Virus record (IMG/VR): IMGVR_UViG_3300023296_001674
Strand: one strand, 5' to 3'
Length of the DNA: 25,260 nucleotides
Source of the DNA: a virus
Shown: positions 1-25,260 of the stretch, one piece after another
Layout of the letters: each line of letters starts with the position of its first letter
Numbering within the stretch: the stretch's first letter is position 1
Notes under the pieces: generated by a model
Database searches by the model: none
Seen by the model: the letters and a program-made list of their open reading frames with translations, nothing else
Told to the model about the DNA's origin: nothing
Made by a program: the position numbers and the translations under genes

Positions 1-186
1 ACAATAACCGAACAAAAAAATATAGAACGTAATTATTGGCGCATTTTTAGCGAATTGGAAGAAGCAAACAAAAAAATAAAAACATTAGAAGCAGAAAATA
101 AAAAATTAAAAGAGAGTGCTAAAAAAGTGCCAAAGAAAAATATATTAACATCAACAAGTGCTGATATATTTTCATCTGATGACTAA
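1..186 (+). CDS. 3' end of a CDS entering from upstream; Lys/Glu-rich, coiled-coil-like C-terminus (…LEAENKKLKESAKKVPKKNILTSTSADIFSSDD*)
   Basis: Frame 1 is open from the window edge to TAA at 184-186; amino-acid composition typical of a coiled coil. Confidence 0.4.
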   Translation, partial: TITEQKNIERNYWRIFSELEEANKKIKTLEAENKKLKESAKKVPKKNILTSTSADIFSSDD

Positions 187-210
187 CAAAGTTTAGTTTA
201 ACGGCGGCGA

Positions 211-435
211 GTGTTTTTACACTTGTATTTCAAAGATGGTCTCCTGATTGTCGTTAAACTAATAGGGGCGATGATTGTGGCAAAACAGTTCATCGTCCCT
301 TCTACATTACCTGCGGATGGAATAATATTCTTTATCGCTCGCCCACCATCCTTTCTTCGGAATGCACTGATGAGTAAGGGATTAAAAATAACAAACCTAT
401 TGTACGGTGGTTCTAGAACATCTAATCGGCGATAG
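211..435 (+). CDS. hypothetical 74-aa ORF (doubtful; region may instead be structured non-coding RNA)
   Basis: ORF track only; no convincing SD; long-range complementary segments (199-207 with 254-262; GGCGAG with CTCGCC at 344-352). Confidence 0.2.
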   Translation: MFLHLYFKDGLLIVVKLIGAMIVAKQFIVPSTLPADGIIFFIARPPSFLRNALMSKGLKITNLLYGGSRTSNRR

Positions 436-453
436 ACAAATGGTTTTTATAAA

Positions 454-492
454 GGCGAGACTACACAAGAGGTAGTCTCGCCTATTTCATTT
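454..492 (+). terminator. rho-independent terminator
   Basis: 11-bp perfect stem GGCGAGACTAC / GTAGTCTCGCC (454-482) followed by TATTTCATTT. Confidence 0.8.
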
Positions 493-497
493 AGCCC

Positions 498-525
498 TTG
501 ACATATTATATTAATCGTATATAAT
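498..525 (+). promoter_or_regulatory. sigma70-like promoter (TTGACA – ~16-17 nt – TATAAT) in AT-rich context
   Basis: TTGACA at 498-503, TATAAT at about 520-525, directly upstream of CDS 554. Confidence 0.6.
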
Positions 526-553
526 AATAAAAATTGCACGAAAGGATTTAATA

Positions 554-979
554 ATGACATATAGAAATATTAATGTGAATGGCACTGATTACAAATATGT
601 GATCGGTAAGACTTATATTAAAGTTGTCGGCATTGGATCGATATTAAAATATCGTGTGGGCACACCGGCTGGTATAACATATAAAACATATCTTGAGTGG
701 ATGAAATTGTCCGATTCAGAGTTACAAGAAAAAACTAAAGGTCATAGAGTTCAAACTGGACCCGGTGATGTTAAAAAGTTTATATTAAATCCAGACGGCA
801 ACATTCCTTTATTGGAACCGTTTCGCTGCAATGGATATAGATATATCCATGAAGAGTCGGGACGAGTTCAGGATGATGTAAGATTAAGATCCGACCCATT
901 TGATGGTGAAATCTATCGCAAACTTAATTTTTCATTTTATTGCCAAGAATGCCACGATGAACGCGCAATGGATATTTAA
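554..979 (+). CDS. hypothetical protein (141 aa)
   Basis: ORF with SD AAAGGA 8 nt upstream; TAA stop. Confidence 0.6.
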   Translation: MTYRNINVNGTDYKYVIGKTYIKVVGIGSILKYRVGTPAGITYKTYLEWMKLSDSELQEKTKGHRVQTGPGDVKKFILNPDGNIPLLEPFRCNGYRYIHEESGRVQDDVRLRSDPFDGEIYRKLNFSFYCQECHDERAMDI

Positions 980-991
980 AGGAGTTAAATT

Positions 992-1294
992 ATGAATAAA
1001 AATAAAGCAGTGCGAAATCTTCAGTTGATGATTGATATCAGAGAAGGCAAGCCACCGGTTAGAACTACGGAGAAATCTGCGTTCAACAAAGGCATTGAAG
1101 TAAATCAACCAAAGCACGATGTTTCACGATATCAATATTTTTCTTCGTATACAGGAAGAATGTTATCGCAGCATGAAATGGGCATGATTCGGAGATTTCA
1201 ACAAGCAGAAAATCTTATGTTTGATGGATCGCATACGCAGATTTTTGCAAATGCAATTCGTGGGCATCAAGTTGAAGCAGTTAATAGGGGATAA
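992..1294 (+). CDS. hypothetical protein (100 aa)
   Basis: SD AAAGGAG upstream; tightly packed after the previous gene. Confidence 0.6.
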   Translation: MNKNKAVRNLQLMIDIREGKPPVRTTEKSAFNKGIEVNQPKHDVSRYQYFSSYTGRMLSQHEMGMIRRFQQAENLMFDGSHTQIFANAIRGHQVEAVNRG

Positions 1295-1302
1295 TTATTA
1301 TA

Positions 1303-1584
1303 ATGCATATTGATAAAATACTTAATCTGCCAATGCAAGAAAATGATGCTGAAGCGAAAACAATACGGGATTATTTGAAAGAGTTGCTTAAAGAACTTTG
1401 GGTGGAGGGTGAAGGATTTTCGGGTAAACGTCCTTTCGGAAATAGCGGCTGGCATCACGAACTCTATACTACATTAATTATACATAAAGTGATTGATGGA
1501 ACGTTGGACGAAGATGGATATATAGATCATTGTGATGATGCACAAGGAGATACCATTATAATTGCTGTGATAAATGCTTTATAA
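1303..1584 (+). CDS. hypothetical protein (93 aa)
   Basis: ORF in an operon-like series; AGGGGA upstream. Confidence 0.55.
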   Translation: MHIDKILNLPMQENDAEAKTIRDYLKELLKELWVEGEGFSGKRPFGNSGWHHELYTTLIIHKVIDGTLDEDGYIDHCDDAQGDTIIIAVINAL

Positions 1585-1601
1585 TTATTTAAAAATGAGG
1601 A

Positions 1602-1880
1602 ATGTTTTATATGTTGTATGAAAAGTTATCAGATCATGAAACACTTGATTTAAACAGTGTTGTTTATATTCATTATAGACAGGGTGTGATTTTTAAAAAA
1701 CCGCCATTTTGGGTTAGATGGATTCCAATGGTAATGATCGGCGAAGATATACCTGCTCGAATTCAAATATTACTTGACAATAAGGAACGGTTGATGTATT
1801 ATTATGAAACTAACGAAGAAGCAAATACAGCTTATAATGATGTAGTTGCTAATTGGAAAAAGATCGCGGGACCGTTGTAG
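1602..1880 (+). CDS. hypothetical protein (92 aa), TAG stop
   Basis: SD GAGGAA upstream; ends in TAG followed by a terminator. Confidence 0.6.
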   Translation: MFYMLYEKLSDHETLDLNSVVYIHYRQGVIFKKPPFWVRWIPMVMIGEDIPARIQILLDNKERLMYYYETNEEANTAYNDVVANWKKIAGPL

Positions 1881-1918
1881 ACCTTGTATTATGGTTTTGT
1901 ATTTCATACCCCGCAAAA

Positions 1919-1966
1919 AGACCATGTAATTGCGGATACTGAACATGGTAATTTTTTTTAATAAAA
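1919..1966 (+). terminator. rho-independent terminator with two alternative hairpins
   Basis: CCGCAA/TTGCGG (1919-1942) and ACCATG/CATGGT (1929-1957) overlapping stems, then AATTTTTTTTAAT. Confidence 0.6.
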
Positions 1967-1975
1967 GGCGACAAT

Positions 1976-2398
1976 ATGGTTAATACTAAAACACTTAATA
2001 AAATAGCCACCGACATAGAAAAAAATAAAAAACGTAAAGAACGACGTCGCGAGTTATATGCTTTAAAAAAAGAAGAAATAAGAAAAGAAGCAGTGATACA
2101 AAAAGGTGTTAAAAAGGCATTAAGACGATTGGGACCACGTTGCGAAGAATCCGCAAAAAACGGCGAAAAATATCTTCCGTTGATTACAACAAGATCAACA
2201 AGCGGAAATGACTCTATTGATTTTTGGCATCCAAGTGAACGCGACGAGCCAGAATGTTTTCATGAAATTGCTTCTAGGATAGAAGAACATTTAGAAAAGA
2301 AAAATATTGATCATGACTGGCGGCATTGGGATGATAGTGGAGTGGCAACTTGGAGCAATTATGCGCTTTGTGTTGTATGGGATGGTATAAATAAATAA
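1976..2398 (+). CDS. hypothetical basic protein (140 aa; Lys/Arg-rich N-terminus)
   Basis: ORF with SD AAAGG. Confidence 0.6.
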   Translation: MVNTKTLNKIATDIEKNKKRKERRRELYALKKEEIRKEAVIQKGVKKALRRLGPRCEESAKNGEKYLPLITTRSTSGNDSIDFWHPSERDEPECFHEIASRIEEHLEKKNIDHDWRHWDDSGVATWSNYALCVVWDGINK

Positions 2399-2492
2399 GA
2401 TGTTTGGCACCGGTTGTAAGTCACCTGACGACATAGGGCGGATCGGCTAAGAGAGTGCATGTAGGACTACCAAATATTTTCAAGGAGTTAAT

Positions 2493-2684
2493 ATGAACGA
2501 TAAAGATGAAATGCTACAAATTATTGGCGAACTTAAAAATGGTGCGATGGATATTCTTAAAAAAATACAAAATCATGAATTATCAGAAGACGAGTTGTTA
2601 TACTATATGAATATAGCAGATGATGCAAACAGCATACTTGCTGGAACAATTAAAAAAATAGATGAAGCGCAAAAAACTACTTGA
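2493..2684 (+). CDS. hypothetical small protein (63 aa)
   Basis: SD CAAGGAG 6 nt upstream. Confidence 0.5.
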   Translation: MNDKDEMLQIIGELKNGAMDILKKIQNHELSEDELLYYMNIADDANSILAGTIKKIDEAQKTT

Positions 2685-2711
2685 CAATCTAAAAAGGGTG
2701 TTGTATAATGC
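2683..2711 (+). promoter_or_regulatory. consensus sigma70-type promoter TTGACA-N17-TATAAT
   Basis: TTGACA 2683-2688, 17-nt spacer, TATAAT 2706-2711 (perfect consensus). Confidence 0.75.
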
Positions 2712-2881
2712 CTAAAGTTAAAAAATGATAAATACTTTTACGGTGAACATCTTCGCCATGGTGAAATACCCAAAACCCAATTAAGTGGATGTGAAAAAAC
2801 ATAGAACAAAACGCCATGGTGGCGTATTATTTGAATCGGCTTTAAAAACTTTTTAAGCCTAACGAGAAAAGGAACCGAGAT

Positions 2882-3043
2882 ATGACTTCTACTTTTAAAC
2901 ATAAACATATAGATACAGGGACCATTTGTAATGGTAACGGTATTGTTGTGTTTATGCGCAATGTAGTGAGAAATACAAATGATACAAAACGAGGTTGGGA
3001 TTTTACCAACTTTATCAAAGGCAAAGGAGTTAACGGGCATTAA
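2882..3043 (+). CDS. hypothetical small protein (53 aa; not in ORF track)
   Basis: ATG 2882 with SD AAAAGGAA; ends in TAA just before the strong terminator. The overlapping minus-strand ORFs 2738-3040 look spurious. Confidence 0.4.
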   Translation: MTSTFKHKHIDTGTICNGNGIVVFMRNVVRNTNDTKRGWDFTNFIKGKGVNGH

Positions 3044-3072
3044 AACCTAAAATTCCAGTTCAAACAGAACTA

Positions 3073-3109
3073 AAAGCCTTTGATAGAAATATCAAAGGCT
3101 TTTTTTATT
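3073..3109 (+). terminator. rho-independent terminator
   Basis: 13-bp stem AAAGCCTTTGATA / TATCAAAGGCTTT with GAAA loop, then TTTTTTATT. Confidence 0.85.
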
Positions 3110-3394
3110 GAGCAAACGAGATCGAATACAGTGTTAACGCGGAACGAGACTGCTAGGAACACTTAAAATATACCTAATATGGGCGCGTTGTGGATGGATT
3201 TCCTTTTGTGGAATGATAAAAGCAATGGTAGGAAGCAAAGCGACCTACTAGGGAAAGCGTTATATGCTTTCCTGATAAGTTATTTTGTATGGAAGTGCCA
3301 TTAAAGCAGAACAATTGGTTTGGCGACCAAGCACCTTCGGGGCATAAAATCTGCTACTACTATACTATTTTAATCATAACTAAGTGTCACAAAA

Positions 3395-3464
3395 TATTGT
3401 ATGGTGTAGTGGTAACACGCTGCCTTTATCGGCGGAGCCGTGGGTTCGAGTCCTACTATGATAT
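3395..3464 (+). tRNA. tRNA-like element (AU-rich acceptor, D and T arms fold; anticodon loop irregular; no CCA), possible pseudogene
   Basis: Acceptor TATTGTA/TATGATA; D stem GTGT/ACAC; T arm GTGGG-TTCGAGT-CCTAC. Anticodon stem CTGCC/GGCGG leaves only a 6-nt loop. Confidence 0.3.
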
Positions 3465-3565
3465 TTGGATTACGTTCAGTGTGCACACCGAACGCCACAA
3501 ATTATCTGTTATTATCGCGATAGTGATAGATAATGTTGGGTCACTTAGTTATGATTAAAGTTTTT

Positions 3566-3790
3566 AGGGTGTTCGTCTAGTGGATTAGGACGCGCCGCCT
3601 TGGGTAGTTGGAGTTCGATTCTCCTTAGCAACGGTTACGTAAATCCGCACGGTGAGACATTGGTTCGAATCCAATACATGTTAAAATAACGATTTCACAT
3701 GAGATGTATAGTTTTAATGGATAAATCAGGCATGAGCCTTGTGCGGCAAGATAGTGGGTTCGATTCCCCTTGCGTTGAATGTGAAATGAT
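3566..3790 (+). other. cluster of tRNA-derived remnants: three T-arm-like hairpins without complete cloverleaves
   Basis: T-arm-like hairpins: GGAG-TTCGATT-CTCC, ATTGG-TTCGAAT-CCAAT, GGG-TTCGATT-CCC. No matching acceptor stems or anticodon arms found by hand. Confidence 0.3.
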
Positions 3791-3822
3791 GCTATATTGG
3801 TTTTTTAATATAGGAGATAATA

Positions 3823-4377
3823 ATGGAACTAGAAACATATCTTAAAGATTATGGCTTAACTGATGATATTATACGTTATGCTATATTCACTGGTACATTA
3901 ACCAAATATAGTATTTCAGATTGGCGTGTTATATGTTATATAATCGACGATCCTGATTTAGATCGTGAAACAAAAGTAGCCATGATTGAAAAAGCATTTA
4001 AAGATGATAAATGGCGTGCCAAAGAATTATTTGTTTTTATTGAAACATTAAATCAATTTGTAAAAGCAGATGATATTCTTTCAGGGGCACACGAAAAAGA
4101 TTCATGGGGAAAAGGTACACCATCTGAGCAATTTGCCATATCAGTGTCGCTCTGTGAAGCACTTAAAAAAATGAAAACCGAAAATAAATTAAACAGCGAT
4201 GAACAAATTGATGTTTTTGACCGATTTGTTGTATACATTATGGATATGTTTTCACCCGAAATGGTTGTGTTGACATTCAGACATGCTATCAAACAATATG
4301 GTATAAAATTCGATATACATAAACATTCCGAATTTAAAAAAGCAATGAAAGCATATAATCGTATAATATTAGCATGA
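3823..4377 (+). CDS. hypothetical protein (184 aa)
   Basis: SD TAGGAGA upstream; TGA stop overlaps the next start (ATGA). Confidence 0.65.
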   Translation: MELETYLKDYGLTDDIIRYAIFTGTLTKYSISDWRVICYIIDDPDLDRETKVAMIEKAFKDDKWRAKELFVFIETLNQFVKADDILSGAHEKDSWGKGTPSEQFAISVSLCEALKKMKTENKLNSDEQIDVFDRFVVYIMDMFSPEMVVLTFRHAIKQYGIKFDIHKHSEFKKAMKAYNRIILA

Positions 4378-4679
4378 AAGCATATAAATTATTCAAAAAA
4401 CGAAAAGATGGTTCAATTGGACCACTTTTCATTAATGCCAAAATGCGTATACCATTAAATGTGTGGCTGGATGCTGAAGATCATCCAACCAAAGGTTATG
4501 CACATAGACCAGGATGGCATGCTGGCGCTGAACCAAATGCACCACACCTAAGTGAAAAAGGACGCGTTTGGTATGAAGTAGAAATAAAAGACTTTGTGAC
4601 ATTTAAACGACCCATCAATCAAGGTGGTGAATGGTTGATTGCACAAAAAATCAAAGTGATAGGTGAATATCACAAATAA
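4374..4679 (+). CDS. hypothetical protein (101 aa)
   Basis: Translationally coupled start (ATGA overlap). Confidence 0.6.
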   Translation: MKAYKLFKKRKDGSIGPLFINAKMRIPLNVWLDAEDHPTKGYAHRPGWHAGAEPNAPHLSEKGRVWYEVEIKDFVTFKRPINQGGEWLIAQKIKVIGEYHK

Positions 4680-4682
4680 TAT

Positions 4683-4757
4683 GGACCGGTAACTCAGAGG
4701 CAGAGTGTTCGCCTTTTAAGCGAAACGTCGGGATTTCGAAATTCCCCCGGTCTACCA
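4683..4757 (+). tRNA. tRNA-Lys (anticodon UUU), CCA encoded
   Basis: Acceptor GGACCGG/CCGGTCT (G1·U72); D ACTC/GAGT; anticodon stem TTCGC/GCGAA, loop CTTTTAA. T arm GGGAT-TTCGAAA-TTCCC has a U53·U61 mismatch. A73, CCA. Confidence 0.75.
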
Positions 4758-4766
4758 ATCACTTAT

Positions 4767-4841
4767 GCACGATAGATAACTGGGGTTACGACGGCTTTTA
4801 CATGGCTGTTGTGGTGGGTTCGATTCCCACATCGTGTACCA
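4767..4841 (+). tRNA. tRNA-Val-like (anticodon UAC), short D arm, CCA encoded
   Basis: Acceptor GCACGAT/ATCGTGT; T arm GTGGG-TTCGATT-CCCAC; anticodon stem CGGCT/GGCTG with loop TTTACAT. D arm TAAC-TGGG-GTTA is non-standard. Confidence 0.5.
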
Positions 4842-4852
4842 ATACAATATAT

Positions 4853-4927
4853 GGACCGGTAGCTCAGAGGCAGAGCGTTCGCCTCTTAAGCGAAATGTCG
4901 AGATTTCGAAATTCTCCCGGTCTACCA
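4853..4927 (+). tRNA. tRNA-Lys (anticodon CUU), CCA encoded
   Basis: Paralog of 4683-4757; loop CTCTTAA. Compensatory D-stem (GCTC/GAGC) and T-stem (GAGAT/TTCTC) changes. Confidence 0.75.
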
Positions 4928-4936
4928 ATACCTTAT

Positions 4937-5011
4937 GCTCGATAGATAACTGGGGTTACGACGGCTTTAACATAGCTGTTGTGGTGGGTTCGATTCCCAC
5001 ATCGAGTACCA
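4937..5011 (+). tRNA. tRNA-Val-like (anticodon AAC), CCA encoded
   Basis: Paralog of 4767-4841; acceptor GCTCGAT/ATCGAGT (compensatory). Loop TTAACAT, with the closing pair changed from U·G to U·A. Confidence 0.5.
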
Positions 5012-5094
5012 ATATTTTTGATACACATAATGGTTTAGTGTATTGATAAACCGGCTGTGGGTGAAGCGGTATAACAAATGTCTACCCCCAATAT

Positions 5095-5169
5095 GGTCGT
5101 GTAGCTCAAAGGCAGAGCATTCGCTTTACATGCGAAAGGTTGTGATATCGTAATTCACCACGACTACCA
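5095..5169 (+). tRNA. tRNA-Val (anticodon UAC), CCA encoded
   Basis: Acceptor GGTCGTG/CACGACT; D GCTC/GAGC; anticodon stem TTCGC/GCGAA, loop TTTACAT. T arm GTGAT-ATCGTAA-TTCAC has a U53·U61 mismatch. Body related to the Lys genes. Confidence 0.6.
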
Positions 5170-5224
5170 ATATTGCTTTTTAGTTGTATAGTATGCTATT
5201 ATTGTTTTTTATAGGAGATATATA

Positions 5225-5617
5225 ATGGAATATGCATGGAATGATAAAATAGTTGAAGCGAATTTTAATTTTGATTCTGCGTATGAACATACGGAATGGG
5301 GATGTGATGATGGATATACATCATTATCGGTGTTGATTAATCGATGCCAAAATATGATAAAACTAAGATACACAAATGTTAATCGCATCCCGCCAAAAGT
5401 GCCTATGCCGATAACGCCGTGGTCGTTTGTTCTTGATGACATAGATATAGTAGTATATATGACATTGCGGTGCTATGATATATTTCTTATGGACACAAAA
5501 ACGTTTGATTATAGGCAGCATTTTACTATTAAAATCGATGACGATATGGATGATAATATAATAATAGTGTCATCTGTTGATAATGTATATACAGAAGCAA
5601 TAAGAATTCTAAAATAA
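5225..5617 (+). CDS. hypothetical protein (130 aa)
   Basis: SD TAGGAGA 7 nt upstream. Confidence 0.6.
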   Translation: MEYAWNDKIVEANFNFDSAYEHTEWGCDDGYTSLSVLINRCQNMIKLRYTNVNRIPPKVPMPITPWSFVLDDIDIVVYMTLRCYDIFLMDTKTFDYRQHFTIKIDDDMDDNIIIVSSVDNVYTEAIRILK

Positions 5618-5653
5618 TATCTAACGCAGTGCTAATCACATAAGCCGTTATTT

Positions 5654-5728
5654 GCAGGGGTAGCTCAGTGGTAGAGCGGTTGGTTGAAGCCCAGCGCGTG
5701 AGGAGTTCGATTCTCTTTCCCTGCACCA
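5654..5728 (+). tRNA. tRNA-Phe (anticodon GAA), CCA encoded
   Basis: Acceptor GCAGGGG/TCCCTGC; D GCTC-AGTGGTA-GAGC; anticodon stem GTTGG/CCAGC, loop TTGAAGC; T arm AGGAG-TTCGATT-CTCTT. Confidence 0.75.
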
Positions 5729-5740
5729 ATACAATAATAT

Positions 5741-5816
5741 GGAACCCAGGTATATCTGGTGAGTACGCGTGGTTGAAGTTCACGAGGACGCAGTTCGATC
5801 CTGCGGGGTTCCACCA
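5741..5816 (+). tRNA. tRNA with anticodon GAA (second Phe-like isoacceptor), CCA encoded
   Basis: Acceptor GGAACCC/GGGTTCC; anticodon stem CGTGG/TCACG, loop TTGAAGT; T arm CGCAG-TTCGATC-CTGCG. Confidence 0.6.
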
Positions 5817-5831
5817 ATCAAAGACCATTAT

Positions 5832-5906
5832 GGACCGTAGGTGTAATGGCTGCATCCGAGCCTTTTAAGCTCAGGGGACAGAGTTCGATTCTCTGATGGT
5901 CTACCA
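5832..5906 (+). tRNA. tRNA-Lys (anticodon UUU) paralog, CCA encoded
   Basis: Acceptor GGACCGT/ATGGTCT; D GTGT/GCAT; anticodon loop CTTTTAA on stem (C)GAGC/GCTC(A); T arm CAGAG-TTCGATT-CTCTG. Confidence 0.6.
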
Positions 5907-5915
5907 ATAATCAAT

Positions 5916-5991
5916 GCCGTATTAGTGACACTGGCTAACACGCCTGTTTTGTAATCAGGAAAATGGGGATCGATACCTCAATATGGCACCA
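5916..5991 (+). tRNA. tRNA-Thr (anticodon UGU), CCA encoded; T loop ATCGATA
   Basis: Acceptor GCCGTAT/ATATGGC; anticodon stem CCTGT/TCAGG, loop TTTGTAA; T arm TGGGG-ATCGATA-CCTCA. Confidence 0.55.
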
Positions 5992-6008
5992 ATAAATAAT
6001 ACTATAGA

Positions 6009-6083
6009 GCCTCTGTAGTTAATCTGGTATAACGGTAGATTTGTAATCTTCAATGCGCGGTTCGAGTCCGTGTGGAGGCACCA
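6009..6083 (+). tRNA. tRNA-Thr (anticodon UGU), second copy; CCA encoded
   Basis: Acceptor GCCTCTG/TGGAGGC; D GTTA-ATCTGGTA-TAAC; anticodon loop TTTGTAA; T arm CGCGG-TTCGAGT-CCGTG. Confidence 0.6.
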
Positions 6084-6089
6084 ATAAAA

Positions 6090-6854
6090 TTAATCATTGT
6101 GTAGTTGCGTTTTTTCATATTCATCGACATCAAGTTTTAATTGTTTATATGTGATAGATGATGTATTACGTTTTTTTACATTATCTTTCTGAAGCATTAT
6201 TTCACAATTTAATGGATGTGTAATATAATATGGATCATACTTGTTAACAATTGATTCATTTATAGATATTTTATGATCCCTCGCTACACCGTTTGAATTT
6301 TTCTTTGGGACATACCAACCATGTTTTTTTATTAAATCTAAATTGAGTAGATTGGGATAATCATTGACATCAAATTTGAAATAATATGGACGTTTCGTAG
6401 TTTGAAGTTCTTTTGCTGTTCTACCATATTGTTCAACGCAGCATTGACATTTTGATATATACCGATCTTTGGCGGTGAAAAGTGTAATACAGGTGGAGCA
6501 AGTTCTAAACCATACCATGGAATATTCACCATCGATATATTTTTTTAGTTTATCCCATCTTTTTGGATAATGACCAATATCTTTTATGATTTTGATATGA
6601 CTTTTACTCATTCGTTCTTTAGTTTCATTGCTATGTTTGCGACGGCTATTATTATATTTGGCGGCACAAGATTGATTACAATATTTCTTTTTTATAAGTG
6701 CTTCATCGTATGACCATGATTTGCCGCATTGGTTGCATGTTTTTGGATTTTTATTATATTCGGCAATGCGATGGTTTTTTTGATTTATTTGCGTTTTTCG
6801 TGAAGCTATAAATCCTAATTTACCAGCTTCAGATTTGGACAATTTACATGTCAT
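6090..6854 (-). CDS. HNH-family homing-endonuclease-like protein with N-terminal Cys-rich (CxxC…CxxSC) motifs; paralog 1 of 4
   Basis: 254 aa. C-terminal block …GVARDHKISINESIVNKYDPYYITHPLNCEIMLQKDNVKK shared with ORFs 8344, 11473 and 14027. Embedded in the tRNA array. Confidence 0.75.
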   Translation of the reverse strand: MTCKLSKSEAGKLGFIASRKTQINQKNHRIAEYNKNPKTCNQCGKSWSYDEALIKKKYCNQSCAAKYNNSRRKHSNETKERMSKSHIKIIKDIGHYPKRWDKLKKYIDGEYSMVWFRTCSTCITLFTAKDRYISKCQCCVEQYGRTAKELQTTKRPYYFKFDVNDYPNLLNLDLIKKHGWYVPKKNSNGVARDHKISINESIVNKYDPYYITHPLNCEIMLQKDNVKKRNTSSITYKQLKLDVDEYEKTQLHND

Positions 6855-6911
6855 GGCATATTTTTCCTTGTTATAAATAACTATGGCGGTAGATCAATCC
6901 TTGTGTCTTTA

Positions 6912-6937
6912 GTGATAAGTGCTTCAACACTTGTCAC
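6912..6937. promoter_or_regulatory. perfect 10-bp hairpin (GTGATAAGTG-CTTCAA-CACTTGTCAC) in the upstream region of the minus-strand HNH gene
   Basis: Inverted repeat with a single G·U pair; function unknown (operator, processing or homing-related site). Confidence 0.3.
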
Positions 6938-6967
6938 GCCGCTACTACTATTTATAACTTATACTAA

Positions 6968-7061
6968 GTCGGATTTCCCTAACTGGTGTGGGTAGAATCC
7001 ATAATATGCACTGGGTGATCCTTATGTGCTGCACGTGGTTCGATTCCACGATCCGGCTCCA
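6968..7061 (+). tRNA. tRNA-like, 94 nt (class-II-like length), CCA encoded; anticodon arm not resolved
   Basis: Acceptor GTCGGAT/ATCCGGC; 3-bp D stem CCC/GGG; T arm CGTGG-TTCGATT-CCACG; T73, CCA. Confidence 0.3.
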
Positions 7062-7103
7062 ATTAATTTTGTTCAATTAAATTCGAATCACTGATTGAAC
7101 AAT

Positions 7104-7199
7104 TGCTCATCCGGCGGGTTACATGAGCCACGCCATAACGGATTGAAATGAGCCATGCCGTTGGGTATGGATATCAGGAGTTTCGGTGATGAGCTACCA
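7104..7199 (+). pseudogene. tRNA-like remnant with 3' …ATGAGCT-A-CCA; internal 12-nt direct repeat (ATGAGCCACGCC / ATGAGCCATGCC)
   Basis: 5' TGCTCAT pairs with the 3' end, but no canonical T loop or anticodon arm. Confidence 0.2.
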
Positions 7200-7307
7200 A
7201 TTAACTAAGGTGAACGGTAGTAACCTTTAATGTGCGGCAGTGGTGCAATTCCCTAACTGATTGAGTTCGACTCTCATTCGGGTCTAGATGACAAAACATT
7301 ATAATAT

Positions 7308-7391
7308 GGACGGTGATGTTAAGACTATGGCTGGGCCAGCGCAAGCCTCTTAAGCTTGTATAAAAGAGTTCGATTCTCTCACCGTCTTCCA
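7308..7391 (+). tRNA. aberrant Lys-like tRNA (anticodon loop CTCTTAA = CUU) with ~9 extra nt in the D region; CCA encoded
   Basis: Acceptor GGACGGT/ACCGTCT; anticodon stem CAAGC/GCTTG; T arm (A)AGAG-TTCGATT-CTCT(C). 27 nt between acceptor and anticodon stem. Confidence 0.35.
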
Positions 7392-7457
7392 ATTATGCAG
7401 GCCATAGATGTTCCCTTTGTCCATTATTGGGAACTGTGGATGAAAACAAAAACGAAA

Positions 7458-7527
7458 GCAGGGTTAATGGACTGTGTGTAAGTTTTGTGATTAAAAGGGA
7501 TGGTGCAAATCCAATTCCCCTGCGCCA
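7458..7527 (+). pseudogene. degenerate tRNA-like element sharing the GCAGGG…CCCTGC-G-CCA acceptor of the Phe-type genes
   Basis: Acceptor and CCA present; T arm weak (GGG/CCA); no resolvable anticodon arm. Confidence 0.25.
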
Positions 7528-7531
7528 AATT

Positions 7532-7604
7532 TGTTTGATCGTCTTTGGAATACAAGATACCGTTGTCGAAGGCGGAGACGTTGGTTCGAATCCAACTTGA
7601 ACAC
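7532..7604 (+). pseudogene. Asp-like tRNA pseudogene (loop GTCGAA region), no CCA
   Basis: Acceptor TGTTTGA/TTGAACA (two G·U pairs); D GTCT/AGAT; T arm GTTGG-TTCGAAT-CCAAC. Anticodon stem CCGTT/GGCGG leaves only a 6-nt loop. Confidence 0.35.
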
Positions 7605-7693
7605 TTATTGTTAGTAATGATTTTATGTACATAAATGATTTGCTAGGCGAAAGCCAATAGTTTGCTGGTTCTATTTCTTAAAAATCCTCTTAT

Positions 7694-7770
7694 GGTAGGT
7701 GTAGTGTTAACGGTTAGCACGTCAGACTGTGACTCTGAAAGTGCCGGTTCAAATCCGGTCATTTACCCCA
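7694..7770 (+). tRNA. tRNA-His (anticodon GUG) with encoded G-1 and C73; CCA encoded
   Basis: G-1, acceptor GTAGGTG/CATTTAC; D GTGT/GCAC; anticodon stem TCAGA/TCTGA, loop CTGTGAC; T arm GCCGG-TTCAAAT-CCGGT; C73-CCA. Confidence 0.8.
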
Positions 7771-7854
7771 AATTTAATGCTGCTTGAGTTCAGGGTTCCA
7801 AGTAGATATTGTGGCTAAACCTAGCCGGTTCTAGCGTGATAATAAATTTTTAAT
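7771..7854 (+). other. structured spacer with multiple hairpins (GGCTA-AAC-TAGCC; CTTG…CAAG), possible tRNA remnant or small RNA
   Basis: No cloverleaf recoverable; several short palindromes. Confidence 0.2.
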
Positions 7855-7930
7855 GGCTACGTAGTAATCTGGGATTACGGTGCACTGTCGATGCACGTCG
7901 AGGAGGGTTCAATTCCCTTCGTAGCCGCCA
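7855..7930 (+). tRNA. tRNA-Asp (anticodon GUC), CCA encoded
   Basis: Acceptor GGCTACG/CGTAGCC; D GTAA-TCTGGGA-TTAC; anticodon stem GTGCA/TGCAC, loop CTGTCGA; T arm GAGGG-TTCAATT-CCCTT; G73. Confidence 0.85.
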
Positions 7931-7932
7931 AT

Positions 7933-8004
7933 ACCCCAGCCGATGCATTCGGACTCGAGTTTTCGAAACTTGACGGGAAGGTTTGATTCCTTCTTGGGGT
8001 GCCA
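7933..8004 (+). tRNA. tRNA-Arg (anticodon UCG) with atypical architecture (D hairpin directly after acceptor; T loop TTTGATT); CCA encoded
   Basis: Acceptor ACCCCAG/TTGGGGT; hairpin CCGA-TGCAT-TCGG; anticodon stem CGAGT/ACTTG, loop TTTCGAA; T arm GAAGG-TTTGATT-CCTTC. Confidence 0.55.
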
Positions 8005-8028
8005 ATTTAAAGAACGAGGGTGTAAACC

Positions 8029-8076
8029 GGTAGGAACTTACGTTGAACGGGATTTGCGGCAAAACCTACTTGCCAA
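8029..8076 (+). other. tRNA-like mini-element: GGTAGG…CCTACTT-G-CCA without D/T arms; the GGTAGGAA…CCTACT motif is also present at 3229-3250
   Basis: 6-bp terminal helix and an encoded CCA-like end; the internal ~35 nt lack a T loop. Confidence 0.2.
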
Positions 8077-8120
8077 TTAACCTGTGATTTTAATAGTCGG
8101 TAGCACCCCGCAGAAATAAT

Positions 8121-8195
8121 GGTCTATTCGTATAGTGGCTAATACACCGGATTGTCGATCCGGGAACGAGAGTTCAATTCTCTCATAGACCGCCA
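8121..8195 (+). tRNA. tRNA-Asp (anticodon GUC), second copy; CCA encoded
   Basis: Acceptor GGTCTAT/ATAGACC; D GTAT-AGTGGCTA-ATAC; anticodon stem CCGGA/TCCGG, loop TTGTCGA; T arm GAGAG-TTCAATT-CTCTC. Confidence 0.8.
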
Positions 8196-8200
8196 ATTAA

Positions 8201-8278
8201 GGCCCATCGGTCCAGCATGGAGTGGACATTTCCCTGTCACGGAAAAGATCACCGGTTCAAGTCCGGTATGGGTCGCCA
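8201..8278 (+). tRNA. tRNA with anticodon GUC (third Asp-type), 10-nt D loop; CCA encoded
   Basis: Acceptor GGCCCAT/ATGGGTC; D GTCC/GGAC; anticodon stem TTTCC/GGAAA, loop CTGTCAC; T arm ACCGG-TTCAAGT-CCGGT. Confidence 0.7.
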
Positions 8279-8286
8279 AAATTCAA

Positions 8287-8362
8287 TTCAGATGACCAAG
8301 CAAGTGAACGGGACCGCCTGTTAAGCGGATATTGCAGGGAGCGTTACCCTGATCTGGAGCCA
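8287..8362 (+). tRNA. tRNA-Asn (anticodon GUU) with non-canonical T loop AGCGTTA; CCA encoded
   Basis: Acceptor TTCAGAT/ATCTGGA; anticodon stem (A)CCGC/GCGG(A), loop CTGTTAA; T stem CAGGG/CCCTG perfect but loop lacks TTC; weak D stem. Confidence 0.5.
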
Positions 8363-8991
8363 ATAACTTTATATTTTTTGTCCCATTCATTTATTCGATG
8401 GTATAAATCATATAATGATAAACTTGAATGACGATTTTTAGATGAATTTTCTGGCTGTGGCATTATCTTGCAGTTCGCTGGATGTGATATATGATTTGGG
8501 TCTATTTTGTTTACAAATCCATCATGTACACTATACATGTGATCTCTTGTTAATCCGTTTTTATTTTTGGTACTATGATACATGCCCTGTTGATGTATCA
8601 TTATAAAATCAAATTCTTCTGGAAATGTTTGAAATGAAAATATAAATTTACATTGTTCTTTATATTTTATCTTCTCAATCATGTATTCTTGTGGTGTCAC
8701 CCTCATGGCATTTGTGCAAGTAACTGCACAACTTCTTCCGCAATAATATTCACGAGTTCCGGTTATAGGGCTAAATTTATTATTACATGTTGGATTTTTA
8801 CACTCGATTAGTCGTTTTTGATATTTTGTTAAATTTTTTACCGATATTTCTTTTTTGGTGAATATGCAACTACATGTAATATGTGATATTTTACCGTTGC
8901 TTTTGCCATGCATACGTGAATGACCATTCAATGCCATTAAGGATTTAAATTGATTATCGCATATATTACATGTATAAATATCTTTAGACAT
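8344..8991 (-). CDS. HNH-family homing-endonuclease-like protein with N-terminal C2H2 zinc finger (CNICDNQFKSLMALNGHSRMH); paralog 2 of 4
   Basis: Start trimmed to the Met at 8989-8991, which has a strong SD (GGAGG 6 nt upstream on minus strand). The ORF-track extension to 9204 runs through the plus-strand tRNA at 9081-9166. C-terminal HNH block shared with paralogs. Confidence 0.75.
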   Translation of the reverse strand: MSKDIYTCNICDNQFKSLMALNGHSRMHGKSNGKISHITCSCIFTKKEISVKNLTKYQKRLIECKNPTCNNKFSPITGTREYYCGRSCAVTCTNAMRVTPQEYMIEKIKYKEQCKFIFSFQTFPEEFDFIMIHQQGMYHSTKNKNGLTRDHMYSVHDGFVNKIDPNHISHPANCKIMPQPENSSKNRHSSLSLYDLYHRINEWDKKYKVIGSRSG

Positions 8992-9080
8992 TATCAACCT
9001 CCATTGGTTGTTATAGTTTAGAAGATATGGGGAATTCCAGTTCTCTATATCTTCGTTAGTATTTATCAATAACATATTAT

Positions 9081-9166
9081 TCGGATATAGGAGAATTGGT
9101 AGACCCAGAAGATTGTTAATCTTCCGCAGCAATGCATTCCAGGTTCGAGTCCTGGTATCCGAGCCA
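9081..9166 (+). tRNA. class-II (long variable arm) tRNA with Leu-like D loop (GAATTGGTAGAC), G73 and anticodon GUU (Asn codons); CCA encoded
   Basis: Acceptor TCGGATA/TATCCGA perfect; anticodon stem GAAGA/TCTTC perfect, loop TTGTTAA; variable arm 14 nt (GCA-GCAA-TGC); T arm CCAGG-TTCGAGT-CCTGG; G73-CCA. Confidence 0.55.
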
Positions 9167-9215
9167 ATAACACCGTAGCGTAGAAAATAGTTACTTCGTT
9201 TCACTCACGACTGGA

Positions 9216-9275
9216 ATGGGTTCGATTCCCATGCCCTGCGTAAGCAGGGTTTAGTGTAATGGTAGCACAGTATAT
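9216..9275 (+). other. permuted tRNA fragments: T-arm + 3' acceptor (ATGGG-TTCGATT-CCCAT-GCCCTGC) followed by GTAA and a 5' tRNA half (GCAGGGT-TT-AGTG-TAATGGTAG-CAC); the acceptor halves form a terminator-like hairpin
   Basis: CCCTGC-GTAA-GCAGGG hairpin followed by TTT; neither fragment has its partner half. Confidence 0.35.
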
Positions 9276-9353
9276 CTCTATTTTCGTTTTTTACTCGGTG
9301 TTGTTATTAATAAATAGAATTATACAAATTATTAGATTGGAGTTGTTATTTAA

Positions 9354-9677
9354 ATGAGTGACGAACGACGAAATAGTTCCAGATTTTCGACTGGGCGTGT
9401 ATCATATTTACGATTGAACGATTATTATTTTCCATTGGTTGATATTAGTGATGATGGATTTTTTGCGGAATGCAGTGATGGTTCATTGAGTATTGGCGAT
9501 GTTGTTGATATTGAAATACATATCAGTGATCGACATGGAATAGCTACATTTAACACTGAAACAGAGATACTGCGTGTTGGCGGTAGATTTATTGCAGGAA
9601 AATGGGATTTAGAATTAAACAGGGCTACGGATTGCGTTAAAACTTATTTTGACAATAGGCACGCACAAGTAGCATAA
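9354..9677 (+). CDS. PilZ-domain-like protein (candidate c-di-GMP binding), 107 aa
   Basis: N-terminal RRNSSR (RxxxR) followed by DISDDG and DGSLSIG, matching the PilZ RxxxR…(D/N)xSxxG signature; SD TGGAG upstream. Confidence 0.5.
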   Translation: MSDERRNSSRFSTGRVSYLRLNDYYFPLVDISDDGFFAECSDGSLSIGDVVDIEIHISDRHGIATFNTETEILRVGGRFIAGKWDLELNRATDCVKTYFDNRHAQVA

Positions 9678-9684
9678 TACAAAT

Positions 9685-9759
<75 letters not shown>

Positions 9760-9849
9760 TATCGATGCGTAGTGTTAAGTTACTTCGATTTTTTTTAAAT
9801 AAAAAACCCAAAAACTCTTAATATGTCTTTTTCACGATGTTGATTTCAT

Positions 9850-9923
9850 AGGGGTATCGTATAGTGGTAATACGGTGGATTCCAAACTCACAGACCGGGG
9901 TTCGATCCCTCGTTCCCCTGCCA
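9850..9923 (+). tRNA. tRNA-Trp (anticodon CCA), CCA encoded
   Basis: Acceptor AGGGGTA/TTCCCCT; D GTAT/ATAC; anticodon stem GTGGA/CTCAC, loop TTCCAAA; T arm CGGGG-TTCGATC-CCTCG. Confidence 0.7.
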
Positions 9924-9939
9924 ATTTAACGAGAATAAC

Positions 9940-11166
9940 ATGCATTTTATAATAAGTATCGATAGTGTATCAACGGATAGTCGGCATTATGACTGTGCCA
10001 AAAGTGATGAAAACTGTTGGCTTGATATATACGATGGCAATATCTATAACGATACTATATTAACCAATGCATTTTCATATAAAAACAAAACGATAAAACT
10101 TGATAAAGGTTGGCATACATTAGACCGCGACAAAGATGTTGTATGGTTTAAGGGTTATTCAACAGAAGCAAGATTGATTGATAGGGTTGAAGCCCGTAAT
10201 TATTCATCAATGGATGGAAATTATTGTTTTATTGTGTTTGATAAAACGACAGAATGTATTAACATATATCATGATACCAATCGTGGATTTGGTATATATT
10301 ATACAGATTCTATTATAACCAATTTATATACAATCAAAACATGCGTTAAGTTTGACGGGTGTATCATGGTAGATCACAATGACGAAATAATTGTTTCATC
10401 GTTACAGACAACGTTCACATTGCCTGATATAATTAAAGACAAATCTATTGACGATATGGCTGCTATTATAGCGCCTATGATGATTAAGAAAATCGAAGGA
10501 TTTATGAAATATAATAATGTGGTTGATTTAGAAATACAAGCAACTGGCGGTTTAGATACATTAACGGTGCGTGCATTATTAGATATCTGCGCGATTGATT
10601 ATAAATTGATTGATATAAAACCATTTAAAGATGGATGCAACTGGACTAATGATACAAATTCAATGATGGATATATTATCAAAATATCATTGGGGATTTCA
10701 GCAATGCAATTATTATGATGATATTACATATGTTGCCACTGGTTTTTGGGGCGATGAGTTATTGATGCGCAATCCGCTTCAAGTTCATTGGATATTGAAT
10801 CATTATGATATTGATTTATCGAATGAATATACAAAGCACCCTGATTCATATATGCTAGGATATTTTCAACAAGCGTATAAAGAGAAACTTATAGAACGCG
10901 ATAAAATATTTTCCAATGAAAATGAATTATATCAATATTCATTAGATTATGCACTTGATGAACCACAGATAACGCATGTTGATAATGTTATAATGTTTTC
11001 ACCATTTAAGGGTATTGACATATATATGAAAACACTCAATATGACGAATGAGGCAATATTAGAACAGGTTATAAATGGTGCACTGCAAAAGAAAATTATA
11101 TACGATATTAATCCTAAGTTATTGGATTGCTTAGAAAAATATAAAAATAGAAGAATACCAGTGTAA
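9940..11166 (+). CDS. PP-loop ATP pyrophosphatase-family protein, asparagine-synthetase-like C-domain (408 aa); N-terminal domain lacks the Ntn catalytic Cys
   Basis: …LEIQATGGLDTLTVRALL… resembles the SGGxDS PP-loop at the position expected for AsnB-type enzymes. Confidence 0.5.
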   Translation: MHFIISIDSVSTDSRHYDCAKSDENCWLDIYDGNIYNDTILTNAFSYKNKTIKLDKGWHTLDRDKDVVWFKGYSTEARLIDRVEARNYSSMDGNYCFIVFDKTTECINIYHDTNRGFGIYYTDSIITNLYTIKTCVKFDGCIMVDHNDEIIVSSLQTTFTLPDIIKDKSIDDMAAIIAPMMIKKIEGFMKYNNVVDLEIQATGGLDTLTVRALLDICAIDYKLIDIKPFKDGCNWTNDTNSMMDILSKYHWGFQQCNYYDDITYVATGFWGDELLMRNPLQVHWILNHYDIDLSNEYTKHPDSYMLGYFQQAYKEKLIERDKIFSNENELYQYSLDYALDEPQITHVDNVIMFSPFKGIDIYMKTLNMTNEAILEQVINGALQKKIIYDINPKLLDCLEKYKNRRIPV

Positions 11167-11228
11167 TATACCCCGCCCGAAAAGTAAAAATAGCTGTTAA
11201 GTATTTCATAAATAAGCATAAATACTAT

Positions 11229-11498
11229 ATGGATAATAGTACATTAATAGCGTTAGGAAGTTTGTTGTTTGCCATGATTGGTGGATTTTGGGGTGTCATA
11301 ACATACATCCTTGGAATCATCAAGGTGGAAAACGTTGAACGTCGTGGTGTCCAAGAAAAATTATATATGCGCGATGATGTAGCCAAAGATGTAATGAACG
11401 AAAGTTTAACAGAAGTAAAAAGTACCATCCGTGATACGAATGATAGACTCATACGTGTAGAAACAATATTATATGAAAGAACTGATAGAACAAAATAA
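11229..11498 (+). CDS. small membrane protein (N-terminal TM helix plus charged coiled-coil tail), 89 aa
   Basis: Hydrophobic segment LIALGSLLFAMIGGFWGVITYILGII followed by a charged tail; overlaps the next gene start. Confidence 0.5.
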   Translation: MDNSTLIALGSLLFAMIGGFWGVITYILGIIKVENVERRGVQEKLYMRDDVAKDVMNESLTEVKSTIRDTNDRLIRVETILYERTDRTK

Positions 11499-12108
11499 AA
11501 TATGGTTTTTAAGCAAAACGGTAATACGTTGTATAAATAGTTATATGGTTGATTTAAGAAAGAGTTTGCAAACACCAAAAGTTTGCTGTATTGAATGTAA
11601 AACAATATTTAGAACTAATCATTTTGTTAGACACTCGAAGAAGCGATGTATTGAGTGGAAAAAGAAAAACGGCATGATCCCAAAAGGGAAGCGTGGCGGT
11701 TGGAATAAAGGATTAACGAAAATGACTAGTTCGTTGGTCAAAAAAGGAACCGATACTTATCGTCGCCGTTATGAAAATGGTGAATATACACGACGCACAC
11801 AAACCGATGATATAAAGAAACAATATTGGCAAGATTGTAAATTTAAATTCAATGTTTATAATTATCCTGAAATATTTGACTTAAATTTACTCGATAAATT
11901 TGGGTGGTATCATCCTGTAGAAAATCCAAGTGGCGTAAGTAGAGATCATATTATTTCTGTATCATATGGATGGAAAAATGGTATAGATTCGAATATTATT
12001 AATCATATAGCCAATTGTAAATTGATGATTCATTTAGAAAATAACAAAAAAAATAATCGATCTGATTTATTATTAGAAGAATTATTACAAAAAATACACT
12101 CTATGTAG
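11473..12108 (+). CDS. HNH-family homing-endonuclease-like protein with N-terminal Cys-rich motif (CCIECKT…H…H); paralog 3 of 4; TAG stop
   Basis: C-terminal block YWQDCKFKFNVYNYPEIFDLNLLDKFGWYHPVENPSGVSRDHIISVSYGWKNGIDSNIINHIANCKLMIHLENNKKN shared with the other three. Confidence 0.8.
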   Translation: MKELIEQNKIWFLSKTVIRCINSYMVDLRKSLQTPKVCCIECKTIFRTNHFVRHSKKRCIEWKKKNGMIPKGKRGGWNKGLTKMTSSLVKKGTDTYRRRYENGEYTRRTQTDDIKKQYWQDCKFKFNVYNYPEIFDLNLLDKFGWYHPVENPSGVSRDHIISVSYGWKNGIDSNIINHIANCKLMIHLENNKKNNRSDLLLEELLQKIHSM

Positions 12109-12139
12109 GGGTGGTGTGAATCTGAACCCTTACTCCAAT

Positions 12140-12213
12140 GTTCCGTTGACAGAATGGTTATGTGCGTGGCTGCAACCCGCGTTATCCCGGTTCGATTCCG
12201 GGACGGAACTCCA
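12140..12213 (+). tRNA. tRNA-Cys (anticodon GCA), CCA encoded
   Basis: Acceptor GTTCCGT/ACGGAAC; anticodon stem CGTGG/CCGCG, loop CTGCAAC; T arm CCCGG-TTCGATT-CCGGG. Confidence 0.8.
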
Positions 12214-12221
12214 ATACATAT

Positions 12222-12296
12222 GCCCGGTTCGTCCAACGGTTAGGACACTCTCCCGATAAGAGAGGAATAGTGGTTCGATTCCACTACTGGGTACCA
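12222..12296 (+). tRNA. tRNA-Ile (anticodon GAU; C at position 33), CCA encoded
   Basis: Acceptor GCCCGGT/ACTGGGT; D GTCC-AACGGTTA-GGAC; anticodon stem CTCTC/GAGAG, loop CCGATAA; T arm AGTGG-TTCGATT-CCACT. Confidence 0.7.
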
Positions 12297-12317
12297 ATCA
12301 AACAATTTGACCTTAAT

Positions 12318-12391
12318 GGTCCGTTAGCTTAATAGAAAAGCACATGGCTGATAACCGTGCGACGGTGGAGCGTAACCATCACGGACTACCA
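12318..12391 (+). tRNA. tRNA-Ile (anticodon GAU), second copy, non-canonical T loop AGCGTAA; CCA encoded
   Basis: Acceptor GGTCCGT/ACGGACT; D GCTT/AAGC; anticodon stem CATGG/CCGTG, loop CTGATAA; T stem GGTGG/CCATC. Confidence 0.65.
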
Positions 12392-12452
12392 ATTATGACA
12401 TGATAGTTTAAACAGCTTATTAAATCCATGGATTGTGAGCAAAAGTAGAACA

Positions 12453-12470
12453 TGCCCGTATTCGGGGCAA
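12453..12470 (+). other. GC hairpin GCCCG-TATT-CGGGG in spacer (no T run)
   Basis: Seen in sequence; function unknown. Confidence 0.2.
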
Positions 12471-12507
12471 GATGAGGTGAAATGCCTTGAATGTCGCCAA
12501 GTTTAAT

Positions 12508-12581
12508 GCGGGTATCGTATAATGGAATTACTACACATTGCCTATGTGTAGACGGGGGTTCGATTCCCCCTACCCGCTCCA
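12508..12581 (+). tRNA. tRNA-Gly (anticodon GCC), second copy sharing the acceptor stem and T73 of the gene at 9685; CCA encoded
   Basis: Acceptor GCGGGTA/TACCCGC; anticodon stem ACACA/TGTGT, loop TTGCCTA; T arm GGGGG-TTCGATT-CCCCC. Confidence 0.8.
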
Positions 12582-12593
12582 ATAAATAGAAAT

Positions 12594-12848
12594 ATGAACA
12601 GAGAAACATTTGCCAATGCGTTAGAATACTATAGAAATATCAATATCCCACATGGATTTGATACGTGGGCTTATTTTGATGATATGCCGCCTGTTTTAAA
12701 GGAACGTGTTCGTGAATCGATGTCAAATAGAAATAGTGTAGCCATACATCAGATATTCAATGACGATGGCATGGAAGTGGCTATTGCAGTTCTAAATTTT
12801 TTAGACGAAACTGAAAAAGCGCAATATTATAAAACATACGACGATTAA
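12594..12848 (+). CDS. hypothetical protein (84 aa)
   Basis: ORF immediately downstream of tRNA-Gly; weak SD. Confidence 0.45.
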   Translation: MNRETFANALEYYRNINIPHGFDTWAYFDDMPPVLKERVRESMSNRNSVAIHQIFNDDGMEVAIAVLNFLDETEKAQYYKTYDD

Positions 12849-12851
12849 TAT

Positions 12852-12938
12852 AGAAGTACTTTGTATTGGTGAACTCAGCAGTCTCCAAAACTGTGTCGCA
12901 TTTGTGACTGGTAGGTTCGAATCCTACTACTTCTGCCA
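12852..12938 (+). tRNA. class-II tRNA (16-nt variable arm with 5-bp stem, G73) carrying anticodon CCA (UGG codon); CCA encoded
   Basis: Acceptor AGAAGTA/TACTTCT perfect; anticodon stem GCAGT/ACTGT, loop CTCCAAA; variable arm GTCGC-ATTT-GTGAC; T arm GTAGG-TTCGAAT-CCTAC perfect. Confidence 0.55.
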
Positions 12939-12993
12939 ATTTAACTCCCCATGATAAATATCATTTGTGACATAACGCGAATGGGGTAATATC

Positions 12994-13326
12994 ATGATGG
13001 ACGATGATACAAAAAACAGGTTCATAAAAACATTCAGTGATTATATCACAATGATTAAAGGCAAGCATGAATGTGCAAGACTTGTTGATATTAAAATGAT
13101 GGATTTATATACAATTGCGCCACATATATGCATTGTAGATATAGAACATCCATCGTTACGAAAGAAAATTATATTTTTTGGAACACAATTGGTATTAAAC
13201 GCTAATGCTGATTTAACTGGAACATACCTCGACTATGATGAATTAAACATTGATGATATATCCTTTCCATTATATGGTGATGGTGATATTATTGATCACA
13301 TTATAAGTGTTTCATTCAAAAATTAA
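12994..13326 (+). CDS. hypothetical protein (110 aa)
   Basis: ORF. A CCCCAT…ATGGGG hairpin spanning ~12949-12988 sits just upstream (12949-12954 and 12983-12988 are the stems) and may occlude the RBS. Confidence 0.5.
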   Translation: MMDDDTKNRFIKTFSDYITMIKGKHECARLVDIKMMDLYTIAPHICIVDIEHPSLRKKIIFFGTQLVLNANADLTGTYLDYDELNIDDISFPLYGDGDIIDHIISVSFKN

Positions 13327-13327
13327 T

Positions 13328-13400
13328 ATACCTCCGCTGATGGTTCAGACATAAGCTTGCGAAGCTTGTTGGGAAAGTTCGATTCTTTTCGGGGGTTCCA
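13328..13400 (+). tRNA. tRNA-Arg-like (anticodon GCG) with the same atypical D architecture as 7933-8004; CCA encoded
   Basis: Acceptor ACCTCCG/CGGGGGT; hairpin CTGA-TGGTT-TCAG; anticodon stem TAAGC/GCTTG, loop TTGCGAA; T arm GAAAG-TTCGATT-CTTTT. Confidence 0.5.
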
Positions 13401-13439
13401 ATATTGTTATAGCTATGGAAATTAGTTCCTTCTTATCCC

Positions 13440-13479
13440 AACCTGTAGGTCGTAGGTTCGAATCCTGCTCCTCGCGCCA
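13440..13479 (+). pseudogene. tRNA 3' fragment (T arm GTAGG-TTCGAAT-CCTGC + TCCTCGC-G-CCA) with no 5' partner
   Basis: No complementary 5' acceptor strand within 100 nt upstream. Confidence 0.3.
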
Positions 13480-13484
13480 ATTAT

Positions 13485-13531
13485 GCGGGGATAGCTCAGT
13501 GGTAGAGCAACTGGCAATTTTACTGGTTCCA
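13485..13531 (+). pseudogene. truncated tRNA: intact 5' half (GCGGGGA-TA-GCTC-AGTGGTA-GAGC-A…) joined after the anticodon loop directly to …TTCCA
   Basis: 47 nt; D arm perfect; T arm and 3' acceptor missing. Confidence 0.35.
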
Positions 13532-13562
13532 ATTATTATAGCAATATTTTATTAAATAGGTC

Positions 13563-13757
13563 ATGAACAAGTATGACACGGCGTATAGAAATCGCATTGC
13601 TGCCCAACGCAAACAGTGGGCAAACAATACGAAACAGCGTTTGTGGAATAAACGAATAAAGATATTGTATATTGCATGTGTATGTATTATAATCTCTTTA
13701 TCGGTTGCGGCAGAAGTATTTGGATATTTAAATATAATATTTGGTTTTTTGTTGTAA
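13563..13757 (+). CDS. small membrane protein (64 aa; basic N-terminus, C-terminal TM helix)
   Basis: ORF; hydrophobic C-terminus ILYIACVCIIISLSVAAEVFGYLNIIFGFLL. Confidence 0.45.
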   Translation: MNKYDTAYRNRIAAQRKQWANNTKQRLWNKRIKILYIACVCIIISLSVAAEVFGYLNIIFGFLL

Positions 13758-13764
13758 CATGATA

Positions 13765-13843
13765 TTGACTAGTAGCTCAGTGGTTTAGAGCGGGGAGTTC
13801 TAAACTCTCGACAGCGTTGGTTCAAATCCAACCTGGTCAACCA
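13765..13843 (+). tRNA. putative amber-suppressor tRNA (anticodon CUA, reads UAG); CCA encoded
   Basis: Acceptor TGACTAG/CTGGTCA; D GCTC-AGTGGTTTA-GAGC; anticodon stem GGGAG/CTCTC, loop TTCTAAA (U33, C34-U35-A36, A37); 7-nt variable region; T arm GTTGG-TTCAAAT-CCAAC; A73-CCA. Confidence 0.6.
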
Positions 13844-13850
13844 ATACTAA

Positions 13851-14022
13851 GCGGGTATCGTATAATGGTATTATCGCAGCCTTCCATGTGATATGTTTAA
13901 CATATCTCAGGTTGAGCCATTTATTGGCTCCTTGAAGGTCGAGGGTTCAGACCCCATCCGGTTTAAGCCCGGTAGACCAACTTAAGCTGATGACGGGAGT
14001 TCGATTCTCCCTACCCGCTCCA
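13851..14022 (+). tRNA. tRNA-Gly (anticodon UCC) interrupted between positions 37 and 38 by a ~98-nt structured insert; same acceptor as the other Gly genes; CCA encoded
   Basis: 5' exon GCGGGTA-TC-GTAT…GCAGC-CTTCCA (13851-13886). 3' exon A-GCTGA-TGAC-GGGAG-TTCGATT-CTCCC-TACCCGC-T-CCA (13985-14022). First 18 nt identical to the tRNA at 12508. Confidence 0.55.
13887..13984 (+). other. intron-like insertion inside tRNA-Gly(UCC): four consecutive hairpins
   Basis: Hairpins: GATATG-TTTAA-CATATC; GAGCCA-TTTA-TTGGCTC; GGTC…GACC with a T-loop-like GGG-TTCAGAC-CCC; CCGG-TTTAAGC-CCGG. Too short for a canonical group I intron. Confidence 0.4.
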
Positions 14023-14026
14023 ATAT

Positions 14027-14818
14027 TTGATAAATAGTTATATGAAATGTAAACAATGTAAAATATCATTTACCCCTATCCCACAAGCAAAAAAAGGTAT
14101 ATTTTGTTCGCACGATTGTCATAATGTATACCAGCGCGTAAATACTCGTGAGCAATACTTAAAAAATCCCAAACGGTGTATTTTTTGTGATGATATAATA
14201 TCATATAGAGAAAATATAAAAGTGGCGAAGTTTTGCAATAGGTCTTGCGGGGCAAAATATAATAATAAAAGACGTACAGAATGCGGATACACCCCAAGTC
14301 ATAAAAAATGGTCTAGTGGTAAAATATCTGCTAAAATGTCATCAAAAATGCGCCGTGCGGATATCAAATCAAGTGTCGTGTTTGGTGATTTTACTATAAT
14401 AACATTTGCTATATGCAATATTACGAATAAACCATATGTTCTACAAACACCGCATGGTGGTATAAAGCAAATATCACCATATATTAAATCATCTAAACAG
14501 ATATATTATGAGCAAGCCAAATTTCGATTTAATGTATATGACTATCCAGATATATTTGATATAACACTTTTAGAAAAATATGGATGGTATACATGTCCCG
14601 GCAAGAAACGAAAAAATCAAAAAAAGAATATAAATGGTGTAAGTAGAGATCATATAATATCTATCAATGATGGATTTAAGAATGGGTATGATCCATATAT
14701 TTTAGCACATCCTGCTAATTGTCGATTGATTAAACAAGTGGATAATGTTAAAAAATTAGATAAATCTAATATGTCATATGACGAGTTATTGATTAACATA
14801 AAACAATGGAATGGATAG
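14027..14818 (+). CDS. HNH-family homing-endonuclease-like protein with N-terminal Cys-rich zinc-finger-like motifs; paralog 4 of 4; TAG stop
   Basis: N-terminus MKCKQCKISF…FCSHDCHNVYQ…FCNRSCGAKYNN. C-terminal block …NGVSRDHIISINDGFKNGYDPYILAHPANCRLIKQVDNVKK. Confidence 0.8.
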   Translation: MINSYMKCKQCKISFTPIPQAKKGIFCSHDCHNVYQRVNTREQYLKNPKRCIFCDDIISYRENIKVAKFCNRSCGAKYNNKRRTECGYTPSHKKWSSGKISAKMSSKMRRADIKSSVVFGDFTIITFAICNITNKPYVLQTPHGGIKQISPYIKSSKQIYYEQAKFRFNVYDYPDIFDITLLEKYGWYTCPGKKRKNQKKNINGVSRDHIISINDGFKNGYDPYILAHPANCRLIKQVDNVKKLDKSNMSYDELLINIKQWNG

Positions 14819-14825
14819 ACTATTC

Positions 14826-14900
14826 GCCCCTATAGTACAATGGTTAATATGATCGCCCGGTAAGCGATAGATGAAAGTTCGATTCTTTCTAGAGGCACCA
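14826..14900 (+). tRNA. tRNA-Thr (anticodon GGU; C at position 33), CCA encoded
   Basis: Acceptor GCCCCTA/TAGAGGC (one C·A mismatch); anticodon stem ATCGC/GCGAT perfect, loop CCGGTAA; T arm GAAAG-TTCGATT-CTTTC. Confidence 0.65.
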
Positions 14901-14912
14901 ATAAATAACAAT

Positions 14913-15728
14913 ATGACAATGACACCACCAAATATTATAATTTATAGTAATCCACGTTCAGGAACCACATTGCTTCATCATACATTATTATTATTTTTTC
15001 AAGAATATTATGGTGATTATTATTGTGATTTACATGAATTCTTTACAACATCGCATATGACAACGAGACATCGTAATAATATAGATGAAATAAATTCCAT
15101 TACGTATGAACAGAATAACAATATATTAATAAAGACATACAAGCCAGCAGATACCGAAAGCAATGACTTCGAAGAAGAATTGCAACAACGAATTTCACAA
15201 TGGAACAATTGTGTAATAGCTGATAACAATCAGCCGTTTATAACAAAAATATTTCACAAAAATTTGATTGATCACAATTTTTCAAATACAATATTTGATC
15301 ATTCATTAAATTTGGTTCTTGTAAGAAAAAACGTACAAGATATGATATTGAGTTTTATAATATCAAATAGCAACAATAACTGGTTTTATTATGAAAATGA
15401 AAATATAGAAACATTGCGCGGAAGTTTGATTGGTGATATAGATATAATACGCATTCATTTGGAACGCAATAAATTATTTCTTGAAAATATACCCAATATA
15501 CCCAATGCATTAATCATTGATTATGATGAACTTAATGACTATGAATATTTTTATCAAGTTATTATAGATATGGGCATTGTTGATATTCGTGAATTGCATG
15601 CCATGGAAATATTTGATAACATACAGCTAAAACGTAAAATTATTCCAACACCATATACAATGGATCGTATAGATTATTTTAAGAATGCCAATGAAATAAA
15701 AACACTCATGGATGAATATTGTTCTTGA
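14913..15728 (+). CDS. sulfotransferase-family-like protein (PAPS-binding 5'-PSB-like motif NPRSGTT)
   Basis: Start moved to the Met at 14913 (MTMTPPNIIIYSNPRSGTTLLHH…); the ORF-track start at 14871 overlaps the tRNA. TGA stop. Confidence 0.55.
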   Translation: MTMTPPNIIIYSNPRSGTTLLHHTLLLFFQEYYGDYYCDLHEFFTTSHMTTRHRNNIDEINSITYEQNNNILIKTYKPADTESNDFEEELQQRISQWNNCVIADNNQPFITKIFHKNLIDHNFSNTIFDHSLNLVLVRKNVQDMILSFIISNSNNNWFYYENENIETLRGSLIGDIDIIRIHLERNKLFLENIPNIPNALIIDYDELNDYEYFYQVIIDMGIVDIRELHAMEIFDNIQLKRKIIPTPYTMDRIDYFKNANEIKTLMDEYCS

Positions 15729-15755
15729 CAATTTGTATCATTATGTTATTATAAA
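15725..15755 (+). promoter_or_regulatory. sigma70-like promoter (TTGACA + AT-rich -10)
   Basis: TTGACA 15725-15730; ATTATA/TATAAA 17-19 nt downstream; precedes CDS 15779. Confidence 0.5.
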
Positions 15756-15778
15756 CTCTTGAAATATGGAGAATTCCA

Positions 15779-16024
15779 ATGGATGATTATGATAAAATGT
15801 TTGATAATATGATAGAAGGATTCAAATCTGGTAGATTTAATGCTAAGGATTGGAATTTTTGTATTGATATAAATCTTGCTAATAAAAAAGATGTTTATGA
15901 TGGTTATATCATGGGAACTGGTGCTGAACAATGCGCTGGTTGTAAATCGTTTTCGACAAGGGAAGAACTTGTTGATTTGTTTACCAAAGTAGGCGCAAGG
16001 TTTATAATGAATGGAGTTGGTTGA
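15779..16024 (+). CDS. hypothetical protein (81 aa)
   Basis: SD TGGAGA upstream; overlaps the next start. Confidence 0.5.
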   Translation: MDDYDKMFDNMIEGFKSGRFNAKDWNFCIDINLANKKDVYDGYIMGTGAEQCAGCKSFSTREELVDLFTKVGARFIMNGVG

Positions 16025-16329
16025 TGGCACCTCATAGAGTACGACAATTGCATCGACCACGAAAAAAACCATATGGATTTGAAATATATGAAGATTCAAC
16101 ACCACTTAGTCTTGCCAATATTAGAAAGTGGTGCAAAAGTGTTATTGGTAATCTCGGCGAGCCACGCGGATGGTCATTAAAAGATGATACCATTTATATT
16201 AGAGGTCAAAAACGTGGTGGAAAACCCATGATTTATTTTATGGAAGAAAAACACGCTTTAGCATTTAAAAAAATGATAAACACAACAAATGTTGATGATA
16301 TACTTCTTTTTAAATTTATGTATTATTAA
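16021..16329 (+). CDS. hypothetical protein, tandem paralog A (RQLHRPRKKPYGFEIYED…MIYFMEEKHALAFKKM)
   Basis: Shares N- and C-terminal motifs with the ORF at 16329. Confidence 0.55.
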   Translation: MMAPHRVRQLHRPRKKPYGFEIYEDSTPLSLANIRKWCKSVIGNLGEPRGWSLKDDTIYIRGQKRGGKPMIYFMEEKHALAFKKMINTTNVDDILLFKFMYY

Positions 16330-16586
16330 TGGCAAACCGAATAAGACAAATGGTTCGCCCTAGAATAATGCCGTATGCGTTTAAAATTTATAGTGATTTT
16401 ATGGATCGACGTAATGTACATAAAGATCACAACAAACAAATGGCAATATATGGATGGGTTAAAGACACGTTTGGTGAATCTAACTATGATGTATGGACTT
16501 CGCGGCGTGAACCCACACGATATGCAACAATGATATATTTTATGGATGATACATCCGCCATGGCATTTAAGCTGCAATGGATGTAA
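16329..16586 (+). CDS. hypothetical protein, tandem paralog B (RQMVRPRIMPYAFKIYSD…MIYFMDDTSAMAFKLQWM)
   Basis: Start overlaps the stop of paralog A (TAATG). Confidence 0.55.
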   Translation: MANRIRQMVRPRIMPYAFKIYSDFMDRRNVHKDHNKQMAIYGWVKDTFGESNYDVWTSRREPTRYATMIYFMDDTSAMAFKLQWM

Positions 16587-16603
16587 ATAAAGCGTGATGA
16601 TCG

Positions 16604-16641
16604 GGTATCTAGTTCGATTTTTATCGGGATACCAAAATTTT
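16604..16641 (+). terminator. rho-independent terminator containing a T-loop-like sequence
   Basis: GGTATC…GATACC stem (loop includes GTTCGATT) followed by AAAATTTTT; just after the stop of CDS 16329-16586. Confidence 0.55.
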
Positions 16642-16799
16642 TAACCCAAATAATAGGAGTTCGACATGAAAACGGGATAACTTAGCGGCGGTTTGCCGCA
16701 CACATGGATTACAGCTAAAATCAAGAAATTTAAACTTTAATTAAGGAGATACACAATGAGTAATGAAAACTCAAGGGTATCGCAGAAAGTTTAGACAGT

Positions 16800-17129
16800 A
16801 TGGATAAAGCTGCGCTAAAAACACTTTCCGATACTCTTAATCGGATATGGGGAATCCCTGAACCAAGGGTCTATTATCCGAATAAACATTTCGAAAAACC
16901 TGAACCAGTTGAACAGACAATGTTCTCAGTGTTCATTCTTGACGCTGGTCCTAAACGGATTAACGTCATTAAAGAAATCAGATCAATCTTAGGATTGACC
17001 CTGAAAGAATCAAAGGATTTTGTTGATAATATAGACAAGAGCCTTGTTCAAGAAGACTTAGAAAAATGGGATGCAGATGCATTAGCCGAAACATTATCAA
17101 ATGTTGGAGCAACTGTTGAAGTTTCTTAA
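16800..17129 (+). CDS. ribosomal protein bL12 (L7/L12) C-terminal-domain homolog with a non-canonical N-terminus
   Basis: C-terminal 70 aa FSVFILDAGPKRINVIKEIRSILGLTLKESKDFVDNIDKSLVQEDLEKWDADALAETLSNVGATVEVS align by eye with bacterial bL12 CTD (FDVIL…KVAVIK.VR..TGLGLKEAKDLVE…EAG..VEVK). Confidence 0.65.
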   Translation: MDKAALKTLSDTLNRIWGIPEPRVYYPNKHFEKPEPVEQTMFSVFILDAGPKRINVIKEIRSILGLTLKESKDFVDNIDKSLVQEDLEKWDADALAETLSNVGATVEVS

Positions 17130-17171
17130 AATATACCAGTTTGGTGTCTGGGGTATAAACAAAACACCACC

Positions 17172-17225
17172 TTCCTCTTTCGTATAGTGGTTATGATCTT
17201 TGTGTCGCAATCAGAGGACGATTTT
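17172..17225 (+). pseudogene. truncated paralog of the tRNA at 17331 (5' two-thirds; T arm replaced by TTTTTTG)
   Basis: TCGTATAGTGGTTATGATCTTTGTGTCGCAATCAGAGGACG matches 17338-17378 with a few substitutions; preceded by the hairpin GGTGT…ACACC. Confidence 0.3.
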
Positions 17226-17241
17226 TTGTGGAGGCAATTAT

Positions 17242-17325
17242 GCGCGTAGCCGGTATGTTGGTACTACCACTGGTCTTCCAAACCAGCGCGAAAGCATTGG
17301 GGTTTGATTCCCCCTACCCGCTCCA
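17242..17325 (+). tRNA. tRNA-Gly (anticodon UCC) with an 11-nt variable arm (84 nt); Gly-family acceptor; CCA encoded
   Basis: Acceptor GCGCGTA/TACCCGC-T-CCA; D GGTA/TACC; anticodon stem CTGGT/ACCAG perfect, loop CTTCCAA; variable CGCGAAAGCAT; T arm (T)GGGG-TTTGATT-CCCC(C). Confidence 0.6.
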
Positions 17326-17330
17326 ATCAA

Positions 17331-17405
17331 GCCCCATTCGTATAGTGGTCATTATCTCTGTGTCGTACTCAGAGGACGGCAGTTCGATTCCGCCATGGGG
17401 CACCA
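17331..17405 (+). tRNA. tRNA-Thr-like (anticodon CGU if the loop is 7 nt; loop region could be 9 nt), CCA encoded
   Basis: Acceptor GCCCCAT/ATGGGGC perfect; D GTAT/(T)TAT; anticodon stem CTCTG/CAGAG with TGTCGTACT between; T arm GGCAG-TTCGATT-CCGCC. Confidence 0.55.
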
Positions 17406-17471
17406 ATTACATATTGCATTATATCCTATTTTTTTATATAATAAATAAAAAGAACAATAGGACACGAAACT

Positions 17472-18023
17472 ATGCGCGGAACATTAGAAGTGATTACTGG
17501 CCCAATGTTTGCCGGTAAGACGACAGAAATAATAAAACGATTATTATGGTCAAAACATCAAGGTAAATCAACAATTATATACAAACCAGCAATGGATGAT
17601 AGATATAGTGAAACTGAAATAGTTACACATACCAAATTTTCATACGAAGCAACATCCATCATTGATAGTTTTAATATCAATCCAACATACGATCATTATT
17701 TTTTTGATGAAATACAGTTTCATGATAAAAATATTGTTCCATCTATAACTAAATTATTAGATGAAGGAAAAAATGTAACGGTGGCTGGTTTAGACGCTGA
17801 TTATAAAGGTGTTGCATTTGCGAACACTGCTACGTTAATGGCGATGGCAGACGAAGTATTTAAGATAAAATCGCATTGTAGTTTATGTGGCAAAGATGCT
17901 GCTAAAACATTTAAAACTGGTTCGACAAGCGACCAGCGCATAGAATTGGGTGAAAATGACTTATACCGTGCCAGATGTAATGAGCATTGGTATGTATCAG
18001 GAACTGACGATAGTTTTTCTTGA
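17472..18023 (+). CDS. tdk: thymidine kinase
   Basis: N-terminal P-loop ITGPMFAGKTTEIIKR and C-terminal Cys cluster CSLCGKDA…RCNEHW typical of type II thymidine kinases; TGA stop. Confidence 0.9.
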   Translation: MRGTLEVITGPMFAGKTTEIIKRLLWSKHQGKSTIIYKPAMDDRYSETEIVTHTKFSYEATSIIDSFNINPTYDHYFFDEIQFHDKNIVPSITKLLDEGKNVTVAGLDADYKGVAFANTATLMAMADEVFKIKSHCSLCGKDAAKTFKTGSTSDQRIELGENDLYRARCNEHWYVSGTDDSFS

Positions 18024-18048
18024 CAATATTTTTTATATAGCATATAAT
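18020..18048 (+). promoter_or_regulatory. sigma70-type promoter TTGACA-N17-TATAAT
   Basis: TTGACA 18020-18025, TATAAT 18043-18048; precedes the desaturase gene. Confidence 0.7.
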
Positions 18049-18079
18049 GTTAGTATACAAAATTTTTAGGAGATATTAA

Positions 18080-19063
18080 ATGGATAACAACAATTACAAC
18101 GATTTAAAACAGCGTTTGGTTAATGCAGGATGTTTCGAACGAGCGACATCGCATTATGTTCTACGTATTACAGCAATTCTAATTGCTTATGTGGGAGCAT
18201 ATTTTGTTCTGCTTACACAGCCACTAGGATTGGTTGCAGTGGGTGCATTGATTATTGCAGCCTTTGCCAGCGTTCAGGCTGGTTTCATTTCACACGATGC
18301 TGGTGATGGCGGTATTACATCAAATAAGATGCTATCTACCGGTATGCGACAATTCTTTTTATCGTTTGTTACTGGTGTGAGTAGTTCATATTTTCATGCA
18401 CTACATAAAGTGCATCACAAAACAATGTTTAAAGGATCATCGAAATCATCCGACACAGTTTCAGAAAATGAATACGAAGGCAAATGGTTGAAGAAATTAG
18501 TTTCACGTGATGGTTTGTTATTCATGGTAACGATGGTTACATTACGGGGATTCACATTCAAATTTGAAAGTGTAAAATATATGCTTAAACACGCCAATAA
18601 AACCGCCGCAGATCAACTGTTGGTGGGATTGCACGTTGTAGCATGGCTGATCGTTCCAATGATGATTATTGGACCAGTAGCCATTCTAAACTATGCATTA
18701 TTGACGTTGTTGATTGGACCTTATATCGGAACGGTATTGGTTATTAATCATGCCGGTATGGTAACAGCAAACCGACAAATGCATTTGCCTAAATTTGAAC
18801 GCGTAGTAAATACTACACGCAATCTTGGTGACGGCGTTTGGAACAATCTGTTCTTCGGTGGTGTAAACAACCATATTGAACACCATTTGTTTCCGGGTGT
18901 GCCAGTGCCAAATCTAGGTGAAGCTAGAAAGATTACTGAAGCCTTTTGTGAAGAACGTGGTATTAAATACACCAAAGCTTCATATTTCAGCGCATTAATC
19001 GAAGCCAAAGACCATTTCAAGGGTTTGTCTTCACAGAGATTAGTTGCTGAAGCACTCAACTAA
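18080..19063 (+). CDS. membrane fatty-acid desaturase-family protein (three His boxes)
   Basis: HDAGD, HKVHH and HIEHHLFP motifs plus multiple hydrophobic helices; SD TAGGAGA upstream. Confidence 0.8.
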   Translation: MDNNNYNDLKQRLVNAGCFERATSHYVLRITAILIAYVGAYFVLLTQPLGLVAVGALIIAAFASVQAGFISHDAGDGGITSNKMLSTGMRQFFLSFVTGVSSSYFHALHKVHHKTMFKGSSKSSDTVSENEYEGKWLKKLVSRDGLLFMVTMVTLRGFTFKFESVKYMLKHANKTAADQLLVGLHVVAWLIVPMMIIGPVAILNYALLTLLIGPYIGTVLVINHAGMVTANRQMHLPKFERVVNTTRNLGDGVWNNLFFGGVNNHIEHHLFPGVPVPNLGEARKITEAFCEERGIKYTKASYFSALIEAKDHFKGLSSQRLVAEALN

Positions 19064-19073
19064 GGGAAACTAT

Positions 19074-19550
19074 ATGTTTAAATTTAATGTATGTAATTAC
19101 AGTGATTCACTGTATTCAATGGACAACTATACCAAGGCTATTGGTATAGTTGATCCAGATGAAAAAGTAACACCATCAGAAAAATATCATGTTGCACGAT
19201 GCCACGATATAGTAATGCAGGAACACCCTTGGGTGGCTCCCACAATAGACCAGTTTGTCGCAATTATGAATTTTGCAGAAGATTTTACAGACGATGATGT
19301 TGTAATGATTCATTGCTCTGCTGGTATATCACGCAGCACTGCAACTGCCATATTGTTATTAATGTTGCATGGCGCTGACGAAGAAGAAGCATTTAATGCT
19401 GTTGAACAAAATAGACCAAACATGAATCCAAACACATTGATTCTTCGCTTTGCTGATGAATTATTAGGAATGGATGGCGGTTTGATTGAATATCATAAAC
19501 AATGGATGGCGAAACGGGTTATTAAACCAGTTAGTTTCGCAGGACAATAA
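19074..19550 (+). CDS. Cys-based (CX5R) protein phosphatase, dual-specificity/tyrosine-phosphatase-like
   Basis: Active-site signature VMIHCSAGISRSTA. Start chosen at the Met at 19074, which has SD AAGGGAAA; the ORF-track start at 19044 overlaps the upstream gene. Confidence 0.65.
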   Translation: MFKFNVCNYSDSLYSMDNYTKAIGIVDPDEKVTPSEKYHVARCHDIVMQEHPWVAPTIDQFVAIMNFAEDFTDDDVVMIHCSAGISRSTATAILLLMLHGADEEEAFNAVEQNRPNMNPNTLILRFADELLGMDGGLIEYHKQWMAKRVIKPVSFAGQ

Positions 19551-19562
19551 AAAGGAAATAAT

Positions 19563-19697
19563 ATGCATCGCGATAAATTAAAAACAGACCCAGCCAATAA
19601 AGAGTATATTGACGGTTGGAATAGAATCTTCAATAAAAAAGAAGAAGTAGTTAAACCAAAAAAGAAAACGGCTAAGAAAAAACCTGCTAAGAAATAA
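19563..19697 (+). CDS. small Lys-rich basic protein (44 aa; not in ORF track)
   Basis: ATG with SD AAAGGAAA 6 nt upstream; MHRDKLKTDPANKEYIDGWNRIFNKKEEVVKPKKKTAKKKPAKK*. Confidence 0.45.
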   Translation: MHRDKLKTDPANKEYIDGWNRIFNKKEEVVKPKKKTAKKKPAKK

Positions 19698-19704
19698 AAT
19701 TCTA

Positions 19705-19734
19705 TTGACATATATCAACAATAGTGTATTATTA
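19705..19734 (+). promoter_or_regulatory. sigma70-like promoter (TTGACA + TATTAT)
   Basis: TTGACA 19705-19710; AT-rich -10 17-18 nt downstream. Confidence 0.5.
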
Positions 19735-19738
19735 ACTT

Positions 19739-19987
19739 ATGATAGATTTAGGATACATATTGGTAGCATTCATATGCTCTACCCCGATTGATACACCAGA
19801 TGGGCACCACAAGTGCTACAGTGGTTCATACGGATGGCATGCGACTGTTAGCCAATGTAGGGCTGCTGGCAAGGAGAAGCTAGCAGTATGGGAACAGCAC
19901 GGCTTACGTTTAGTCGCGGGAGTATGTAGAACACCCTTACCAGACGATGTTGAATATGAACAAGCGAGAAAAGAAAAATCATTTTAA
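19739..19987 (+). CDS. hypothetical protein (82 aa; locally GC-richer, Cys/Trp-containing)
   Basis: ORF only; weak SD. Confidence 0.35.
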   Translation: MIDLGYILVAFICSTPIDTPDGHHKCYSGSYGWHATVSQCRAAGKEKLAVWEQHGLRLVAGVCRTPLPDDVEYEQARKEKSF

Positions 19988-20000
19988 AAGGATATTATGA

Positions 20001-20279
20001 ATGAATAAAATTTATGAATTTCATTGGGAAGTTGGTAGAATGGGTGACGTTGAAGGTTTGTTCGTTGCCGATGATGCTGACGTTGCTAATTTGATCGGTA
20101 AAGAAATTTACTTTGGTGAAATTCTTGGAAAACATTCCGAAGTTTATGGAACGTTGGAAAAGGGCGATCTTGTTGTGAAATCAGATGATCCAGAATTTGT
20201 TGAAAAATTCATCGAAATAATGGGTTACGGAACAGTATCTGGTTATAATCCATTTGATTATTATGATCCAGATCAATAA
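20001..20279 (+). CDS. hypothetical acidic protein (92 aa)
   Basis: SD AAAGGA upstream; highly acidic composition. Confidence 0.55.
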   Translation: MNKIYEFHWEVGRMGDVEGLFVADDADVANLIGKEIYFGEILGKHSEVYGTLEKGDLVVKSDDPEFVEKFIEIMGYGTVSGYNPFDYYDPDQ

Positions 20280-20328
20280 TAAAATATAGACAAACACTTC
20301 GTTTGGGTGTATAAATATAGAATAATAT

Positions 20329-20436
20329 TTCCAAGTAGCTCAGATGGTAGAGCGTCTGACTGTGGAACAGATGAGCCTAAAGCTTTGAAGTTCAAATTTA
20401 ATCAGAATGTCGGCGGTTCGATCCCGTCCTTGGAAG
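20329..20436 (+). tRNA. aberrant tRNA-like gene, 108 nt, no CCA: canonical 5' half and T arm separated by a ~39-nt insertion after the anticodon arm
   Basis: Acceptor TTCCAAG/CTTGGAA perfect; D GCTC-AGATGGTA-GAGC; anticodon-like stem TCTGA/(A)CAGA with loop CTGTGGA (GUG); insert contains TTGAA-G-TTCAA; T arm GGCGG-TTCGATC-CCGTC. Confidence 0.35.
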
Positions 20437-20439
20437 CAA

Positions 20440-20575
20440 ATAAAAGTTTTAGGTCGTTCAATAAGCCATGTTTAGCGGCATGGTTAGGACAAGCGGGTAT
20501 AACCGCTAAATGGTATGCTGCAATCGGGGTTAACACTTATTGCAACGAGGTGAAAATCCACCCATAGAAATCAAT
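20440..20575 (+). ncRNA. highly structured spacer (candidate small RNA): hairpins CCATG-TTTAGCGG-CATGG and GCGG-GTATAA-CCGC
   Basis: Dense local complementarity; ORF 20307-20567 is discounted because it overlaps tRNA-like sequence. Confidence 0.25.
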
Positions 20576-20667
20576 GCCTCGGTAGCTCAGAAAAGCAACG
20601 TAAGTTGTAGTGTAGTAGCAGGTGACTGAACCTCACCGTGTCGGTAGTTCGAATCTATCCTGGGGCA
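20576..20667 (+). tRNA. aberrant tRNA-like gene, 92 nt, no CCA: ~20 extra nt in the D region
   Basis: Acceptor GCCTCGG/CTGGGGC; 5' D stem GCTC with no partner; anticodon-like stem GGTGA/TCACC with loop CTGAACC (GAA); T arm GGTAG-TTCGAAT-CTATC. Confidence 0.35.
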
Positions 20668-20711
20668 CAAATAATACAAAGGAAGATAACAATATCAAGT
20701 GAATAACATAT

Positions 20712-20787
20712 AGTTCCGTAGCTCAGTGGATAGAGCGCAACTTTGCGAAAGTTGAAGTCGGTGGTTCGATCCCACTCGGGACTGCCA
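20712..20787 (+). tRNA. tRNA-Arg (anticodon GCG) with canonical body (CCGTAGCTCAGTGGATAGAG… resembles the E. coli Arg-ACG body), CCA encoded
   Basis: Acceptor AGTTCCG/CGGGACT; D GCTC-AGTGGATA-GAGC; anticodon stem CAACT/AGTTG perfect, loop TTGCGAA; T arm GGTGG-TTCGATC-CCACT. Confidence 0.75.
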
Positions 20788-20806
20788 ATAACGATGAGGA
20801 TGTGAT

Positions 20807-21307
20807 ATGATCAGATTTTTTGATTACGAAGCAAGTGGATTGGACGCCGAGTCTTATCCTATTCAAGTTGCTTGGTGTGATGTGAATGGTGTTGGCGAAT
20901 CGCATTACATTATACCAAAAGATGAATGGACATATTGGGATTTTCACGCACAACGAGATGTGCATCATATTTCCAGAAGTATGCTTTATGAACAAGGAAA
21001 GCCAGTTGAAATAATCATTGAATTAATGGAAAAGGCATTGATGTGCCGTGATGTATATTGCGATGGTGGTCACTTAGATGAACATTGGCATGAACAGTTA
21101 TATGGTGATAACACCCCAACATTTTGGCTGAATGATTATTTTGCTTTTTTATATGATGTTGTAGACCCATTTAACAGAAAACCTAAATTACCGCATTTCT
21201 ATACAGAAGTGCGTGCCGCTGCTAGATTAGAATGTCCACCTACGCATGATGCCTTGGCTGATTGCCAATTTCTTGCTACTGGATATAGATTAGCAAAAGC
21301 GTTATAA
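20807..21307 (+). CDS. DEDDh-family 3'-5' exonuclease (DnaQ/RNase T-like)
   Basis: Exo motif I FFDYEASGL (D-x-E) and Exo III HDALADCQF (H-x4-D); 166 aa. Confidence 0.65.
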   Translation: MIRFFDYEASGLDAESYPIQVAWCDVNGVGESHYIIPKDEWTYWDFHAQRDVHHISRSMLYEQGKPVEIIIELMEKALMCRDVYCDGGHLDEHWHEQLYGDNTPTFWLNDYFAFLYDVVDPFNRKPKLPHFYTEVRAAARLECPPTHDALADCQFLATGYRLAKAL

Positions 21308-21310
21308 CAA

Positions 21311-21383
21311 TGCCTCCGCCGCTGGGTCGGAGTTGGGACTTCTAATCCCAAACTGGATGAGTTCGATTCTCTCCGGGGGCACC
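21311..21383 (+). tRNA. tRNA-Arg (anticodon UCU) with the atypical Arg-family D architecture; CCA encoded
   Basis: Acceptor GCCTCCG/CGGGGGC; hairpin CCG-CTGGGT-CGG; anticodon stem TGGGA/TCCCA perfect, loop CTTCTAA; T stem only 3 bp. Confidence 0.65.
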
Positions 21384-21391
21384 AATATTTC

Positions 21392-21420
21392 CTTGACATT
21401 ATGATACAATTATGATACAT
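21392..21420 (+). promoter_or_regulatory. sigma70-like promoter with a direct repeat (TTATGATACA x2) in the spacer/-10 region
   Basis: TTGACA 21392-21397; TTATGATACAATTATGATACATTTAT downstream. Confidence 0.45.
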
Positions 21421-21449
21421 TTATCCTTTAACAGCAAGGAGTTTGTTCA

Positions 21450-21689
21450 ATGTCTAAAAAAGCAAAAAGAGAAAACGCGGCAAAACTTATTGCTGAAAAA
21501 GTAACTGCTGCTGAAAATTTAATCAAAGACGCAGAAAAAATCGCAAATAAGTATGGTTTAAGTTTTCGCCACAGTGTTGCATATGGCATGGGTGGCGAAT
21601 ATGAAGGTGACAAAAATTTACGAACAGATCGTTGGGGCGACGCTGATCCAGCAGAAGATGGATGGAGTCCTAGTTCACATAGTTGTTAA
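21450..21689 (+). CDS. small acidic protein, tandem paralog 1 of 3 (C-terminal …DGWSPSSHSC)
   Basis: SD AAGGAG; shares VAYGMGGEYEGD and the C-terminal DGWSPSS motif with paralog 2. Confidence 0.55.
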   Translation: MSKKAKRENAAKLIAEKVTAAENLIKDAEKIANKYGLSFRHSVAYGMGGEYEGDKNLRTDRWGDADPAEDGWSPSSHSC

Positions 21690-21698
21690 GGAGATAAA

Positions 21699-21929
21699 AT
21701 GGCAGATAAAATGACAAACGAAGAAGCAGCAAAGGCGATTTCTGAAAAAGTTTCAGAAGCATATGCTGCTATCAATGCAGCAGAATCAATAGCCGATGAA
21801 TATAAATTGGACTTTAATTTTAGTGTCGCATATGGCATGGGTGGTTATTATAACGGCGATCCAGAAGACCGCGACGACGATGATGATGAAATGAATGATG
21901 GATGGAGTCCTAGTTCACAGGGCTGCTAA
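21699..21929 (+). CDS. small acidic protein, tandem paralog 2 of 3 (…PEDRDDDDDEMNDGWSPSSQGC)
   Basis: SD TAAGGAG; paralog of 21450. Confidence 0.55.
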   Translation: MADKMTNEEAAKAISEKVSEAYAAINAAESIADEYKLDFNFSVAYGMGGYYNGDPEDRDDDDDEMNDGWSPSSQGC

Positions 21930-21945
21930 CAAACGGGATTAAGCG

Positions 21946-22176
21946 ATGACTGAATTTACAATGGAACAAGCTGCGCATGTTATTGCGTTAAATGTCGAAA
22001 AGATTAACAAACTGGCACAAGAAACTAAAAATCTTGCTAATGAGCATGGATTAGAGTTTGAATTACAATTGGGTGATACTACTGATGCGCCCTTGCAGTT
22101 TGACGAGAATTGGGATTCTAGCGACTGTGGTTATGATGACCCACCGCATTGGGATTCATCCGACTGTGAGTATTGA
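21946..22176 (+). CDS. small acidic protein, tandem paralog 3 of 3 (repeated WDSSDC(G/E)Y C-terminal motif)
   Basis: Same length class and acidic C-terminus with duplicated W-D-S-S-D-C motif. Confidence 0.5.
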   Translation: MTEFTMEQAAHVIALNVEKINKLAQETKNLANEHGLEFELQLGDTTDAPLQFDENWDSSDCGYDDPPHWDSSDCEY

Positions 22177-22192
22177 TTGAAAGGACATCGTT

Positions 22193-23101
22193 ATGCTTTT
22201 TATTGGGTCTACTGCATTTAAACAACATCATAATTTACCGGGAATTTTACCGAAAGATATTGATGTTATGGGAACATACGAAGATGTTTCAAAGTATGTA
22301 AAAAGTCTTCATGGTGATCTGGTTGCTGCAAGACCATTTGCGGAAGGTAAGAAATATCTTTTCGTTAAGGCTGGTGATCATAAATCACCCGAAACAATTA
22401 TTGAAGCAGAGATTGCGTGGGAAGGATCGTTAGCAGAAGAATTTATCAAATTGATGGATGATACTGCTGGACATACACGATATGCTACATTGAATGGTTT
22501 ATATACCCTTAAGATGTCGCATCGATATTTGAGAAACTCGCCACATTTTTTAAAGACAATGCGTGATATTCATTTTATGAGAACACTGAAGGCTAGAATT
22601 CCAGATGAGTTGAAGGATTTTTACAAACGGCGAATGGCAGCAACGTATGATTATTCTCATCCTAATTTGAGTGTTACGAAAAAGACATTTTTTGATGGTG
22701 ATGGTATTGATTATAAATATGACCATGATTCAATCCATGAGACAGTTAAGATTGGTGAACATCCGGCTTATTGGTATTTTAAGCCAGATACAAGTGAAGT
22801 TGCGGTAAGCAAGGATTTGTTTGAAGCACTTGATTATGAATCACGAATCAATTCGGTTTTGGAAGAGGCGTATGTTCTTGCTATTGAACGTTCACAGGTT
22901 CCACATCCGGGTGTATTAACACGTAGAAAGAGTTTTGTTCTTGCATTAAATAAAGTATGCTCAAGCATTACTTCTGGATGGTGGAGAGAGTTCGCATGGG
23001 AGAATTATGATTCTGTGTATGAACGATATGACGATTCATATATGTATCGTTTTAACGCTGGAATAGATAGTGGATTGGTAAAACCATTCAATGAGGGATA
23101 G
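22193..23101 (+). CDS. hypothetical protein (302 aa), TAG stop
   Basis: SD AAAGGA upstream. Confidence 0.6.
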   Translation: MLFIGSTAFKQHHNLPGILPKDIDVMGTYEDVSKYVKSLHGDLVAARPFAEGKKYLFVKAGDHKSPETIIEAEIAWEGSLAEEFIKLMDDTAGHTRYATLNGLYTLKMSHRYLRNSPHFLKTMRDIHFMRTLKARIPDELKDFYKRRMAATYDYSHPNLSVTKKTFFDGDGIDYKYDHDSIHETVKIGEHPAYWYFKPDTSEVAVSKDLFEALDYESRINSVLEEAYVLAIERSQVPHPGVLTRRKSFVLALNKVCSSITSGWWREFAWENYDSVYERYDDSYMYRFNAGIDSGLVKPFNEG

Positions 23102-23103
23102 CA

Positions 23104-23352
23104 ATGATATATGTTTCTTTTTATAATTATTCATTGGATGCTTATGCAATAGTAGAAGCAGAAAACGTGGATATAGCAAAAGGCAAGTTTAAAAATTATT
23201 CTACCAGTGCTGATGGTTGGAGTAGTGGCGATGTGTTAAAATTTCCTAGAGTTAGCGTTCATGGAAATCTTTATACGATAGAAACTATTGAAGCATATAT
23301 ATCAGATACTCGTAGAAATTCAAAATCTATAGTTCTAATAAGGGATAAATAA
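23104..23352 (+). CDS. hypothetical protein (82 aa)
   Basis: SD GAGGGA upstream. Confidence 0.5.
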   Translation: MIYVSFYNYSLDAYAIVEAENVDIAKGKFKNYSTSADGWSSGDVLKFPRVSVHGNLYTIETIEAYISDTRRNSKSIVLIRDK

Positions 23353-23561
23353 TGAGAGATATAAATCGCATACCAGAAATTCTAGAGGCAATATATAATG
23401 CTTGGACTATTAATACTGAGTGTAGATTGGGACAAGTGCTTAATAATTCAATTCTTGGCAATCAGAGATTGGTTGATATTGAAGATGAGGAATTGCTTAA
23501 GGGGTTGAATGATTATTATGATAAATTAAATTTTAAGACGCATACAAAGGGTGACGTTTAG
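23352..23561 (+). CDS. hypothetical protein (69 aa), TAG stop
   Basis: ATGA-coupled start; SD AAGGGA. Confidence 0.5.
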   Translation: MRDINRIPEILEAIYNAWTINTECRLGQVLNNSILGNQRLVDIEDEELLKGLNDYYDKLNFKTHTKGDV

Positions 23562-23565
23562 GACG

Positions 23566-23712
23566 TTAGTCTGGGGGCAGTATAACTAGCACATCAGATA
23601 CCTGTATGTAAGGGTCATTTCAAGGAATGGCTGTTGACGCAGTATTCCGAAGAGAACGACGGTTGGTTGTAGGGCTGATACTGCCTGATGGGTTCGATTC
23701 CCGCTGTGTCAC
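23566..23712 (+). ncRNA. structured RNA with a tRNA-like T arm: long-range helix GGCAGTAT(23575-23582)/ATACTGCC(23677-23684) abutting TGGG-TTCGATT-CCCG
   Basis: Lies between CDS 23352-23561 and the HisRS-like gene; has no acceptor or CCA end, so it is not a standard tRNA. Confidence 0.3.
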
Positions 23713-23740
23713 TAATTAATGTAACAAAAGGAGAAAGACA

Positions 23741-24368
23741 ATGCTTAGAGGAACACGTTTGATGACTGGTGCGGAAGCATCTACATACACGAACACTGTT
23801 GACACACTACGGAGGTGTCTTCATCGATAATAATGTCGAAGAAGTTATAGTTCCGTCGTTATGGGAACAGCAGACATTTATTGATAAAGCAGGAAGTGAA
23901 ATTGTAAATCAGATGTGGGCATTTGAAGATAAGAAAAATCGCCCCGTATGTTTGATACCAGAAGTTACTGGTGTTATACAAGAAATGTGGCGCGATGATT
24001 GGAGTAAATCCAAACCAAAGCCATATTCTATTTTTTATGTGAATCGTTGTTATCGTTATGAACGACCACAGAAGGGTAGATATAGAGAATTCACACAAAT
24101 CGGATTAGAAATTCTTGGTGATACATCAGGGAATGATTACGATATGGCAATTAATTTATTGCAAAAGTGTCTCGATTGTTTTACTATAGATTATAAACTT
24201 ACAGAAACGGTACAACGCGGTTTGGCGTATTATGTTGATGATGGGTTTGAAGTCGAATGTGAGAAGTTGGGCGCACAGAAGCAAATTGCTGGTGGTGGTC
24301 GATACAATGAAGGTATTGGTTGGGCTATCGGCGTTGATAGATTAATATTGGGGATTGATGATGACTAG
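23741..24368 (+). CDS. miniaturised histidyl-tRNA-synthetase-like protein (class II motifs 2 and 3) requiring a +1 frameshift near 23804-23812, or a frameshifted pseudogene
   Basis: Frame A (ATG 23741, SD AAAGGAGAAAG) encodes MLRGTRLMTGAEASTYTNTVDTL (compare HisRS …[23 protein letters not shown]) and stops at 23828. Frame B (+1, open from 23769) encodes …YGGVF…MWAFEDKKNRPVCLIPEVTG…CYRYERPQKGRYREFTQIG…IAGGGRYNEGIGWAIGVDRL. No anticodon-binding domain. Confidence 0.55.
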
Positions 24369-24774
24369 TTTACACCTTATTACTTCACCGCGTGAATATG
24401 TGACAACTATGACACATAACTCGGATTATCTTCAGTCTTGCAAGACTAATAAACCATCATGGAAAAAAGCGGATCGTTCATTTCATACACTCGAAAATGG
24501 TGACAAATTATTTAATGTGTACTATGATAATGGTAAATTATGCGTGCAAAGATGGTATCAAAAAAGTGCTAAAATTGAATCTAATGATCTTCATCGATTG
24601 GATGGTCCAGCATATATATCTTATTATGAAAATGGCATGTATTATCGATCTTCGTGGTGGATCAATGGAAATTCTATTTCAGGCAAAGTGATGCGATCAT
24701 GGTTAAAAGAAAATAATATTTCTTCGCCATATTCAGATGAAGATCAAATGGCAATAATATTAAGGTGGGGATGA
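24355..24774 (+). CDS. hypothetical protein (139 aa) with repeated Gly/Tyr/Trp-rich motifs
   Basis: Start overlaps the upstream stop; TGA stop. Confidence 0.5.
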   Translation: MMMTSLHLITSPREYVTTMTHNSDYLQSCKTNKPSWKKADRSFHTLENGDKLFNVYYDNGKLCVQRWYQKSAKIESNDLHRLDGPAYISYYENGMYYRSSWWINGNSISGKVMRSWLKENNISSPYSDEDQMAIILRWG

Positions 24775-24962
24775 AAACTGATATATCATCAGATGATGAA
24801 AAAGAATTGATGTATTATATTAAAATGTATAGTCTTGGTTTTCATGGCGCAATTAATTTATTGCGATCTGATGGTATGTTAGAATATTTGGTTGATACTG
24901 AAACAGTTAAGTTAGATATTTTAACACACGCAATAGCGAAGAAAATACGTGATACTAAATAA
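24765..24962 (+). CDS. hypothetical protein (65 aa)
   Basis: SD GGTGGGG; overlaps the upstream gene by 10 nt. Confidence 0.45.
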   Translation: MGMKTDISSDDEKELMYYIKMYSLGFHGAINLLRSDGMLEYLVDTETVKLDILTHAIAKKIRDTK

Positions 24963-24966
24963 CAAT

Positions 24967-25043
24967 GGGCGATTAATCTGGCGAAAATAGGGGTAAAAGG
25001 TGAAGCTCCCCCTTCAGGCGGGTTCAATTCCACGCATCGTCCA
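24967..25043 (+). tRNA. tRNA-like element, no CCA; anticodon loop only 6 nt (CTCCCC); T stem with bulged A
   Basis: Acceptor GGGCGAT/ATCGTCC; stem TGAAG/CTTCA; T region GCGGG-TTCAATT-CC-A-CGC. Confidence 0.3.
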
Positions 25044-25055
25044 CAAATACCCTAT

Positions 25056-25128
25056 GGCTGGGGTGCTAGGAACACAGTTGTCCTTCATATGGATAATGCG
25101 CAGGGGGCGGAACCCTGACCAGCTACCA
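25056..25128 (+). tRNA. tRNA with anticodon CAU (Met/fMet or lysidine-Ile type), non-canonical T loop GGCGGAA; CCA encoded
   Basis: Acceptor GGCTGGG/ACCAGCT (6 bp); anticodon stem TGTCC/GGATA, loop TTCATAT; T stem CAGGG/CCCTG perfect. Confidence 0.55.
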
Positions 25129-25135
25129 ATACCAT

Positions 25136-25210
25136 GCTCTTGTAACATAATGGCTAATGTGAGCGTCTCATAAACGTTTGAAGAAGGTTCGATTCCTTCC
25201 TGGAGTACCA
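25136..25210 (+). tRNA. tRNA with anticodon CAU (Met/fMet or lysidine-Ile type), canonical arms; CCA encoded
   Basis: Acceptor GCTCTTG/CTGGAGT; D ACAT-AATGGCTA-ATGT; anticodon stem AGCGT/ACGTT, loop CTCATAA; T arm GAAGG-TTCGATT-CCTTC. Confidence 0.7.
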
Positions 25211-25219
25211 ATAAAAGAC

Positions 25220-25248
25220 TTGACATAACTTTCAAGTTTTGATATATT
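25220..25248 (+). promoter_or_regulatory. sigma70-type promoter TTGACA-N17-TATATT
   Basis: TTGACA 25220-25225; TATATT 25243-25248. Confidence 0.6.
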
Positions 25249-25260
25249 GTACATAGAAGA

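Follow-up and report, generated by a model that had tools for sequence, protein, structure and literature searches.

The window (the whole 25,260-nt stretch analysed) holds an island of ~22 kb in which ~30 working-looking tRNA genes and ~15 odd tRNA-like RNAs are co-oriented and densely packed (Table 1). Taken as a whole, it probably belongs to a huge phage and undergoes birth-and-death turnover, where decoding that is less dependent on the host and paralogs that counter host defences would together account for the divergent gene copies.

Using default settings, ARAGORN called 27 tRNA genes on the + strand (first 3394-3465, last 25136-25210) and none on the other, and a lowered threshold raised this to 36. 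Rfam (RF00005) matches that reached the gathering score numbered 26 under fast filtering and 29 under sensitive filtering, and a scan for a T arm plus acceptor found ~44 elements. A covariance model trained on 18 tRNAs of the window itself (filters off, cut-off E≤1) produced 51 matches spanning 3394-25210. Because 50 of these 51 are on the + strand, the weak matches are not chance. An earlier note, made from the sequence alone, had proposed about 30 canonical and 15 degenerate elements across 3395-25210, and these counts show that tally to be accurate. Neither the 9.4 kb preceding the array nor the 7.8 kb following it holds a tRNA, so the array's limits are true ones. In an RNAalifold cloverleaf of 18 window tRNAs, all 20 pairs have compensatory changes.

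Table 1. Features of the island (ARAGORN-L, lowered threshold; WM, window-trained model; †, decayed or truncated)
Position	Strand	Feature	Evidence or remark
3394-3465	+	tRNA-like, UAU in 6-nt loop, no CCA; array's first element †	ARAGORN; Rfam 46.9 bits
3566-3683	+	tRNA-like, ~45-nt anticodon-loop insertion holding T-arm-like hairpin, no CCA †	Rfam 31.3 bits
3702-3778	+	tRNA-like, short hairpin replaces anticodon arm, no CCA	WM 21.9 bits
4683-4757	+	tRNA-Lys UUU, encoded CCA	ARAGORN; Rfam 54.5 bits
4767-4841	+	tRNA-Val UAC, atypical D arm	ARAGORN 112.7; WM 35.2 bits; Rfam 27.1 bits, slightly under gathering score
4853-4927	+	tRNA-Lys CUU	ARAGORN; Rfam; 92% identical to Lys UUU 4683
4937-5011	+	tRNA-Val AAC (A34)	ARAGORN; WM; 95% identical to Val UAC 4767
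5095-5169	+	tRNA-Val UAC, T loop with A at 54, T at 58	ARAGORN; Rfam; 75% identical to Lys CUU 4853
5654-5728	+	tRNA-Phe GAA	ARAGORN; Rfam 55 bits
5741-5816	+	tRNA-Phe GAA	ARAGORN; Rfam 45.1 bits; 62% identical to Phe 5654
5832-5906	+	tRNA-Lys UUU	ARAGORN; Rfam; 60% identical to Lys UUU 4683
5916-5991	+	tRNA-Thr UGU, T loop ATCGATA	Rfam 43 bits; ARAGORN-L; 79% identical to one Thr UGU of relative L096
6009-6083	+	tRNA-Thr UGU	ARAGORN; Rfam
6090-6854	-	HNH-type endonuclease paralog 1 (phrog_23051)	PHROG E=1.7e-36; conserved motif in alignment
6968-7061	+	tRNA-like RNA, 94 nt, 7/7 acceptor stem, T arm, T-CCA end, no clear anticodon	ARAGORN-L; arm scan; weak tRNA-Sec match (Rfam)
7308-7391	+	Lys-CUU-like tRNA, expanded D region, T-CCA end	Arm scan; WM 31.9 bits
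7532-7604	+	Asp-like pseudo-tRNA, loop TTGTCGA, no CCA †	Rfam 25.7 bits; WM
7694-7770	+	tRNA-His GUG, encoded G-1 facing C73	ARAGORN; Rfam
7855-7930	+	tRNA-Asp GUC, anticodon loop CUGUCGA	ARAGORN; Rfam
7933-8004	+	Anticodon-less tRNA-like RNA, G-CCA end	8-bp stem with 3-nt loop in place of anticodon arm
8121-8195	+	tRNA-Asp GUC, anticodon loop UUGUCGA	ARAGORN; Rfam 64 bits
8201-8278	+	tRNA-Asp GUC, anticodon loop CUGUCAC	ARAGORN; Rfam
8344-8991	-	HNH-type endonuclease paralog 2, C2H2 zinc finger	PHROG; alignment
9081-9166	+	tRNA-Asn GUU, 86 nt, variable-arm hairpin GCA-GCAA-UGC	ARAGORN; Rfam 48.6 bits
9174-9241	+	Degenerate tRNA-like remnant, no CCA †	ARAGORN-L; WM 15.7 bits
9685-9758	+	tRNA-Gly GCC	ARAGORN; Rfam
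9850-9923	+	tRNA-Trp CCA	ARAGORN; Rfam
11473-12108	+	HNH-type endonuclease paralog 3	31 nt upstream of tRNA-Cys
12140-12213	+	tRNA-Cys GCA	ARAGORN; Rfam
12222-12296	+	tRNA-Ile GAU, C33, loop CCGAUAA	ARAGORN; Rfam
12318-12391	+	tRNA-Ile GAU, T loop AGCGTAA	ARAGORN; Rfam; 53% identical to Ile 12222
12508-12581	+	tRNA-Gly GCC	ARAGORN; Rfam
12852-12938	+	tRNA-Trp CCA, 87 nt, long variable arm (hairpin)	Rfam; ARAGORN-L; WM
13330-13400	+	Second anticodon-less tRNA-like RNA	24/24 pairs kept versus copy at 7933
13401-13545	+	Candidate YrlA-like Y RNA	Rfam RF02553 32.4 bits, E=3e-5 (local search); folds
13766-13843	+	CUA amber-suppressor tRNA, U1:A72, A73	ARAGORN; Rfam 57.1 bits
13851-14022	+	tRNA-Gly UCC, ~97-nt structured insertion in anticodon loop	Rfam 38.9 bits
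14027-14818	+	HNH-type endonuclease paralog 4	Begins 5 nt past Gly tRNA; stops 8 nt before Thr GGU
14826-14900	+	tRNA-Thr GGU, C33	ARAGORN; Rfam
16611-16640	+	T-arm + ACCA remnant †	Repeat comparison
17173-17233	+	Partial copy, 5' part of Thr CGU †	85% identical over 17174-17220; WM
17242-17325	+	tRNA-Gly UCC, 84 nt, variable-arm hairpin GC-GAAA-GC	Rfam; ARAGORN-L
17331-17405	+	tRNA-Thr CGU, loop GUCGUAC	ARAGORN; Rfam
20329-20437	+	His-GUG-like tRNA, 35-nt insertion at position 37/38, 3' end G-CAA not CCA	Rfam 54.1 bits
20576-20668	+	Phe-GAA-like tRNA, 25-nt D-loop insertion, C37, 3' end A-CAA	Rfam 36.7 bits
20712-20787	+	tRNA-Arg GCG	ARAGORN; Rfam 62.5 bits
21312-21384	+	tRNA-Arg UCU, compact D arm	ARAGORN 103; WM
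23636-23711		Decayed/truncated element †
24967-25043		Decayed/truncated element †
25136-25210	+	tRNA with CAU anticodon	ARAGORN; Rfam

ARAGORN and Rfam concur on the anticodons, of which there are 20, serving 13 amino acids and a CUA suppressor. Asp GUC is present three times and Lys UUU, Val UAC, Phe GAA, Thr UGU, Gly GCC and Ile GAU twice each. Of the 27 default ARAGORN calls, 7 (26%) are further copies for an anticodon that another call supplies, bearing out the same-anticodon redundancy that the note had described. Its families were recovered for Asp (GUC ×3 and one pseudogene, 7532), Lys (UUU ×2, CUU ×1 and an aberrant CUU, 7308), Phe (GAA ×2 and an aberrant copy, 20576), Thr (UGU ×2, GGU, CGU), Gly (GCC ×2, UCC ×2, both UCC genes aberrant), Ile (GAU ×2) and Val (UAC ×2, AAC). 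For Arg, one GCG gene and UCU stood, while a second GCG and UCG were not reproduced; of the two claimed Met CAU genes, one gene with CAU was found. That gene is not initiator-like and may be either elongator Met or Ile2. Leu, Ser, Tyr, Gln, Glu, Pro and Ala anticodons, reported absent, were likewise not seen here, and the note did not list the CUA amber suppressor, the second His-GUG-like element (20329) and the second Trp CCA gene (12852). Twenty-nine elements pass Rfam's covariance-model scoring, and the set stays redundant.

Most same-anticodon copies are 53-68% identical, compared with a median of 56% for all window tRNA pairs. Being no closer than random window pairs, most of these paralogs do not support the within-array ancestry that the note had suggested. 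Its suggestion does hold for some families: identity among the four Gly genes is 61-82%, Val 5095 matches Lys 4853, the Thr CGU gene has a partial copy, and a 166-nt Lys-Val unit is repeated in tandem on the + strand (4679-4844 and 4849-5014 within 4679-5014, 93% identical). This last is the sole recent duplication, and its copies differ at both anticodons (UUU to CUU, UAC to AAC), so recent duplication changed anticodons instead of adding redundancy. The similarity of Val 5095 to a Lys tRNA points to a likely switch of amino-acid identity. The shared acceptor ends (GCC...GGC-A in Thr, G73 in Asp, U73 in Gly, A73 in Lys) largely match aminoacylation identity elements.

Divergent same-anticodon copies are common in such arrays. 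Among comparable phage arrays (≥10 tRNAs), 39 of 52 duplicate an anticodon, CAU counted, and identity within their 60 distinct same-anticodon pairs other than CAU has a median of 61%. The window's extra-copy share lies above their mean (13%) but inside their range, and the note's description of the redundancy as unusual for phages was therefore overstated. Of 961 tRNAs in other arrays, a single one has the AAC anticodon. The Thr redundancy is conserved, since relative L096 has tRNA-Thr UGU ×2, GGU and CGU as well.

Some of the elements that the note called degenerate are indeed decayed or truncated, but they are not all decay, because several are conserved or carry compensatory changes. Five of the 24 pairs kept between the anticodon-less RNAs at 13330 and 7933 are kept through compensatory changes; the closest relative of the 13330 copy is tRNA-Arg UCU. 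The insertion in Gly UCC 13851 is also found in L096, where the equivalent of Gly UCC 17242 has the hairpin CC-GUAA-GG in the same place. The candidate Y RNA runs in the order T arm, acceptor hairpin around G-CCA-AUUAU and D arm, and a terminal helix closes it.

Four mutually paralogous HNH-type endonuclease genes are placed between the tRNAs. IMG/VR loci encoding their relatives contained tRNAs in 80 of 80 cases (961 tRNAs in 0.90 Mb) versus 22 of 80 control loci (82 tRNAs in 0.93 Mb), i.e., the family is almost confined to phage tRNA arrays. The arrangement of an insertion-bearing tRNA-Gly(UCC) directly followed by a nuclease gene also occurs in a relative. SegB, a homing endonuclease of T-even tRNA clusters, drives the preferred inheritance of tRNA genes and their segmental amplification against a tRNA-cleaving defence (PMC2330249, PMC13096335). 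By analogy, the window's genes would be selfish homing endonucleases, with predicted DNA-cutting activity.

The island probably grows and turns over by three routes, some of whose products are visible here: segments are duplicated locally and their anticodons then change, within one amino acid or between two; tRNA segments are gained or exchanged in mosaic fashion, which the free-standing endonuclease genes would promote; and genes decay to remnants. The island may let the phage, which has its own IF3, L7/L12-like protein, AspRS and HisRS-like core, rely less on host tRNAs for decoding. With two or three divergent tRNAs per anticodon, some with altered loops, no single tRNA-cleaving defence and no single recognition requirement would abolish a decoding capacity. 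Evasion of anticodon nucleases has been put forward as a role of phage tRNAs (PMC10264068; see also PMC11464382 and PMC11555353).

Contigs that carry window proteins reach 570,750 bp, and homologs of DUF7275, a 101-aa ORF and the HNH family occur in hundreds of phage records and IMG/VR contigs, so the source is most likely a huge phage of roughly 570 kb. This reading rests on homologs and contig size because no capsid, terminase or other virion gene was found in the 42.5 kb examined. That lack would also suit a bacterial or plasmid array like those of cyanobacteria, Firmicutes and mycobacteria, which reach 43 genes (PMC8421152). We consider such an origin very improbable: the short, tightly packed ORFs match PHROG families, and the closest arrays with the same endonuclease are in jumbo phages. 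The neighbouring genes (ClpX, IF3, an L7/L12 C-terminal domain, thymidine kinase, AspRS, a HisRS core) are also of kinds typical of huge phages.

The array might instead serve codon usage or gene dosage only, topping up tRNAs for the commonest codons of an AT-rich phage. The 36% G+C, the preference for A/U-ending codons and the abundance of the multi-copy amino acids among those represented (Lys 8.5%, Ile 7.9%, Asp 7.2%, Gly 5.9%, Val 5.8%, Thr 5.6%) fit this idea, which we nevertheless judge unlikely, as identical copies would suffice for dosage, yet those of the window are 53-68% identical. Moreover, supply looks incomplete within the examined region: the island has no tRNAs for Leu, Ser, Tyr, Glu, Gln, Pro and Ala (~36% of codons), leaving heavily used codons (GAA 569, UAU 400, UUA+UUG 507, of 10,265) without a reader, while readers of rare codons (CGU for ACG, CUU for AAG) are present. 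The commonest Ile codon, AUA (384), has as sole candidate readers the CAU gene and the defective UAU-like element. Another possibility, although a doubtful one, is that selfish endonucleases (on the SegB analogy) and replication slippage duplicate and bring in tRNA segments at a higher rate than they are deleted from a genome whose size is little constrained, the extra copies and odd elements being functionless. The elements marked † and the loss of CCA from some speak for it. Against it, intact duplicates that diverge by 35-45% retain full cloverleaves and the presumed identity elements, compensatory changes accompany the conservation of odd variants in a relative or between paralogs, and the same anticodons (GUC, UGG, UUC, UAC, UAA) are recurrently duplicated in other arrays. 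Finally, hand-calling could have created the pattern, with most elements failing models or the anticodons becoming non-redundant; the Arg and Met genes not reproduced are of that kind. The ARAGORN, Rfam and window-trained model results, with 29 elements reaching the Rfam gathering score, concordant anticodons and repeated ones among the default calls, refute this, and it has virtually no chance of being right.

For the favoured account of a turning-over phage island with protective paralogs, anticodon loops are relevant. They differ among the Asp paralogs (CUGUCAC versus CUGUCGA and UUGUCGA) and between the Ile genes (CUGAUAA versus CCGAUAA). The two Lys UUU genes have identical loops, as do the two Thr UGU genes, which counts against the anti-defence reading. 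The incomplete decoding supply in the examined region likewise speaks against the favoured account.

The island is probably transcribed as long precursors, in which RNase P would cut the 5' ends and trimming of AU-rich trailers would expose the encoded CCA. We propose this processing because, among 34 elements with an encoded CCA end, AT precedes 27 and follows 32. The resulting flanking signal, AT|tRNA...CCA|AT(A/T/C), is also present in L096.

The tRNA array described in the earlier note is real. ARAGORN with default settings found 27 tRNA genes (36 at a 90% threshold), and the Rfam tRNA model, counting only matches that reach its gathering score, found 26 with fast filters and 29 with sensitive ones. 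A covariance model trained on 18 of the window's own tRNAs (filters off, E<=1) gave 51 matches, and because 50 of these are on the + strand, when chance matches should be split evenly between strands, they are not due to chance. Scanning for T arms plus acceptor stems gave approximately 44 elements, and all 20 consensus cloverleaf pairs covary in an alignment of the window's tRNAs. The array holds 27 to 29 model-supported genes and approximately 15 tRNA-like elements within 21.8 kb, all on the + strand. No tRNA was found in the 9.4 kb upstream or the 7.8 kb downstream, so the array ends exactly where first proposed. Immediately ahead of the first tRNA-like element, a strong bidirectional terminator-like hairpin delimits the island on its left. 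It was the only notable feature in a scan for promoters and terminators, in which promoter-like sites were no commoner than in shuffled sequence.

The model-supported set covers 20 anticodons and 13 amino acids, plus a CUA suppressor. Redundant families are Asp GUC (three copies), Lys (UUU twice, CUU once), Val (UAC twice, AAC once), Phe GAA (two), Thr (UGU twice, GGU, CGU), Gly (GCC twice, UCC twice, with both UCC genes aberrant) and Ile GAU (two), while His GUG, Asn GUU, Trp CCA, Cys GCA, Arg GCG, Arg UCU and CAU occur once each. The families listed in the earlier note were recovered, but a second Arg GCG, an Arg UCG and a second Met CAU were not reproduced, and that list had missed the CUA tRNA, a His-GUG-like element and a second Trp CCA. 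The note's observation is confirmed, and its interpretation is supported in part. Bacteria and phages seldom have the anticodons of Val AAC and Arg GCG, each of which occurs once among 961 tRNAs of other phage arrays. Paralogs also differ within the anticodon loop: at positions 37/38 among the Asp copies, by a C33 in an Ile GAU and in Thr GGU, and by a G32 in Thr CGU.

An encoded N-CCA ends 34 elements. In 27 of them A(-2)T(-1) stands directly before the element, and in 32 the CCA runs on into AT (ATA 20, ATT 8, ATC 4). The tRNAs of L096, a related locus used for comparison, have the same flanking sequences, and in tRNA-His of the window a G-1 is encoded opposite C73. In bacterial tRNA maturation, U is the base that RNase P favours at -1, and trailers rich in A and U are removed as far as the encoded CCA. 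By analogy, the AT flanks would be processing signals.

The redundant copies had been read as products of repeated duplication and divergence inside the array, which is shown for some families but not for most same-anticodon copies. By pairwise global identity, the Phe GAA pair is 62% identical, the three Asp GUC pairs 54-68%, and the Ile GAU, Val UAC, Lys UUU and Thr UGU pairs 53%, 58%, 60% and 63%, against a median of 56% for all tRNA pairs in the window; same-anticodon paralogs are hardly closer to each other than random pairs. Only two pairs are recent, both in a 166-nt Lys-Val tandem unit whose copies are 93% identical, and the anticodon has changed in both (UUU/CUU, UAC/AAC). The Val UAC gene at 5095 has its D arm, anticodon stem and T stem in common with the Lys pair (75% identity) and is most simply read, from sequence, as a Lys-type body with a switched amino-acid identity. 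The Ile GAU gene at 12318 is 67% identical to this Val gene, with the unusual T loop in common. The Gly genes are a real family (61-82% identical), and Thr CGU has a partial copy of its 5' part 158 nt upstream of the intact gene. The Lys-Val repeat, Val UAC 5095, the Gly family and the partial Thr copy together establish that duplication has occurred inside the array, and what it has produced is mainly changed anticodons or remnants. Same-anticodon copies that have diverged deeply could stem from old duplication or from import. Acceptor ends common within families are largely what we take to be aminoacylation identity elements, so they say little about common descent. Neither the Lys-Val repeat nor the partial Thr copy adjoins an endonuclease gene. 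A blastn search for distant relatives of 4683-6083 found generic tRNA similarity only.

Four paralogous ORFs in the array have their matches in phrog_23051 ('unknown function'; E values from 1e-28 to 1e-36), with weaker ones to endonuclease VII and HNH families, not GIY-YIG. They have zinc-ribbon cysteines and an invariant R-D-H...S...N...H..N-C...N..K motif in common. Nothing significant was found when an endonuclease model was compared with the PDB using Foldseek, and a profile search of PDB sequences gave 0 matches. The gap from each gene to the nearest tRNA or tRNA-like element, on either side, ranges from 5 nt to >100 nt, and homologs in Vibrio phage 2.275.O (349 kb) and Cronobacter phage GAP32 (359 kb) are also between tRNA genes. 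We compared IMG/VR loci (the gene plus up to 6 kb per side) containing HNH-type relatives (L016-L095) with control loci containing relatives of a different window gene, encoding a DUF7275 protein. tRNAs were present in 80/80 endonuclease loci and 22/80 control loci (Fisher p=2.6e-25), with 961 tRNAs in 0.90 Mb and 82 in 0.93 Mb respectively, i.e., approximately 12-fold more in the former. A tRNA was within 150 nt of the endonuclease gene in 55 of the 80 loci. Where a tRNA lay at most 300 nt upstream (36 loci), it was Ala UGC in 23, a bias which suggests a site preference, with subfamily-specific insertion sites. This recurrent position beside one tRNA type is the sole, indirect hint of site-specific homing. 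The phrog_23051 family is found essentially only in tRNA arrays.

The same loci allowed us to assess how unusual the redundancy is. Of the 52 arrays that accompany an endonuclease gene and have 10 or more tRNAs, 39 have a duplicated anticodon (CAU included), and extra copies average 13% of genes, with several arrays at 25-42%. The window's value of 26% (7/27) is high yet inside the observed range, so the claim that such redundancy is unusual for phages is overstated. The 60 distinct non-CAU same-anticodon pairs have a median identity of 61% (80% of pairs are below 70% and only 5% above 90%; UGG, GUC, UUC, UAC and UAA recur), so divergent same-anticodon pairs are general in large phage arrays. 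Accounts of phage tRNAs based on codon compensation only must explain these pairs. Three copies of one non-CAU anticodon, as with Asp GUC here, were found in none of the 40 largest arrays listed.

The fourth paralog belongs to a conserved module: an interrupted tRNA-Gly(UCC) followed by the endonuclease gene, present in both the window and L096 (73.5% identical over 933 nt). In the window, the gene starts 5 nt after the tRNA-Gly and ends 8 nt before a tRNA-Thr. The tRNA carries an insertion of approximately 97 nt in its anticodon loop, and the insertion's three hairpins are kept in L096; 3 of the 46 structure pairs are changed on both sides between the two, two of them inside the insertion. 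The exon edges (...CUUCC / AAGCUG...) are invariant while the insertion's first and last bases differ, and joining the exons would give the loop CUUCCAA, which is that of the other Gly UCC gene. The last 39 nt (3') of the interrupted tRNA are 100% identical between the two phages, the endonucleases only 62% as proteins. Group I introns are rejected for the array's insertions, with no Rfam intron or ribozyme match at E<=1, and insertions of 35-97 nt are too short for group I, judging by known examples. A bulge-helix-bulge intron is rejected as well, because by eye the junctions form no anticodon-intron helix. ARAGORN's intron mode chains halves of adjacent tRNAs in dense arrays, and we dropped it as an intron census.

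The array's other odd elements include both decay (the clear remnants in the table) and conserved structured RNAs. The variable-arm mini-hairpin of Gly UCC is GC-GAAA-GC in the window and CC-GUAA-GG in L096, and L096 also has Thr UGU (two copies), GGU and CGU, so conservation extends to the variant structure as well as to the Thr redundancy. The anticodon-less tRNA-like RNAs have an 8-bp stem with a 3-nt loop in place of the anticodon arm and derive from an Arg-UCU-like body. All 24 pairs are formed in both copies, with five changed on both sides (i.e., compensatory). These RNAs gave 0 matches in a DNA-pattern scan of IMG/VR, and a covariance model run on 80 other arrays detected no homologs, all its matches being generic tRNA ones of at most 38 bits. 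In the adjacent His-like and Phe-like elements, N-CAA-ATA ends replace N-CCA-ATA; the 138-nt spacer between them folds better than shuffled sequence (z=-2.41), and a called ORF which overlaps both is probably spurious. The long-variable-arm Asn, Trp and Gly tRNAs were considered as Ser- or Leu-accepting 'allo-tRNAs', which we rejected as the main reading because their discriminators (G73 in Asn and Trp, U73 in Gly) presumably fit the anticodon-specified amino acid by identity rules, and class I tRNAs with long variable arms (>=80 nt) make up approximately 10% (92/961) of the tRNAs in other arrays. The conserved odd RNAs (the interrupted tRNA-Gly, class I tRNAs with variable-arm hairpins and anticodon-less mimics) may have new non-coding RNA functions in phages or help to evade tRNA-targeting immunity.

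One further element is a candidate YrlA-like Y RNA. It matches positions 24-84 of the Rfam YrlA model (RF02553), scoring 32.4 bits where the gathering score is 69. Its order is T arm, 7-bp acceptor hairpin (7/7 paired) enclosing G-CCA-AUUAU, then D arm, and a terminal helix can close it (fold z-score only -1.66). The 7-bp stem resembles the acceptor stem of the YrlA from M. smegmatis, an RNA which RNase P cleaves and which acquires CCA (PMC4201824). Approximately 15 kb upstream on the same contig there is a TROVE (Ro60-like) gene, split at approximately residue 238/240 by an inserted 317-aa ORF (DUF7487). The permuted tRNA-like module, terminal helix and TROVE gene would be what the element has in common with Y RNAs that partner Ro60, while it differs by its sub-threshold score, its distant and split TROVE gene, and its terminal strands, where the Ro-binding motif GNCGAAN0-1G was absent by eye. 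According to Chen et al. (2014, PMC4201824), dimeric tRNAs can turn up as YrlA false positives, and the module gave 0 matches in the IMG/VR DNA-pattern scan.

The nearby CUA-anticodon tRNA scores 57.1 bits, with U1:A72 and A73, and CUA suppressors account for 5 of the 961 tRNAs in other arrays. TAG recoding (code 15) is rejected for this region because TAG terminates 10 of the 64 genes and its readthrough merges no ORFs within 42.5 kb.

The source is very probably a phage. Megablast found no match to the whole window in 50,697 phage records, and the window's proteins recur unchanged on Logan, JGI and ENA contigs, the longest of which has 570,750 bp; two fetched contig pieces reaching beyond the window (L001 and L002) agree with it except for a single mismatch. 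Neighbourhood genes encode ClpX, IF3, the split TROVE protein, an L7/L12 C-terminal-domain protein, thymidine kinase, a fatty-acid desaturase, a dual-specificity phosphatase, a DEDD (RNase T-like) exonuclease, a HisRS catalytic core and a full AspRS. The exonuclease, HisRS-core and L7/L12-like genes are interspersed with the tRNA genes. Al-Shayeb et al. reportedly found in 2020 that gene content like that of the neighbourhood is typical of huge phages. Several ORFs have PHROG family matches or homologs in hundreds of phage genomes, and the 42.5 kb examined contained no virion genes. An IMG/VR search for loci related to a 408-aa ORF, whose best homologs are just 30% identical, found nothing. 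The surroundings of DUF7275 relatives at 57-66% identity (L005-L008, L011-L013) had no homologous array, only one unrelated CUA tRNA (L011), and the context in Ralstonia phage RsoM2USA was uninformative.

Features of the tRNA island and its neighbourhood (window coordinates unless a contig piece or L096 is named)
Feature	Position	Remarks
Terminator-like hairpin	3072-3103	14-bp stem
Clear remnant	3394-3465	First ARAGORN tRNA gene
Clear remnant	3566-3683	Nested T-arm hairpin inside insertion
Clear remnant	3702-3778	Possibly also an anticodon-less RNA
Lys-Val tandem unit	4679-4844 / 4849-5014	
Val AAC	4937-5011	A34
Val UAC	5095-5169	T loop with A at 54, T at 58
phrog_23051 paralog 1	6090-6854 (-)	
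Segment crowded with tRNA-like pieces	7061-7700	
tRNA-like piece	7170-7290	
tRNA-like piece	7308-7391	
tRNA-like piece	7458-7530	T loop TGCAAAT, end G-CCA-AAT
tRNA-like piece, clear remnant	7532-7604	
Anticodon-less tRNA-like RNA	7933-8004	CCA end
phrog_23051 paralog 2	8344-8991 (-)	
Clear remnant	9174-9241	
phrog_23051 paralog 3	11473-12108 (+)	
Ile GAU	12222-12296	C33
Ile GAU	12318-12391	T loop with A at 54, T at 58
Second Trp CCA	12852-12938	
Anticodon-less tRNA-like RNA	13330-13400	CCA end
Candidate YrlA-like Y RNA	13401-13545	
CUA suppressor tRNA	13766-13843	
Interrupted tRNA-Gly(UCC)	13851-14022	
phrog_23051 paralog 4	14027-14818 (+)	62% protein identity to L096 endonuclease
tRNA-Gly and endonuclease module	13851-14818	L096: 1202-2162
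Thr GGU	14826-14900	C33
Clear remnant	16611-16640	
L7/L12 C-terminal-domain protein	16800-17129	
Clear remnant	17173-17233	
Thr CGU	17331-17405	G32
Called ORF, probably spurious	20307-20567	86 aa
His-GUG-like element	20329-20437	35-nt insertion at 37/38, end N-CAA-ATA
Phe-GAA-like element	20576-20668	25-nt D-loop insertion, C37, end N-CAA-ATA
Arg GCG	20712-20787	
DEDD (RNase T-like) exonuclease	20807-21307	Between two Arg tRNAs
Three tandem small ORFs	21450-22176	
Clear remnant	23636-23711	
HisRS catalytic core	23769-24368	199 aa, without anticodon-binding domain; hisS E=1.5e-38, below family cut-off
Clear remnant	24967-25043	
Last ARAGORN tRNA gene	25136-25210	
TROVE gene, first half	L002 6037-6789	E=4e-16 to PDB 9kop, residues 8-238
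TROVE gene, second half	L002 7832-8281	
AspRS, full-length	L001 16365-18179	7 kb downstream of island, which has three Asp tRNAs

Jumbo and huge phages with large tRNA arrays have been described before, so such an array is in itself no novelty. Jumbo-phage surveys report up to 70 tRNAs, the cluster C1 mycobacteriophage Rizal has 36, and Xanthomonas phage XacN1 has 29 tRNA-like sequences per terminal repeat, including two CUA suppressors and a pseudogene (PMC5852040, PMC13037316, PMC10264068). The island resembles these clusters in having dozens of tRNAs in one region, sequences unlike the host's, and CUA suppressors without detectable recoding. However, XacN1's 26 canonical genes serve all 20 amino acids, and the island has more same-anticodon copies and a far larger share of aberrant elements. 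The Lak megaphage (~540 kb) has 30-35 tRNAs, some with conserved 'enigmatic introns', one of which perhaps encodes a tRNA (Devoto et al. 2019, PMC6784885). Its interrupted tRNAs are the nearest precedent for the interrupted tRNA-Gly, and the His-GUG-like element and the interrupted remnant at 3566-3683 can also be compared with them. Lak is a different lineage, with 26% G+C compared with 36% here, and in contrast to Lak, the island shows no TAG recoding and its interrupted tRNA-Gly directly precedes an HNH gene, with the pair conserved as a module in a relative. What is new or little documented is the HNH-type family, the generality of divergent same-anticodon pairs, and the interrupted tRNA-Gly module together with the tRNA mimics.

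The closest precedent for the endonucleases is SegB, a GIY-YIG enzyme of T-even tRNA clusters which drives preferred inheritance of the tRNA region (PMC2330249). SegB is statistically tRNA-associated, and a 2026 paper reports that it is also behind a segmental amplification of tRNA genes which beats the tRNA-cleaving Septu (PMC13096335). SegB and the phrog_23051 paralogs are analogous by position, as free-standing genes among tRNAs with a strong statistical association with them, but phrog_23051 is HNH-like, with four paralogs in one array. The family would extend the link between SegB and tRNA amplification to a second nuclease family, making it a candidate and testable driver of array assembly.

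On the best-supported reading, a huge phage carries a tRNA island that is associated with endonucleases and turns over by birth and death. Such an island would supply decoding capacity in part independent of the host tRNA pool, and divergent versions of the same decoder would serve as insurance against host tRNA-targeting defences or differences between hosts. PrrC, PARIS and colicin E5 act on Lys, Asp, Asn and His tRNAs. Phage versions of tRNAs with distinct sequences, the anticodon-loop differences among the Asp, Ile and Thr paralogs and the extra variable-arm hairpins are what the island has in common with counter-defence tRNAs (against PrrC, VapC, colicins D and E5, PARIS, retron PtuAB and Septu), a functional analogy only. 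Septu's cut site in tRNA-Tyr is the variable loop (PMC13096335). An anti-defence or insurance function is what we infer from these loop differences and from precedent (PMC10264068, PMC13096335, PMC11464382 and PMC11555353). A pure codon-dosage role, in which extra genes raise the supply of needed decoders, fits poorly: the copies are not identical, and the heavily used GAA, UAU, UUA/UUG and AUA have no clear reader within the island. Part of the redundancy may be a purely neutral by-product of selfish endonucleases, although this fits poorly with the conserved and compensated structures.

A more far-reaching version of the birth-and-death island strikes us as rather unlikely. Under it, phrog_23051 would stand beside SegB as an independent second class of homing endonuclease specialised for tRNA arrays, building and diversifying islands. 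The tRNA-Gly(UCC) with its insertion and the endonuclease 5 nt downstream would be a new small mobile tRNA intervening sequence, with the insertion disrupting the enzyme's own target (cf. collaborative homing) and being removed by a route other than group I or bulge-helix-bulge. The anticodon-less and YrlA-like RNAs would then be functional tRNA mimics, e.g., decoys for tRNA-targeting defences or partners of the phage's Ro60-like protein.

Two minor observations concern stretches inside the island. The segment at 7061-7700 (~640 nt) has no convincing + strand ORF. The three tandem small ORFs at 21450-22176 are paralogous and encode 76-79 aa each, with conservation at their C-terminal ends (repeat families D13 and D16).

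Follow-up and report, generated by a model that had tools for sequence, protein, structure and literature searches.

The DNA of an uncultured jumbo phage contains, within a tRNA array of about 22 kb, a cassette of two tRNA genes, one for Lys and one of an atypical Val type, that is present twice in tandem, the copies differing at both wobble bases with no base pair newly broken. We favor, with a probability of about 0.6, a tandem duplication of this cassette followed by divergence at the wobble position with the helices preserved. A 170-bp segment would have been duplicated head to tail inside the array, after which each gene would have had a redundant copy; for either gene, one of the copies would then have fixed a single change at position 34, and the other changes that survived would have kept the helices. 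As a result, the phage would make two isoacceptors for Lys, with UUU reading AAA/AAG and CUU reading AAG, and two species of Val type, with UAC reading GUA/GUG and AAC reading GUU. We infer that these genes are transcribed, processed, and aminoacylated with Lys and Val, respectively, and that A34 stays unmodified.

A repeated two-tRNA cassette

The window, by which we mean the whole 25,260-nt stretch of viral DNA that was analyzed, contains at 4679-5014 on the plus strand a tandem repeat with a period of 170 bp, 2.0 copies, 92% matches, no indels, and a score of 588 in Tandem Repeats Finder. The same repeat is seen in a pairwise alignment and in BLAST self-hits. Unit 1 extends from about 4679 to 4848 and unit 2 from about 4849 to 5014, and each unit carries one canonical tRNA-Lys and one atypical Val-type tRNA. 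ARAGORN calls four 75-nt genes inside the repeat, Lys(ttt), Val(tac), Lys(ctt), and Val(aac), which have in common G1·U72, discriminator A73, and an encoded CCA. The tandemly duplicated two-tRNA cassette of ~170 bp that an earlier note on this DNA had described is thus borne out by Tandem Repeats Finder and alignment, at 92%. Its gene identities hold in part: all four genes are called with the anticodons it gave and the Lys genes are canonical, but the Val-like genes are structurally aberrant and lie under the Rfam tRNA threshold.

As the source is metagenomic and assemblers can be confused by repeats of 92% identity, reads of two strain variants might have been collapsed or chimerically joined. 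Such an artefact is, however, excluded as the origin of the repeat. A 74-kb contig in Logan SRR7528202 has the same sequence, including the unit junction, with 1 mismatch in 14,679 bp that falls at window position 12, far from the repeat. Likewise, ENA ERZ27315625, an independent assembly, contains the same repeat sequence with its junction. Hence, two different assemblers and samples yield identical sequence from unit 1 across the junction into the beginning of unit 2, and the same neighborhood is found on several further contigs of 0.2 to 1 Mb. Given this agreement between independent assemblies and the size of the other carrier contigs, the repeat is real and borne by a jumbo phage.

Differences between the two units

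Aligned over 4675-4844 and 4845-5014, the units differ in 15 columns, 10 of which lie within the genes. In the Lys gene, pair 10:25 (4692/4706) is A-U in unit 1 and G-C in unit 2, pair 50:64 (4731/4745) is G-C in unit 1 and A-U in unit 2, position 34 (4715) is U and C, respectively, and variable-loop position 45 (4726) is C and U. In the Val-like gene, pair 3:70 (4769/4835) is A-U in unit 1 and U-A in unit 2, pair 31:39 (4804) is U·G and U-A, and position 34 (4799) is U and A. Outside the genes, there are 2 differences in the 9-nt Lys-Val spacer (4760-4761) and at most 3 at the unit boundary (4675-4678). All of the anticodon and stem differences listed in the earlier note are present in the alignment, whereas those at Lys position 45, in the spacer, and at the unit boundary are additional to its list. 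In crystal structures of class I tRNAs, position 45 is in contact with the 10-25 pair, as in the 10-25-45 triple of yeast tRNA-Phe, and this contact would explain why it changes together with the 10:25 swap in the Lys genes.

Pairwise alignment and a count of paired substitutions, the check that the earlier note proposed, gave three compensated pairs, one pair changed on one side only, and none newly broken among the 44 pairs counted. When the 3' partners were slid by 1 to 3 columns as a control, no compensated pair was found. In a simulation in which 10 random substitutions were placed on the 150 nt of gene sequence, the probability of obtaining at least three compensated pairs was ~2e-5, that of breaking no pair was ~0.005, and that of hitting both positions 34 was ~0.004. 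A shuffle control on the pair counts (68/500, or 1/8) is powerless with two sequences, and the substitution simulation was used instead. The substitutions thus preserve structure and are strongly non-random relative to the cloverleaf; a random scatter, the outcome said beforehand to speak against the proposal, is clearly not what the alignment contains.

What the compensated pairs say about selection is narrower than had been claimed. They had been read as a sign of selection on both copies, which is overstated: when just two sequences can be compared and an orthologue is lacking, such a pair is evidence of constraint in no lineage but the one that underwent the swap. Constraint on both copies may be argued from the absence of disruptive changes, in a comparison of just two sequences. 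The genes are less diverged than the spacers, with very few neutral sites available for calibration: 10/150 compared with 5/20 when the unit boundary is included (Fisher p = 0.019) and with 2/9 for the internal spacer alone (p = 0.14). Because the spacers differ by ~20%, the duplication is not fresh, at odds with the picture of a cassette "caught switching" its anticodons in a recent event.

Divergence of this extent, ~8% overall and ~20% in the spacers, is substantial for a local duplicate and would also fit a different history. Two related phages may each have carried one Lys and Val-like cassette, already diverged, which homologous or unequal recombination during coinfection joined, so that the divergence preceded the tandem arrangement. 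The change between A3-U70 and U3-A70, which needs two transversions and has no stable intermediate, would be easier over a long separate history, and phage tRNA arrays are mosaic, as illustrated by the open reading frame (ORF) at 4374-4679, whose homologues lie on 16 unrelated viral contigs without synteny or adjacent tRNAs. However, searches of IMG/VR, the JGI metagenomes, GTDB genomes, and GenBank phages recovered no single-cassette genome of either type, and the Val-like body is otherwise unique to the source phage, which makes the two donor lineages hypothetical. We consider such a union unlikely; the end state and its functional reading would be the same either way.

The Lys genes and their scaffold family

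Both Lys genes of the cassette are canonical cloverleaves on the plus strand that are called by ARAGORN and match RF00005 over its full length (model positions 1-71) above the 29-bit gathering threshold. Lys(UUU) at 4683-4757 scores 54.5 bits and has G1·U72, A10-U25, a T stem GGGAU/UUCCC with U53·U61, C45, A73, and an encoded CCA. Lys(CUU) at 4853-4927 scores 58.1 bits and has U45, and comparison with its family shows that its G10-C25 pair and its T stem GAGAU/UUCUC are both consensus states. A third tRNA-Lys(UUU), on the plus strand at 5832-5906 (ARAGORN; Rfam, 42.5 bits), has an unrelated scaffold with A8 and is predicted to add Lys-UUU redundancy to the array. The D arm of this gene, GGUGUAAUGGCUGCA, is also found in a Val(GAC) gene of L027 (L0xx labels denote other loci fetched for comparison).

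The body of the cassette Lys genes, GGACCGGUAGCUCAGAGGCAGAGC...GUCGAGAUUUCGAAAUUCUCCCGGU, is a scaffold that is present in many uncultured phage tRNA arrays and allows part of the divergence to be polarized. All ten other distinct members of this family have G10-C25, and A10-U25 of unit 1 is therefore the derived state, opposite to the direction ACTC/GAGT to GCTC/GAGC that had been proposed. Among the ten changes, 10:25 is the only pair that the family polarizes: the 50:64 state varies within it and both anticodons occur in it, so that neither the 50:64 pair nor the anticodon can be assigned a direction. The arrows drawn in the earlier note from UUU to CUU and from UAC to AAC are likewise unpolarized, there being no orthologous cassette in the collections searched. 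As the search for an orthologous cassette in single copy, which covered IMG/VR, JGI metagenomes, GTDB genomes, and GenBank phages, recovered none, the order and direction of events are conjectural. A search with a pattern of the Lys anticodon arm returned 25 loci, mostly with unrelated tRNA-Lys genes and a few with non-tRNA sequence, and none with an orthologous Lys gene. Interrupted genes on the Lys scaffold were seen in L019, L022, L026, and L028.

Among the 30 window tRNAs and 12 family members, the nearest relative of each copy is its tandem partner (92% and 95% identity), the next-best identity being 75% to another window tRNA and 84% to a family member. The partners are thus mutually closest, differ by one base in the anticodon (U34/C34 and U34/A34), and belong to one amino acid family each. 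A change of both wobble bases within the amino acid family is the expected look of isoacceptor divergence after duplication, which is supported by these comparisons. The earlier proposal of isoacceptor neofunctionalization by duplication accordingly stands as far as the duplication, the non-random pattern, and the within-family wobble changes are concerned, with decoding by the Val-like genes as its conjectural part.

Family comparisons show that U34/C34 switching is recurrent on the Lys scaffold, and the window holds the latest switch among those compared here. Nearest neighbors in the identity matrix often have opposite Lys anticodons, as at 93% (L023, CUU, and L027, UUU) and 95% (L024, UUU, and L031, CUU), and Lys UUU and Lys CUU occur together in 11 of the 36 other tRNA-bearing loci fetched. 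The 95% identical genes, at 13605-13679 of L024 and 305-379 of L031, come from different phages and differ at U34/C34 and at 31:39 (G·U versus U-A), a parallel to the Val-like pair of the window, in which the wobble base and pair 31:39 have likewise changed together.

The Val-like genes

The Val-like genes lie on the plus strand at 4767-4841 (UAC) and 4937-5011 (AAC); both were called by ARAGORN, folded with RNAfold, and unreported by the Rfam tRNA model. Their body sequence is GATAGATAACTGGGGTTACGACGGCTTT. The UAC copy has a 7-bp acceptor with A3-U70, A8, a compact D hairpin UAAC/UGGG/GUUA, an anticodon stem of 5 to 7 bp closed by U31·G39 with the loop UUUACAU, a canonical T arm GUGGG-UUCGAUU-CCCAC, A73, and CCA, and the AAC copy has the same body with U3-A70, U31-A39, and A34. 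In a 1.6-kb search, RF00005 (gathering threshold, 29 bits) had no match at either gene even with E up to 10, and Rfam kept there only same-clan tmRNA fragments of 15.5 bits.

The departures from a standard tRNA are concentrated in the core, where A8 and C14 replace the canonical U8 and A14. The D arm contains either an A10·C25 mismatch or a 4-nt loop, its best pairing being UAAC/GUUA around a UGGG tetraloop, and thus differs from the canonical 4-bp stem 10-13/22-25 with a loop of 7 to 11 nt. In the minimum free energy (MFE) fold, a 10-bp anticodon helix is formed and the D arm is omitted; the anticodon helix can be extended to 7 to 10 bp, and the variable region has 3 to 5 nt. The remainder is canonical and comprises the 7-bp acceptor, the discriminator and CCA, a 5-bp T stem with a UUCRAUY loop, here the canonical GUUCGAUUC T loop, equivalents of G18G19, and a 7-nt anticodon loop with U33 and R37, which reads U33, A35, C36, and A37. 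The main identity elements of E. coli ValRS are A35, C36, and A73. The two copies differ at 4 of 75 nt and the adjacent spacer at 2 of 9, and since none of these four changes is disruptive, the Val-like genes are probably atypical but functional tRNAs. In view of their score below the Rfam tRNA threshold, their aberrant D arm, and A8, their role in decoding is one that we infer. A8 instead of the near-universal U8 is found in four tRNAs of the array (5741-5816, 5832-5906, 4767-4841, and 4937-5011), and the two outside the repeat still pass Rfam at 42 to 45 bits.

The main alternative as to function denies a decoding role to the AAC copy at least, if not to both Val-like elements, which would be pseudo-tRNAs in decay or tRNA-like RNAs that serve as a decoy or a processing element. 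The acceptor compensation would then reflect constraint in one lineage or templated quasi-palindrome correction rather than selection. This would be consistent with the sub-threshold Rfam result, in which the best match is a tymovirus element at 25 to 27 bits against a threshold of 40, with A8, the non-canonical D arm, and an MFE fold that lacks it, and with the rarity of A34 outside Arg (3 of 301 tRNAs in other loci). In addition, a canonical Val(UAC) gene lies 84 bp downstream, and neither Val-like copy is obviously needed for GUA/GUG. Decay would, however, be difficult to reconcile with the lack of any disruptive change between the copies next to a spacer that differs at 2 of 9 positions, with the intact acceptor, A73, CCA, T loop, G18G19 equivalents, and U33, A35, C36, A37 loop, and with the passing Rfam scores of the other A8 tRNAs of the array. 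Moreover, the AAC anticodon corresponds to GTT, which the sampled ORFs use more than any other Val codon. On balance, we think it quite unlikely that these elements are pseudogenes or decoys.

Other identities for these elements were considered and rejected. To the tymovirus valylatable tRNA-like structure (RF00233), the Val-like genes score 25.0 and 27.1 bits against a gathering threshold of 40 bits, and their acceptor is an ordinary 7-bp end-to-end helix. The Tymo_tRNA-like, YrlA, tmRNA, and snoRNA matches in the repeat region are all far under their thresholds. Exact and gapped patterns of the Val-like genes matched no orthologue in IMG/VR, JGI metagenomes, or GTDB genomes; the sole genome match was an ordinary Kiritimatiellae tRNA-Val(CAC) that has only a common anticodon arm with the pattern. 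At 4259-4335 and 4616-4692 of L023, there are two Val genes (GAC and UAC) called by ARAGORN only, with A8 A9, compact D hairpins, and scores below the Rfam tRNA threshold. Together with the window genes they may represent a recurring atypical type of tRNA-Val; a MAFFT alignment of the two sets was uninformative.

The canonical tRNA-Val(UAC), at 5095-5169 on the plus strand (ARAGORN; Rfam, 52.9 bits), makes the Val-like UAC copy redundant. Its D arm and its anticodon stem UUCGC/GCGAA are common to the Lys pair, to which it is 73 to 75% identical in an all-versus-all comparison. This likeness suggests either an older alloacceptor (Lys/Val) remolding or a common phage scaffold. L032 has a Val(UAC) gene on the same scaffold.

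Codon usage and reading of A34

Across the 4,866 codons of 33 window ORFs, Lys is encoded by AAA 284 times and by AAG 80 times, and Val by GTT 130 times, GTA 67 times, GTG 51 times, and GTC 12 times. As predicted from its anticodon, Lys(CUU) adds dedicated reading of AAG. No Val(GAC) gene is present in the array or in the fetched flanks (~5.6 kb upstream and 8 kb downstream), and with Val(UAC) as the other Val species, AAC is the only phage-encoded Watson-Crick reader of GTT. The least ordinary element of the cassette is thus what appears to be a phage Val(AAC) on an atypical body that matches the commonest Val codon in the sampled ORFs.

When A34 is left unmodified, the tRNA reads chiefly codons that end in U (PMC11066159). 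TadA recognizes the motif UACG, that is, U33-A34-C35-G36 (PMC13170351), and the loop of Val(AAC), U-U-A-A-C-A-U, has UAAC at this place. With UACG lacking, deamination of its A34 by an E. coli-type TadA is unlikely. Known A34 tRNAs include bacterial tRNA-Arg(ACG) and tRNA-Leu(AAG), which are edited by TadA, and eukaryotic tRNA-Val(AAC), which is edited by ADAT2/3 (PMC8266599, PMC11066159). Like these, Val(AAC) has a genomically encoded A34 in a four-box tRNA; in contrast, it is a phage gene with UAAC instead of UACG in its loop and an atypical body. A34 outside Arg was found in 3 of 301 tRNAs in the other phage loci surveyed, and none of the three is a Val tRNA. Val(AAC), unprecedented in this set, could be a recent mutation that has not yet been purged.

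A bolder reading would place the Val-like pair in a new structural class among phage elongator tRNAs, defined by A8/C14, the compact D hairpin, and the extended anticodon helix, with an unmodified AAC species reading GUU and with the duplication and wobble changes driven by nuclease escape as much as by codon supply. We judge this improbable; if true, it would make Val(AAC) a naturally occurring tRNA-Val of the bacterial world that works with its A34 unmodified.

The array and its phage

The source is an uncultured jumbo phage with ~30 tRNAs and its own L7/L12, initiation factor 3 (IF3), and AspRS. The window has 36% G+C and contains 27 ARAGORN and 26 Rfam tRNA calls, all on the plus strand. 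No tRNA was found in the fetched 5.6 kb upstream or 8 kb downstream, so that the window contains the whole array within the fetched span. Small ORFs among the tRNAs encode, among others, a thymidine kinase, a fatty acid desaturase, a sulfotransferase-like protein, a dual-specificity phosphatase, L7/L12 (16800-17129), a HisRS-like fragment (23769-24774), and two HNH/EndoVII-like proteins. IF3 (L033, 5047-5562) and a full-length bacterial-type AspRS (L060, 16365-18179) are encoded just outside the window, the latter adjoining three tRNA-Asp genes. The HisRS-like fragment consists of a 199-residue class II core followed by an overlapping ORF of 139 residues and is possibly split or frameshifted. 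These features are like those of the huge phages described by Al-Shayeb et al. 2020 (PMC7162821), which have tRNA arrays with their own translation genes: ~30 tRNAs, a suppressor tRNA, an aminoacyl-tRNA synthetase, IF3, a ribosomal protein, and contigs of >200 kb. That study catalogues repertoires, and neither the window cassette nor a Val(AAC) gene is described there.

Megablast of the 25 kb against GenBank phages revealed no close relatives, distant blastn only generic tRNA similarity to phage tRNA-Lys/Asn genes, and tblastn with DUF7275 at most 49.5% identity. The 408-residue ORF has no relatives in IMG/VR. The ORF at 4374-4679 (101 residues, phrog_12224) has 55 to 81% identical homologues on the 16 unrelated viral contigs mentioned above, which include contigs of 197 and 298 kb, and two weaker partial matches. 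None of these 18 loci contains any other window gene or adjacent tRNAs, and the ORF therefore behaves like a small mobile phage gene.

Several other tRNAs of the array are unusual. An amber-suppressor-type tRNA with anticodon CUA lies at 13766-13843 (ARAGORN, "Pyl"; Rfam tRNA, 57 bits); recoding of TAG in connection with it was considered and rejected, as read-through of the six TAG-terminated window ORFs adds only 1 to 44 codons. Rfam-only tRNA matches with internal insertions are found at 20329-20436 and 20576-20667. Of these, one is 108 nt long with ~35 extra nt just 3' of the loop CUGUGGA (His-like GUG) and the other is 92 nt long and is interrupted in the D loop; each terminates in CAA instead of CCA, and neither insert comes near the length of a group I intron. 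Furthermore, the tRNA-like gene at 3394-3465 (ARAGORN, "???"; Rfam, 46.9 bits) lacks CCA and has 6 nt in its anticodon loop, and a tRNA found by Rfam only (43 bits) at 5916-5988 has UGU in the anticodon loop. The tRNA-Arg at 20712-20787 has the anticodon GCG, not the usual bacterial ACG, as have genes in three other fetched loci (L020, 79-153; L030, 574-648; L046, 579-651).

Origin of the repeat and comparison with known systems

Of the 26 encoded-CCA tRNAs called by ARAGORN between 3394 and 25210 of the window, 24 have AU, usually as AUA, as their 3' flank, and the 5' flank is UAU or AAU for the majority. These conserved leader and trailer flanks may be processing signals, and they would offer microhomology for unequal recombination. 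The likely mechanism of the tandem duplication would be unequal recombination, with the exchange taking place in the short AT-rich flanks found on either side of nearly every array tRNA (...UAU|tRNA-CCA|AUA...). Sequence of this kind is present at the unit borders (ACAAAUA|AUAUGG upstream and ACCAAUA|UUUUUG downstream), with ~4 extra bases at the junction relative to a simple microhomology join.

A short tRNA segment repeated head to tail is also known from the 718-bp tRNA-Tyr/segB repeat of T6, in which the homing endonuclease SegB drives segmental tRNA amplification against Septu (PMC13096335). That repeat likewise lies in a large myovirus-type tRNA region and has microhomology at its borders. 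In contrast, the window unit holds only its two tRNAs and no endonuclease gene, is present in two copies only, and is 8% diverged, and it is therefore an old duplication that has become fixed, not a newly made dosage ladder. No homing-endonuclease gene is found in or adjoining the unit, the flanking ORFs at 4374-4679 and 5225-5617 having no nuclease domain, and the nearest HNH-like ORFs are >6 kb away. Amplification driven by a homing endonuclease is historically possible, but it is not supported, given the lack of an adjoining endonuclease gene and the age of the copies.

The duplication and wobble changes may also have been selected by host defenses that target tRNAs, rather than by codon demand. 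In this scenario, amplification raises dosage, and a tRNA with a changed wobble base or a rewired core would no longer be recognized by anticodon nucleases that attack tRNA-Lys(UUU). Experiments have shown that phage tRNA segments are amplified in tandem under defense pressure (PMC13096335), tRNA-Lys(UUU) is a known target of PrrC, and phage tRNAs have been proposed to evade such enzymes (PMC10264068; PMC11555353). Three or four Lys genes and HNH/EndoVII-like ORFs are present in the array. However, the latter are remote from the repeat unit, and the copies are old and diverged, unlike a fresh, near-identical ladder. Furthermore, the phage Lys anticodon loop, CUUUUAA, is identical to that of E. 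coli tRNA-Lys. Defense-driven selection is compatible with the duplication-divergence model but hypothetical, and we regard it as quite unlikely.

Isoacceptor anticodon shifts after tRNA duplication have been described by Rogers and Griffiths-Jones 2014 (PMC3923123) and Yona et al. 2013 (PMC3868979), and anticodon shifts in tRNA arrays were predicted by Tran et al. 2016 (PMC4758250). As in these cases, a redundant paralogue has gained one anticodon substitution within the same amino acid family on an intact body. In contrast to them, the genes are those of a phage, two adjacent genes are duplicated as one unit and both have changed at position 34, and the window case is without a syntenic orthologue to polarize the change. 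The cassette is an unusually clean instance of a known process, anticodon shift after duplication, and does not constitute a new class.

In summary, a single duplication can here be read base by base, the surviving changes falling at a decoding base or preserving a helix or a tertiary contact. The Val(AAC) species on its atypical body would be useful for studying decoding by unmodified A34 and the minimal tRNA core that is tolerated by bacterial ValRS and ribosomes. Finally, the cassette supports the view that phage tRNA arrays widen their decoding range by local duplication and wobble mutation, a course that the wider Lys family shows to recur.

Follow-up and report, generated by a model that had tools for sequence, protein, structure and literature searches.

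Four paralogous candidate homing endonuclease genes with zinc-finger modules in a phage tRNA array

Endonuclease genes in phage tRNA clusters are already known as a general phenomenon from T4 and T5. The window analyzed here (the whole 25,260-nt stretch of virus record IMGVR_UViG_3300023296_001674, from a giant phage) contains four related genes, two on each strand of a tRNA array, and raises the question of what their products do and how such genes come to lie beside tRNAs. They are probably free-standing homing endonuclease genes, all belonging to one large unannotated family, PHROG 23051; we put the probability of this reading at about 70%.

Gene layout and family membership

The four ORFs were all found at the coordinates and on the strands originally proposed (Table 1), and measured distances confirmed that every one of them lies close to tRNA genes. 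Each is a separate ORF, outside any intron or intein, in a spacer of the array; apart from ORF1 and ORF2, the window has no plausible genes on its minus strand. ORF4 probably starts at ATG 14042 rather than TTG 14027, since the database protein P0001 has 258 aa. The longest reading frame of ORF2 reaches GTG 9204, ATG 8991 being the start chosen by gene callers, and ORF3 shares a 26-nt overlap with an 89-aa ORF upstream. The last 19 nt of ORF2 overlap, in antisense, a degenerate tRNA-like element that was read from the sequence and aligned to tRNA-Asn; it was called by neither Aragorn nor Rfam.

Table 1. Positions of the four ORFs, their C-terminal nuclease-like domains and adjoining tRNA features in the window.
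Feature	Coordinates	Strand	Description
tRNA-Thr(TGT)	6009..6083	+	CCA end 6 nt from ORF1 stop; convergent
ORF1	6090..6854	-	254 aa; N-terminal helix and treble-clef CxxC...YCxxSC fingers
ORF1 C-terminal nuclease-like domain	6093-6404	-	
Degenerate tRNA-like element	8287..8362	+	Asn-type GTT anticodon loop, aberrant T-loop AGCGTTA, 3' end CCA-AT
ORF2	8344..8991	-	215 aa; C2H2 finger and CxxxxC...YYCxxSC finger
ORF2 C-terminal nuclease-like domain	8347-8670	-	
tRNA-Asn(GTT)	9081..9166	+	Long variable arm; 89 nt upstream of ORF2 start
ORF3	11473..12108	+	211 aa; CxxC...H...C cluster and GGWNKG motif
ORF3 C-terminal nuclease-like domain	11797-12105	+	
tRNA-Cys(GCA)	12140..12213	+	31 nt past ORF3 stop; partner tRNA of ORF3 clade
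tRNA-Gly(TCC) with 98-nt insertion	13851..14022	+	ORF4 begins 4-19 nt downstream; partner tRNA of ORF4 clade
ORF4	14027..14818	+	263 aa (TTG start) or 258 aa (ATG 14042 start); two treble-clef fingers
ORF4 C-terminal nuclease-like domain	14474-14815	+	
tRNA-Thr(GGT)	14826..14900	+	7 nt past ORF4 stop

Alignments and family matches agree that the four genes are paralogs with a common C-terminal block. The full proteins share 27-37% identity in pairwise comparison (MAFFT) and the block 37-47% (BLASTP, E 1e-19 to 1e-29), while ORF1 gives a full-length alignment with ORF4 (33% identity, E 1e-42, BLASTP). All four match PHROG 23051, a family of unknown function (E 5e-28 to 2e-36), and full-length profile matches to it were likewise obtained for each of 37 members tested. 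The family is without a Pfam model, comprises at least 921 metagenomic clusters in a profile search at E<=1e-30 and spans unrelated phage groups (Lak, GAP32-like, Vibrio and T4-like phages). Searches turned up no close relative of the phage itself; a related contig, L008, carries an ortholog of ORF4 (P0002) at the corresponding position, and the closest homolog of ORF3 (P0083, 47%) adjoins tRNA-Cys as ORF3 does.

A nuclease-like domain behind variable modules

The C-terminal motif first described for the four ORFs is correct. Across 56 family members there is no variation at F, F, P, G, N, G, R-D-H, H, N-C, N and K, and the residues from R-D-H onward in this list are all intact in the four window copies despite their deep divergence. 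The N-x8-N-x2-K spacing of the family matches that of canonical HNH domains (N-x8-H/N). An AlphaFold2 (AF2) model of the domain (pLDDT 92.7) has the elements of a ββα-metal core, R-D-H ending strand β1, N231 preceding β2 and N240 lying on the following helix. By analogy with Cas9 (D839-H840, N854, N863), the D-H pair would provide a metal ligand and the general base, the asparagine preceding β2 would be structural, and the helix asparagine would bind metal.

Neither the C-terminal domains of the four ORFs nor those of 37 family members matched the Pfam HNH models (PF01844, PF13392, PF13395, PF14279 and others) at E<=0.1-1; a PDB profile search with the block gave no match at E<=10, an NCBIfam scan gave none, and hhalign against a canonical-HNH profile returned a probability of 0.6%. 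PHROG families labeled "HNH endonuclease" match the zinc-finger region and not the catalytic block, and no GIY-YIG domain was seen in Pfam, PHROG or NCBIfam scans of the family proteins. Since every sequence-profile method left the block outside the HNH families, the HNH label put forward in the original prediction rests on motif and predicted structure, by which the C-terminal domain of about 110 aa is probably a divergent HNH/ββα-Me nuclease.

The N-terminal part of these proteins varies. All four ORFs have Cys/His clusters, and the C2H2 finger of ORF2 is recognized as zf-C2H2_6 (26.7 bits against a Pfam cut-off of 25). Across the family, N-termini carry treble-clef/FCS fingers, C2H2 fingers, NUMOD3, the homing-endonuclease-associated HNH_repeat or HTH/sigma-70 region 4. 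A protein encoded by L008 has a module 49% identical over 68 aa to the N-terminal module of ORF1, joined in this case to a canonical Pfam HNH/HNH_3 domain. The protein plan is one of variable zinc-finger DNA-binding modules (treble-clef, C2H2, NUMOD3-like) followed by a conserved C-terminal domain, and this combination of a predicted nuclease domain with interchangeable DNA-binding modules is that of free-standing homing endonucleases.

The failure of profile searches would also suit a domain that is not a DNA nuclease at all, in which case the proteins could be sequence-specific DNA- or RNA-binding regulators of tRNA transcription or processing, or could act on tRNA as RNA. This we regard as unlikely: an invariant D-H, N and N at canonical HNH spacing is hard to square with a domain that only binds, and in L008 a canonical HNH domain stands in place of the block behind an ORF1-type module.

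Partner tRNAs and signs of mobility

Outside the window, all 16 independent family loci whose DNA was read lie within tRNA arrays, the copy that splits rnlA in phage 133 being the sole exception. The ORF4 clade adjoins tRNA-Gly(TCC) at nine of nine loci, arranged in three different ways; the ORF3 clade adjoins tRNA-Cys at both of its loci, and the partner of the GAP32 clade is tRNA-Met. This partner tRNA excepted, the neighbors differ from locus to locus, and no other protein gene is common to the window and to family loci elsewhere. Such a partnership with one isotype per clade, kept across otherwise unrelated contigs, makes tRNA-gene DNA the likely target. Beyond the anticodon loop there is no obvious common recognition site, because identity among the tRNA-Gly(TCC) genes that accompany family members is just 41-86%. 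An antisense-tRNA peptide is found at the C-terminal end of 37 of 225 members.

Strict pairing with a single isotype would also suit a regulator, as would the location of the phage 133 member within rnlA, a tRNA-repair ligase gene. However, family genes may be tandem with, convergent to or divergent from the tRNA, and such variety in orientation and position is a misfit for regulation in cis; moreover, the gene is dispensable, being present or absent within one phage species. In Erwinia phage pEa_SNUABM_19, a family member lies between two tRNA-Met genes, where pEa_SNUABM_47, of the same species (Eneladusvirus BF), has 171 bp without an ORF; an unrelated small ORF occupies this place in phage CBB, which lacks the family gene where GAP32 has one. 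In both the Erwinia and the GAP32 phages, the junction coincides exactly with the 3' end of the tRNA. The rnlA gene of Acinetobacter phage 133 is split by Acj133p227, a family member by hhalign (probability 98.4%, E 8e-15). The presence/absence polymorphism that had been suggested as a check is thus seen for members elsewhere in the family.

Could the genes instead be fixed, vertically inherited parts of huge-phage tRNA arrays, paralogous through old duplication within the array? A convergent overlap with tRNA-Gly(TCC) is kept across many diverged clusters (the tail occurs in 36 of the first 83 homologs), and the ORF4 ortholog of L008 occupies the same position. Against this stand the three arrangements of a single clade around tRNA-Gly(TCC), the polymorphism within Eneladusvirus BF, the insertion into rnlA and the occurrence of the family in unrelated phage groups, which together make vertical inheritance very improbable. 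Fixed positions in all relatives had been named as the observation that would count against mobility; this does not apply as worded, since place relative to the partner tRNA is conserved whereas all other neighbors differ, and that pattern fits what homing predicts.

Homing behavior is supported indirectly, by shuffled modules, fusion to a canonical HNH domain, presence/absence and the splitting of rnlA; for the four window copies themselves, we infer nuclease activity, cleavage sites and homing. Should the same cell also be infected by a related phage without the gene, the enzyme would nick or cut the DNA of that phage in or beside one particular tRNA gene, and recombinational repair from endonuclease-carrying genomes would copy the endonuclease gene, together with the adjacent tRNA gene, into the recipient. 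The tRNA concerned would depend on the clade, being Gly-TCC for ORF4, Cys-GCA for ORF3 and Met-CAT for GAP32. Several diverged copies, on either strand, could be accommodated in one array because clades differ in their tRNA partner.

The tRNA array and comparison with known systems

The further proposal that these genes drive duplication or decay of the array was not demonstrated. The tRNA oddities cited for it are present at about the places given, but differ in nature from what had been supposed. What was taken for a "split" Gly tRNA is a tRNA-Gly(TCC), conserved and with its cloverleaf kept around a structured insertion of 98 nt that follows anticodon-loop position 37 and spans 13887-13984 (Rfam tRNA model, 38.9 bits with a 100-nt insertion; fold z-score -4.1). 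The insertion-bearing gene is kept in L008 (52.2 bits), with compensatory changes at three base pairs. A group I intron was rejected for the insertion, the usual P3-P9 catalytic core being at least 200 nt and Rfam Intron_gpI giving no match; among intron and ribozyme families at E<=10, Rfam returned only an insignificant twister-sister match (12.9 bits). The "permuted halves" and "truncated tRNA" have the order T-arm, closed acceptor hairpin, D-arm, and resemble YrlA-type tRNA mimics. YrlA, a bacterial Y RNA, is defined by such a tRNA-like module together with a Ro60-binding stem; 9210-9271 and 13445-13511 match only the module (model positions 24-84; 32.4 and 15.4 bits against a gathering score of 69), and tandem tRNAs can yield false positives in such matching (PMC4201824). 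One of the two elements is closed by 8-bp and 9-bp helices.

The genes might also be domesticated nucleases like SegB of T6, and not simply selfish elements, in which case they would be kept since cuts near tRNA genes promote segmental amplification or preferential inheritance of the array. By amplifying a tRNA-Tyr segment, SegB escapes Septu, and in phages at large its gene shows statistical co-location with tRNAs (PMC13096335). The window array is rich in duplicated tRNAs (Phe x2, Lys x3, Val x3, Asp x3, Ile x2, Gly-GCC x2), the catalytic residues are intact in every copy, and the family is very large and persistent. Even so, the window holds no tandem segmental repeat containing one of the four ORFs, duplicated and decayed tRNAs occur away from these genes too (degenerate copies are found 2.4 kb from any of them), and polymorphism within one phage species marks the gene as dispensable. 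Domestication is therefore a rather doubtful account; its benefit, a counter to tRNA-targeting defenses or exclusion of competing phages, would refine homing rather than exclude it.

Known systems resemble these candidate homing endonucleases in different respects. In cyanophage S-PM2, F-CphI is said to engage in "collaborative homing" with a psbA group I intron, and the pairing of a free-standing endonuclease gene with a neighbor carrying an ORF-less insertion recalls ORF4 beside its interrupted tRNA-Gly(TCC); the insertion here falls well short of group I intron size and matches no Rfam family, its splicing is putative, and tRNA-Gly(TCC) is uninterrupted at other ORF4-clade loci. Canonical HNH homing endonucleases of the free-standing kind, such as MobE of T4 and Aeh1 and the I-HmuI-like NUMOD enzymes, likewise join a nuclease to DNA-binding repeats of modular type. 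Their genes sit within or between conserved genes and are polymorphic for presence/absence, and MobE-type insertions split genes as Acj133p227 does. Their domain order is reversed relative to the proteins described here, in which the DNA-binding part is N-terminal and the nuclease-like domain, which lies outside existing sequence families, is C-terminal.

The F-TflI/II/IV enzymes of T5, like SegB of T4, are encoded in tRNA clusters (PMC2330249), and are described, in work cited there, as HNH-type site-specific endonucleases whose ORFs lie inside the cluster. By that description the T5 enzymes are presumably canonical HNH proteins, whereas the window domain is unmatched by any Pfam HNH model, lacks a Cys4 zinc site and has an H-N-N motif whose first and second catalytic positions are separated by an insert of 22 residues. 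SegB is a free-standing endonuclease gene among phage tRNA genes, too; its product cleaves tRNA-region DNA of related phages, leading to preferred inheritance of that region (PMC2330249), and tRNA segments can be amplified (PMC13096335). It has a GIY-YIG fold in place of the predicted ββα-Me/HNH-like one, and the window proteins carry zinc-finger modules. SegB prefers no tRNA isotype (PMC13096335), whereas in PHROG 23051 each clade holds to a single tRNA partner, and this is what is new here.

The four paralogs and their nuclease-like domain

ORF1-4 lie exactly where the original prediction placed them (see table) and are indeed paralogous, with an overall identity of 27-37% and 37-47% in the C-terminal block (BLASTP E 1e-19 to 1e-29); ORF1 and ORF4 align end to end by BLASTP. 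Their N-terminal Cys/His clusters are real, and the C2H2 finger of ORF2 scores above the Pfam threshold. All four match PHROG 23051, a family annotated as function unknown, at E values of 5e-28 to 2e-36, and keep every residue that is invariant in a 56-member alignment (F, F, P, G, N, G, R-D-H, H, N-C, N and K). When 1.84 billion representative proteins were searched by profile, 921 family clusters (defined at 50% identity) passed E<=1e-30, and 1,643 passed the looser cut-off of E<=1e-10. The conserved block carries no Pfam domain, and PHROG 23051 is therefore a very large, dark protein family lacking one, typical of the tRNA arrays found in jumbo and huge phages.

The block had been assigned to the HNH family. 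Every sequence method was negative on this point, whereas the predicted structure shows an HNH-like arrangement of motifs. No Pfam HNH match to the block was found in ORF1-4 at E<=1 or in 37 members at E<=0.1, a PDB profile search with the block as query was empty at E<=10, and an NCBIfam scan gave no match. Alignment by hhalign to a canonical-HNH profile (120 homologs of an HNH protein encoded by the related contig L008) yielded a probability of 0.6%, the single local alignment, which is not significant, placing D-H on D-H. PHROG matches labelled "HNH endonuclease" fall on the zinc-finger region, outside the block, and a weak "endonuclease VII" match covers ORF3 residues 31-207. GIY-YIG is absent from the family.

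Predicted models (pLDDT 84.7 for the full-length protein, 92.7 for the C-domain) contain a strand that terminates in R-D-H, a pair of short helices, another strand with an invariant N before it, and a helix bearing a second invariant N. Canonical HNH domains have the spacing N-x8-(H/N). The N-x8-N-x2-K of the block agrees with this spacing, its residues corresponding to N854 and N863 of SpCas9 and its D-H to D839-H840. A 194-aa protein of L008 joins the ORF1 N-terminal module (49% identity over 68 aa) to a canonical Pfam HNH/HNH_3 C-terminal domain, so the block fills the nuclease slot of the same architecture. We conclude that the block is probably (at roughly 75-80%) a divergent H-N-N member of the ββα-Me superfamily, which would add a branch to the HNH superfamily and supplies a working annotation for PHROG 23051.

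Mobility and tRNA partners of the family

The window is part of a huge-phage tRNA array; the ORF4 protein has an exact match on a contig of 570,750 bp. A translated search of the phage collection with ORF4 matched jumbo or huge phages (Vibrio phage 2.275.O, GAP32/BF/Erwinia phages, Lak phages and LR7565xx genomes), the sole non-jumbo match being a short one in the 160-kb T4-like Acinetobacter phage 133. Megablast against INPHARED found no nucleotide match to the window, an IMG/VR scan for close relatives using a 408-aa neighbour as query gave no match, and homologs of that neighbour share at most 30% identity.

Four lines of evidence indicate that the family is mobile. N-termini are shuffled among members and include treble-clef/FCS/YacG-like fingers, C2H2 fingers, NUMOD3, the homing-endonuclease-associated HNH_repeat and HTH/sigma-70 region 4. 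In the Erwinia phage pEa_SNUABM_19 two tRNA-Met genes flank an antisense member of 741 bp, while in pEa_SNUABM_47, of the same species (Eneladusvirus BF), the same two tRNAs stand 171 bp apart with no ORF; phage CBB, of the genus of GAP32, has an unrelated 222-bp ORF at the tRNA-Met site. The boundary of the member lies exactly at the tRNA 3' end. The expected presence/absence polymorphism is thus borne out for a family member in Erwinia phages. In Acinetobacter phage 133, Acj133p227 interrupts rnlA (RNA ligase 1), leaving rnlA-A and rnlA-B; it has the variant motif HLDH...HNLRF...DN..K and belongs to the family by hhalign (probability 98.4%, E 8e-15). Lastly, all plausible protein genes of the window are on the plus strand except ORF1 and ORF2, an orientation that counts as further evidence of mobility. 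The tRNA array of L008 also holds canonical HNH endonucleases, one combining the ORF1 N-terminal module with Pfam HNH/HNH_3 and another made of HNH plus two NUMOD3 motifs; such arrays therefore host several endonuclease families, which swap DNA-binding modules.

The tRNA-Met genes of pEa_SNUABM_19 and CBB have the T-loop AUCGUAG, with A54/U58 replacing U54/A58. Self-protection from cutting was considered as an explanation and rejected, as GAP32, where the endonuclease gene is present, has a canonical loop and CBB, where it is absent, has the variant.

DNA was read at 16 loci outside the window (Vibrio phage 2.275.O, GAP32, pEa_SNUABM_19, Lak-C1, LR756501, LR756500 and loci L008, L014, L016, L017, L018 and L033-L037), and all lie inside tRNA arrays; one further copy, the rnlA-splitting one of phage 133, is the sole exception. 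The ORF4 clade adjoins tRNA-Gly(TCC) at 9/9 independent loci in three arrangements: directly downstream of the tRNA and co-directional with it (window, L008), convergent with and overlapping or abutting its 3' end (L014, L016, L018, L037), or divergent at 130-240 nt from its 5' end (L033-L035). For ORF3, as for its closest homolog (47% identity), the neighbour is tRNA-Cys(GCA), with the gene against the 5' side of the tRNA, and the GAP32 clade lies against tRNA-Met(CAT). A C-terminal peptide, ...KYTER.G(F/I/L)EP.T, present in 37 of 225 members, corresponds to a tRNA T-arm and acceptor stem translated in antisense.

A pattern of one clade, one tRNA is what isotype-specific homing predicts and is hard to explain by vertical synteny; beyond family members, the window and the other family loci have no protein gene in common. 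The partnership is no proof of the cut sites. Member-linked tRNA-Gly(TCC) genes are only 41-86% identical, and a search among them for a shared recognition sequence found little in common beyond the anticodon loop. The pairing of clades with Gly-TCC, Cys-GCA and Met-CAT makes predicted targets directly testable. It suggests that isotype-specific selfish nucleases shape the tRNA arrays of huge phages and drive their exchange one gene at a time, which matters given recent evidence that tRNA amplification driven by an endonuclease can overcome defences aimed at tRNAs.

Interrupted, tRNA-like and degenerate elements of the array

What had been read as a split Gly tRNA is instead a tRNA-Gly(TCC) with a conserved, structured 98-nt insertion after anticodon-loop position 37; its fold is a cloverleaf to which three hairpin domains are added (z-score -4.1). 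In L008-L013 the ORF4 ortholog (62% identical) follows a tRNA with this same insertion, and the L008 copy shows compensatory changes at three base pairs. At 98 nt the insertion is too short for a group I intron; none of the intron and ribozyme families in Rfam matched it, and it has no evident bulge-helix-bulge motif at its boundaries. An alternative cloverleaf formed by insertion domain 3 and the 3' exon (called "tRNA-Ser" by Aragorn in L008) is unconserved in the window. Further copies were sought by an IMG/VR pattern search, which gave only chance matches in GC-rich coding DNA, and by a metagenome scan, with 0 matches in a set that lacks the source contig. It is improbable, in our estimation, that the insertion is a genuine removable intervening sequence, of a kind undescribed in phages, working with ORF4 in collaborative homing at a tRNA gene. 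Under such a scheme, the ORF4 enzyme would cut the uninterrupted anticodon-loop DNA (GCCTTCCA|AGC) of the tRNA-Gly(TCC) genes of competing phages, and the insertion would split the cut site in the phage's own gene; more broadly, each family clade would then read the DNA of a different tRNA gene.

The elements described as permuted halves and a truncated tRNA likewise have another layout. In both, complementary acceptor strands are joined as a hairpin flanked by a T-arm and a D-arm, an order (T-arm, closed acceptor hairpin, D-arm) that we take to be that of the tRNA-like module of YrlA-type Y RNAs, and both align to YrlA model positions 24-84 with scores below the gathering score. The first has a GNRA (GUAA)-capped stem and closing helices of 8 and 9 bp (z-score -3.0). 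When it was re-joined in silico as a circularly permuted tRNA, the anticodons called by Aragorn shifted with the arbitrary junction length, so it has no coherent anticodon arm. The second has a CCA-plus-spacer loop (z-score -0.2) and may just as well mark where two decayed tandem tRNAs meet, a noted false-positive class for YrlA-type matches (PMC4201824).

Aragorn called 27 tRNAs in the window, all on the plus strand, and Rfam added several; with the long-arm and degenerate copies, the tRNA-like units of the array outnumber those reported by either program. Nearly every tRNA encodes CCA followed by AT(A/T), giving a common CCAAT 3' boundary that may be a common processing signal. A CTA anticodon, as in the tRNA labelled "Pyl" by Aragorn, would read the amber stop codon, which fits reports of stop-codon recoding in some huge phages. 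The related huge-phage loci L004, L005 and L014 likewise contain oversized tRNA calls (86-95 nt), and a 6S RNA match adjoins the tRNA array of the phage-like contig L035.

Features of the window and related loci
Locus	Position (strand)	Feature	Score or basis
Window	6090-6854(-)	ORF1	
Window	8344-8991(-)	ORF2	
Window	11473-12108(+)	ORF3	
Window	14027-14818(+)	ORF4	
Window	6967-7061, 7305-7391, 12852-12938	Long-arm tRNAs missed by Aragorn	
Window	7931-8004, 17160-17235	Degenerate tRNA-like copies	
Window	8287-8362	Degenerate tRNA-like copy (tRNA-Asn-like remnant)	
Window	17241-17325	Degenerate copy; second Gly(TCC)-like gene, 12-nt variable region	
Window	9217-9275 (core 9210-9271, region 9167-9306)	"Permuted halves" element	15.4 bits, YrlA Rfam model (gathering score 69 bits)
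Window	about 13445-13530 (13445-13511)	"Truncated tRNA" element	32.4 bits, YrlA Rfam model (gathering score 69 bits)
Window	13766-13843	tRNA, anticodon CTA	57 bits, Rfam tRNA model
Window	13851-14022	tRNA-Gly(TCC); insertion 13887-13984	38.9 bits, Rfam tRNA model spans
Window	20329-20436	His(GTG)-like tRNA, about 35 nt inserted after position 37, no encoded CCA	
Window	20576-20667	tRNA with D-loop insertion	
Window	16800-24368	Downstream of array: ribosomal protein L7/L12, thymidine kinase, fatty-acid desaturase, dual-specificity phosphatase, His-tRNA-synthetase-like protein	Gene calls
L008	1202-1373	Insertion-bearing tRNA-Gly	52.2 bits, Rfam
L008	3258-3842(-), 6308-7069(+)	Canonical HNH endonucleases	
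L003 (phage 133)	2154-4231	rnlA-A, Acj133p227, rnlA-B	
L020 (CBB)	2501-2573	tRNA-Met	
L021 (pEa_SNUABM_19)	2893-2966	tRNA-Met	
L035	5147-5297(-)	6S RNA match	48.4 bits (Rfam gathering score 46.4)

A role of the endonucleases in driving duplication or decay within the array is not established: the Gly tRNA is conserved, the supposed halves are YrlA-like in layout, and degenerate copies also occur at a distance, those at 17160-17325 lying 2.4 kb from any of the four genes. Among decayed elements, only the tRNA-Asn-like remnant is closely bound to an endonuclease gene, being overlapped by the 3' end of ORF2. What look like tRNA fragments in such arrays may in several cases be functional, structured RNAs and not debris, which corrects a likely over-reading. 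Overall, what the original prediction observed is confirmed and its interpretation is supported in part.

Comparison with known tRNA-cluster endonucleases

Free-standing endonucleases in phage tRNA clusters are already established. The GIY-YIG enzyme SegB of T4 drives preferred inheritance of the tRNA region, and its homologs, which show significant co-location with tRNAs, can overcome Septu by amplifying tRNA segments (PMC13096335). By analogy, PHROG 23051 is proposed to work in the same mode as SegB and the known HNH endonucleases of tRNA clusters. They belong to different protein families, however: unlike SegB, PHROG 23051 lacks GIY-YIG, and it goes undetected by any HNH sequence model. What is new here is the family assignment, the size of the family, the partnership of one clade with one tRNA, and a confinement, almost complete, to tRNA arrays of jumbo and huge phages.

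Follow-up and report, generated by a model that had tools for sequence, protein, structure and literature searches.

A phage tRNA(CCA) gene with a long hairpin variable arm and its probable tryptophan identity

Structure and surroundings of the gene

The window, i.e., the whole stretch of 25,260 nucleotides of viral DNA that was analysed, contains at 12852-12938 on its plus strand a class-II-shaped tRNA(CCA) gene of 87 nt including the encoded CCA, which was recognized by sequence reading and by a covariance model of its relatives (model R1, see below). It is confirmed to be a real tRNA gene with a CCA anticodon and a long hairpin variable arm. The 5' strand of the acceptor stem (AGAAGUA, 12852-12858) forms seven out of seven Watson-Crick pairs with positions 12928-12934, beginning with A1-U72, G2-C71, and A3-U70. 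The following connector (C8-U-U, 12859-12861) carries C, not U, at position 8 and comprises 3 nt versus 2 nt in most members of the subfamily described below, one U appearing as an insertion in the cmsearch alignment. The D arm UGU-AUUGGUGA-ACU (12862-12875) starts with a U.U mismatch, followed by two Watson-Crick pairs (G-C, which is pair 11-24, and U-A), and has A14, G18, G19, and A21 of the loop in place. Two nucleotides, CA by sequence reading, are situated between the D arm and the anticodon arm GCAGU-CUCCAAA-ACUGU (12878-12894), which has five pairs, one of them G.U, as well as U33 and A37; the anticodon itself (C34, C35, A36) was read at 12885-12887. The variable arm (12895-12910) is 16 nt long and consists of the hairpin GUCGC-AUUU-GUGAC, with five base pairs including one G.U, and of an unpaired UG; in RNAfold it adopts the structure (((((....))))).. 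with -5.6 kcal/mol. The T arm GUAGG-UUCGAAU-CCUAC (12911-12927) was recognized by sequence reading as well as by the covariance model, and the remaining part (12928-12938) comprises the 3' strand of the acceptor stem (UACUUCU), G73 (12935), and the encoded CCA (12936-12938), after which the sequence continues with AU. Throughout the 7-bp acceptor stem, the 5-bp anticodon stem with its 7-nt loop, and the 5-bp T stem with its UUCGAAU loop, all pairs are standard.

An earlier note on this DNA had described a class-II tRNA with G73 and a 5-bp variable-arm stem, with paired acceptor, anticodon, variable, and T stems and with an anticodon that pairs with UGG, and all of this can be read directly from the gene, with one G.U pair each in the anticodon and variable stems. 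The weak D arm was absent from that description. A shifted register, corresponding to Leu-CAA, was ruled out by inspection, since it needs C33 and breaks the 5-bp stem. The sequence of the window, including the extra U of the connector, is identical in an independent assembly (0 mismatches over 13,068 bases).

Standard tools are silent at this position: ARAGORN called 27 tRNA genes across the window and none in 12800-13000, and Rfam returned no match to the gene at gathering score (the threshold of RF00005 being 29 bits). Both misses are probably due to the weak D arm region, with its two Watson-Crick pairs, the C8, and the 3-nt connector. The minimum-energy fold of the single sequence shows no cloverleaf and has a z-score of -1.6, a measure that is uninformative for tRNA. 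The sole Rfam match was obtained with the tRNA-Sec model RF01852 at 36.9 bits, which is below its gathering score of 47, the weak D arm being the probable reason here as well. Like the window tRNA, tRNA-Sec possesses G73 and a long variable arm, and the loop CUCCAAA is, as had been remarked earlier, one base away from the UCA/Sec-type loop CUUCAAA. However, tRNA-Sec has an 8/5 arrangement of acceptor and T stems, whereas that of the window tRNA is 7/5; its 6-bp D stem with a 4-nt loop is absent here, where the D stem is short; and its anticodon is UCA instead of CCA. On these grounds, together with the sub-threshold score, a tRNA-Sec identity was ruled out.

The source of the DNA is a huge phage, and an identical protein is found on a contig of 570,750 bp. 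The neighbourhood codes for a ribosomal L7/L12-like protein, a thymidine kinase, and a class-II aaRS-like fragment, and an AspRS-type enzyme is encoded just outside the window. Concerning the tRNA genes called by ARAGORN in the window, 26 out of 27 have AU or AA behind an encoded CCA, and their leader mostly ends with (A/U)AU; the flanks of the gene at 12852 (...AAUAU in front, CCA-AU at the end) follow this pattern of its neighbours. A canonical tRNA-Trp gene is located at 9850-9923, 3 kb upstream of the long-arm copy. The window also carries a CUA suppressor-type tRNA and a long-arm GUU tRNA. Megablast and blastn searches of the region against deposited phages gave only generic tRNA-Gly and short tRNA-arm matches and no close relative, and a search with the neighbouring 408-aa protein yielded no related loci among viral contigs.

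Relatives of the gene and their distribution

A subfamily was defined by a scan for the D loop AUUGGUGA in combination with the anticodon arm, which resulted in 10 viral and 41 metagenome loci; together with the window copy, these represent 37 distinct sequences. Its members share a common layout: the acceptor stem has mostly A1-U72, C8 is followed by a position 9 that is either A or U, two covarying pairs come after a U10.U25 mismatch, and the D loop AUUGGUGA is succeeded by AA, the anticodon arm, a variable hairpin, the T arm, and G73. Both C8 and the AUUGGUGA D loop are invariant across the subfamily. The variable arm differs in sequence and length among the members, but its geometry is nearly constant, with no unpaired 5' base in 32 out of 33 and two unpaired 3' bases in 30 out of 33 sequences, and the window copy is alike in both respects.

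In an alignment of 30 members, from which the window copy was excluded, 99.8% of the cells are in standard pairs, and changes on both sides are found in 15 of the 19 pairs, the invariance of four of the five anticodon-stem pairs being fixed by the search pattern and thus constituting no independent evidence. The two inner pairs of the D stem covary as well, exhibiting four and three pair types, respectively, with 100% of the cells paired. Shuffled and slid controls fell far below the real alignment. Covariance model R1, which equally excludes the window copy, matches 12852-12935 over its full length (model positions 1-80) with 72.8 bits and an E-value of about 5e-17, all 19 modelled pairs being standard and a single U being inserted after C8. 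The next best matches of R1 in the window are the long-arm GUU tRNA with 27 bits and the canonical tRNA-Trp with 17 bits. The window copy departs from the subfamily by its connector CUU (usually C-A or C-U) and by CA instead of the usual AA in front of the anticodon stem; a 3-nt connector is otherwise found only in one member, located on a 256-kb viral contig. Structural selection acts on the long-arm tRNA-Trp set. The unusual D arm is, as far as covariation can tell, a conserved trait of the family and not damage.

These results also bear on the explanation that the gene is a decaying or otherwise non-functional duplicate, i.e., a tRNA pseudogene kept by chance in the array. The silence of ARAGORN and of Rfam at gathering score, the weak D stem with the extra U of the connector, the weak single-sequence z-score, and the presence of a canonical tRNA-Trp 3 kb upstream would all be in line with such decay. 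Nevertheless, it is unlikely, as the modelled pairs are intact and score highly against a model of strongly covarying relatives, none of the invariant features (D loop, T loop, U33, A37, G73, and the encoded CCA) is missing, the gene shares its processing context with the neighbouring genes, and the unusual D arm is conserved in the family, where even the 3-nt connector has its counterpart.

Beyond this subfamily, viral contigs were searched for this anticodon arm in combination with an arbitrary spacer, which gave 23 loci, 10 of them with long spacers. A broader scan, for the loop CUCCAAA followed after 20-32 nt by GGTTCGAATCC, found at least 119 viral loci, and among the loci listed ARAGORN called at least 111 long tRNA(CCA) genes (80 nt or more), at least 87 of them distinct. 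With the same pattern, a 596-Gb collection of cellular genomes yielded 120 loci listed, 14 of which contain a long-arm tRNA(CCA) according to ARAGORN, seven of these 14 being situated on MAG contigs within arrays that comprise 4-18 tRNA genes. In the other 106 of the 120 cellular matches listed, ARAGORN called no long-arm tRNA(CCA), which is in line with the roughly estimated number of about 200 matches that an 18-base pattern would have by chance in 596 Gb. Verified long-arm copies are thus far more frequent in the viral than in the cellular scan among the matches listed. In a scan neutral to arm length, the long arm was present in 20 out of 120 loci (about 17%), i.e., in about one sixth of the matched phage tRNA-Trp genes.

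The viral loci listed contain a median of seven tRNA genes each. Among 111 of them, a class-I tRNA-Trp was also found in only five, whereas the fetched part of the array contains no tRNA(CCA) other than the long-arm form in 106, and in 38 of the 111 there are further long-arm tRNAs with anticodons of class-I amino acids. A description of long-arm tRNA-Trp as a class was not found in the searchable literature, which leaves most subscription journals outside, and earlier work may exist.

Tryptophan versus serine identity

In bacteria, a long variable arm is normally limited to the tRNAs for Leu, Ser, Tyr, and Sec. Class-II-shaped tRNAs with anticodons for neither Leu nor Ser have nevertheless been described as nev-tRNAs in nematodes, nov-tRNAs in eukaryotes, and allo-tRNAs in bacteria, which resemble the window tRNA in combining a long variable arm with the anticodon of a class-I amino acid (PMC3333845, PMC5389517). 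They keep, however, the identity of a Leu or Ser body and either misdecode or are inactive (PMC3333845, PMC5389517), and in allo-tRNAs (Mukai et al. 2017) the acceptor and T stems are arranged 8/4 or 9/3 and the D arm is Sec-like, unlike the 7/5 arrangement found here (PMC5389517). In the window tRNA, on the contrary, the acceptor identity matches the anticodon, both being of the Trp type, and the carriers are phages.

Bacterial Trp identity resides in the anticodon, G73, and the first acceptor pair A1-U72, to which G2-C71 and G3-C70 are added in B. subtilis (PMC9976931). Of these acceptor pairs, A1-U72 and G2-C71 are present in the window copy, whereas its third pair is A3-U70 and not G3-C70. 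Ser identity depends on the size of the variable arm, on tertiary shape, and on G73, with near-invariant G1-C72 and G2-C71; SerRS ignores the anticodon, and C2-G71 is an anti-determinant against it (PMC9976931).

The tRNAs of the viral loci were parsed with a simple cloverleaf parser and compared by class, the sampling being pattern-based. Among the matches listed, 83 distinct long-arm CCA sequences have G73 in 77 cases and U72 in 67 (A1-U72 in 46, G1.U72 in 21). The class-I tRNA-Trp of the same loci (n = 15 among the matches listed) exhibit G73 in 14 cases, A1-U72 in eight, and G1.U72 in four, such that the acceptor profiles of the two forms are indistinguishable within the same phage loci as listed. 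Phage tRNA-Ser from these loci (n = 51 among the matches listed) have G73 in 41 cases, G1-C72 in 48, G2-C71 in 46, and A3-U70 in 42. Classified by acceptor type, the 83 viral sequences listed comprise 66 of the Trp type, two of the Ser type, and 15 others, several of which are parser offsets of G1.U72 cases.

With class-I tRNA-Trp, the window tRNA has in common the loop CUCCAAA, G73, A1-U72, G2-C71, the 7/5 arrangement of acceptor and T stems, and the canonical T loop. It differs from them in the variable region, which is a loop of 4-5 nt in class-I tRNA-Trp, but a hairpin of 12-22 nt in the long-arm set, and in its D stem of three positions including a U.U, as well as in C8 in place of U8.

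The earlier note had regarded the body as Ser-like, and the corresponding explanation, a tRNA of Ser identity that decodes UGG for deliberate Trp-to-Ser mistranslation or recoding, would draw on several features of the window copy. Its long hairpin arm of 16 nt and 5 bp and its G73 are shared with class-II tRNA-Ser, as are G2-C71 and A3-U70, and its acceptor stem differs from the consensus of phage tRNA-Ser only at the first pair; moreover, SerRS is blind to the anticodon and guided by arm size, tertiary shape, and G73 (PMC9976931). True Ser-bodied tRNA(CCA) genes do occur elsewhere, in Pelagibius (L222), Saccharibacteria (L236), and Agrobacterium (L241) and in one viral locus (L069), all with G1-C72, G2-C71, and G73, with Ser-type D arms, and with variable arms of 18-20 nt.

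By its sequence features, however, the window gene is not one of these. It has A1-U72 and not the near-invariant G1-C72, it lacks U8 and the Ser-type D arm (UG-GCC-GAGNGGUUGAA-GGC), and its pair 11-24 is G-C, whereas C11-G24 is known as a Ser determinant from studies in E. coli. The variable arms of phage tRNA-Ser measure 15-23 nt with stems of mostly 5-6 bp, whereas those of long-arm tRNA-Trp are shorter (mostly 12-16 nt with 3-4-bp stems) and of a different geometry, the window arm with its 16 nt and 5 bp being at the short end of the Ser range. In the subfamily, 24 out of 30 members carry the SerRS anti-determinant C2-G71, whereas the window copy has G2-C71, and the U72/G73 profile of the entire family is that of Trp among the matches listed. 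Among the loci listed, furthermore, the fetched stretch of the array usually has no Trp decoder besides the long-arm form.

Proteins of the phage provide a further argument. In a conserved protein of 302 aa encoded at 22193-23101, three out of five UGG codons are located in columns that are 97-99% Trp among 119 homologues, and a fourth in a Phe/Trp column. As judged from such conserved columns, UGG is thereby shown to mean Trp in this phage, and a Ser-inserting tRNA would damage proteins of this kind. Altogether, a Ser body is quite unlikely, and the A1-U72 pair, the non-Ser D arm, the geometry of the variable arm, and the Trp-type acceptor profile of the family speak against the earlier assignment. 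Partial charging of the window copy by SerRS might still occur, given its G2-C71, A3-U70, G73, and 5-bp variable arm.

The short variable stems (3-4 bp) of the long-arm Trp set are most similar to those of phage tRNA-Tyr, and C8 is likewise shared, being found in 25 out of 83 long-arm Trp and eight out of 31 Tyr sequences and almost nowhere else among the matches listed. TyrRS is a close relative of TrpRS, and tRNA-Tyr is the one bacterial class-II tRNA with such a synthetase. Unlike tRNA-Tyr, the window tRNA has G73 and not A73, CCA and not GUA as anticodon, and another D-loop sequence. A single Ser or Tyr origin of the body was rejected, since the nearest neighbours of the D arms belong to several isotypes (20 Ser, 15 Cys, 12 Asp, 11 Tyr, and others). 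The region from position 8 to 26 of the window tRNA (CUUUGUAUUGGUGAACUCA) reaches only 0.32 in its best match to any non-Trp isotype. In a crude regular-expression search of short flanks, none of the 720 ORFs with 200 aa or more beside long-arm tRNA-Trp genes exhibited the HIGH plus KMSKS motifs of a TrpRS or TyrRS.

Long-arm tRNAs of other isotypes equally carry their own discriminators among the matches listed: A73 in 10 out of 12 Lys, C73 in eight out of nine His, U73 in four out of five Cys, A73 in all seven Met and all four Ile, G73 in all seven Asn, and U73 in all three Thr sequences, and A73 also in Val tRNAs. The long arm thus travels with cognate identity sets and not with Ser identity. 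It appears to be an addition to an otherwise Trp-cognate tRNA and not a signal for serine, and long-arm tRNA-Trp appear to keep their Trp identity, unlike the known exceptions that misdecode or are inactive.

Decoding and possible role of the long arm

Given the identity elements discussed above, the window gene is probably a functional Trp-accepting phage tRNA with a class-II-like body. It would be transcribed and processed within the phage tRNA array in the same way as its neighbours, TrpRS would charge it with tryptophan via the CCA anticodon, G73, and A1-U72, and EF-Tu would deliver it to the ribosome, where UGG would be read as Trp. That most of the fetched arrays have no Trp tRNA besides the long-arm form argues for such a role as decoder, although in the present phage the long-arm copy could be redundant because of the canonical tRNA-Trp at 9850-9923.

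The earlier note had furthermore proposed a set of non-standard decoding tRNAs and, as a check, unusual UGG or UGA usage. Other unusual tRNAs are indeed present nearby, but non-standard decoding finds no support in the UGG codons, which are located at Trp columns, or in codon use: UGG accounts for 1.8% of the codons in the window, and of the 32 ORFs in the window, 21 end with TAA, six with TAG, and five with TGA, such that the usage of UGG as well as of stop codons is ordinary. Reading TAG or TGA as sense lengthens the ORFs less than reading TAA as sense does, and this smaller gain gives no sign of a reassignment of TAG or TGA.

A Trp tRNA with altered decoding, in which a remodelled hinge lets the CCA anticodon also read UGA for readthrough or for UGA-to-Trp recoding, would rest purely on structural analogy. 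The hinge of the window tRNA, with C8, U10.U25, the G27.U43 wobble, and a variable arm starting from position 44, would resemble the Hirsh G24A and A9C mutants or the tRNA-Trp with a 4-bp anticodon stem, and near-cognate reading of UGA by tRNA-Trp(CCA) depends on the hinge residues 9-12, 23-26, 44, and 45 (PMC13092985). The hinge region is strongly non-canonical across the subfamily, and the phage also has a CUA suppressor-type tRNA. Against this, TGA serves as stop in the ORFs of the window as just described, with a smaller gain as sense codon than TAA, and none of the genes in the window needs in-frame UGA readthrough, which makes such an additional function very unlikely. A tRNA-shaped RNA outside translation, which might, e.g., serve as a substrate of a phage enzyme or act as a decoy or sponge against nucleases or toxins of the host that target tRNAs, is the least probable explanation. 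Some irregular bacterial tRNAs are indeed charged yet unused in translation (PMC5389517), and a standard tRNA-Trp already exists in this phage, but the anticodon loop is conserved family-wide together with the entire Trp identity set, and among the loci listed most of the fetched flanks have no Trp tRNA besides the long-arm form.

For the Trp-accepting decoder favoured here, our leading guess concerning the arm is that it alters recognition by host tRNA-targeting factors or by host-shutoff enzymes of the phage, while function with TrpRS, EF-Tu, and the ribosome is kept. Defence nucleases are reported to cut tRNAs in the anticodon and variable loops (PMC13096335, PMC12673091, PMC13273310), and phage tRNAs can escape via changes of the anticodon loop (PMC10264068). 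By analogy with these cuts and this mode of escape, an evasion based on shape seems plausible.

In a more general and rather speculative view, which we consider doubtful, phages with large tRNA arrays might systematically 're-body' their tRNAs, i.e., place cognate identity sets (Trp, Asn, Gly, Lys, His, Cys, Met, Ile) on class-II or Sec/allo-like shapes, such that the decoders stay chargeable and evade host immune nucleases and toxins or the tRNA-destroying enzymes of the phage itself; long-arm tRNA-Trp would then be the commonest example. If the present interpretation is confirmed, it would be directly testable how far TrpRS, EF-Tu, and the ribosome tolerate a grafted arm, which is useful for the design of orthogonal tRNAs, and the comparison of long-arm and short-arm forms against tRNA-targeting defences would give concrete access to the question of why phages have tRNAs of their own. 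It would also mean that genes of this kind tend to be under-called by standard tRNA finders or mis-flagged on account of isotype expectations, as here.

Some such genes are already labelled as tRNA-Trp by annotation pipelines, e.g., an 82-nt gene in the Brevundimonas phage Kabachok, which possesses a class-II-type D arm and a variable region of only 8 nt.

Long-arm tRNAs for other amino acids

The hairpin variable arm is not confined to the tRNA(CCA) genes of these phages. The window carries a further long-arm tRNA at 9081-9166 on the plus strand, detected by both ARAGORN and Rfam, with the anticodon GUU (Asn), U1-A72, G73, and a variable arm of 14 nt; it is the sole Asn tRNA of the window. 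Including this copy, the viral loci and the window contain at least seven distinct long-arm Asn tRNAs, and among the matches listed G73 is found in all seven and U1-A72 in five of them. The GUU tRNA looks like a case of "cognate identity on a class-II body", the pattern that the long-arm Trp tRNAs also appear to follow.

The same phage arrays (viral loci L001-L139; examples are L013, L019, L016, and L221) also contain long-arm tRNAs for Lys, His, Cys, Met, Ile, Thr, Val, and Arg, and each of these exhibits the discriminator that belongs to its own amino acid. Among the matches listed, 38 of the 111 long-arm Trp loci possess at least one tRNA of this kind. Concerning the hairpin itself, a GNRA tetraloop, mostly GAAA, closes the variable arm in 66% of the long-arm Trp tRNAs, and in 29% of the Ser, 44% of the Leu, and 9% of the Tyr tRNAs of phages (viral loci, among the matches listed); in the tRNA(CCA) of the window (12852-12938, plus strand), this loop is AUUU (12900-12903).

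True tRNA-Ser bodies with the anticodon CCA

Four tRNA(CCA) genes elsewhere are true tRNA-Ser bodies: singletons on the bacterial chromosome of Pelagibius sp. 7325 (L222, 1918-2007), in a Saccharibacteria MAG (L236, 3421-3512), and on chromosome 2 of Agrobacterium sp. rho-13.3 (L241, 2592-2681), as well as one copy on a viral contig (L069). All of them combine the anticodon CCA with G1-C72, G2-C71, G73, and a D arm of Ser type, and have variable arms measuring 18-20 nt. The anticodon stem contains two U.U mismatches in the Agrobacterium copy, and the Saccharibacteria copy has a mismatch at 27-43. These four genes are candidates for misdecoding of UGG as Ser or for a regulatory role.

Other unusual tRNAs and shared flanks within the window

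A tRNA of Sec/allo-like shape is situated at 17241-17322 on the plus strand; it scores 38.4 bits with the Rfam tRNA-Sec model, and neither an ARAGORN call nor an Rfam match at the gathering score was obtained for it. Its acceptor stem comprises 8 bp with one C.C mismatch, its T stem 4 bp, the long D stem bears a loop of 4 nt, and the variable arm forms a hairpin. Because the anticodon loop reads CUUCCAA, the anticodon is UCC, and this gene is the only UCC decoder seen within the window. It exhibits G1-C72, C2-G71, G3-C70, and U73, which make up the bacterial Gly identity set, and is followed by the trailer CCAAU.

The CUA tRNA at 13766-13843 (plus strand), labeled Pyl by ARAGORN, resembles phage tRNA-Gln in its acceptor profile (U1-A72, A73), U1-A72 being found in 17 of the 20 phage tRNA-Gln compared. 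An amber suppressor of Gln type is the probable reading; nonetheless, TAG terminates 6 of the 32 ORFs of the window.

Further matches have no ARAGORN call. Two are Rfam tRNA matches on the plus strand (20329-20436 and 20576-20667): in one, the anticodon loop is interrupted by 38 inserted nt, perhaps an intron, and in the other, the D loop contains an insertion of 26 nt. Weak tRNA-like matches were obtained at 13330-13397 and 7933-8001 (19-20 bits each, covariance model of the window subfamily), and at 5916-5988 (43 bits, Rfam tRNA model). The array probably includes tRNA genes beyond those listed by ARAGORN or Rfam.

In 26 of the 27 tRNA genes called by ARAGORN in the window (e.g., 4683-25210), the encoded CCA is followed by AU or AA (CCAAU/CCAAA), and in most of the 27 the leader ends with (A/U)AU. 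These common flanks suggest that the genes have a processing signal in common or that they were duplicated as a unit.

Phage source and translation genes

The window derives from a huge phage, and a protein identical to one of its proteins is recorded on a contig of 570,750 bp. Translation genes are abundant in the region: the window encodes a ribosomal L7/L12-like protein (16800-17129) and a class-II aaRS-like fragment of 199 aa belonging to the HisRS/2b family (23769-24368), and an AspRS-type synthetase of 604 aa is located just beyond its end (16365-18179 of locus L310).

Follow-up and report, generated by a model that had tools for sequence, protein, structure and literature searches.

In phages, the presence of suppressor tRNAs correlates strongly with stop-codon recoding; in recoded phages the suppressors and other code-change genes are found in standard-code regions that precede the recoded late genes, with in-frame stops concentrated in late and lysis genes (bioRxiv 10.1101/2021.08.26.457843). 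CUA suppressor tRNAs have been reported in jumbo phages, a survey of which assigned about 96% to the standard code, found 0–0.65% recoded outside gut habitats, and found no recoding of TAA (PMC13037316). Phages that carry a suppressor tRNA and use the standard code have been proposed as precursors of recoding (bioRxiv 10.1101/2021.08.26.457843). Huge phages with CUA suppressors of their own are well documented, and what is new here is a novel megaphage lineage. In Escherichia coli, the laboratory amber suppressors (supE/glnV44 and CUA derivatives engineered from other tRNAs) are host tRNAs in which one change to the anticodon sufficed. Code-15 phages usually avoid TAG as a terminator.

The locus described here, in a 25,260-nt stretch of viral DNA the whole of which is referred to as the window, is a tRNA gene whose anticodon is CUA. 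Code-15 phages (Lak, crAss-like, and recoded jumbo phages) likewise have a canonical CUA tRNA (bioRxiv 10.1101/2021.08.26.457843; PMC13037316; PMC9523058). As in those phages, the gene lies where tRNA and translation genes abound and the standard code applies, in a very large genome of low GC content (36%). The expected mechanism is also shared, in that a host synthetase, probably GlnRS, would charge the tRNA, which would compete with release factor 1 (RF1) at UAG. Unlike in code-15 phages, no in-frame TAG was seen over ∼50 kb, where TAG commonly serves as a terminator and is conserved in that role. Nor is a code-change module (RF2 or synthetase) found nearby, and the body of the tRNA is not Gln-like. 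The lineage also differs in looking environmental and in having no match among GenBank phages or in IMG/VR.

An example from the Agate clade has a suppressor tRNA while its visible genes obey the standard code, as is the case here (bioRxiv 10.1101/2021.08.26.457843). That example differs in being a TGA suppressor from a gut phage for which recoded sister genomes are known; here, no relative is known to be recoded, and the region examined in one relative (L047) also follows the standard code. The gene resembles the laboratory amber suppressors of E. coli in having a CUA anticodon with U35, which is key to both GlnRS and LysRS; U1-A72 favors the former and A73 the latter. Unlike them, it is a phage gene without an identifiable parent with a sense anticodon (identity of at most 65% to window tRNAs and 79% to those of GenBank phages). 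If the tRNA is active, the phage would be among the largest environmental phages known with stop-codon suppression machinery, with no close sequenced relatives. It would also be a test case for a suppressor that arrives before recoding, while TAG is still a normal stop, or for recoding limited to late genes. If the tRNA is a mere by-product, a suppressor call alone does not amount to evidence of an alternative code, which matters when the genetic code is chosen automatically in viral metagenomics.

Structure and anticodon of the CUA tRNA gene

The gene and its anticodon are located as follows:

13766–13843, plus strand: tRNA gene of amber-suppressor type with anticodon CUA (ARAGORN, Rfam RF00005, register test)
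13800–13802, plus strand: anticodon C34-U35-A36 (ARAGORN, position 35; anticodon columns of the Rfam alignment)

This segment (TGACTAGTAGCTCAGTGGTTTAGAGCGGGGAGTTCTAAACTCTCGACAGCGTTGGTTCAAATCCAACCTGGTCAACCA) is almost certainly a real tRNA gene with a CUA anticodon. ARAGORN called a 78-nt tRNA with anticodon cta at its position 35, and the covariance model RF00005 matched from end to end (model positions 1–71) with a score of 57.1 bits, relative to a gathering score of 29, and an E value of 4e-10 for the whole window. No noncanonical pairs were flagged by Rfam, whose alignment assigns CUA to the anticodon columns at high posterior probability. The first-pass annotation had delimited the gene as 13765–13843; its end is upheld and its start is one base later. 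ARAGORN, the Rfam alignment, and the register test agree on an anticodon able to pair with UAG, as had been proposed.

Structurally, the tRNA lacks nothing expected of a working elongator tRNA. The acceptor stem (UGACUAG/CUGGUCA) begins with U1-A72 and has a single wobble pair, U5·G68. The D stem (GCUC/GAGC) closes a 9-nt D loop (AGUGGUUUA) that has G18-G19 and lacks A20. The anticodon stem has five base pairs (GGGAG/CUCUC) and a 7-nt loop, UUCUAAA, with U33 and A37, and the T arm (GUUGG-UUCAAAU-CCAAC) is followed by A73 and an encoded CCA. Sequence and fold bear out each of the cloverleaf details given in the first-pass annotation (D stem, T arm, anticodon loop, U33, A37, and A73-CCA). Nucleotides for tertiary contacts and processing are all present in UGACUAGUAGCUCAGUGGUUUAGAGCGGGGAGUUCUAAACUCUCGACAGCGUUGGUUCAAAUCCAACCUGGUCAACCA (U8, A14, G18-G19, U33, and a purine at 37, as well as G53, U54-U55-C56, A58, C61, and the 3′ CCA). 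The 6-nt variable loop is the sole unusual feature.

The reading frame of the anticodon loop was evaluated from full-cloverleaf energies. The CUA register has an energy of −21.9 kcal/mol with five standard anticodon-stem pairs. Shifting by −1 yields anticodon UCU at −19.3 kcal/mol, with an A·A mismatch and residue 26 missing, and shifting by +1 yields −18.9 kcal/mol with G·G and U·U mismatches. A shifted stem presenting a sense anticodon had been named as the alternative that could overturn the call; with folds worse by 2.6–3.0 kcal/mol and mismatched, it leaves CUA in place. Folded without constraints, the sequence does not adopt a cloverleaf at its energy minimum; this was given no weight because it is usual for unmodified tRNA sequences.

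Genome context and the tRNA array

The window belongs to a megaphage of ∼570 kb. Assemblies from Logan, ENA, and JGI include contigs (74 kb, 570,549 bp, and 570,750 bp) that encode proteins identical to those of the window, and the two larger contigs establish the size of the genome. The flanks of the window were covered by an upstream stretch (L046), at 254–275 kb of the 570,549-bp ENA contig (ERZ27315719, k141_202852; 254,312–274,953, reversed), and by a stretch that overlaps the window (L001). ARAGORN and Rfam called 27 and 26 tRNAs in the window, respectively, corresponding to about 30 distinct tRNAs, all on the plus strand. Genes for translation surround the array, including a full-length AspRS and a 199-aa HisRS-like core, and other flanking genes encode ClpX, a 2′-5′ RNA ligase, a thymidine kinase, a fatty-acid desaturase, and a sulfotransferase. 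Those with assigned positions are:

L046, 3772–5889: EF-G
L046, 16177–16692: IF3
Window, 14871–15728: sulfotransferase
Window, 16800–17129: ribosomal protein L7/L12
Window, 18080–19063: fatty-acid desaturase
L001, 16365–18179: AspRS

The block from EF-G to ClpX is syntenic in several uncultured relatives. The HisRS-like ORF (23769–24368), which adjoins the tRNA array, encodes a class II synthetase core of 199 aa with motif 2 (YRYERPQKGRYREF) and motif 3 (GGGRY...GWAIGVDRL), and without an insertion domain or an anticodon-binding domain.

The phage appears to belong to an environmental lineage without kinship to known phages. No close relatives were found among GenBank phages by megablast, and none were found in IMG/VR in searches with a 408-aa protein and the sulfotransferase. 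The best protein matches in cultured phages have identities of 43–49%, and uncultured syntenic relatives on ENA and Logan contigs have protein identities of 60–83%.

The CUA tRNA is closely flanked on both sides:

13563–13757, plus strand: 64-aa ORF (ORF list), ending 8 nt upstream of the CUA tRNA
13851–14022, plus strand: interrupted tRNA-Gly(UCC), 7 nt downstream of the CUA tRNA (Rfam, 38.9 bits with a 100-nt insertion)
14027–14818, plus strand: HNH-type endonuclease of the phrog_23051 family, ending in TAG (PHROG match, paralogue alignment)

Given the spacing of 7–8 nt and a strand common to the whole array, the CUA tRNA is probably cotranscribed and processed with its array neighbors. The 64-aa ORF, which has no homology to the ORF at the equivalent position in a relative (L038), is probably in the same transcription unit. 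A scan for sigma-70 promoters and terminators around the tRNA found sites no more numerous than in shuffled sequence.

Downstream, the interrupted tRNA-Gly and the adjacent HNH gene form a conserved cassette. The 98-nt insert (13886–13983) directly follows the anticodon, folds into multiple hairpins (−38.3 kcal/mol), and has no match among Rfam intron families. In other phage contigs (L038–L045; interrupted tRNA at 1203–1373 of L038), the insert is kept with compensatory changes in its hairpins and the HNH protein is 62% identical. One possibility is that the insert is a small intron of the tRNA, with the HNH protein as its free-standing homing endonuclease. Four paralogous genes of the phrog_23051 family are present in the window:

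14027–14818 and 11473–12108, plus strand: HNH-type genes
8344–9204 and 6090–6854, minus strand: HNH-type genes

No further paralogue from the 570-kb contig was among the protein-search matches listed, and a scan of JGI metagenomes with the family matched other phages only. Nearly all metagenomic homologues (L008–L036) are embedded in phage tRNA arrays, so that the family looks like one of homing endonucleases specialized for such arrays.

At least four aberrant tRNAs and the four homing-endonuclease genes suggest that the array turns over quickly. The canonical members, like the CUA tRNA, have an encoded CCA, which the degenerate members lack. Besides the interrupted tRNA-Gly, the tRNA at 3395–3464 is aberrant in that its anticodon loop is 6 nt long (UUUAUC) and CCA is not encoded. 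Another (20329–20436) has U1-A72, G73, and an insert of ∼35 nt in the anticodon loop, also without CCA. A third (20576–20667) is Phe(GAA)-like, with an insert of ∼20 nt in the D loop and no CCA. The tRNA-Asn at 9081–9166 is 86 nt long, with an unusually long variable region.

Exact and degenerate searches of IMG/VR and GTDB genomes found no orthologue of the CUA tRNA, and a pattern combining its anticodon loop and T arm matched only tRNA-Arg(UCU). There is thus no evidence of purifying selection on the gene. The contigs of three relatives end before the informative site. That of L047 stops at tRNA-Gly(GCC), just short of where an orthologue could be, and those of P0136 and P0145 stop before the tRNA array. 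In L038–L045, homology starts at the tRNA-Gly, meaning that the tRNA-Gly and HNH cassette is common to them and the upstream context is not. Among ∼235 unique tRNAs of comparable arrays in phages, a nonsense anticodon does not occur, which indicates that suppressor anticodons are not routine noise of such arrays.

TAG usage around the tRNA

In the DNA around the CUA tRNA, TAG is an ordinary and conserved terminator. Of the plus-strand ORFs in the window, 8 of 42 have it as their stop; the counts for the flanks are 4 of 27 genes in L046 and 4 of 35 in L001, a stretch that overlaps the window. The window and its flanks together span ∼50 kb, about 9% of the 570,549-bp contig; there, TAG terminates about 16 of 100 genes and is seen only in that role. 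TAG is therefore not depleted as a terminator, the pattern that the first-pass annotation had suggested looking for. IF3 (171 aa) has its TAG stop at the same position here and in the relative L047, and Pfam and PHROG domains in the window and flanks are intact under code 11.

Every called protein of L047, a syntenic relative with proteins 60–83% identical, was compared by tblastn with the ∼50 kb, as were the proteins of this genome with L047. Gene by gene over ∼20 kb, neither direction revealed an in-frame TAG or TGA. No in-frame TAG in a conserved gene was found over the ∼50 kb, and the Pfam lists for L046, L006, and L001 contain no RF2, GlnRS, or other code-change genes. The proposal that TAG is reassigned thus has no local sign in its favor, given the frequent TAG stops, the comparison with L047, and the conserved stop of IF3.

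Suppression at the local TAG codons would have small effects. The six TAG-ended ORFs on which the first-pass annotation based its prediction of C-terminally extended isoforms are all confirmed in the ORF list. The extensions themselves would be trivial. Readthrough adds 1–44 codons before the next stop, which does not differ from what would follow if TAA or TGA were read through; no ORF or domain downstream becomes fused, and the HisRS-like ORF gains only 8 residues.

Standard use of TAG near the tRNA is compatible with recoding elsewhere in the genome because the published model puts suppressors in standard-code regions. The frequent TAG stops and absence of RF2 nevertheless argue against it. 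Recoding of TAG confined to distant late genes of the 570-kb genome, in an environmental lineage with no relation to the Lak or crAss phages, is a possibility we regard as rather unlikely.

Function, origin, and alternative readings

The amino acid carried by the tRNA may be better indicated by its acceptor end than by its body. In blastn searches, the best annotated tRNA from GenBank phages is a tRNA-Lys(UUU) of a Pseudoalteromonas phage (79%), which has the same anticodon stem and T arm. The other nearest tRNAs are of CAU type (annotated as tRNA-Met when from phages, as tRNA-Ile when from E. coli prophages) and tRNA-Arg. The T arm is identical in phage tRNA-Arg(UCU) genes, in which the hexamer UUCUAA also occurs, displaced by one position. 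With identity to other window tRNAs of at most 65%, the CUA tRNA is not a recent copy of another member of the array. Its body is at most 48% identical to phage tRNA-Gln, relative to 65% for CAU-type and 60% for Arg tRNAs. Assignment of isotype by nearest neighbor among ∼190 phage tRNAs, with the anticodon masked, was set aside as indecisive, its leave-one-out accuracy being only ∼50%, and the low likeness to tRNA-Gln is accordingly weak evidence.

GlnRS recognizes a weak 1–72 pair, G2-C71, G10, and U35, and LysRS recognizes U35 and A73. U1-A72 occurs in 9 of 10 phage tRNA-Gln; in combination with A73, it occurs in 4 of 10 tRNA-Gln, in 0 of 10 tRNA-Lys, and rarely elsewhere. The CUA tRNA has the Gln-type features U1-A72 and G2-C71 at its acceptor end, plus G10. 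Since it also has C34, U35, and A37, and U1-A72 with A73 is the commonest signature among phage tRNA-Gln, glutamine would be the leading candidate, held with guarded confidence. Lysine, on the basis of U35 and A73, would be a less probable second, and any other amino acid less probable still.

We lean towards reading the gene as a genuine CUA tRNA of a megaphage tRNA array and translation island that is charged by the host and decodes UAG. The tRNA would be cotranscribed with the array, processed, and charged by a host synthetase, most likely GlnRS. Once charged, it would compete with release factor 1 for UAG codons and insert its amino acid there. Within the ∼50 kb, the predicted effect is limited to short C-terminal tails, and dedicated targets, if any, would be in-frame TAG codons in late or lysis genes elsewhere, as in the model for code-15 phages. 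The agreement of ARAGORN, Rfam, and the register test, the encoded CCA, and the signature of U1-A72 with A73 point to a UAG decoder. So does the context of a huge phage with translation genes, in which suppressor tRNAs are known, as do the association with recoding in the literature and the absence of CUA from ∼235 comparable array tRNAs. Against this are counted the lack of in-frame TAG in ∼50 kb, the share of TAG stops (∼16%), and the lack of a code-change gene. The lack of an orthologue, the fast turnover of the array, a body that is not Gln-like, and the rarity of recoding outside the gut weigh on the same side. On balance, the tRNA is tentatively favored as a functional decoder of UAG; that it serves in-frame TAG codons elsewhere in the genome is a more doubtful proposition.

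Alternatively, the tRNA could be a neutral or transient by-product of a fast-evolving, endonuclease-churned array, without dedicated in-frame targets. Point mutations or a one-base slide of the loop in an Arg(UCU)-, Lys-, or Ile2-like ancestor could have produced it, and it would be tolerated because suppression is weak and back-up stops are near each TAG. Consistent with such an origin, the gene is a singleton with no orthologue found in IMG/VR or GTDB, and phage tRNA-Arg(UCU) shares its T arm and, one position off, UUCUAA. The array itself has a 6-nt anticodon loop, anticodon-loop inserts of 35 nt and 98 nt, a 20-nt D-loop insert, and four HNH genes. Every local TAG is a terminator with the next in-frame stop 1–44 codons on, and standard-code phages with suppressor tRNAs are documented (bioRxiv 10.1101/2021.08.26.457843). 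In contrast to the degenerate members of the array, however, the CUA tRNA has a flawless cloverleaf, all conserved tertiary positions, and an encoded CCA. Its anticodon class is absent from the ∼235 other array tRNAs, suggesting that such variants are normally purged. We consider a by-product possible, though the less likely account, and retain the reading of a functional UAG decoder.

Two in-frame TAA codons upstream of the window (L046, 15589–15591 and 9956–9958; ∼1.2 and ∼6.8 kb upstream of window position 1), both present in two independent assemblies, raise the question of whether the tRNA reads UAA. One is in a TROVE/Ro60-like gene (L046, 13347–16137), right after a DxSGS motif and at a site aligned with Gln (CAG) in a relative. 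This stop was rejected as evidence of suppression because the codon is TAA and not TAG. The gene is also split by an insert of ∼1.1 kb between residues ∼240 and ∼239 of the protein in the relative; the insert carries a 317-aa ORF with a weak match to DUF7487. An Rfam search at the gene found no group I or II intron and no Y RNA family. The second TAA, aligned with Ser, is in a gene for a lysine-rich protein (345-aa family) whose ORF is uninterrupted in all 13 relatives, and an in-frame ATG follows 15 codons downstream. Both interrupted genes end in TAG here and in TAA in their L047 orthologues, an apparent coincidence. We read both cases as probable gene decay or fission because CUA misses UAA by standard pairing, TAA is the main stop, the TROVE gene has an insert, and an ATG is located downstream of the second TAA.

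A tRNA derived from Ile2(CAU), with C34 modified to lysidine by the TilS of the host, could in principle read UAA and rescue both genes. Lysidine-type tRNA-Ile2 has a CAU anticodon, C4-G69, C5-G68, and a 3–70 pair that is not C-G, and E. coli TilS requires C5-G68 (PMC1635315). The best E. coli matches of the CUA tRNA are lysidine-type tRNA-Ile(CAU) genes; A3-U70 and C4-G69, hallmarks of Ile2 (PMC1635315), are present, and G68 is kept in U5·G68. The likeness to tRNA-Ile2(CAU), including the phage copies labeled tRNA-Met, extends to nearly identical D and T arms and to A73, and a copy in the T4-like phage POP12 also has U1-A72. The two differ in the anticodon (CUA, two changes), in the 5–68 pair (U·G instead of the intact C-G), and in the anticodon stem and variable loop. 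E. coli tRNA-Ile2 given a CUA anticodon acts as an amber suppressor, which counts against ochre reading. Two conserved genes with TAA in both assemblies, ended by TAG here and TAA in the relative, fit a rescue; TAA, however, terminates about 65–78% of genes, insertion of an endonuclease ORF in the TROVE gene makes decay simpler, the ATG 15 codons beyond the second TAA fits fission, and no recoding of TAA is found in jumbo phages (PMC13037316). Ochre reading is thus very improbable relative to decoding of UAG.

Least probable of all, the loop could really be shifted by one base to UCU (Arg), or the gene could be a pyrrolysine tRNA, as suggested by UUCUAA and the identical T arm in phage tRNA-Arg(UCU) and by the ARAGORN label "tRNA-Pyl", which is merely its name for a CUA anticodon. 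A tRNA-Arg(UCU) was rejected on the energies and mismatches of the shifted registers, the residue 26 lost in the −1 shift, the columns of the covariance model, and the absence of A20, an identity element of ArgRS, from the D loop. The pylT tRNA has a short D loop without G18-G19, a 6-bp anticodon stem, a 3-nt variable loop, and no T-psi-C consensus. A tRNA-Pyl was rejected since the gene has no such atypical feature, with a 5-bp anticodon stem, GG in its 9-nt D loop, a standard T loop (UUCAAAU), and a 6-nt variable loop; no pyl genes are in the Pfam lists for the region (L046, L006, and L001). In an unrelated phage array (L016, 1968–2042, minus strand), ARAGORN called a tRNA with a four-base anticodon, "ctag", in an irregular loop.

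What the first reader, a model, noticed from the sequence alone, without database searches (positions are those of the whole stretch)
13851..14022. tRNA-Gly(UCC) split at the canonical 37/38 intron site by a 98-nt hairpin-rich insert
The 5' part (13851-13886) is nearly identical to the intact tRNA-Gly at 12508 through the D arm and continues to anticodon loop CUUCCA. The 3' part (13985-14022) supplies A38, the partner anticodon strand, a perfect T arm and the family acceptor TACCCGC-T-CCA. The 98 nt between them lie exactly between nt 37 and 38, where tRNA introns insert. The insert folds into four consecutive hairpins, one resembling a T arm, but is far shorter than known bacterial or phage group I tRNA introns. 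It may be a novel mini-intron, a remnant of a group I intron or homing-endonuclease insertion, or a processed spacer in a split tRNA.
Basis: partly seen in the sequence, partly recalled or inferred. Interest (0 to 1): 0.8.

Follow-up and report, generated by a model that had tools for sequence, protein, structure and literature searches.

The report
Conserved short intron in phage tRNA-Gly
A glycine tRNA gene of a giant bacteriophage is interrupted right after its anticodon by a 98-base structured insert; a distantly related phage keeps the same insert, so it is a real intron of the unexplained "megaphage" kind reported in 2019, not a broken gene.

Summary
Bases 13851-14022 are one tRNA-Gly(UCC) gene carrying a 98-nt insert in the anticodon loop. 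Joining the halves gives a clean tRNA that is 93% identical to uninterrupted tRNA-Gly(UCC) genes on 13 viral contigs.

A second phage lineage (L015-L022) carries the same interrupted gene. Its insert is also 98 nt and 77% identical, and all substitutions in the helices keep pairing. There the base after the anticodon is U, so the splice site consistent with both copies is 36/37 (window 13886-13983), not 37/38.

No Rfam family matches, and the group I, group II and bulge-helix-bulge rules are not met. The closest known thing is the "enigmatic" tRNA introns of Lak megaphages (Devoto 2019): same position and also found in tRNA-Gly(UCC), but different sequence and layout.

Homology between the two phages covers only the interrupted tRNA plus the probable HNH endonuclease gene directly downstream. 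That HNH subfamily lies next to a tRNA-Gly(UCC) gene in 8 of 8 contexts examined.

Best reading (about 0.5): a genuine intron removed by proteins (endonuclease plus RNA ligase) and carried in a homing-endonuclease cassette. Splicing is untested. It is a new variant of a known but unsolved kind.

The parts
13851..13885 (+). 5' exon of tRNA-Gly(UCC): acceptor strand, D arm, anticodon-stem 5' strand and loop nucleotides C32-C36 (anticodon UCC at 13883-13885)
   Evidence: Rfam tRNA hit 13851-14019 at 38.9 bits. ARAGORN calls the joined halves tRNA-Gly(tcc). The 13 uninterrupted homologs share ATTATCGCAGCCTTCCA. The 36/37 boundary comes from the L015 homolog.
13886..13983 (+). 98-nt intervening sequence (intron) under the 36/37 reading. 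13887-13984 is the equally valid 37/38 reading of this window taken alone.
   Evidence: It is absent from 13 homologous tRNA genes. It is present, also 98 nt and 76/99 columns identical, in L015-L022. Fold z = -5.4. No Rfam family matches.
13890..13906 (+). P1 hairpin GAUAUG-UUUAA-CAUAUC, starting 4 nt after the 5' splice site
   Evidence: MFE folds of both homologs agree. The homolog has GAUAUGA-UUUA-UCAUAUC, which adds one A-U pair through an insertion plus a substitution.
13907..13935 (+). P2: outer helix UCAGG/CUUGA, conserved UU bulge, inner helix GAGCCA/UGGCUC, loop UUUAU
   Evidence: In the outer helix, U-A becomes A-U (change on both sides), A-U becomes G-U, and G-U becomes A-U. The top pair of the inner helix changes from A-U to U-A. 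No pair is broken.
13937..13978 (+). Domain 3, closed by GGUC/GACC. The interior is either two hairpins (GGG-UUCAGA-CCC and the T-loop-like CCGG-UUUAAGC-CCGG) or one long irregular helix.
   Evidence: The closing helix and CCGG/CCGG are invariant. G-C becomes A-U in the first hairpin. MFE prefers the long helix in both sequences, while the substitution pattern fits the two-hairpin model more simply. This is unresolved.
13984..14022 (+). 3' exon: A37, A38, anticodon-stem 3' strand, variable loop, T arm, acceptor strand, discriminator U and encoded CCA
   Evidence: It is identical (39/39) in the L015 homolog. The tRNA model alignment supports the assignment.
14042..14818 (+). Probable free-standing HNH endonuclease gene (phrog_23051 family) that forms one cassette with the interrupted tRNA

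Best explanation
The 98 nt at 13886-13983 are a genuine, structured, non-self-splicing-type intron in a phage tRNA-Gly(UCC) gene, inserted directly 3' of the anticodon (36/37).

The pre-tRNA keeps its cloverleaf, and the intron projects from the anticodon loop as three folded domains.

I infer that an endonuclease cuts at both junctions and that an RNA ligase of the kind common in large phages (Rnl1/Rnl2 or RtcB) joins the anticodon loop, giving a normal 74-nt tRNA that reads GGA, 30% of the Gly codons in the 63 neighbouring genes counted.

At the DNA level, the interrupted tRNA and the HNH endonuclease gene immediately downstream form one mobile cassette. The endonuclease lineage is tied to tRNA-Gly(UCC) genes. 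The intron may also split its recognition site and so protect the carrier, as in 'collaborative homing'.

Shown here:
- one gene, an exact insertion, and no known ribozyme family;
- conservation of length, sequence and pairing in a second lineage;
- homology limited to the cassette;
- the link between this HNH subfamily and tRNA-Gly(UCC).

Inferred, not shown:
- that the RNA is spliced at all;
- which enzymes do it;
- that the HNH protein cuts intron-less tRNA-Gly(UCC) DNA.
For: One gene with an exact insert.

Second lineage with the same interrupted gene: Rfam tRNA 52.2 bits with a 101-nt insertion, ARAGORN 'tRNA-Gly(tcc) i(35,98)', alignment.

Constraint on the intron. It shows 23% differences against 40% at third codon positions of the adjacent gene, whose protein is 62.8% identical (Fisher p = 0.003). 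All 54 cells of 27 modelled pairs are paired. Two pairs changed on both sides and two changed on one side. In addition there is an A-U to U-A swap and an added A-U pair. Nothing is broken. Independent MFE folds give the same three domains.

Selection for a working tRNA. The loop halves CUUCC and AA and the whole 3' exon are unchanged, while the D stem differs by changes that keep or improve pairing.

The same genome region holds two more tRNA-like genes with anticodon-loop inserts (20329-20437 and 3566-3683) and one with a D-loop insert. This fits a general processing route.

Precedent. Lak megaphage tRNA introns lie at the same place, include one in tRNA-Gly(UCC), have no Rfam hit, and vary in presence or absence between strains (PMC6784885). 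Lak A1 is annotated with T4 RNA ligase 2. RNA ligases are common in jumbo phages (PMC7824862).

Cassette. tblastx homology covers only L015 1196-2171 = window 13845-14827. An HNH gene of this subfamily lies next to tRNA-Gly(UCC) in 8 of 8 contexts.
Against: There is no RNA evidence of ligated exons.

Only two distinct intron sequences exist, so the covariation is not statistically significant on its own (136 of 500 shuffles reach the observed score).

No bulge-helix-bulge or other known endonuclease signal is visible at the junctions.

No RNA ligase, RtcB or EndA-like gene was seen in the about 44 kb of the source contig that I could read.

The D-stem differences could come from recombination with different resident tRNA-Gly genes rather than from selection after the insertion.

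A second tRNA-like gene with a UCC anticodon (17241-17325) might make this one dispensable.

Six of the eight HNH-linked tRNA-Gly(UCC) genes have no intron, so the intron is not required by the endonuclease.

Confidence: 0.5

Rival explanations
1. The insert is not removed. The functional product is the 172-nt RNA itself, or the insert released from it. The tRNA body would serve as a stabilising and processing scaffold for a small structured RNA, for example a protein-binding RNA or a decoy for host anticodon nucleases. Alternatively the gene is a dead tRNA that persists because it hitch-hikes with the HNH cassette.
For: The insert's structure and several stem sequences are conserved. No splicing signal or enzyme was found. 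The array contains other aberrant tRNA-like genes that look non-functional, such as 3394-3465 and 3566-3683 with poor acceptor stems. A second UCC tRNA-like gene exists at 17241-17325.
Against: Removing exactly 98 nt restores the 7-nt loop CUUCCAA found in intron-less relatives. The anticodon and both flanking loop nucleotides are unchanged in both lineages, and the 3' exon is 100% conserved. A mere scaffold or a dead gene would not need this. A pseudogene would not keep compensatory changes in the insert.
Confidence: 0.25
2. The 98 nt are a new, very small self-splicing or self-cleaving ribozyme. It cuts both junctions without a protein endonuclease, and the exons are joined either by reversal of the cleavage or by RtcB.
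For: The fold is compact, conserved and has three domains, with invariant stem sequences GUUGAGCC, GGCUCCUUG and CCGGUAGACCAA and a conserved UU bulge. Both copies start with N-U-G-Y-G, which resembles the group II 5' consensus GUGYG (the consensus is from my own knowledge). No protein candidate was found nearby.
Against: No ribozyme or intron family of Rfam 15 matches. The best hit is twister-sister at 13 bits with E = 2, which is noise. There is no U at the 5' splice site, no terminal G, and no terminal AY. At 98 nt it is about half the size of the smallest group I introns known to me. Lak and other megaphage introns at the same site share no sequence with it. That argues for recognition of the tRNA body rather than an intron-borne catalytic core.
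Confidence: 0.1
3. The insert is the decayed remnant of something larger, either a group I intron or a tRNA gene nested inside the tRNA as in the Lak tRNA-Thr intron. It would have no present function. RNase P and RNase Z may still cut around a tRNA-like remnant.
For: One hairpin keeps a T-loop-like pattern in both copies. Lak introns contain a tRNA or a tRNA-like module with a 7-bp acceptor stem and a canonical T arm. The insert at 3566-3683 contains a perfect T arm, GGAG-UUCGAUU-CUCC.
Against: The tRNA model finds nothing inside the insert. There is no 7-bp acceptor-like stem ending at the 3' junction; the best candidate, AGGUUG/CAACUU, loses a pair in the homolog and competes with the better supported P2. 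Equal length and compensatory changes in two lineages argue against free decay.
Confidence: 0.1

Closest known systems
'Enigmatic' tRNA introns of Lak megaphages and other huge phages (Devoto et al. 2019, PMC6784885; also PMC8346664 and PMC13037316)
   Same: The host is a phage with a genome above 500 kb. The insert lies in the anticodon loop directly 3' of the anticodon. [quoted passage not shown] Sizes are similar (79-141 nt). One Lak case is also in tRNA-Gly(UCC). Lak authors got no Rfam classification, apart from a tRNA found inside the Thr intron. A short hairpin starts 1-4 nt after the 5' junction. Several tRNAs per genome are affected. The removal mechanism is unknown.
   Different: No sequence similarity was found. 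By my reading of the published sequences, Lak introns are A/U-rich and built as hairpin, A/U linker, tRNA-like module (7-bp acceptor stem plus canonical T arm), then CA. The present intron is 46% G+C and has no linker and no acceptor/T-arm module. It has a bulged P2 helix and a GGUC/GACC-closed domain. Cross-lineage covariation and linkage to an HNH gene are seen here. I did not find either discussed in the passages of the Lak paper that I read.
Bacterial group I introns in tRNA anticodon loops (tRNA-Leu 34/35, tRNA-fMet 33/34, tRNA-Arg 36/37; PMC13011429)
   Same: Bacterial or phage setting. The insertion is in the anticodon loop at a position (36/37) that group I introns use, whereas none was found at 37/38 in 4,934 genomes.
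   Different: The insert is 98 nt, against about 200 nt or more (my own knowledge). No Intron_gpI hit was found. The 5' exon ends in C, not U, and the intron ends in U or C, not G.
Archaeal and eukaryotic protein-spliced tRNA introns (EndA/Sen endonuclease plus RtcB or Trl1 ligase; PMC4090602, PMC3400036)
   Same: It is a short intron without a ribozyme core, next to the anticodon. The mature domain is folded and the intron protrudes. A two-enzyme cut-and-join route is the most economical mechanism.
   Different: The canonical site in those systems is 37/38, whereas here 36/37 is favoured. No bulge-helix-bulge motif or anticodon-intron pairing was found. No EndA homolog is known for the phage or for bacteria, and the full genome was not readable.
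   Same: An ORF-less intron sits in a conserved gene with an endonuclease gene immediately beside it, and the two are shared as a unit between otherwise unrelated genomes. The endonuclease family lives in phage tRNA arrays. An HNH-driven tRNA replacement is visible in L007.
   Different: The known cases involve self-splicing group I introns. Cleavage specificity is untested here. Most tRNA-Gly(UCC) genes next to this HNH subfamily have no intron.

Membership tests
Group I intron | Match to the group I covariance model (conserved P3-P8 core) | tested here: not met
   cmscan with permissive filters at E <= 10 on 13700-14100 and on the insert alone gave no Intron_gpI hit.
Group I intron | U at the end of the 5' exon (U-G pair in P1) and G as the last intron nucleotide | tested here: not met
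   Under 36/37 the exon ends in C36 and the introns end in U (window) or C (L015). Under 37/38 the exons end in A or U and both introns end in A.
Group II / group III intron | Domain V/VI match, 5' GUGYG, 3' AY, bulged branch-point A | tested here: not met
   No Intron_gpII or group-II-D1D4 hit was found. The 5' ends AUGUG and UUGCG match only UGYG. The 3' ends are UU and UC. No bulged A lies 7-8 nt from the 3' junction.
Archaeal/eukaryal endonuclease-spliced tRNA intron | Bulge-helix-bulge motif (two 3-nt bulges carrying the splice sites, separated by a 4-bp helix) or an anticodon-intron pair | tested here: not met
   In the MFE and centroid folds of the window pre-tRNA and the MFE fold of the homolog, the junction nucleotides themselves are unpaired; the homolog's MFE pairs nearby segments. 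Inspection finds no 4-bp helix between anticodon-loop nucleotides and the intron 3' end.
Archaeal/eukaryal endonuclease-spliced tRNA intron | Presence of an EndA/Sen-type endonuclease and an RtcB or Trl1-type ligase in the system | not testable with these tools
   Only about 44 kb of the 570,750-bp source contig could be read. None was found there.
Megaphage 'enigmatic' tRNA introns (Lak type) | A non-group-I insert directly 3' of the anticodon in a tRNA gene of a huge phage, with intact exons | tested here: met
   The source contig is 570,750 bp. The gene content is jumbo-phage-like. Insert position and intact exons are shown.
Megaphage 'enigmatic' tRNA introns (Lak type) | Internal tRNA or tRNA-like module (7-bp acceptor stem plus canonical T arm) preceded by a hairpin and an A/U linker (my reading of Table S6) | tested here: not met
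   The 5' hairpin is present (P1). There is no tRNA hit inside the insert and no conserved 7-bp terminal stem. Only one T-loop-like hairpin is present.
Megaphage 'enigmatic' tRNA introns (Lak type) | Sequence homology to the published Lak or JGI-phage introns | tested here: not met
   blastn with word size 7 gave a best E of 0.96 over 8-15 nt.
Known self-cleaving ribozymes (hammerhead, twister, twister-sister, pistol, hatchet, HDV-like, hairpin) | Covariance-model match | tested here: not met
   The only hit is twister-sister at 12.9-13 bits against a gathering score of 34, with E = 2-8.
Free-standing HNH homing endonuclease cassette | HNH (beta-beta-alpha-metal) nuclease domain | tested here: inconclusive
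Free-standing HNH homing endonuclease cassette | Mobility as a unit and a patchy distribution next to a conserved target gene | tested here: met
   Homology between the two phages is limited to tRNA plus ORF. The subfamily is adjacent to tRNA-Gly(UCC) in 8 of 8 contexts with otherwise unrelated neighbours.
Free-standing HNH homing endonuclease cassette | Site-specific cleavage of alleles that lack the element | not testable with these tools
   This needs a biochemical assay.

The most novel reading that the evidence does not exclude
Large phages of bacteria run a protein-dependent tRNA splicing pathway that recognises the tRNA body and cuts at 36/37. Such a pathway is otherwise thought to be confined to archaea and eukaryotes. 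This intron would be one of its substrates. In addition, the intron and the adjacent tRNA-Gly(UCC)-specific HNH endonuclease would form a co-mobile pair, with the intron protecting the carrier gene from cleavage.
Probability: 0.4. Interest if true: 0.8.

Novelty: new variant of a known kind. Interest (0 to 1): 0.58.

Why it matters
Textbook knowledge says bacterial and phage tRNA introns are self-splicing group I introns. Short introns without a ribozyme core in megaphage tRNAs have been noted since 2019 but remain unexplained.

This locus adds three things:
- A G+C-richer, easily synthesised 98-nt example in an ordinary tRNA-Gly(UCC).
- A second diverged copy, which shows the intron is under structural constraint and places the cut at 36/37.
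- A physical link to a tRNA-Gly(UCC)-associated HNH endonuclease.

Together these make the open question directly testable: who splices these introns, and why are they kept? The test needs one 172-nt transcript, one candidate nuclease, and intron-less target alleles that are already in hand.

Tried and rejected
(1) Two unrelated decayed tRNAs: rejected, because 13 uninterrupted homologs cover both halves.

(2) Repeat element, MITE or terminator: the insert has no other copy in the window or in 304 kb of related loci. It has no terminal inverted repeats. No terminator or promoter signal stands out.

(3) Shared motif between the Gly and His-like inserts (GAGCC...UUGAAG.UC): not significant. UUGAAGUUC is also just a tRNA-Phe anticodon loop.

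(4) Hammerhead reading of CUGAUGA in the 3' exon, box C/D reading, hairpin-ribozyme reading of GGUC: the required partner motifs are absent or not conserved in L015 (by inspection).

(5) Nested tRNA: no model hit.

(6) Closing stem AGGUUG/CAACUU, which would make the insert tRNA-sized inside: it competes with P2 and loses a pair in L015.

(7) Database scans for more copies all failed. The scans covered IMG/VR, JGI metagenomes and GTDB genomes. They returned nothing or chance hits in coding DNA. Two protein searches found no third lineage closer than 46%.

(8) Alternative genetic code in this region: TAG ends 10 of 63 genes, so this region uses the standard code despite the amber-suppressor tRNA next door.

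(9) Search for splicing enzymes in the readable flanks: none found.

Full report
WHAT IS THERE

The window is the tRNA-array region of a very large phage. It holds 27 ARAGORN tRNAs, plus further Rfam tRNA hits. Its proteins are jumbo-phage-like: thymidine kinase, fatty-acid desaturase, DUF7275/7277, a HisRS fragment and L7/L12. The same sequence is found on a 74-kb Logan contig and a 570,750-bp JGI contig.

Positions 13851-14022 read as GCGGGUAUCGUAUAAUGGUAUUAUCGCAGCCUUCC(A), then the insert, then (A)AGCUGAUGACGGGAGUUCGAUUCUCCCUACCCGCUCCA.

- The Rfam tRNA model aligns end to end over 13851-14019 at 38.9 bits, with a 100-nt insertion in the anticodon loop.
- ARAGORN calls the joined halves a 74-nt tRNA-Gly(tcc).
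- The whole-window scan at gathering thresholds missed the gene, and so did ARAGORN run in intron mode on this copy.

ONE GENE, NOT TWO WRECKS

A 17-mer from the end of the 5' half finds 13 IMG/VR contigs. In all of them it continues without interruption into the 3' half:

GCGGGTATAGTATAATGGTATTATCGCAGCCTTCCAAGCTGAGGATAGGAGTTCGATTCTCCTTACCCGCTCCA

This differs from the joined window halves at 5 of 74 positions. Two of the differences form a compensating pair in the T stem.

A SECOND LINEAGE CARRIES THE SAME INTERRUPTED GENE

The ORF just downstream (14042-14818) has a 62%-identical homolog, P0003, on eight Logan contigs shown, of nine that carry it. Directly upstream of it in every one lies an interrupted tRNA-Gly(UCC):

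- Rfam gives 52.2 bits with a 101-nt insertion.
- ARAGORN in intron mode reports 'tRNA-Gly(tcc) i(35,98)'.

Comparison of the two copies:

| Segment | Identity |
|---|---|
| Insert (98 nt in both) | 76 of 99 aligned columns |
| 3' exon | 39/39 |
| 5' exon | 26/35 |
| Anticodon loop halves CUUCC and AA | unchanged |

The 5' exon differences lie mostly in the D arm, and the L015 D stem is fully paired.

WHERE EXACTLY THE INSERT SITS

In the window alone, one A can be assigned to either side, which gives site 37/38 or site 36/37. In L015 the base after UCC is U, and the 3' exon begins AAGCUGA. Only a 36/37 cut regenerates CUUCCAA, the loop of the intron-less genes.

I therefore place the intron at 13886-13983. 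This matters for comparison:

- 37/38 is the archaeal and eukaryotic canonical site.
- A survey of 4,934 bacterial genomes found group I introns at 33/34, 34/35, 35/36 and 36/37, but never at 37/38 (PMC13011429).
[quoted passage not shown] From their sequences, all four Lak introns can be read as 36/37 followed by AA.

STRUCTURE AND CONSTRAINT

The insert folds far better than shuffled sequence (-38.3 kcal/mol, z = -5.4). In the full window precursor the cloverleaf is retained and the insert protrudes from the anticodon loop. Independent MFE folds of the two insert homologs alone give the same three domains.

- **P1:** GAUAUG-UUUAA-CAUAUC in the window, GAUAUGA-UUUA-UCAUAUC in L015.
- **P2:** outer helix UCAGG/CUUGA (ACGAG/CUUGU in L015), a conserved UU bulge, and inner helix GAGCCA/UGGCUC (GAGCCU/AGGCUC in L015).
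- **Domain 3:** closed by the invariant GGUC/GACC.

In a 27-pair model all 54 cells are standard pairs. Two pairs changed on both sides, two changed on one side, and none is broken. In addition there is an A-U to U-A swap at the top of P2 and an extra A-U pair in P1, both hidden by an indel in the alignment. With only two sequences the shuffle control is not significant (136/500), so this is suggestive rather than proven.

The intron differs at 23% of columns. Third codon positions of the adjacent gene differ at 40% (Fisher p = 0.003).

The interior of domain 3 is unresolved. It is either two hairpins or one long irregular helix. The other hairpin, CCGG-UUUAAGC-CCGG (CCGG-UUUGAAU-CCGG in L015), keeps a T-loop-like pattern in both.

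WHAT IT IS NOT

No Rfam 15 family matches the insert. The best hit is twister-sister at 13 bits with E = 2.

- **Group I rules fail:** no core match, 98 nt, no U at the 5' site, no terminal G.
- **Group II rules fail:** there is a partial 5' match, N-U-G-Y-G, which I regard as coincidental.
- **No bulge-helix-bulge motif** is present.
- **No tRNA is nested inside**.
- **It is not a repeat**.
- **It has no ORF** and no promoter or terminator signal of note.

PRECEDENT

Devoto et al. [quoted passage not shown] These occur in tRNA-Tyr, -Phe, -Thr and -Gly(UCC). They are 79-141 nt and have no Rfam classification. Their presence varies between strains. The same study found further anticodon-loop and D-loop inserts in a large JGI phage.

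Later papers repeat the observation without a mechanism.

My reading of their Table S6 is that the Lak introns share this layout: 1-2 nt, a 5-bp hairpin, an A/U linker, a tRNA-like module, then CA. The present intron shares the site, the size and the 5' hairpin. It shares no sequence with them and has no tRNA-like module. It is therefore a new variant of a known, unsolved kind.

The window itself holds more such cases:

- 20329-20437: a His(GUG)-like tRNA with an insert of about 35 nt.
- 3566-3683: an insert of about 45 nt that contains a perfect T arm.
- 20576-20667: a D-loop insert.

THE CASSETTE

tblastx shows that the window and L015 are homologous only over L015 1196-2171 = window 13845-14827. 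That span is the interrupted tRNA plus the downstream ORF. The flanks are unrelated.

The ORF belongs to phrog_23051, which has four paralogs in this tRNA array. Its features:

- two N-terminal CxxC...CSxxC ribbons, replaced by HTH domains in distant relatives;
- a conserved C-terminal motif GVSRDHIIS...N.DP...HPANC...H..N..K.

In all eight contexts of this subfamily that I examined, the gene lies next to a tRNA-Gly(UCC). The contexts are the window, L015, L026, L030, L032, L060, L061 and L062. The intron is present only in the two cases where the tRNA and the endonuclease gene are co-oriented.

L007 shows an HNH gene beside a truncated tRNA and a replacement copy. This illustrates endonuclease-driven turnover in tRNA arrays.

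MOST LIKELY MECHANISM

The intron is real and constrained. The exons, including the anticodon, are preserved. Several tRNAs of the genome carry inserts in the anticodon loop, and unrelated introns sit directly 3' of the anticodon in other huge phages.

This pattern is what one expects if the tRNA body, not the intron, directs cutting. That is a protein endonuclease followed by an RNA ligase. Jumbo phages commonly encode Rnl1, Rnl2 or RtcB (PMC7824862), and Lak A1 has an Rnl2 annotation.

I give this about 0.5. None of the RNA steps is shown, and I could not read most of the genome to look for the enzymes.

| Rival | Weight |
|---|---|
| RNA that is not spliced (scaffolded small RNA, decoy or hitch-hiking pseudogene) | 0.25 |
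| New small ribozyme | 0.1 |
| Functionless remnant | 0.1 |

The idea that the intron protects the gene from its neighbour's endonuclease (collaborative homing) is an inference from the cassette structure alone.

VERDICT

The interpretation as an intron is supported. The group I remnant idea is not. The kind is already in the literature, but this variant adds a diverged homolog and an endonuclease link, which makes it a good experimental handle. Interest 0.58.

Noticed in passing
window 20329-20437: A tRNA-His(GUG)-like gene with an insert of about 35 nt in the anticodon loop, after nt 36-38 (ambiguous). Rfam tRNA 54.1 bits; ARAGORN finds it only in intron mode. It lacks an encoded CCA, unlike most tRNAs of the array. 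The insert is one irregular hairpin followed by AAAUUUA.
   Followed up: partly
window 3566-3683: A tRNA-like gene (Rfam 31.3 bits) with an insert of about 45-51 nt in the anticodon loop. The insert contains a perfect T arm, GGAG-UUCGAUU-CUCC. The acceptor stem is poor, so it may be a pseudogene or a tRNA-in-tRNA remnant.
   Followed up: partly
window 20576-20667: A tRNA-Phe(GAA)-like gene with about 20 extra nt in the D loop and no CCA (Rfam 36.7 bits). It resembles the D-loop insert listed for a large JGI phage in Devoto et al., Table S6.
   Followed up: no
window 17241-17325; L015:4937-5022: A second tRNA-like gene with a UCC anticodon. It has a long variable arm (GC-GAAA-GC hairpin), a T loop UUUGAUU and the Gly-type end TACCCGC-U-CCA (Rfam tRNA-Sec 38.4 bits, below threshold). 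ARAGORN did not call it in the window. An analogous 86-nt gene lies in the related phage. It is a class-II-like tRNA reading GGA of unknown identity.
   Followed up: partly
window 13766-13843: An amber-suppressor tRNA (anticodon CUA, labelled 'Pyl' by ARAGORN; Rfam 57 bits) lies 7 nt upstream of the interrupted tRNA-Gly. Yet TAG ends 10 of 63 genes in this region, so any recoding would apply elsewhere in the genome or later in infection.
   Followed up: partly
window 6090-6854 (-), 8344-8991 (-), 11473-12108 (+), 14042-14818 (+): Four paralogs of the phrog_23051 probable HNH endonuclease lie inside the tRNA array. Each abuts a different tRNA gene: Thr(UGU), Asp, Cys and Gly(UCC).
   Followed up: partly
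L007:10160-10700 (IMGVR_UViG_3300021364_001752): A 5' fragment of a tRNA-Thr gene (gctcctatagctcagttggtagagcag) is followed by an HNH ORF (MDTFICQNCGKE...) and then a complete, different tRNA-Thr(UGU). This is an apparent endonuclease-mediated replacement of a tRNA gene.
   Followed up: no
window 9081-9166; L015:5856-5941: A tRNA-Asn(GUU) of 86 nt and a tRNA-Thr(UGU) with a 13-nt insertion in the variable region. These are class-I tRNAs with long variable arms.
   Followed up: no
window 3394-3465: A tRNA-like gene with a 6-nt anticodon loop (ARAGORN 'tRNA-???', two-base anticodon; Rfam 46.9 bits).
   Followed up: no
L057:7832-8281 (source contig upstream of the window); L060:7458-9188; window 20639-20736: The source phage has a faint TROVE (Ro60-like) hit. 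A different 572-kb phage has a full TROVE/vWA_Ro60 protein next to its HNH and tRNA-Gly(UCC) pair. The window also has a weak YrlA (Y RNA-like) hit of 15.7 bits. A Ro60/Y-RNA module may be present in these megaphages.
   Followed up: no
window 23769-24774: The histidyl-tRNA synthetase homology is split over two overlapping ORFs in different frames (23769-24368 and 24355-24774). This suggests a frameshifted or fragmented HisRS gene.
   Followed up: no

Follow-up and report, generated by a model that had tools for sequence, protein, structure and literature searches.

The question posed by this locus is whether a short phage ORF that carries the factor-binding domain of ribosomal protein bL12 (L7/L12) yields a regular stalk subunit, a soluble factor-binding protein or no useful product at all. 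The window analysed here is the whole stretch of 25,260 nucleotides of IMG/VR virus record IMGVR_UViG_3300023296_001674. The original prediction for the ORF was of a bL12 C-terminal domain (CTD) joined to 40 N-terminal residues unrelated to the dimerisation/L10-binding domain of bL12, with a leader whose hairpin and two mini-ORFs might regulate its translation. The ORF, both mini-ORFs and the hairpin lie exactly at the positions then given for them, and these are collected with the other features of the locus in Table 1.

Table 1. Features of the bL12-like gene and its leader; positions are those of the window.
Feature	Position	Strand	Support or remark
AGGAG and 4-codon ORF MKTG-stop (ORF 16666-16680)	16655..16680	+	Present
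GC hairpin GCGGC-GGTTT-GCCGC	16685..16699	+	Present, function unsupported
Shine-Dalgarno (SD) AAGGAGA, 6 nt 5' of ATG 16756	16743..16749	+	Among the best SD in the window
12-codon ORF MSNENSRVSQKV-stop, putative displaced original bL12 start	16756..16794	+	SD and expected start position
Two stops, TAA and TGA, in the frame of the main ORF	16761..16766	+	Translation IKEIHNE-stop-stop-KLKGIAESLDSMDKAAL
In-frame segment outside the ORF, KLKGIAESLDS, resembling helix alpha-1 of the bL12 N-terminal domain (NTD)	16767..16799	+	Profile, AlphaFold2 (AF2)
bL12-homologue ORF, 109 aa	16800..17129	+	Stop codon 17127-17129
Residues 1-22, homologous to bL12 NTD helix 2 and WGI motif	16800..16865	+	Alignments, profile, AF2 helix 3-17
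Proline-rich flexible hinge, residues 23-41	16866..16922	+	Aligned to bL12 hinges; low AF2 pLDDT
bL12 CTD with factor-binding helices, residues 42-109, beta-alpha-alpha-beta-alpha-beta	16923..17126	+	PF00542, 1ctf fit

The bL12 homologue and its anchor

ORF 16800-17129 is a real homologue of bL12. Its sole Pfam match is PF00542 (Ribosomal_L12), at 68.4 bits (E = 6.6e-19; the gathering score is 25.9 bits), with ORF residues 42-108 aligned to positions 1-66 of the 67 in the profile. A PDB sequence search recovered bL12 chains alone down to E ~1e-2, headed by that of D. radiodurans (6e-12), and all nine Foldseek matches at E ≤ 0.001 to the AF2 model of the 109-aa protein were likewise bL12. The model, based on 34 homologues, has a single N-terminal helix (residues 3-17), a hinge in which residues 27-39 have a pLDDT below 50, and a CTD with the elements E42-48, H53-64, H68-76, E81-87, H89-101 and E105-108, which fits the crystal structure of the E. 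coli L7/L12 CTD (1ctf; rmsd 1.1 Å over 68 columns, target TM-score 0.92). The family next below bL12 in the Foldseek list was ClpS, the N-end-rule adaptor, which has an alpha/beta topology in common with the bL12 CTD; it was rejected as the family of this protein, with identities of 9-13%, E ≥ 6e-3, an rmsd of 2.5-4 Å and no sequence-profile match. A Ribosomal_L12 profile search and a comparison of fold with the bL12 CTD were the checks proposed for the original assignment of this domain; the profile was matched and the alpha/beta fold is that of bL12, and the assignment therefore stands.

The residues through which bL12 contacts translation factors are kept as well. The EF-G contacts on the E. 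coli CTD are V66-V68, K70, L80 and E82 (PMC5887453), and these correspond here to I54, N55, V56, K58, L68 and E70; E. coli I69, R73 and K84 correspond to I57, R61 and K72, and K81 is also retained. In a 34-sequence bL12 alignment, the 109-aa protein keeps 12/12 invariant columns. Judged from these residues, and with its helix 4/helix 5 surface kept, the product should be able to bind EF-G and other translational GTPases. With bacterial bL12 it has in common the CTD fold and sequence family (42% identity to the E. coli CTD, 30/71), the EF-G-contact residues, the flexible hinge and a second NTD helix with (W/F)G(V/I). It differs in that the first NTD helix lies outside the ORF, in having no PF16320 match and in scoring below the TIGR00855 cut-off, and several positions that are near-invariant in bacterial bL12 differ, among them those in TEF (here TMF) and GLGLKEAK (here GLTLKESK). 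Whereas bacterial bL12 sits in an rplJ-rplL operon, the phage copy does not: we found neither an rplJ (L10) neighbour nor an L10 leader.

The N-terminus is where our reading departs from the original prediction. In bL12, residues 1-37 form a two-helix hairpin, and two such hairpins make a four-helix bundle on L10, with residues 38-49 as the hinge and 50-120 as the CTD; the hairpin is needed both for dimerisation and for L10 binding (PMC3299993). PDB alignments paired the query from residue 5-6 onward with bL12 from residue 19-20 onward, HMMER alignments to single-domain bL12s (~120-126 aa) started at query residues 1-9 and at residues 14-24 of those proteins, and in a multiple alignment MDKAALKTLSDTLNRIWGIPEP coincided with NTD helix 2 and the (W/F)G(V/I) motif. 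Against an independent NTD-only profile of 32 canonical bL12s, from which the 109-aa protein and its nearest relative were left out, residues 1-22 scored 5.6 bits, a value equalled by 4/2000 shuffles. The Pfam NTD model PF16320 had no match, with either the real or the frame-corrected N-terminus, and TIGR00855, the full-length equivalog model, gave the ORF 58.2 bits against a cut-off of 84.4. The 109-aa ORF is thus a second anchor helix, a hinge and a CTD, without the first anchor helix, and the claim that its first 40 residues are unrelated to the dimerisation and L10-binding domain does not hold for residues 1-22.

This composition bears directly on whether the 109-aa product is a regular stalk subunit that replaces host bL12 on the ribosome, a role of the kind put forward for viral ribosomal proteins. 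In its favour, the CTD and one NTD helix have been kept, one phage bL12 has been detected in 70S fractions (Mizuno et al. 2019, PMC6375957), and huge phages have been proposed to sustain elongation by means of rpL7/L12, which is found among their translation genes (Al-Shayeb et al. 2020, PMC7162821). However, the ORF has only one helix of a hairpin that needs two, it falls short of TIGR00855 and has no PF16320 match, and the tagged form of the phage bL12 could not be affinity-purified with ribosomes (PMC6375957). We consider replacement of host bL12 by this product to be improbable.

The leader and the start of the gene

Part of the missing anchor lies immediately upstream. Read back from ATG 16800, the main frame gives E-stop-stop-KLKGIAESLDS-M, while ATG 16756, with its strong SD, opens the second mini-ORF in a frame that differs from that of the main ORF. 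This mini-ORF ends at a TAG (16792-16794), and ATG 16800 follows 5 nt further downstream. No SD core precedes ATG 16800; an SD core is found at -9 to -13 in ~22/38 genes of the window and ~16/38 are without one, so that its absence here is not unusual by itself. When the two frames are joined by a -1 step, they encode a 124-aa protein that starts MSNEKLKGIAESLDSMDKAAL..., and this aligns without gaps to its nearest homologue, the full-length P0060 (MPSERVMKLFQELTGMSRDEANLL...), with W-x-IPEP at residues 32-37 in both; ATG 16756 therefore sits at the position of a full-length bL12 start. The frame-corrected protein also aligns to TIGR00855 from end to end (1-123 against 1-124 of 125), at 60.8 bits, a gain of only 2.6 bits that leaves it below 84.4.

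Several profiles were used to ask how much of this likeness chance would produce. Against a profile of 45 full-length bL12s, KLKGIAESLDS adds 6.4 bits, which was equalled by 8/4000 natural 11-mers drawn from the window's own six-frame translation, and MSNE with the in-frame 11-mer gains 9.1 bits, equalled by 4/4000 natural peptides. With a 12-sequence profile, the upstream segment was equalled by 1/1000 shuffles. The independent 32-sequence NTD profile was less discriminating (69/2000 for the corrected N-terminus and 249/2000 for the 11-mer alone), and an artificial 14-residue join of the mini-ORF frame also scored unusually high (22/4000). A scan of all -1 junctions found that a shift after any of codons 4-8 scores equally and that loss of IAE costs 2-4 bits, and hence the signal resides in IAESLDS (16779-16799). 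On this scoring, the frame break appears to lie between about 16765 and 16781, and loss of 1 nt in the GAAAAC run is a candidate cause. AF2 modelling agrees with a restored anchor, although its helix is guided by the homologues in the alignment: the in-frame translation of 16767-17126 is predicted to form helices at 2-11 and 14-28 (block pLDDT 84-85), the mean pLDDT rises from 69.1 for the 109-aa protein to 78.3 for the in-frame extension, and full-length E. coli L7 (1rqu_A) was aligned to the extended model over 120/120 columns.

We conclude that ATG 16756 and its SD are probably the ancestral start of the gene, with evidence for the upstream helix that is short and statistical. As the missing first helix is encoded in frame directly 5' of ATG 16800, the second mini-ORF is most likely to be the displaced original gene start and not an independent leader peptide. 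The break in the frame is not an assembly error, as 18,461/18,461 nt are identical to an independent Logan contig assembly from SRR7528202; the exact 109-aa protein is carried by five contigs. Junction variants with 3-6 bases at the A-run gave zero matches in IMG/VR, JGI metagenomes and GTDB genomes. Read-through of the TAG by the island's CTA-anticodon tRNA was considered as a means of joining the two ORFs and was rejected, since the frames differ and the extended product runs into TAA 16816-16818.

Another possibility is that the ribosome corrects the break, that is, that a programmed -1 frameshift at 16765-16791 yields the full-length 124-aa bL12, possibly alongside the 109-aa form. The two frames do overlap by 27 nt, within which a shift after any of codons 4-8 would give an equally good bL12, the A-run GAAAAC is inside the overlap, and the region folds slightly better than shuffles (z = -2.2). 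On the other hand, 16765-16791 contains no canonical X XXY YYZ slippery heptamer, GAAAAC falls in a predicted loop and not 5-9 nt upstream of a stimulatory structure, and the HisRS-like gene of the same island (see below) would need the opposite (+1) shift, a pattern more in keeping with random indels than with one programmed mechanism common to both. Programmed frameshifting is accordingly very unlikely in our estimation. Four A's are too few for transcriptional slippage. The junction peptide to be expected from a -1 frameshift would be, for example, SNEK-LKGIAESLDSMDK.

The rest of the leader offers less. The hairpin occurs once in the window, and at least one match to it, with one mismatch allowed, was found in 9/100 shuffles; no terminator was called on the + strand. 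It was rejected as a terminator or recurrent motif, being a single copy without a T-run and one that shuffles match at the rate given. An Rfam search at E ≤ 10 returned only noise across 16577-16758 (best E 1.6-4.5), and known leader RNAs, the L10 leader and riboswitches among them, were rejected with no Rfam family at E < 1. The only internal repeat in the leader is the 8-nt ATGAAAAC, common to the region of the first mini-ORF and to 16763-16770, which is probably due to chance, and chance would also account for a sigma-70-like match at 16693-16721. Folding was slightly better than for shuffled sequences both for the whole leader (z = -2.25) and for 16730-16830 (z = -2.17); the predicted fold has ATG 16800 in a loop and ATG 16756 partly paired, which is weak evidence. 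The proposal of a regulatory leader is therefore retained only in part. The hairpin and the first mini-ORF are present and nothing further attaches to them, while the second mini-ORF, as a displaced start, may couple translation to that of the main ORF. A CTD-only protein with an unrelated N-terminus, regulated by two leader peptides and a hairpin, finds all its features in place in the DNA; even so, the N-terminal residues are related to the bL12 NTD, the gene would be expected to start just where the second mini-ORF does, and the hairpin is neither significant nor assignable to any RNA family, and we give this version hardly any credence.

The translation island and the relatives of the gene

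The surroundings of the gene are those of a large phage, and an island rich in translation genes. The contig carrying the gene is 570,750 bp long, and its size, the PHROG matches and the homologues of neighbouring genes support a phage origin for the locus. The neighbours match phrog_2141 (6.8e-97), phrog_23051 (3e-34) and a thymidine kinase phrog, and a 302-aa neighbour protein has homologues in 735 phage records, most of them for large myoviruses of Proteobacteria. Two unknown tandem paralogues lie upstream of the bL12 gene and a thymidine kinase gene downstream; other neighbours encode a fatty-acid desaturase, a dual-specificity phosphatase, a sulfotransferase-like protein and a HisRS-like fragment. 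ARAGORN called 27 tRNA genes, all on the + strand, with further tRNA matches from Rfam. Together with the HisRS-like fragment and a weak match to an exonuclease subunit among the genes of the window, the tRNAs bear out the suggestion that the ORF sits in a translation-focused module.

The island also contains what looks like debris. AGGAG occurs 17 times on the + strand of the window against 4 times on the - strand, and intergenic pairs of a strong SD and an ATG open real genes except at 16666, 16756, 7189 and 23741. At 23741, AAGGAGA and an ATG encode MLRGTRLMTGAEAS..., the canonical HisRS N-terminal motif, out of frame with the body of the HisRS-like gene (23769..24368, about 200 aa), so that here too the canonical MLRGTR start is out of frame. 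With a +1 correction, the Pfam alignment begins at profile position 8 in place of 14 and scores 2.6 bits more. The pair at 23741 thus marks another gene with a broken frame, a parallel that we count in favour of a frame-broken bL12 gene. Directly 3' of the bL12 gene are a degenerate tRNA-Thr copy and an uncalled long-arm tRNA-like element, and a stretch of 840 nt without an ORF of at least 80 aa holds an SD with a 13-codon ORF. In all, the island has the look of a region in which genes are gained and decay.

Against this background the bL12 gene might simply be a non-functional relic, a full-length phage bL12 that was inactivated by the frameshift and whose 109-codon ORF is merely undegraded, with no useful protein made from it. 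The HisRS-like fragment, the degenerate tRNA-Thr, the uncalled tRNA-like element and the SD with its 13-codon ORF all fit such a history. It is less easily reconciled with an ORF that has stayed open for 109 codons in a genome of 36% GC (the GC content of the window) and that has kept all 12 invariant bL12 columns and the factor-contact residues, and 5 nt separate the remnant's stop from an ATG of the main frame at a conserved Met/Leu position, an arrangement that favours re-initiation. We regard a relic as unlikely, while taking it seriously as an alternative.

Close relatives of the gene are few. There were no near-identical phage records, and the tblastn matches to the 109-aa protein labelled as phage were mostly host bL12 genes in contaminated or bacterial records. 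An exhaustive HMMER search of 1.84 billion representatives returned 3600 proteins at E ≤ 0.001, none of which, besides the 109-aa protein itself, was more than 50% identical to it. The sole member of its subfamily is P0060, with a near-identical sister (P0185), on contigs of 1.3-1.5 kb; P0060 is 41-49% identical to the 109-aa protein, depending on the alignment method, and is an intact protein of 126 aa encoded beside tRNA-like remnants and small ORFs without family matches. The 735-kb phage LR756501 has a homologue (L003 1348..1719) that is also intact, at 123 aa. Its NTD is complete (MENIKEFAEKLSNLTVLECYQLAKIMKEEYGIS), and FAEKLSNL, the first helix, is similar to the out-of-ORF IAESLDSM of our phage. 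Both of the phage-context relatives found are therefore intact and full-length, with a two-helix NTD, whereas the copy described here is frame-broken at its 5' end. The identity to the LR756501 protein over the CTD is only 33%, which suggests separate acquisitions or a long divergence.

Phage-encoded bL12 is already known, having been described in 2019 and 2020, and the gene studied here is a very divergent further member. It resembles the rpL7/L12 of huge phages in being a single-domain protein of bL12 size encoded in a very large genome rich in tRNAs and translation genes. Among viral ribosomal proteins, bL12 is the second most common; the proteins are often ~100 aa long or embedded in larger proteins, as in the cultivated Ralstonia phage RSB3 (98 aa) and Salmonella phage FSL SP-076 (418 aa), they have been acquired independently many times, and the residues for interaction with elongation factors are conserved in the family (Mizuno et al. 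2019, PMC6375957). The 109-aa protein is like these in combining PF00542 and the factor-contact residues with the lack of a canonical L10 anchor. It had no tblastn match to them at E ≤ 1e-3, however, and its PHROG matches reach only E ~1e-4, over two CTD helices. The phages concerned have genomes of <80 kb, as against a contig of 570,750 bp here, and in the present case, unlike theirs, the partial anchor has a visible cause, a break of frame in a formerly full-length gene. What is new here, then, is the 5' frame break, the second mini-ORF as the probable gene start and the half anchor at the N-terminus.

Proposed consequences of a broken 5' end

From the observed homology, fold, conserved residues, frame arrangement and intact relatives, we infer a frameshift, re-initiation and their functional consequences as follows. 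The gene would be a 5'-frameshifted derivative of a full-length phage bL12, from which re-initiation yields an anchor-deficient, factor-binding protein of 109 aa, and this is the explanation that we favour, if with moderate confidence. The ancestor would have been a full-length phage bL12 like the two intact phage-context relatives, and the frameshift would have cut its first helix off from the SD and ATG 16756, which now open the 12-codon ORF. Ribosomes may still be recruited by the strong SD and read the 12-codon remnant as far as its TAG, where they would terminate; they could then re-initiate 5 nt downstream at the SD-less ATG 16800. The resulting product, in which a single anchor helix is followed by the hinge and the factor-binding CTD, would be unlikely to form a normal dimer on L10. 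Any activity that it has would be that of a soluble factor-binding domain and not of a regular stalk subunit.

A more far-reaching proposal is that the break is itself functional. Re-initiation, possibly together with rare -1 slippage, would make a free, anchor-less bL12 domain, with or without a minor full-length form, that acts in trans; within this proposal, the free domain would titrate translational GTPases or, as a decoy, divert host factors whose docking site is the bL12 stalk. We think it very unlikely that the break serves such a purpose, but if it did, it would be a novel form of phage interference with the ribosomal stalk. The case is of wider relevance in that surveys count phage ribosomal proteins as evidence of host-ribosome remodelling. 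A clean Pfam match can hide a broken ribosome anchor, and the presence of the domain therefore does not establish stalk replacement. If the 109-aa protein is made, it would be a natural separation of the factor-binding domain of bL12 from its L10 anchor; if it is not, then the bL12 gene, the HisRS-like gene and the tRNA debris together suggest a zone of gain and decay. Host factors of the kind that the decoy proposed above would divert do exist among defence nucleases, and PDB entry 8phj (Cami1 on the 70S), one such stalk-captured nuclease, was among the structural matches.

A second frame-broken translation gene

The HisRS-like gene is the second translation gene within the window, after that for the bL12 homolog, to be frame-broken. 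It is shortened to about 200 aa and retains the class II core only. A canonical HisRS start, AAGGAGA followed by the ATG at 23741 and reading MLRGTRLMTGAEAS..., lies in a frame other than that of the body ORF. When a +1 correction was made near 23815, the alignment to Pfam tRNA-synt_His began at profile position 8, where it had previously begun at position 14, and the score rose from 53.4 to 56.0 bits. The stretch 6855-7694 (about 840 nt) may be another decayed gene; it is without any ORF of at least 80 aa, and within it a strong SD (AGGAG at 7176) and an ATG at 7189 open just 13 codons.

Features of the window discussed in this part
Feature	Position	Remarks
HisRS-like gene	23728-24368	body ORF 23769..24368
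Sulfotransferase-like protein gene	14871-15728	weak Pfam match
Fatty-acid desaturase gene	18080-19063	
Dual-specificity protein phosphatase gene	19074-19550	
tRNA, anticodon CTA (amber suppressor)	13766-13843	in tRNA island; ARAGORN label 'Pyl'
Two tandem small ORFs (101 and 85 aa)	16024-16586	overlapping stops; immediately 5' of bL12 leader
Degenerate tRNA-Thr copy	about 17170-17228	directly 3' of bL12 gene; lacks T-arm
Long-arm tRNA-like element	17241-17322	adjoins degenerate tRNA-Thr copy; Rfam tRNA-Sec model
Rfam tRNA matches uncalled by ARAGORN	20329-20436, 20576-20667, 5916-5988	
Odd tRNA call	3394-3465	undetermined two-base anticodon ('ta')
Odd tRNA call	9081-9166	tRNA-Asn of 86 nt

tRNAs and tRNA-like elements

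As TAG serves as the stop codon in seven of the 38 called genes in the window, the stops of these genes gave no sign of TAG recoding across this region, which encodes an amber suppressor tRNA. Of the two elements that follow the bL12 gene, the degenerate one is a copy of the nearby tRNA-Thr (17331-17405), and the long-arm element scored 38.4 bits against the tRNA-Sec model, below the gathering score of 47, and was not called by ARAGORN. A 96-aa ORF (17228..17518) that overlaps both elements (17170-17322) and the tRNA-Thr is probably spurious. Two of the Rfam matches left uncalled are of unusual length (108 nt for 20329-20436 and 92 nt for 20576-20667), which suggests that they contain inserts or introns. 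The longer falls within a called 86-aa GTG ORF (20307..20567), and this ORF may therefore not be a gene.

Protein-coding neighbours and bL12 homologs outside the window

The small ORFs that precede the bL12 leader form a paralogous pair (33% identity by BLASTP, E=3e-11), and neither had a match in Pfam or PHROG. The three genes for the sulfotransferase-like protein, the desaturase and the phosphatase, which are metabolic or signalling genes and unusual in a phage, share the island of the bL12 gene.

Outside the window, the top-scoring metagenomic matches to the bL12 protein (P0003-P0059) are large proteins of 240-1066 aa that carry two to seven tandem bL12 C-terminal domains, with seven copies in the 593 aa of P0003; arrays of the factor-binding domain without the stalk anchor appear to be widespread. 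Upstream of the gene for the nearest homolog, P0060, its contig (L002) carries, within 1-310, tRNA-like remnants that were not called by ARAGORN and that include the T-loop motif GGTTCGAATCC (about 285-297); these remnants suggest that P0060 is likewise located in a phage tRNA island.

Follow-up and report, generated by a model that had tools for sequence, protein, structure and literature searches.

Two adjacent tRNA-like genes in the tRNA cluster of a huge phage have most likely lost the ability to decode, which would make them relics or repurposed tRNA-like RNAs rather than examples of a new kind of intron. The genes, which we call X1 (20329–20436) and X2 (20576–20667), lie with their neighbours in a 25,260-nucleotide stretch of viral DNA that forms part of this cluster (IMG/VR record IMGVR_UViG_3300023296_001674; the window). 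A first-pass annotation had offered three readings of them: intron-bearing tRNAs, pseudogenes and repurposed small RNAs. The last two survive our analysis, whereas introns fail as an explanation of X2 and are only formally possible for X1; from the sequence of a single genome, a pseudogene and a repurposed RNA appear inseparable. An independent Logan assembly agrees with the window at every base of the locus, which is therefore not an artefact, and this identity also means that the comparison revealed no polymorphism at the locus.

Table 1 Features of the X1–X2 locus, with positions counted from the first base of the window
Feature	Position	Strand	Basis
Possible sigma-70-like promoter, TAGACA-17 nt-TATAAA	20287..20315	+	By eye, 10/12 consensus positions; weak
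X1, 5′ part	20329..20363	+	Rfam alignment; alignment with insertion-free tRNA-Asn genes
X1, 35-nt insertion GGAACAGATGAGCCTAAAGCTTTGAAGTTCAAATT inside the Asn anticodon	20364..20398	+	Covariance model and homology
X1, 3′ part	20399..20436	+	Alignments
CAA in place of CCA (X1)	20437..20439	+	Comparison with the other tRNA genes of the array
Spacer, 139 nt	20437..20575	+	Fold z-scores; Rfam, nhmmer
X2, 92-nt tRNA-Phe(GAA)-derived gene	20576..20667	+	Rfam, 36.7 bits; similarity to canonical tRNA-Phe
X2, D-loop segment AAAAGCAACGTAAGTTGTAGTG, replacing canonical TCGG (G18-G19)	20591..20612	+	Rfam alignment; comparison with relatives
X2, anticodon loop CUGAACC (GAA 20628–20630; C37 C38 at 20631–20632)	20626..20632	+	Rfam alignment
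CAA in place of CCA (X2)	20668..20670	+	Comparison with the expected CCA
Canonical tRNA-Arg(GCG), CCA encoded, next gene of the same array	20712..20787	+	Context

Both genes retain the tRNA fold. The Rfam scan of 20329–20667 suggested at first pass matched X1 (54.1 bits, E = 3e-9) and X2 (36.7 bits, E = 1.8e-4) to the full RF00005 model (positions 1–71 of 71), each above the gathering score of 29 bits. As annotated, the acceptor stems are perfect or nearly so, with 7/7 pairs each and two G-U pairs in X2 (GCCTCGG/CTGGGGC, discriminator A), and the T arms are canonical (GGCGG-TTCGATC-CCGTC in X1 and GGTAG-TTCGAAT-CTATC in X2). The absence of an encoded CCA also stands: CAAATAA lies 3′ of both genes, in contrast to the CCA-ATA of the other tRNA genes.

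By homology, X1 is a tRNA-Asn(GUU) gene. Its 5′ part comprises the acceptor strand TTCCAAG, a D arm (GCTC-AGATGGTA-GAGC) whose loop AGATGGTA contains G18-G19, the anticodon stem strand TCTGA and loop residues C32 U33 G34 U35; its 3′ part resumes with U36 A37 A38, followed by the stem strand TCAGA, the variable loop ATGTC, the T arm, the acceptor strand CTTGGAA and discriminator G73. In the covariance model, a perfect 5-bp anticodon stem (UCUGA/UCAGA) closes around a 42-nt loop, and thus 35 extra nucleotides lie inside the anticodon loop, breaking the anticodon after U35 or, as one T can be assigned to either end, after G34 (20363–20397 in place of 20364–20398). With such a loop and a divided anticodon, X1 lacks the 7-nt loop with a contiguous anticodon that a functional elongator has. 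The covariance model and homology overturn the earlier placement of 39 nt between the anticodon and T arms.

After removal of the insertion, the near-full-length BLAST matches of X1 were tRNA-Asn whether an Asn, His or Lys loop was substituted, which eliminates a His or Lys identity, and the His-like anticodon arm implied by the earlier parse was wrong. tRNA-Asn(GUU) genes on 27 metagenome contigs match X1 exactly in anticodon arm and variable loop and also have U1-A72 and G73, and a search of these 27 relatives for an insertion of up to 41 nt found none. Taking out exactly 35 nt restores the loop CUGUUAA of these relatives, and ARAGORN then calls tRNA-Asn(gtt); X1 thus has the homologous body, U1-A72, G73 and, once the insert is removed, GUU. 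Run in intron mode on the intact gene, ARAGORN instead gave a tRNA-His(gtg) with a 17-nt intron, a parse that needs a mismatched stem and that we rejected. Annotation pipelines should be read with care here, as what is reported as an intron-bearing tRNA-His is by homology a broken tRNA-Asn.

In alignment with insertion-free tRNA-Asn genes, every base flanking the X1 insertion is retained, so that the insertion is precise. Its sequence occurs once in the window and has no significant similarity to any sequence compared. It can fold as GAAC-AGAU-GAGC / GCUU-UGAA-GUUC around the loop CUAAA, a structure no more stable than shuffled sequence (z −0.12), and the insert hairpin of X2 likewise falls within the shuffle range (z −0.72). 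The TTGAA-G-TTCAA hairpin noted at first pass is present as the palindrome TTGAAGTTCAA (= TTTGAAGTTCAAA) at 20385–20395. The internal duplication of CAGATG-AGC noted with it was not supported (104/1000 shuffles scored equally well). We also rejected an origin of the insert as a duplicate of the gene's own exons, as the similarity was no better than with shuffles. A weak motif, AGATGAG-N-TTGAA, is common to the insert and to 12470–12491, a post hoc find.

The site of the X1 insertion resembles a known intron site. Group I introns at 35/36 of bacterial tRNA-Asn(GUU) are ~260–570 nt long, self-splicing and end in a terminal G (Nakagawa et al. 2026, PMC13011429). X1 is the same tRNA interrupted at the same site inside the anticodon, after a 5′ exon ending in U, and it too has its anticodon misassigned by annotation tools. 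Unlike those introns, the X1 insert has only 35 nt, ends in U rather than G and lacks both a group I core (P3–P9, ~200 nt or more) and the U-G pair expected in P1, and RF00028 gave no match in it at E up to 10. We considered on this basis whether X1 might be a group I scar, in which an intron at 35/36 lost its core, left 35 nt behind and killed the gene. Such an origin, proposed for X1 only and compatible with a pseudogene, seems improbable to us. The isoacceptor and the 35/36 site would be those of the self-splicing introns of bacterial tRNA-Asn genes, the 5′ exon ends in U next to a P1-like CUGU/ACAG pairing, and Endonuclease VII/HNH-like open reading frames are scattered among the tRNA genes of the window. 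Against it, no trace of the group I model can be recognized in the insertion, which lacks a terminal G and is not significantly similar to the sequences compared, and the window holds no group I intron anywhere.

X2 is a tRNA-Phe(GAA) derivative: its relatives are canonical tRNA-Phe genes, its body is homologous to Phe tRNAs, and it has the anticodon GAA and A73. Its D loop has 26 nt as against 6 in the model, or ~20–22 nt extra, which bears out the earlier count of ~20 additional nucleotides in the D-loop region; the GTAGTG/GTAGTAG repeat reported there is also present, as GTAGT-GTAGT-AG. The inserted segment includes a hairpin, GCAAC-GUAA-GUUGU (20595–20608), and extends into the tandem GTAGT-GTAGT, of which it holds the start; MAFFT alternatively placed a 20-nt gap at 20589–20608. 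GG occurs nowhere in 20585–20618, whereas a D-loop GG was present in 291 of 298 phage tRNAs (7/298 were without it). The D stem contains one extra U. In the anticodon loop, X2 has CUGAACC where a relative (L036) has CUGAAAA. A functional elongator has a purine at position 37; X2 has C37-C38, and neither C37 nor CC at 37-38 was found in any of the 298 phage tRNAs.

These lesions bear directly on whether the insertions could be true introns, removed after transcription by a phage or host activity to give working tRNA-Asn and tRNA-Phe once CCA is added. We consider this quite unlikely for the pair. As no GG exists in 20585–20618, no contiguous excision from X2 can regenerate G18-G19, and the gene also carries C37-C38 and the extra D-stem U; X2 was accordingly rejected as an intron-bearing gene. 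For X1, the restored Asn loop, identical to that of the 27 relatives and read by ARAGORN as tRNA-Asn, argues for removal, as do the proven group I site at 35/36 (PMC13011429) and the 5′ ACAG of the insert, which can pair with exon CUGU like a P1 helix. However, inserts of 35 nt and 20 nt are much too short for any self-splicing intron, the would-be splice site has U-A instead of U-G and no terminal G, and we found no match to RF00028 or another ribozyme and no bulge-helix-bulge motif; indeed, no non-tRNA Rfam family matched the locus at E up to 10. X1 and X2 are moreover redundant with intact paralogues in the window (Asn at 9081–9166; Phe at 5654–5728 and 5741–5816).

Archaeal tRNAs provide a parallel, in that their non-canonical introns are likewise short and interrupt the D loop or positions of the anticodon loop other than 37/38. 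X1 and X2 differ in belonging to a bacterial virus, in having no helix-bulge-helix pairing between exon and insert and, for X2, in not being restored by excision. A bulge-helix-bulge intron would need a helix of 4 bp pairing the exon end with the 3′ part of the insert, between two 3-nt bulges containing the splice sites. When tested manually, ACAG, the complement of the X1 exon end, occurred only at the 5′ end of the insert, and no GCUCAG complement was found at the 3′ end of the X2 insert. No splicing endonuclease or ligase was detected among the window proteins scanned.

A precedent for introns in such a genome comes from the Lak megaphages, whose tRNA genes, including Phe(GAA) and Gly(TCC), carry conserved insertions termed ‘enigmatic introns’ (Devoto et al. 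2019, PMC6784885). The Lak insertions are 79–114 nt long, all lie beside position 37, and have an initial small hairpin and a T-arm-like minihelix (PMC6784885). As in Lak, the insertions here are short, non-coding and without an Rfam match, and they interrupt huge-phage tRNA genes (contig up to 570,750 bp). They differ in size and position, with 35 nt at 35/36 or 34/35 in X1 and a D-loop site in X2 as opposed to 37/38 in Lak, and in the point lesions of X2 and the missing CCA of both genes; neither X1 nor X2 is of the Lak type. Far closer to that type is tRNA-Gly(UCC) at 13851–14019 of the window, which has a 97-nt structured insertion and keeps its CCA. An activity that removed true introns could also act on this insertion and on the Lak ‘enigmatic introns’. 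Also in favour of introns, insertion-bearing tRNA genes are enriched in the window, with several among ~30 compared with 1/272 in 28 other phage arrays.

We favour decoding-dead tRNA relics whose ends are still processed as the best explanation of X1 and X2, with a confidence of about one half. Under this explanation, X1 would be a derived copy of tRNA-Asn(GUU) in which the 35-nt insertion split the anticodon and CCA changed to CAA. X2 would be a derived copy of tRNA-Phe(GAA) in which an unrelated, hairpin-forming segment of 20–22 nt replaced the G18-G19 elbow contact, a D-stem U was gained through the GTAGT slippage repeat, CC appeared at 37-38 and CCA again became CAA. Both genes would still be transcribed with the array. 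A weak promoter candidate (Table 1) has a predicted start ~6–7 nt before X1. Since neither acceptor stem nor T arm is damaged, RNase P would probably generate the 5′ ends of both genes, and because no CCA is encoded the 3′ ends would be made by an RNase Z-type enzyme or by exonuclease trimming. The expected products are unspliced tRNA-like RNAs of 108 nt and 92 nt, unable to read codons: pseudo-tRNAs in a fast-turning-over array that also holds intact paralogues. The homology and the lesions themselves are read from the sequences of X1, X2 and their relatives.

Several observations favour relics. Like tRNA pseudogenes, X1 and X2 are homologous to tRNAs, carry lesions that disable them and have intact paralogues; no splicing apparatus is visible, and loss of CCA is tied to aberrant loops. 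The window contains 29 RF00005 matches of at least 29 bits, of which only four are without CCA (those at 3394 and 3566, X1 and X2), all four with aberrant loops; an insertion was found in 1/25 of the CCA-bearing genes (Fisher p ~2e-4, calculated by hand). Loss of CCA alone is no proof of death, because other phage arrays contain sporadic tRNAs that lack CCA and are otherwise normal. A different phage array contains a CCA-less gene with extra arms (L035:3807–3930), comparable to X1 and X2, which resemble the tRNA pseudogenes of phage arrays in their clear homology, their lesions at function-critical positions and the intact paralogues nearby. Unlike those pseudogenes, X1 and X2 have unusually well-kept helices and T loops and share the CAA change. 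If they are relics, they would document the turnover of huge-phage tRNA arrays by insertion, slippage and CCA loss.

Other features fit relics less well. The helices are intact, with 21/21 pairs in X1 and only G-U pairs and one bulged U as blemishes in X2, and the T loops are canonical, whereas neutral decay would be expected to strike stems too. The X1 insertion is precise with complete flanks, and adjacent genes carry an identical CCA-to-CAA change. Both X1/X2 and the 3394/3566 pair flank a spacer that folds better than shuffles. Finally, the CCA-bearing tRNA-Gly(UCC) with its 97-nt insertion and the conserved tRNA insertions of Lak phages (PMC6784885) suggest that a removal route may exist in huge phages.

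The spacer between X1 and X2 was described at first pass as highly structured over 20440–20575; structure is supported, but it is moderate rather than high. Predicted stability exceeded that of shuffled sequences for the whole spacer (z −2.49) and for its core at 20452–20563 (z −2.62), with 6 and 1, respectively, of 200 shuffles per test reaching the stability of the native sequence. The core consists of a 12-bp closing helix (20454–20465 with 20536–20548) followed by a hairpin, GGUG-AAAAUC-CACC. Rfam gave no match for 20437–20575 at E up to 10, and nhmmer found no homologue of the spacer in the sequences searched. For an 86-aa open reading frame overlapping X1 and the spacer, searches at E up to 10 yielded no homologue, and it is the sole member of its cluster. 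Part of the spacer (GCGGGTAT...AATGGTAT) recalls tRNA-Gly at its 5′ end. We nevertheless rejected the view that the spacer is pieced together from fragments of tRNAs, its k-mer enrichment not being significant (k = 8, 47/500 shuffles as good), and the X1 insert, X2 insert, spacer and tRNA-Gly insertion have no meaningful similarity to one another.

A structured spacer between two CCA-less genes raises the question of whether the dead genes were kept as processing handles, with acceptor stem and T arm serving as recognition elements for RNase P and RNase Z. Cleavage by an RNase Z-type enzyme 3′ of the X1 discriminator, possible because CCA is absent, and by RNase P at the 5′ end of X2 would release the 139-nt spacer as a small RNA with defined ends. 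In its general form, in which CCA-less dead modules of the huge phage release structured RNAs of ~100–140 nt from two pairs in the window, we regard this idea as unlikely. The stability of the spacer (z −2.49 and −2.62) is consistent with it, as is the exact retention of features used by RNase P and RNase Z while decoding features were lost. A second pair of CCA-less aberrant tRNA-like genes (3394–3465 and 3566–3683) likewise flanks a structured spacer (100 nt, 3466–3565, z −2.57), whereas no such structure is seen in four spacers that separate canonical tRNAs with CCA (z +0.55 to −0.77). Two YrlA-like permuted modules in the window imply, moreover, that tRNA mimicry is used in this genome. 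Set against this, there are only two cases with modest z-scores, the spacers of the two pairs share no similarity, neither a homologue nor covariation supports that between X1 and X2, and the role requires neither the absence of CCA from X2 nor the internal insertions. Residues 20376–86 of the X1 insert can pair over 11 bp with the trailer at 20443–53, at the 5′ end of the spacer; the duplex energy is at chance (z −0.88), and we rejected a functional pairing.

In murine herpesvirus MHV68 TMERs and in MALAT1-mascRNA, tRNA-like handles are released by tRNA-processing enzymes, and the tRNA cluster of phage T4 yields stable RNAs of puzzling function. X1, X2 and their spacer resemble these by analogy only, as non-decoding folds or structured RNAs in a tRNA transcription unit. 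If the genes did act as handles, a bacterial virus would have its own equivalent of the herpesvirus TMER and MALAT1-mascRNA routes, and a function could be assigned to the long-puzzling stable RNAs of phage tRNA clusters. YrlA (RF02553), in which T arm, closed acceptor and D arm follow one another in permuted order within a long stem, is a further case of tRNA mimicry without decoding, from which X1 and X2 differ in their normal, non-permuted arm order; the sole YrlA match at the locus scored 15.7 bits against a threshold of 69 and joins the T arm of X2 to the D arm of the next tRNA.

Theta ribozymes, which are minimal HDV-like ribozymes, occur beside CCA-less phage tRNAs and start ≤5 nt from the tRNA end (Kienbeck et al. 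2024, PMC10879173). The spacer is similar in being a structured element 3′ of a CCA-less phage tRNA. It differs in that 15 unpaired A/U-rich nucleotides come first after X1 and in having a 12-bp closing helix that does not fit the P1-P2-P3-P4 order of a nested double pseudoknot. With this incompatible helix order and no HDV-type Rfam match, a theta/HDV-like ribozyme was rejected by a check made by hand, without the published descriptor.

The anticodon loops could also be viewed in terms of defence. Enzymes of the colicin E5 type cleave the tRNAs for Asn, Asp, His and Tyr at 34/35, and the altered anticodon loop of X2 and the interrupted GUU of X1 are where such nucleases cut. As uncharged, CCA-less mimics, X1 and X2 might absorb host defence nucleases that target tRNAs, or tRNA-modifying toxins. 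This would extend a role that phage tRNAs are known to play against anticodon nucleases, in that they evade host tRNA nucleases or replace their targets (PMC10264068, PMC11464382). We nevertheless judge decoys very improbable, as a decoy should preserve the recognition site, which in X1 is destroyed, and no defence or anti-defence gene was identified beside the locus.

None of the collections searched contained an orthologous locus. INPHARED phage records gave generic tRNA sequence matches only, searches of IMG/VR with the downstream exonuclease protein and the X1 pattern returned nothing, and a scan of GTDB genomes for the X1 exon–insert junction was also empty. Homologues of the downstream exonuclease number 6 and lie on short contigs only; in the nearest of them (L003), a different tRNA lies upstream. 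No tRNA array adjoins the genes for relatives of the DUF7277 protein in IMG/VR, and the upstream 92-aa protein is widespread, with protein genes as its neighbours.

The window as a whole is unusually rich in aberrant tRNA-like genes, and further degraded tRNA-like pieces occur in it besides those described above. If X1 and X2 prove to be processed tRNA-like RNAs or spliced tRNAs, they would stand beside the unexplained Lak ‘introns’ and point to an undescribed RNA-processing route in phage-infected bacteria, and the whole window offers a better test bed for this question than X1 and X2 alone. The window also contains an amber-suppressor-type tRNA.

X1 and X2, the two tRNA-like genes (108 and 92 nt) on either side of a 139-nt spacer, each matched the Rfam tRNA model (threshold 29 bits) from end to end in the Rfam scan of the locus proposed by the first-pass annotation. 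Both retain an intact acceptor stem and T arm and are followed directly by CAAATAA instead of CCAATA, which bears out the earlier description of two tRNA-like genes with sound acceptor stems and T arms and no encoded CCA. Neither was detected by ARAGORN with default settings. An independent Logan assembly gives an identical sequence at the locus, which is therefore not an assembly artefact.

Coordinates of X1, X2 and other features of the window
Feature	Coordinates	Description
tRNA-like gene	3394-3465	anticodon loop of 6 nt; without CCA
Spacer	3466-3565	100 nt; fold z -2.57
tRNA-like gene	3566-3683	~45-nt insertion with second T arm GGAGTTCGATTCTCC; without CCA
tRNA-like gene	6967-7058	long variable arm
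tRNA-like gene	9081-9166	long variable arm
Permuted tRNA-like module	9167-9310	fold z -3.28
Paralogous ORF	11473-12108	endonuclease VII / HNH match, E = 4.5e-6
Spacer	12445-12497	upstream of tRNA-Gly(GCC)
tRNA-like gene	12852-12934	long variable arm
Permuted tRNA-like module	13400-13550	Rfam YrlA at 13445-13511, 32.4 bits, below threshold of 69
CUA tRNA	13766-13843	with CCA; 57.1 bits; 'Pyl' in ARAGORN
tRNA-Gly(UCC)	13851-14019	97-nt insertion after A37, fold z -4.47; with CCA
Paralogous ORF	14027-14818	endonuclease VII / HNH match, E = 2.2e-4
Ribosomal L12-like protein	16800-17129	
tRNA-like gene	17241-17322	long variable arm
Thymidine kinase	17472-18023	
Fatty-acid desaturase	18080-19063	
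Dual-specificity phosphatase	19044-19550	
X1	20329-20436	Rfam tRNA, 54.1 bits
X1 insertion	20364-20398	or shifted one base left
Spacer	20437-20575	fold z -2.49
Spacer core	20452-20563	closed by 12-bp helix; fold z -2.62
X2	20576-20667	Rfam tRNA, 36.7 bits (lowest in window)
Truncated HisRS-like ORF	23769-24368	

Although both genes noticed at first pass are real, the insertion in X1 had been mislocated, between the anticodon arm and the T arm. The covariance-model fold has a perfect five-pair anticodon stem (UCUGA/UCAGA) closing a 42-nt loop, so the extra 35 nt lie in the anticodon loop and not in the variable region. In intron mode ARAGORN read X1 as tRNA-His(gtg) with a 17-nt intron, resembling the first parse; we rejected this reading, which requires a mismatched stem and leaves the variable region long and unpaired. 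By alignment, the insertion splits the anticodon GUU at U35/U36 or, alternatively, at G34/U35. X1 without the 35 nt was called tRNA-Asn by ARAGORN, and when an Asn, His or Lys loop was substituted after cutting out the insertion and phage records were searched, tRNA-Asn genes gave the near-full-length matches whichever of the three loops was used. Metagenome contigs were scanned with the X1 anticodon arm and variable loop, permitting 0–41 nt at the insertion site. This recovered 27 contigs, each with an unbroken TCTGACTGTTAATCAGAATGTCGG in a gene called tRNA-Asn(gtt) by ARAGORN and having U1-A72 and G73, as X1 does; none of these relatives carries an insertion. These comparisons show that X1 descends from a tRNA-Asn gene. 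In another aquatic phage array, a tRNA-Asn closely related to X1 (L032:1910-1985) is otherwise normal, with CAA replacing CCA.

The relatives of X2 are ordinary tRNA-Phe(GAA) genes, and its descent from a tRNA-Phe gene is established at the level of sequence comparison. Alignment against these relatives counted five changes: the D-loop bases including G18-G19 are replaced by about 20–22 nt able to form GCAAC-GUAA-GUUGU, the 3′ strand of the D-stem has an extra U from a GTAGT-GTAGT slippage repeat, A37 and A38 are each C, and CCA is CAA. Among 298 phage tRNAs, taken from the window and from 28 further arrays, none has C at position 37 or CC at 37–38, and 291 have the D-loop GG. X1 and X2 each bear lesions at positions required for decoding, and intact paralogues of both are present in the window.

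The insertions could be genuine introns, excised by an unknown route, which we consider improbable. No GG occurs within 20585-20618 of X2, and therefore no excision restores a normal D loop. Only tRNA was matched by Rfam at E values up to 10 across 20250-20800, neither insert can form a bulge-helix-bulge exon-insert helix when the sequence is read by eye, and shuffled sequences fold as stably as the insert hairpins of X1 and X2 (z -0.12 and -0.72). The nearest precedent, the 'introns' of Lak megaphage tRNAs, are 79–114 nt long, adjoin position 37 and include a minihelix resembling a T arm (PMC6784885), a description that neither gene fits. In bacteria, self-splicing group I introns are proven at position 35/36 of tRNA-Asn(GUU) (PMC13011429), one of the two placements of the X1 insertion, and the X1 exon ends in U beside a P1-like pairing (CUGU/ACAG). 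Unlike those introns, the 35-nt insert is too short for a catalytic core and ends in U, not G, and its would-be splice-site pair is U-A. It could at most be a group I scar, an unlikely origin that would be compatible with X1 being a relic.

The spacer, described earlier as highly structured, does fold better than its shuffles, but only moderately so; its core is equalled by 1 of 200. That X1 and X2 serve as processing handles for a spacer RNA is nevertheless doubtful. The spacer has no Rfam match and no homologue was found. The X1 insert is complementary to the spacer 5′ end over 11 bp, with duplex energy at chance level, and hints of tRNA-derived fragments in the spacer were not significant. 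A theta/HDV-like ribozyme was rejected, as the helix order is unfit and such a ribozyme would have to begin at the tRNA end.

We put about even confidence in X1 and X2 being plain relics, whose transcripts would stay unspliced, be excised by tRNA end-processing enzymes and take no part in decoding. The chief argument against plain decay is that all helices are kept and that X1 and X2 have the CAA change in common; a role as decoys is very unlikely. None of the collections searched yielded an orthologous locus. The pair belongs with two familiar sorts of phage tRNA gene, pseudogenes and those bearing insertions. Of modest interest by itself, it gains from its setting in a window where non-canonical tRNA-like genes are unusually frequent.

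The AT-rich window (36% G+C) is part of a huge phage genome; contigs carrying its proteins reach 570,750 bp. ARAGORN and Rfam find ~30 tRNA genes on the + strand, nearly all encoding CCA then ATA, with auxiliary genes around the array. The CUA tRNA is of amber-suppressor type, hinting that stop-codon reassignment in the phage is possible. Two ORFs, paralogous to each other and weakly matching endonuclease VII / HNH (PHROG), are scattered between tRNA genes, one beginning directly after the insertion-bearing tRNA-Gly.

A permissive Rfam search and direct reading identified further aberrant genes. The four Rfam hits that reach the threshold but lack CCA all have aberrant loops, whereas among the 25 with CCA only one has an insertion (Fisher p ~2e-4, our own arithmetic). 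The CCA-bearing tRNA-Gly(UCC) has a very structured insertion matching no Rfam family, and shares isoacceptor, site and size class with the Lak A2 tRNA-Gly(TCC) 'intron'. In the 28 other arrays, CCA is encoded by 246 of 272 tRNAs, normal but CCA-less genes occur sporadically, and the only intron call falls on a CCA-less tRNA-like oddity. In an aquatic phage array, a tRNA-like gene that has extra arms and lacks CCA sits between two tRNA-Leu genes (L035:3807-3930).

The layout of X1, spacer and X2 is paralleled by the pair flanking the structured 100-nt spacer, whereas all four spacers tested between canonical tRNAs were unstructured. Two permuted modules (T arm, closed acceptor hairpin, D arm, long enclosing stem) have a YrlA / Y RNA-like layout. 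Long variable arms also occur outside the usual Leu/Ser/Tyr set, two capped by GNRA-type loops (GCA-GCAA-TGC in Asn, GC-GAAA-GC in a Gly(UCC)-like gene); for several such genes the tRNA-Sec model gives the only match, at a score below threshold. Finally, the spacer upstream of tRNA-Gly(GCC) bears a weak likeness to the X1 insertion and its surroundings, sharing an AGATGAG-hairpin-TTGAA motif (twice in the window, 0.08 expected). For the local alignment, 7 of 300 shuffles score at least as well (p ~0.02). This spacer may be a further relic.
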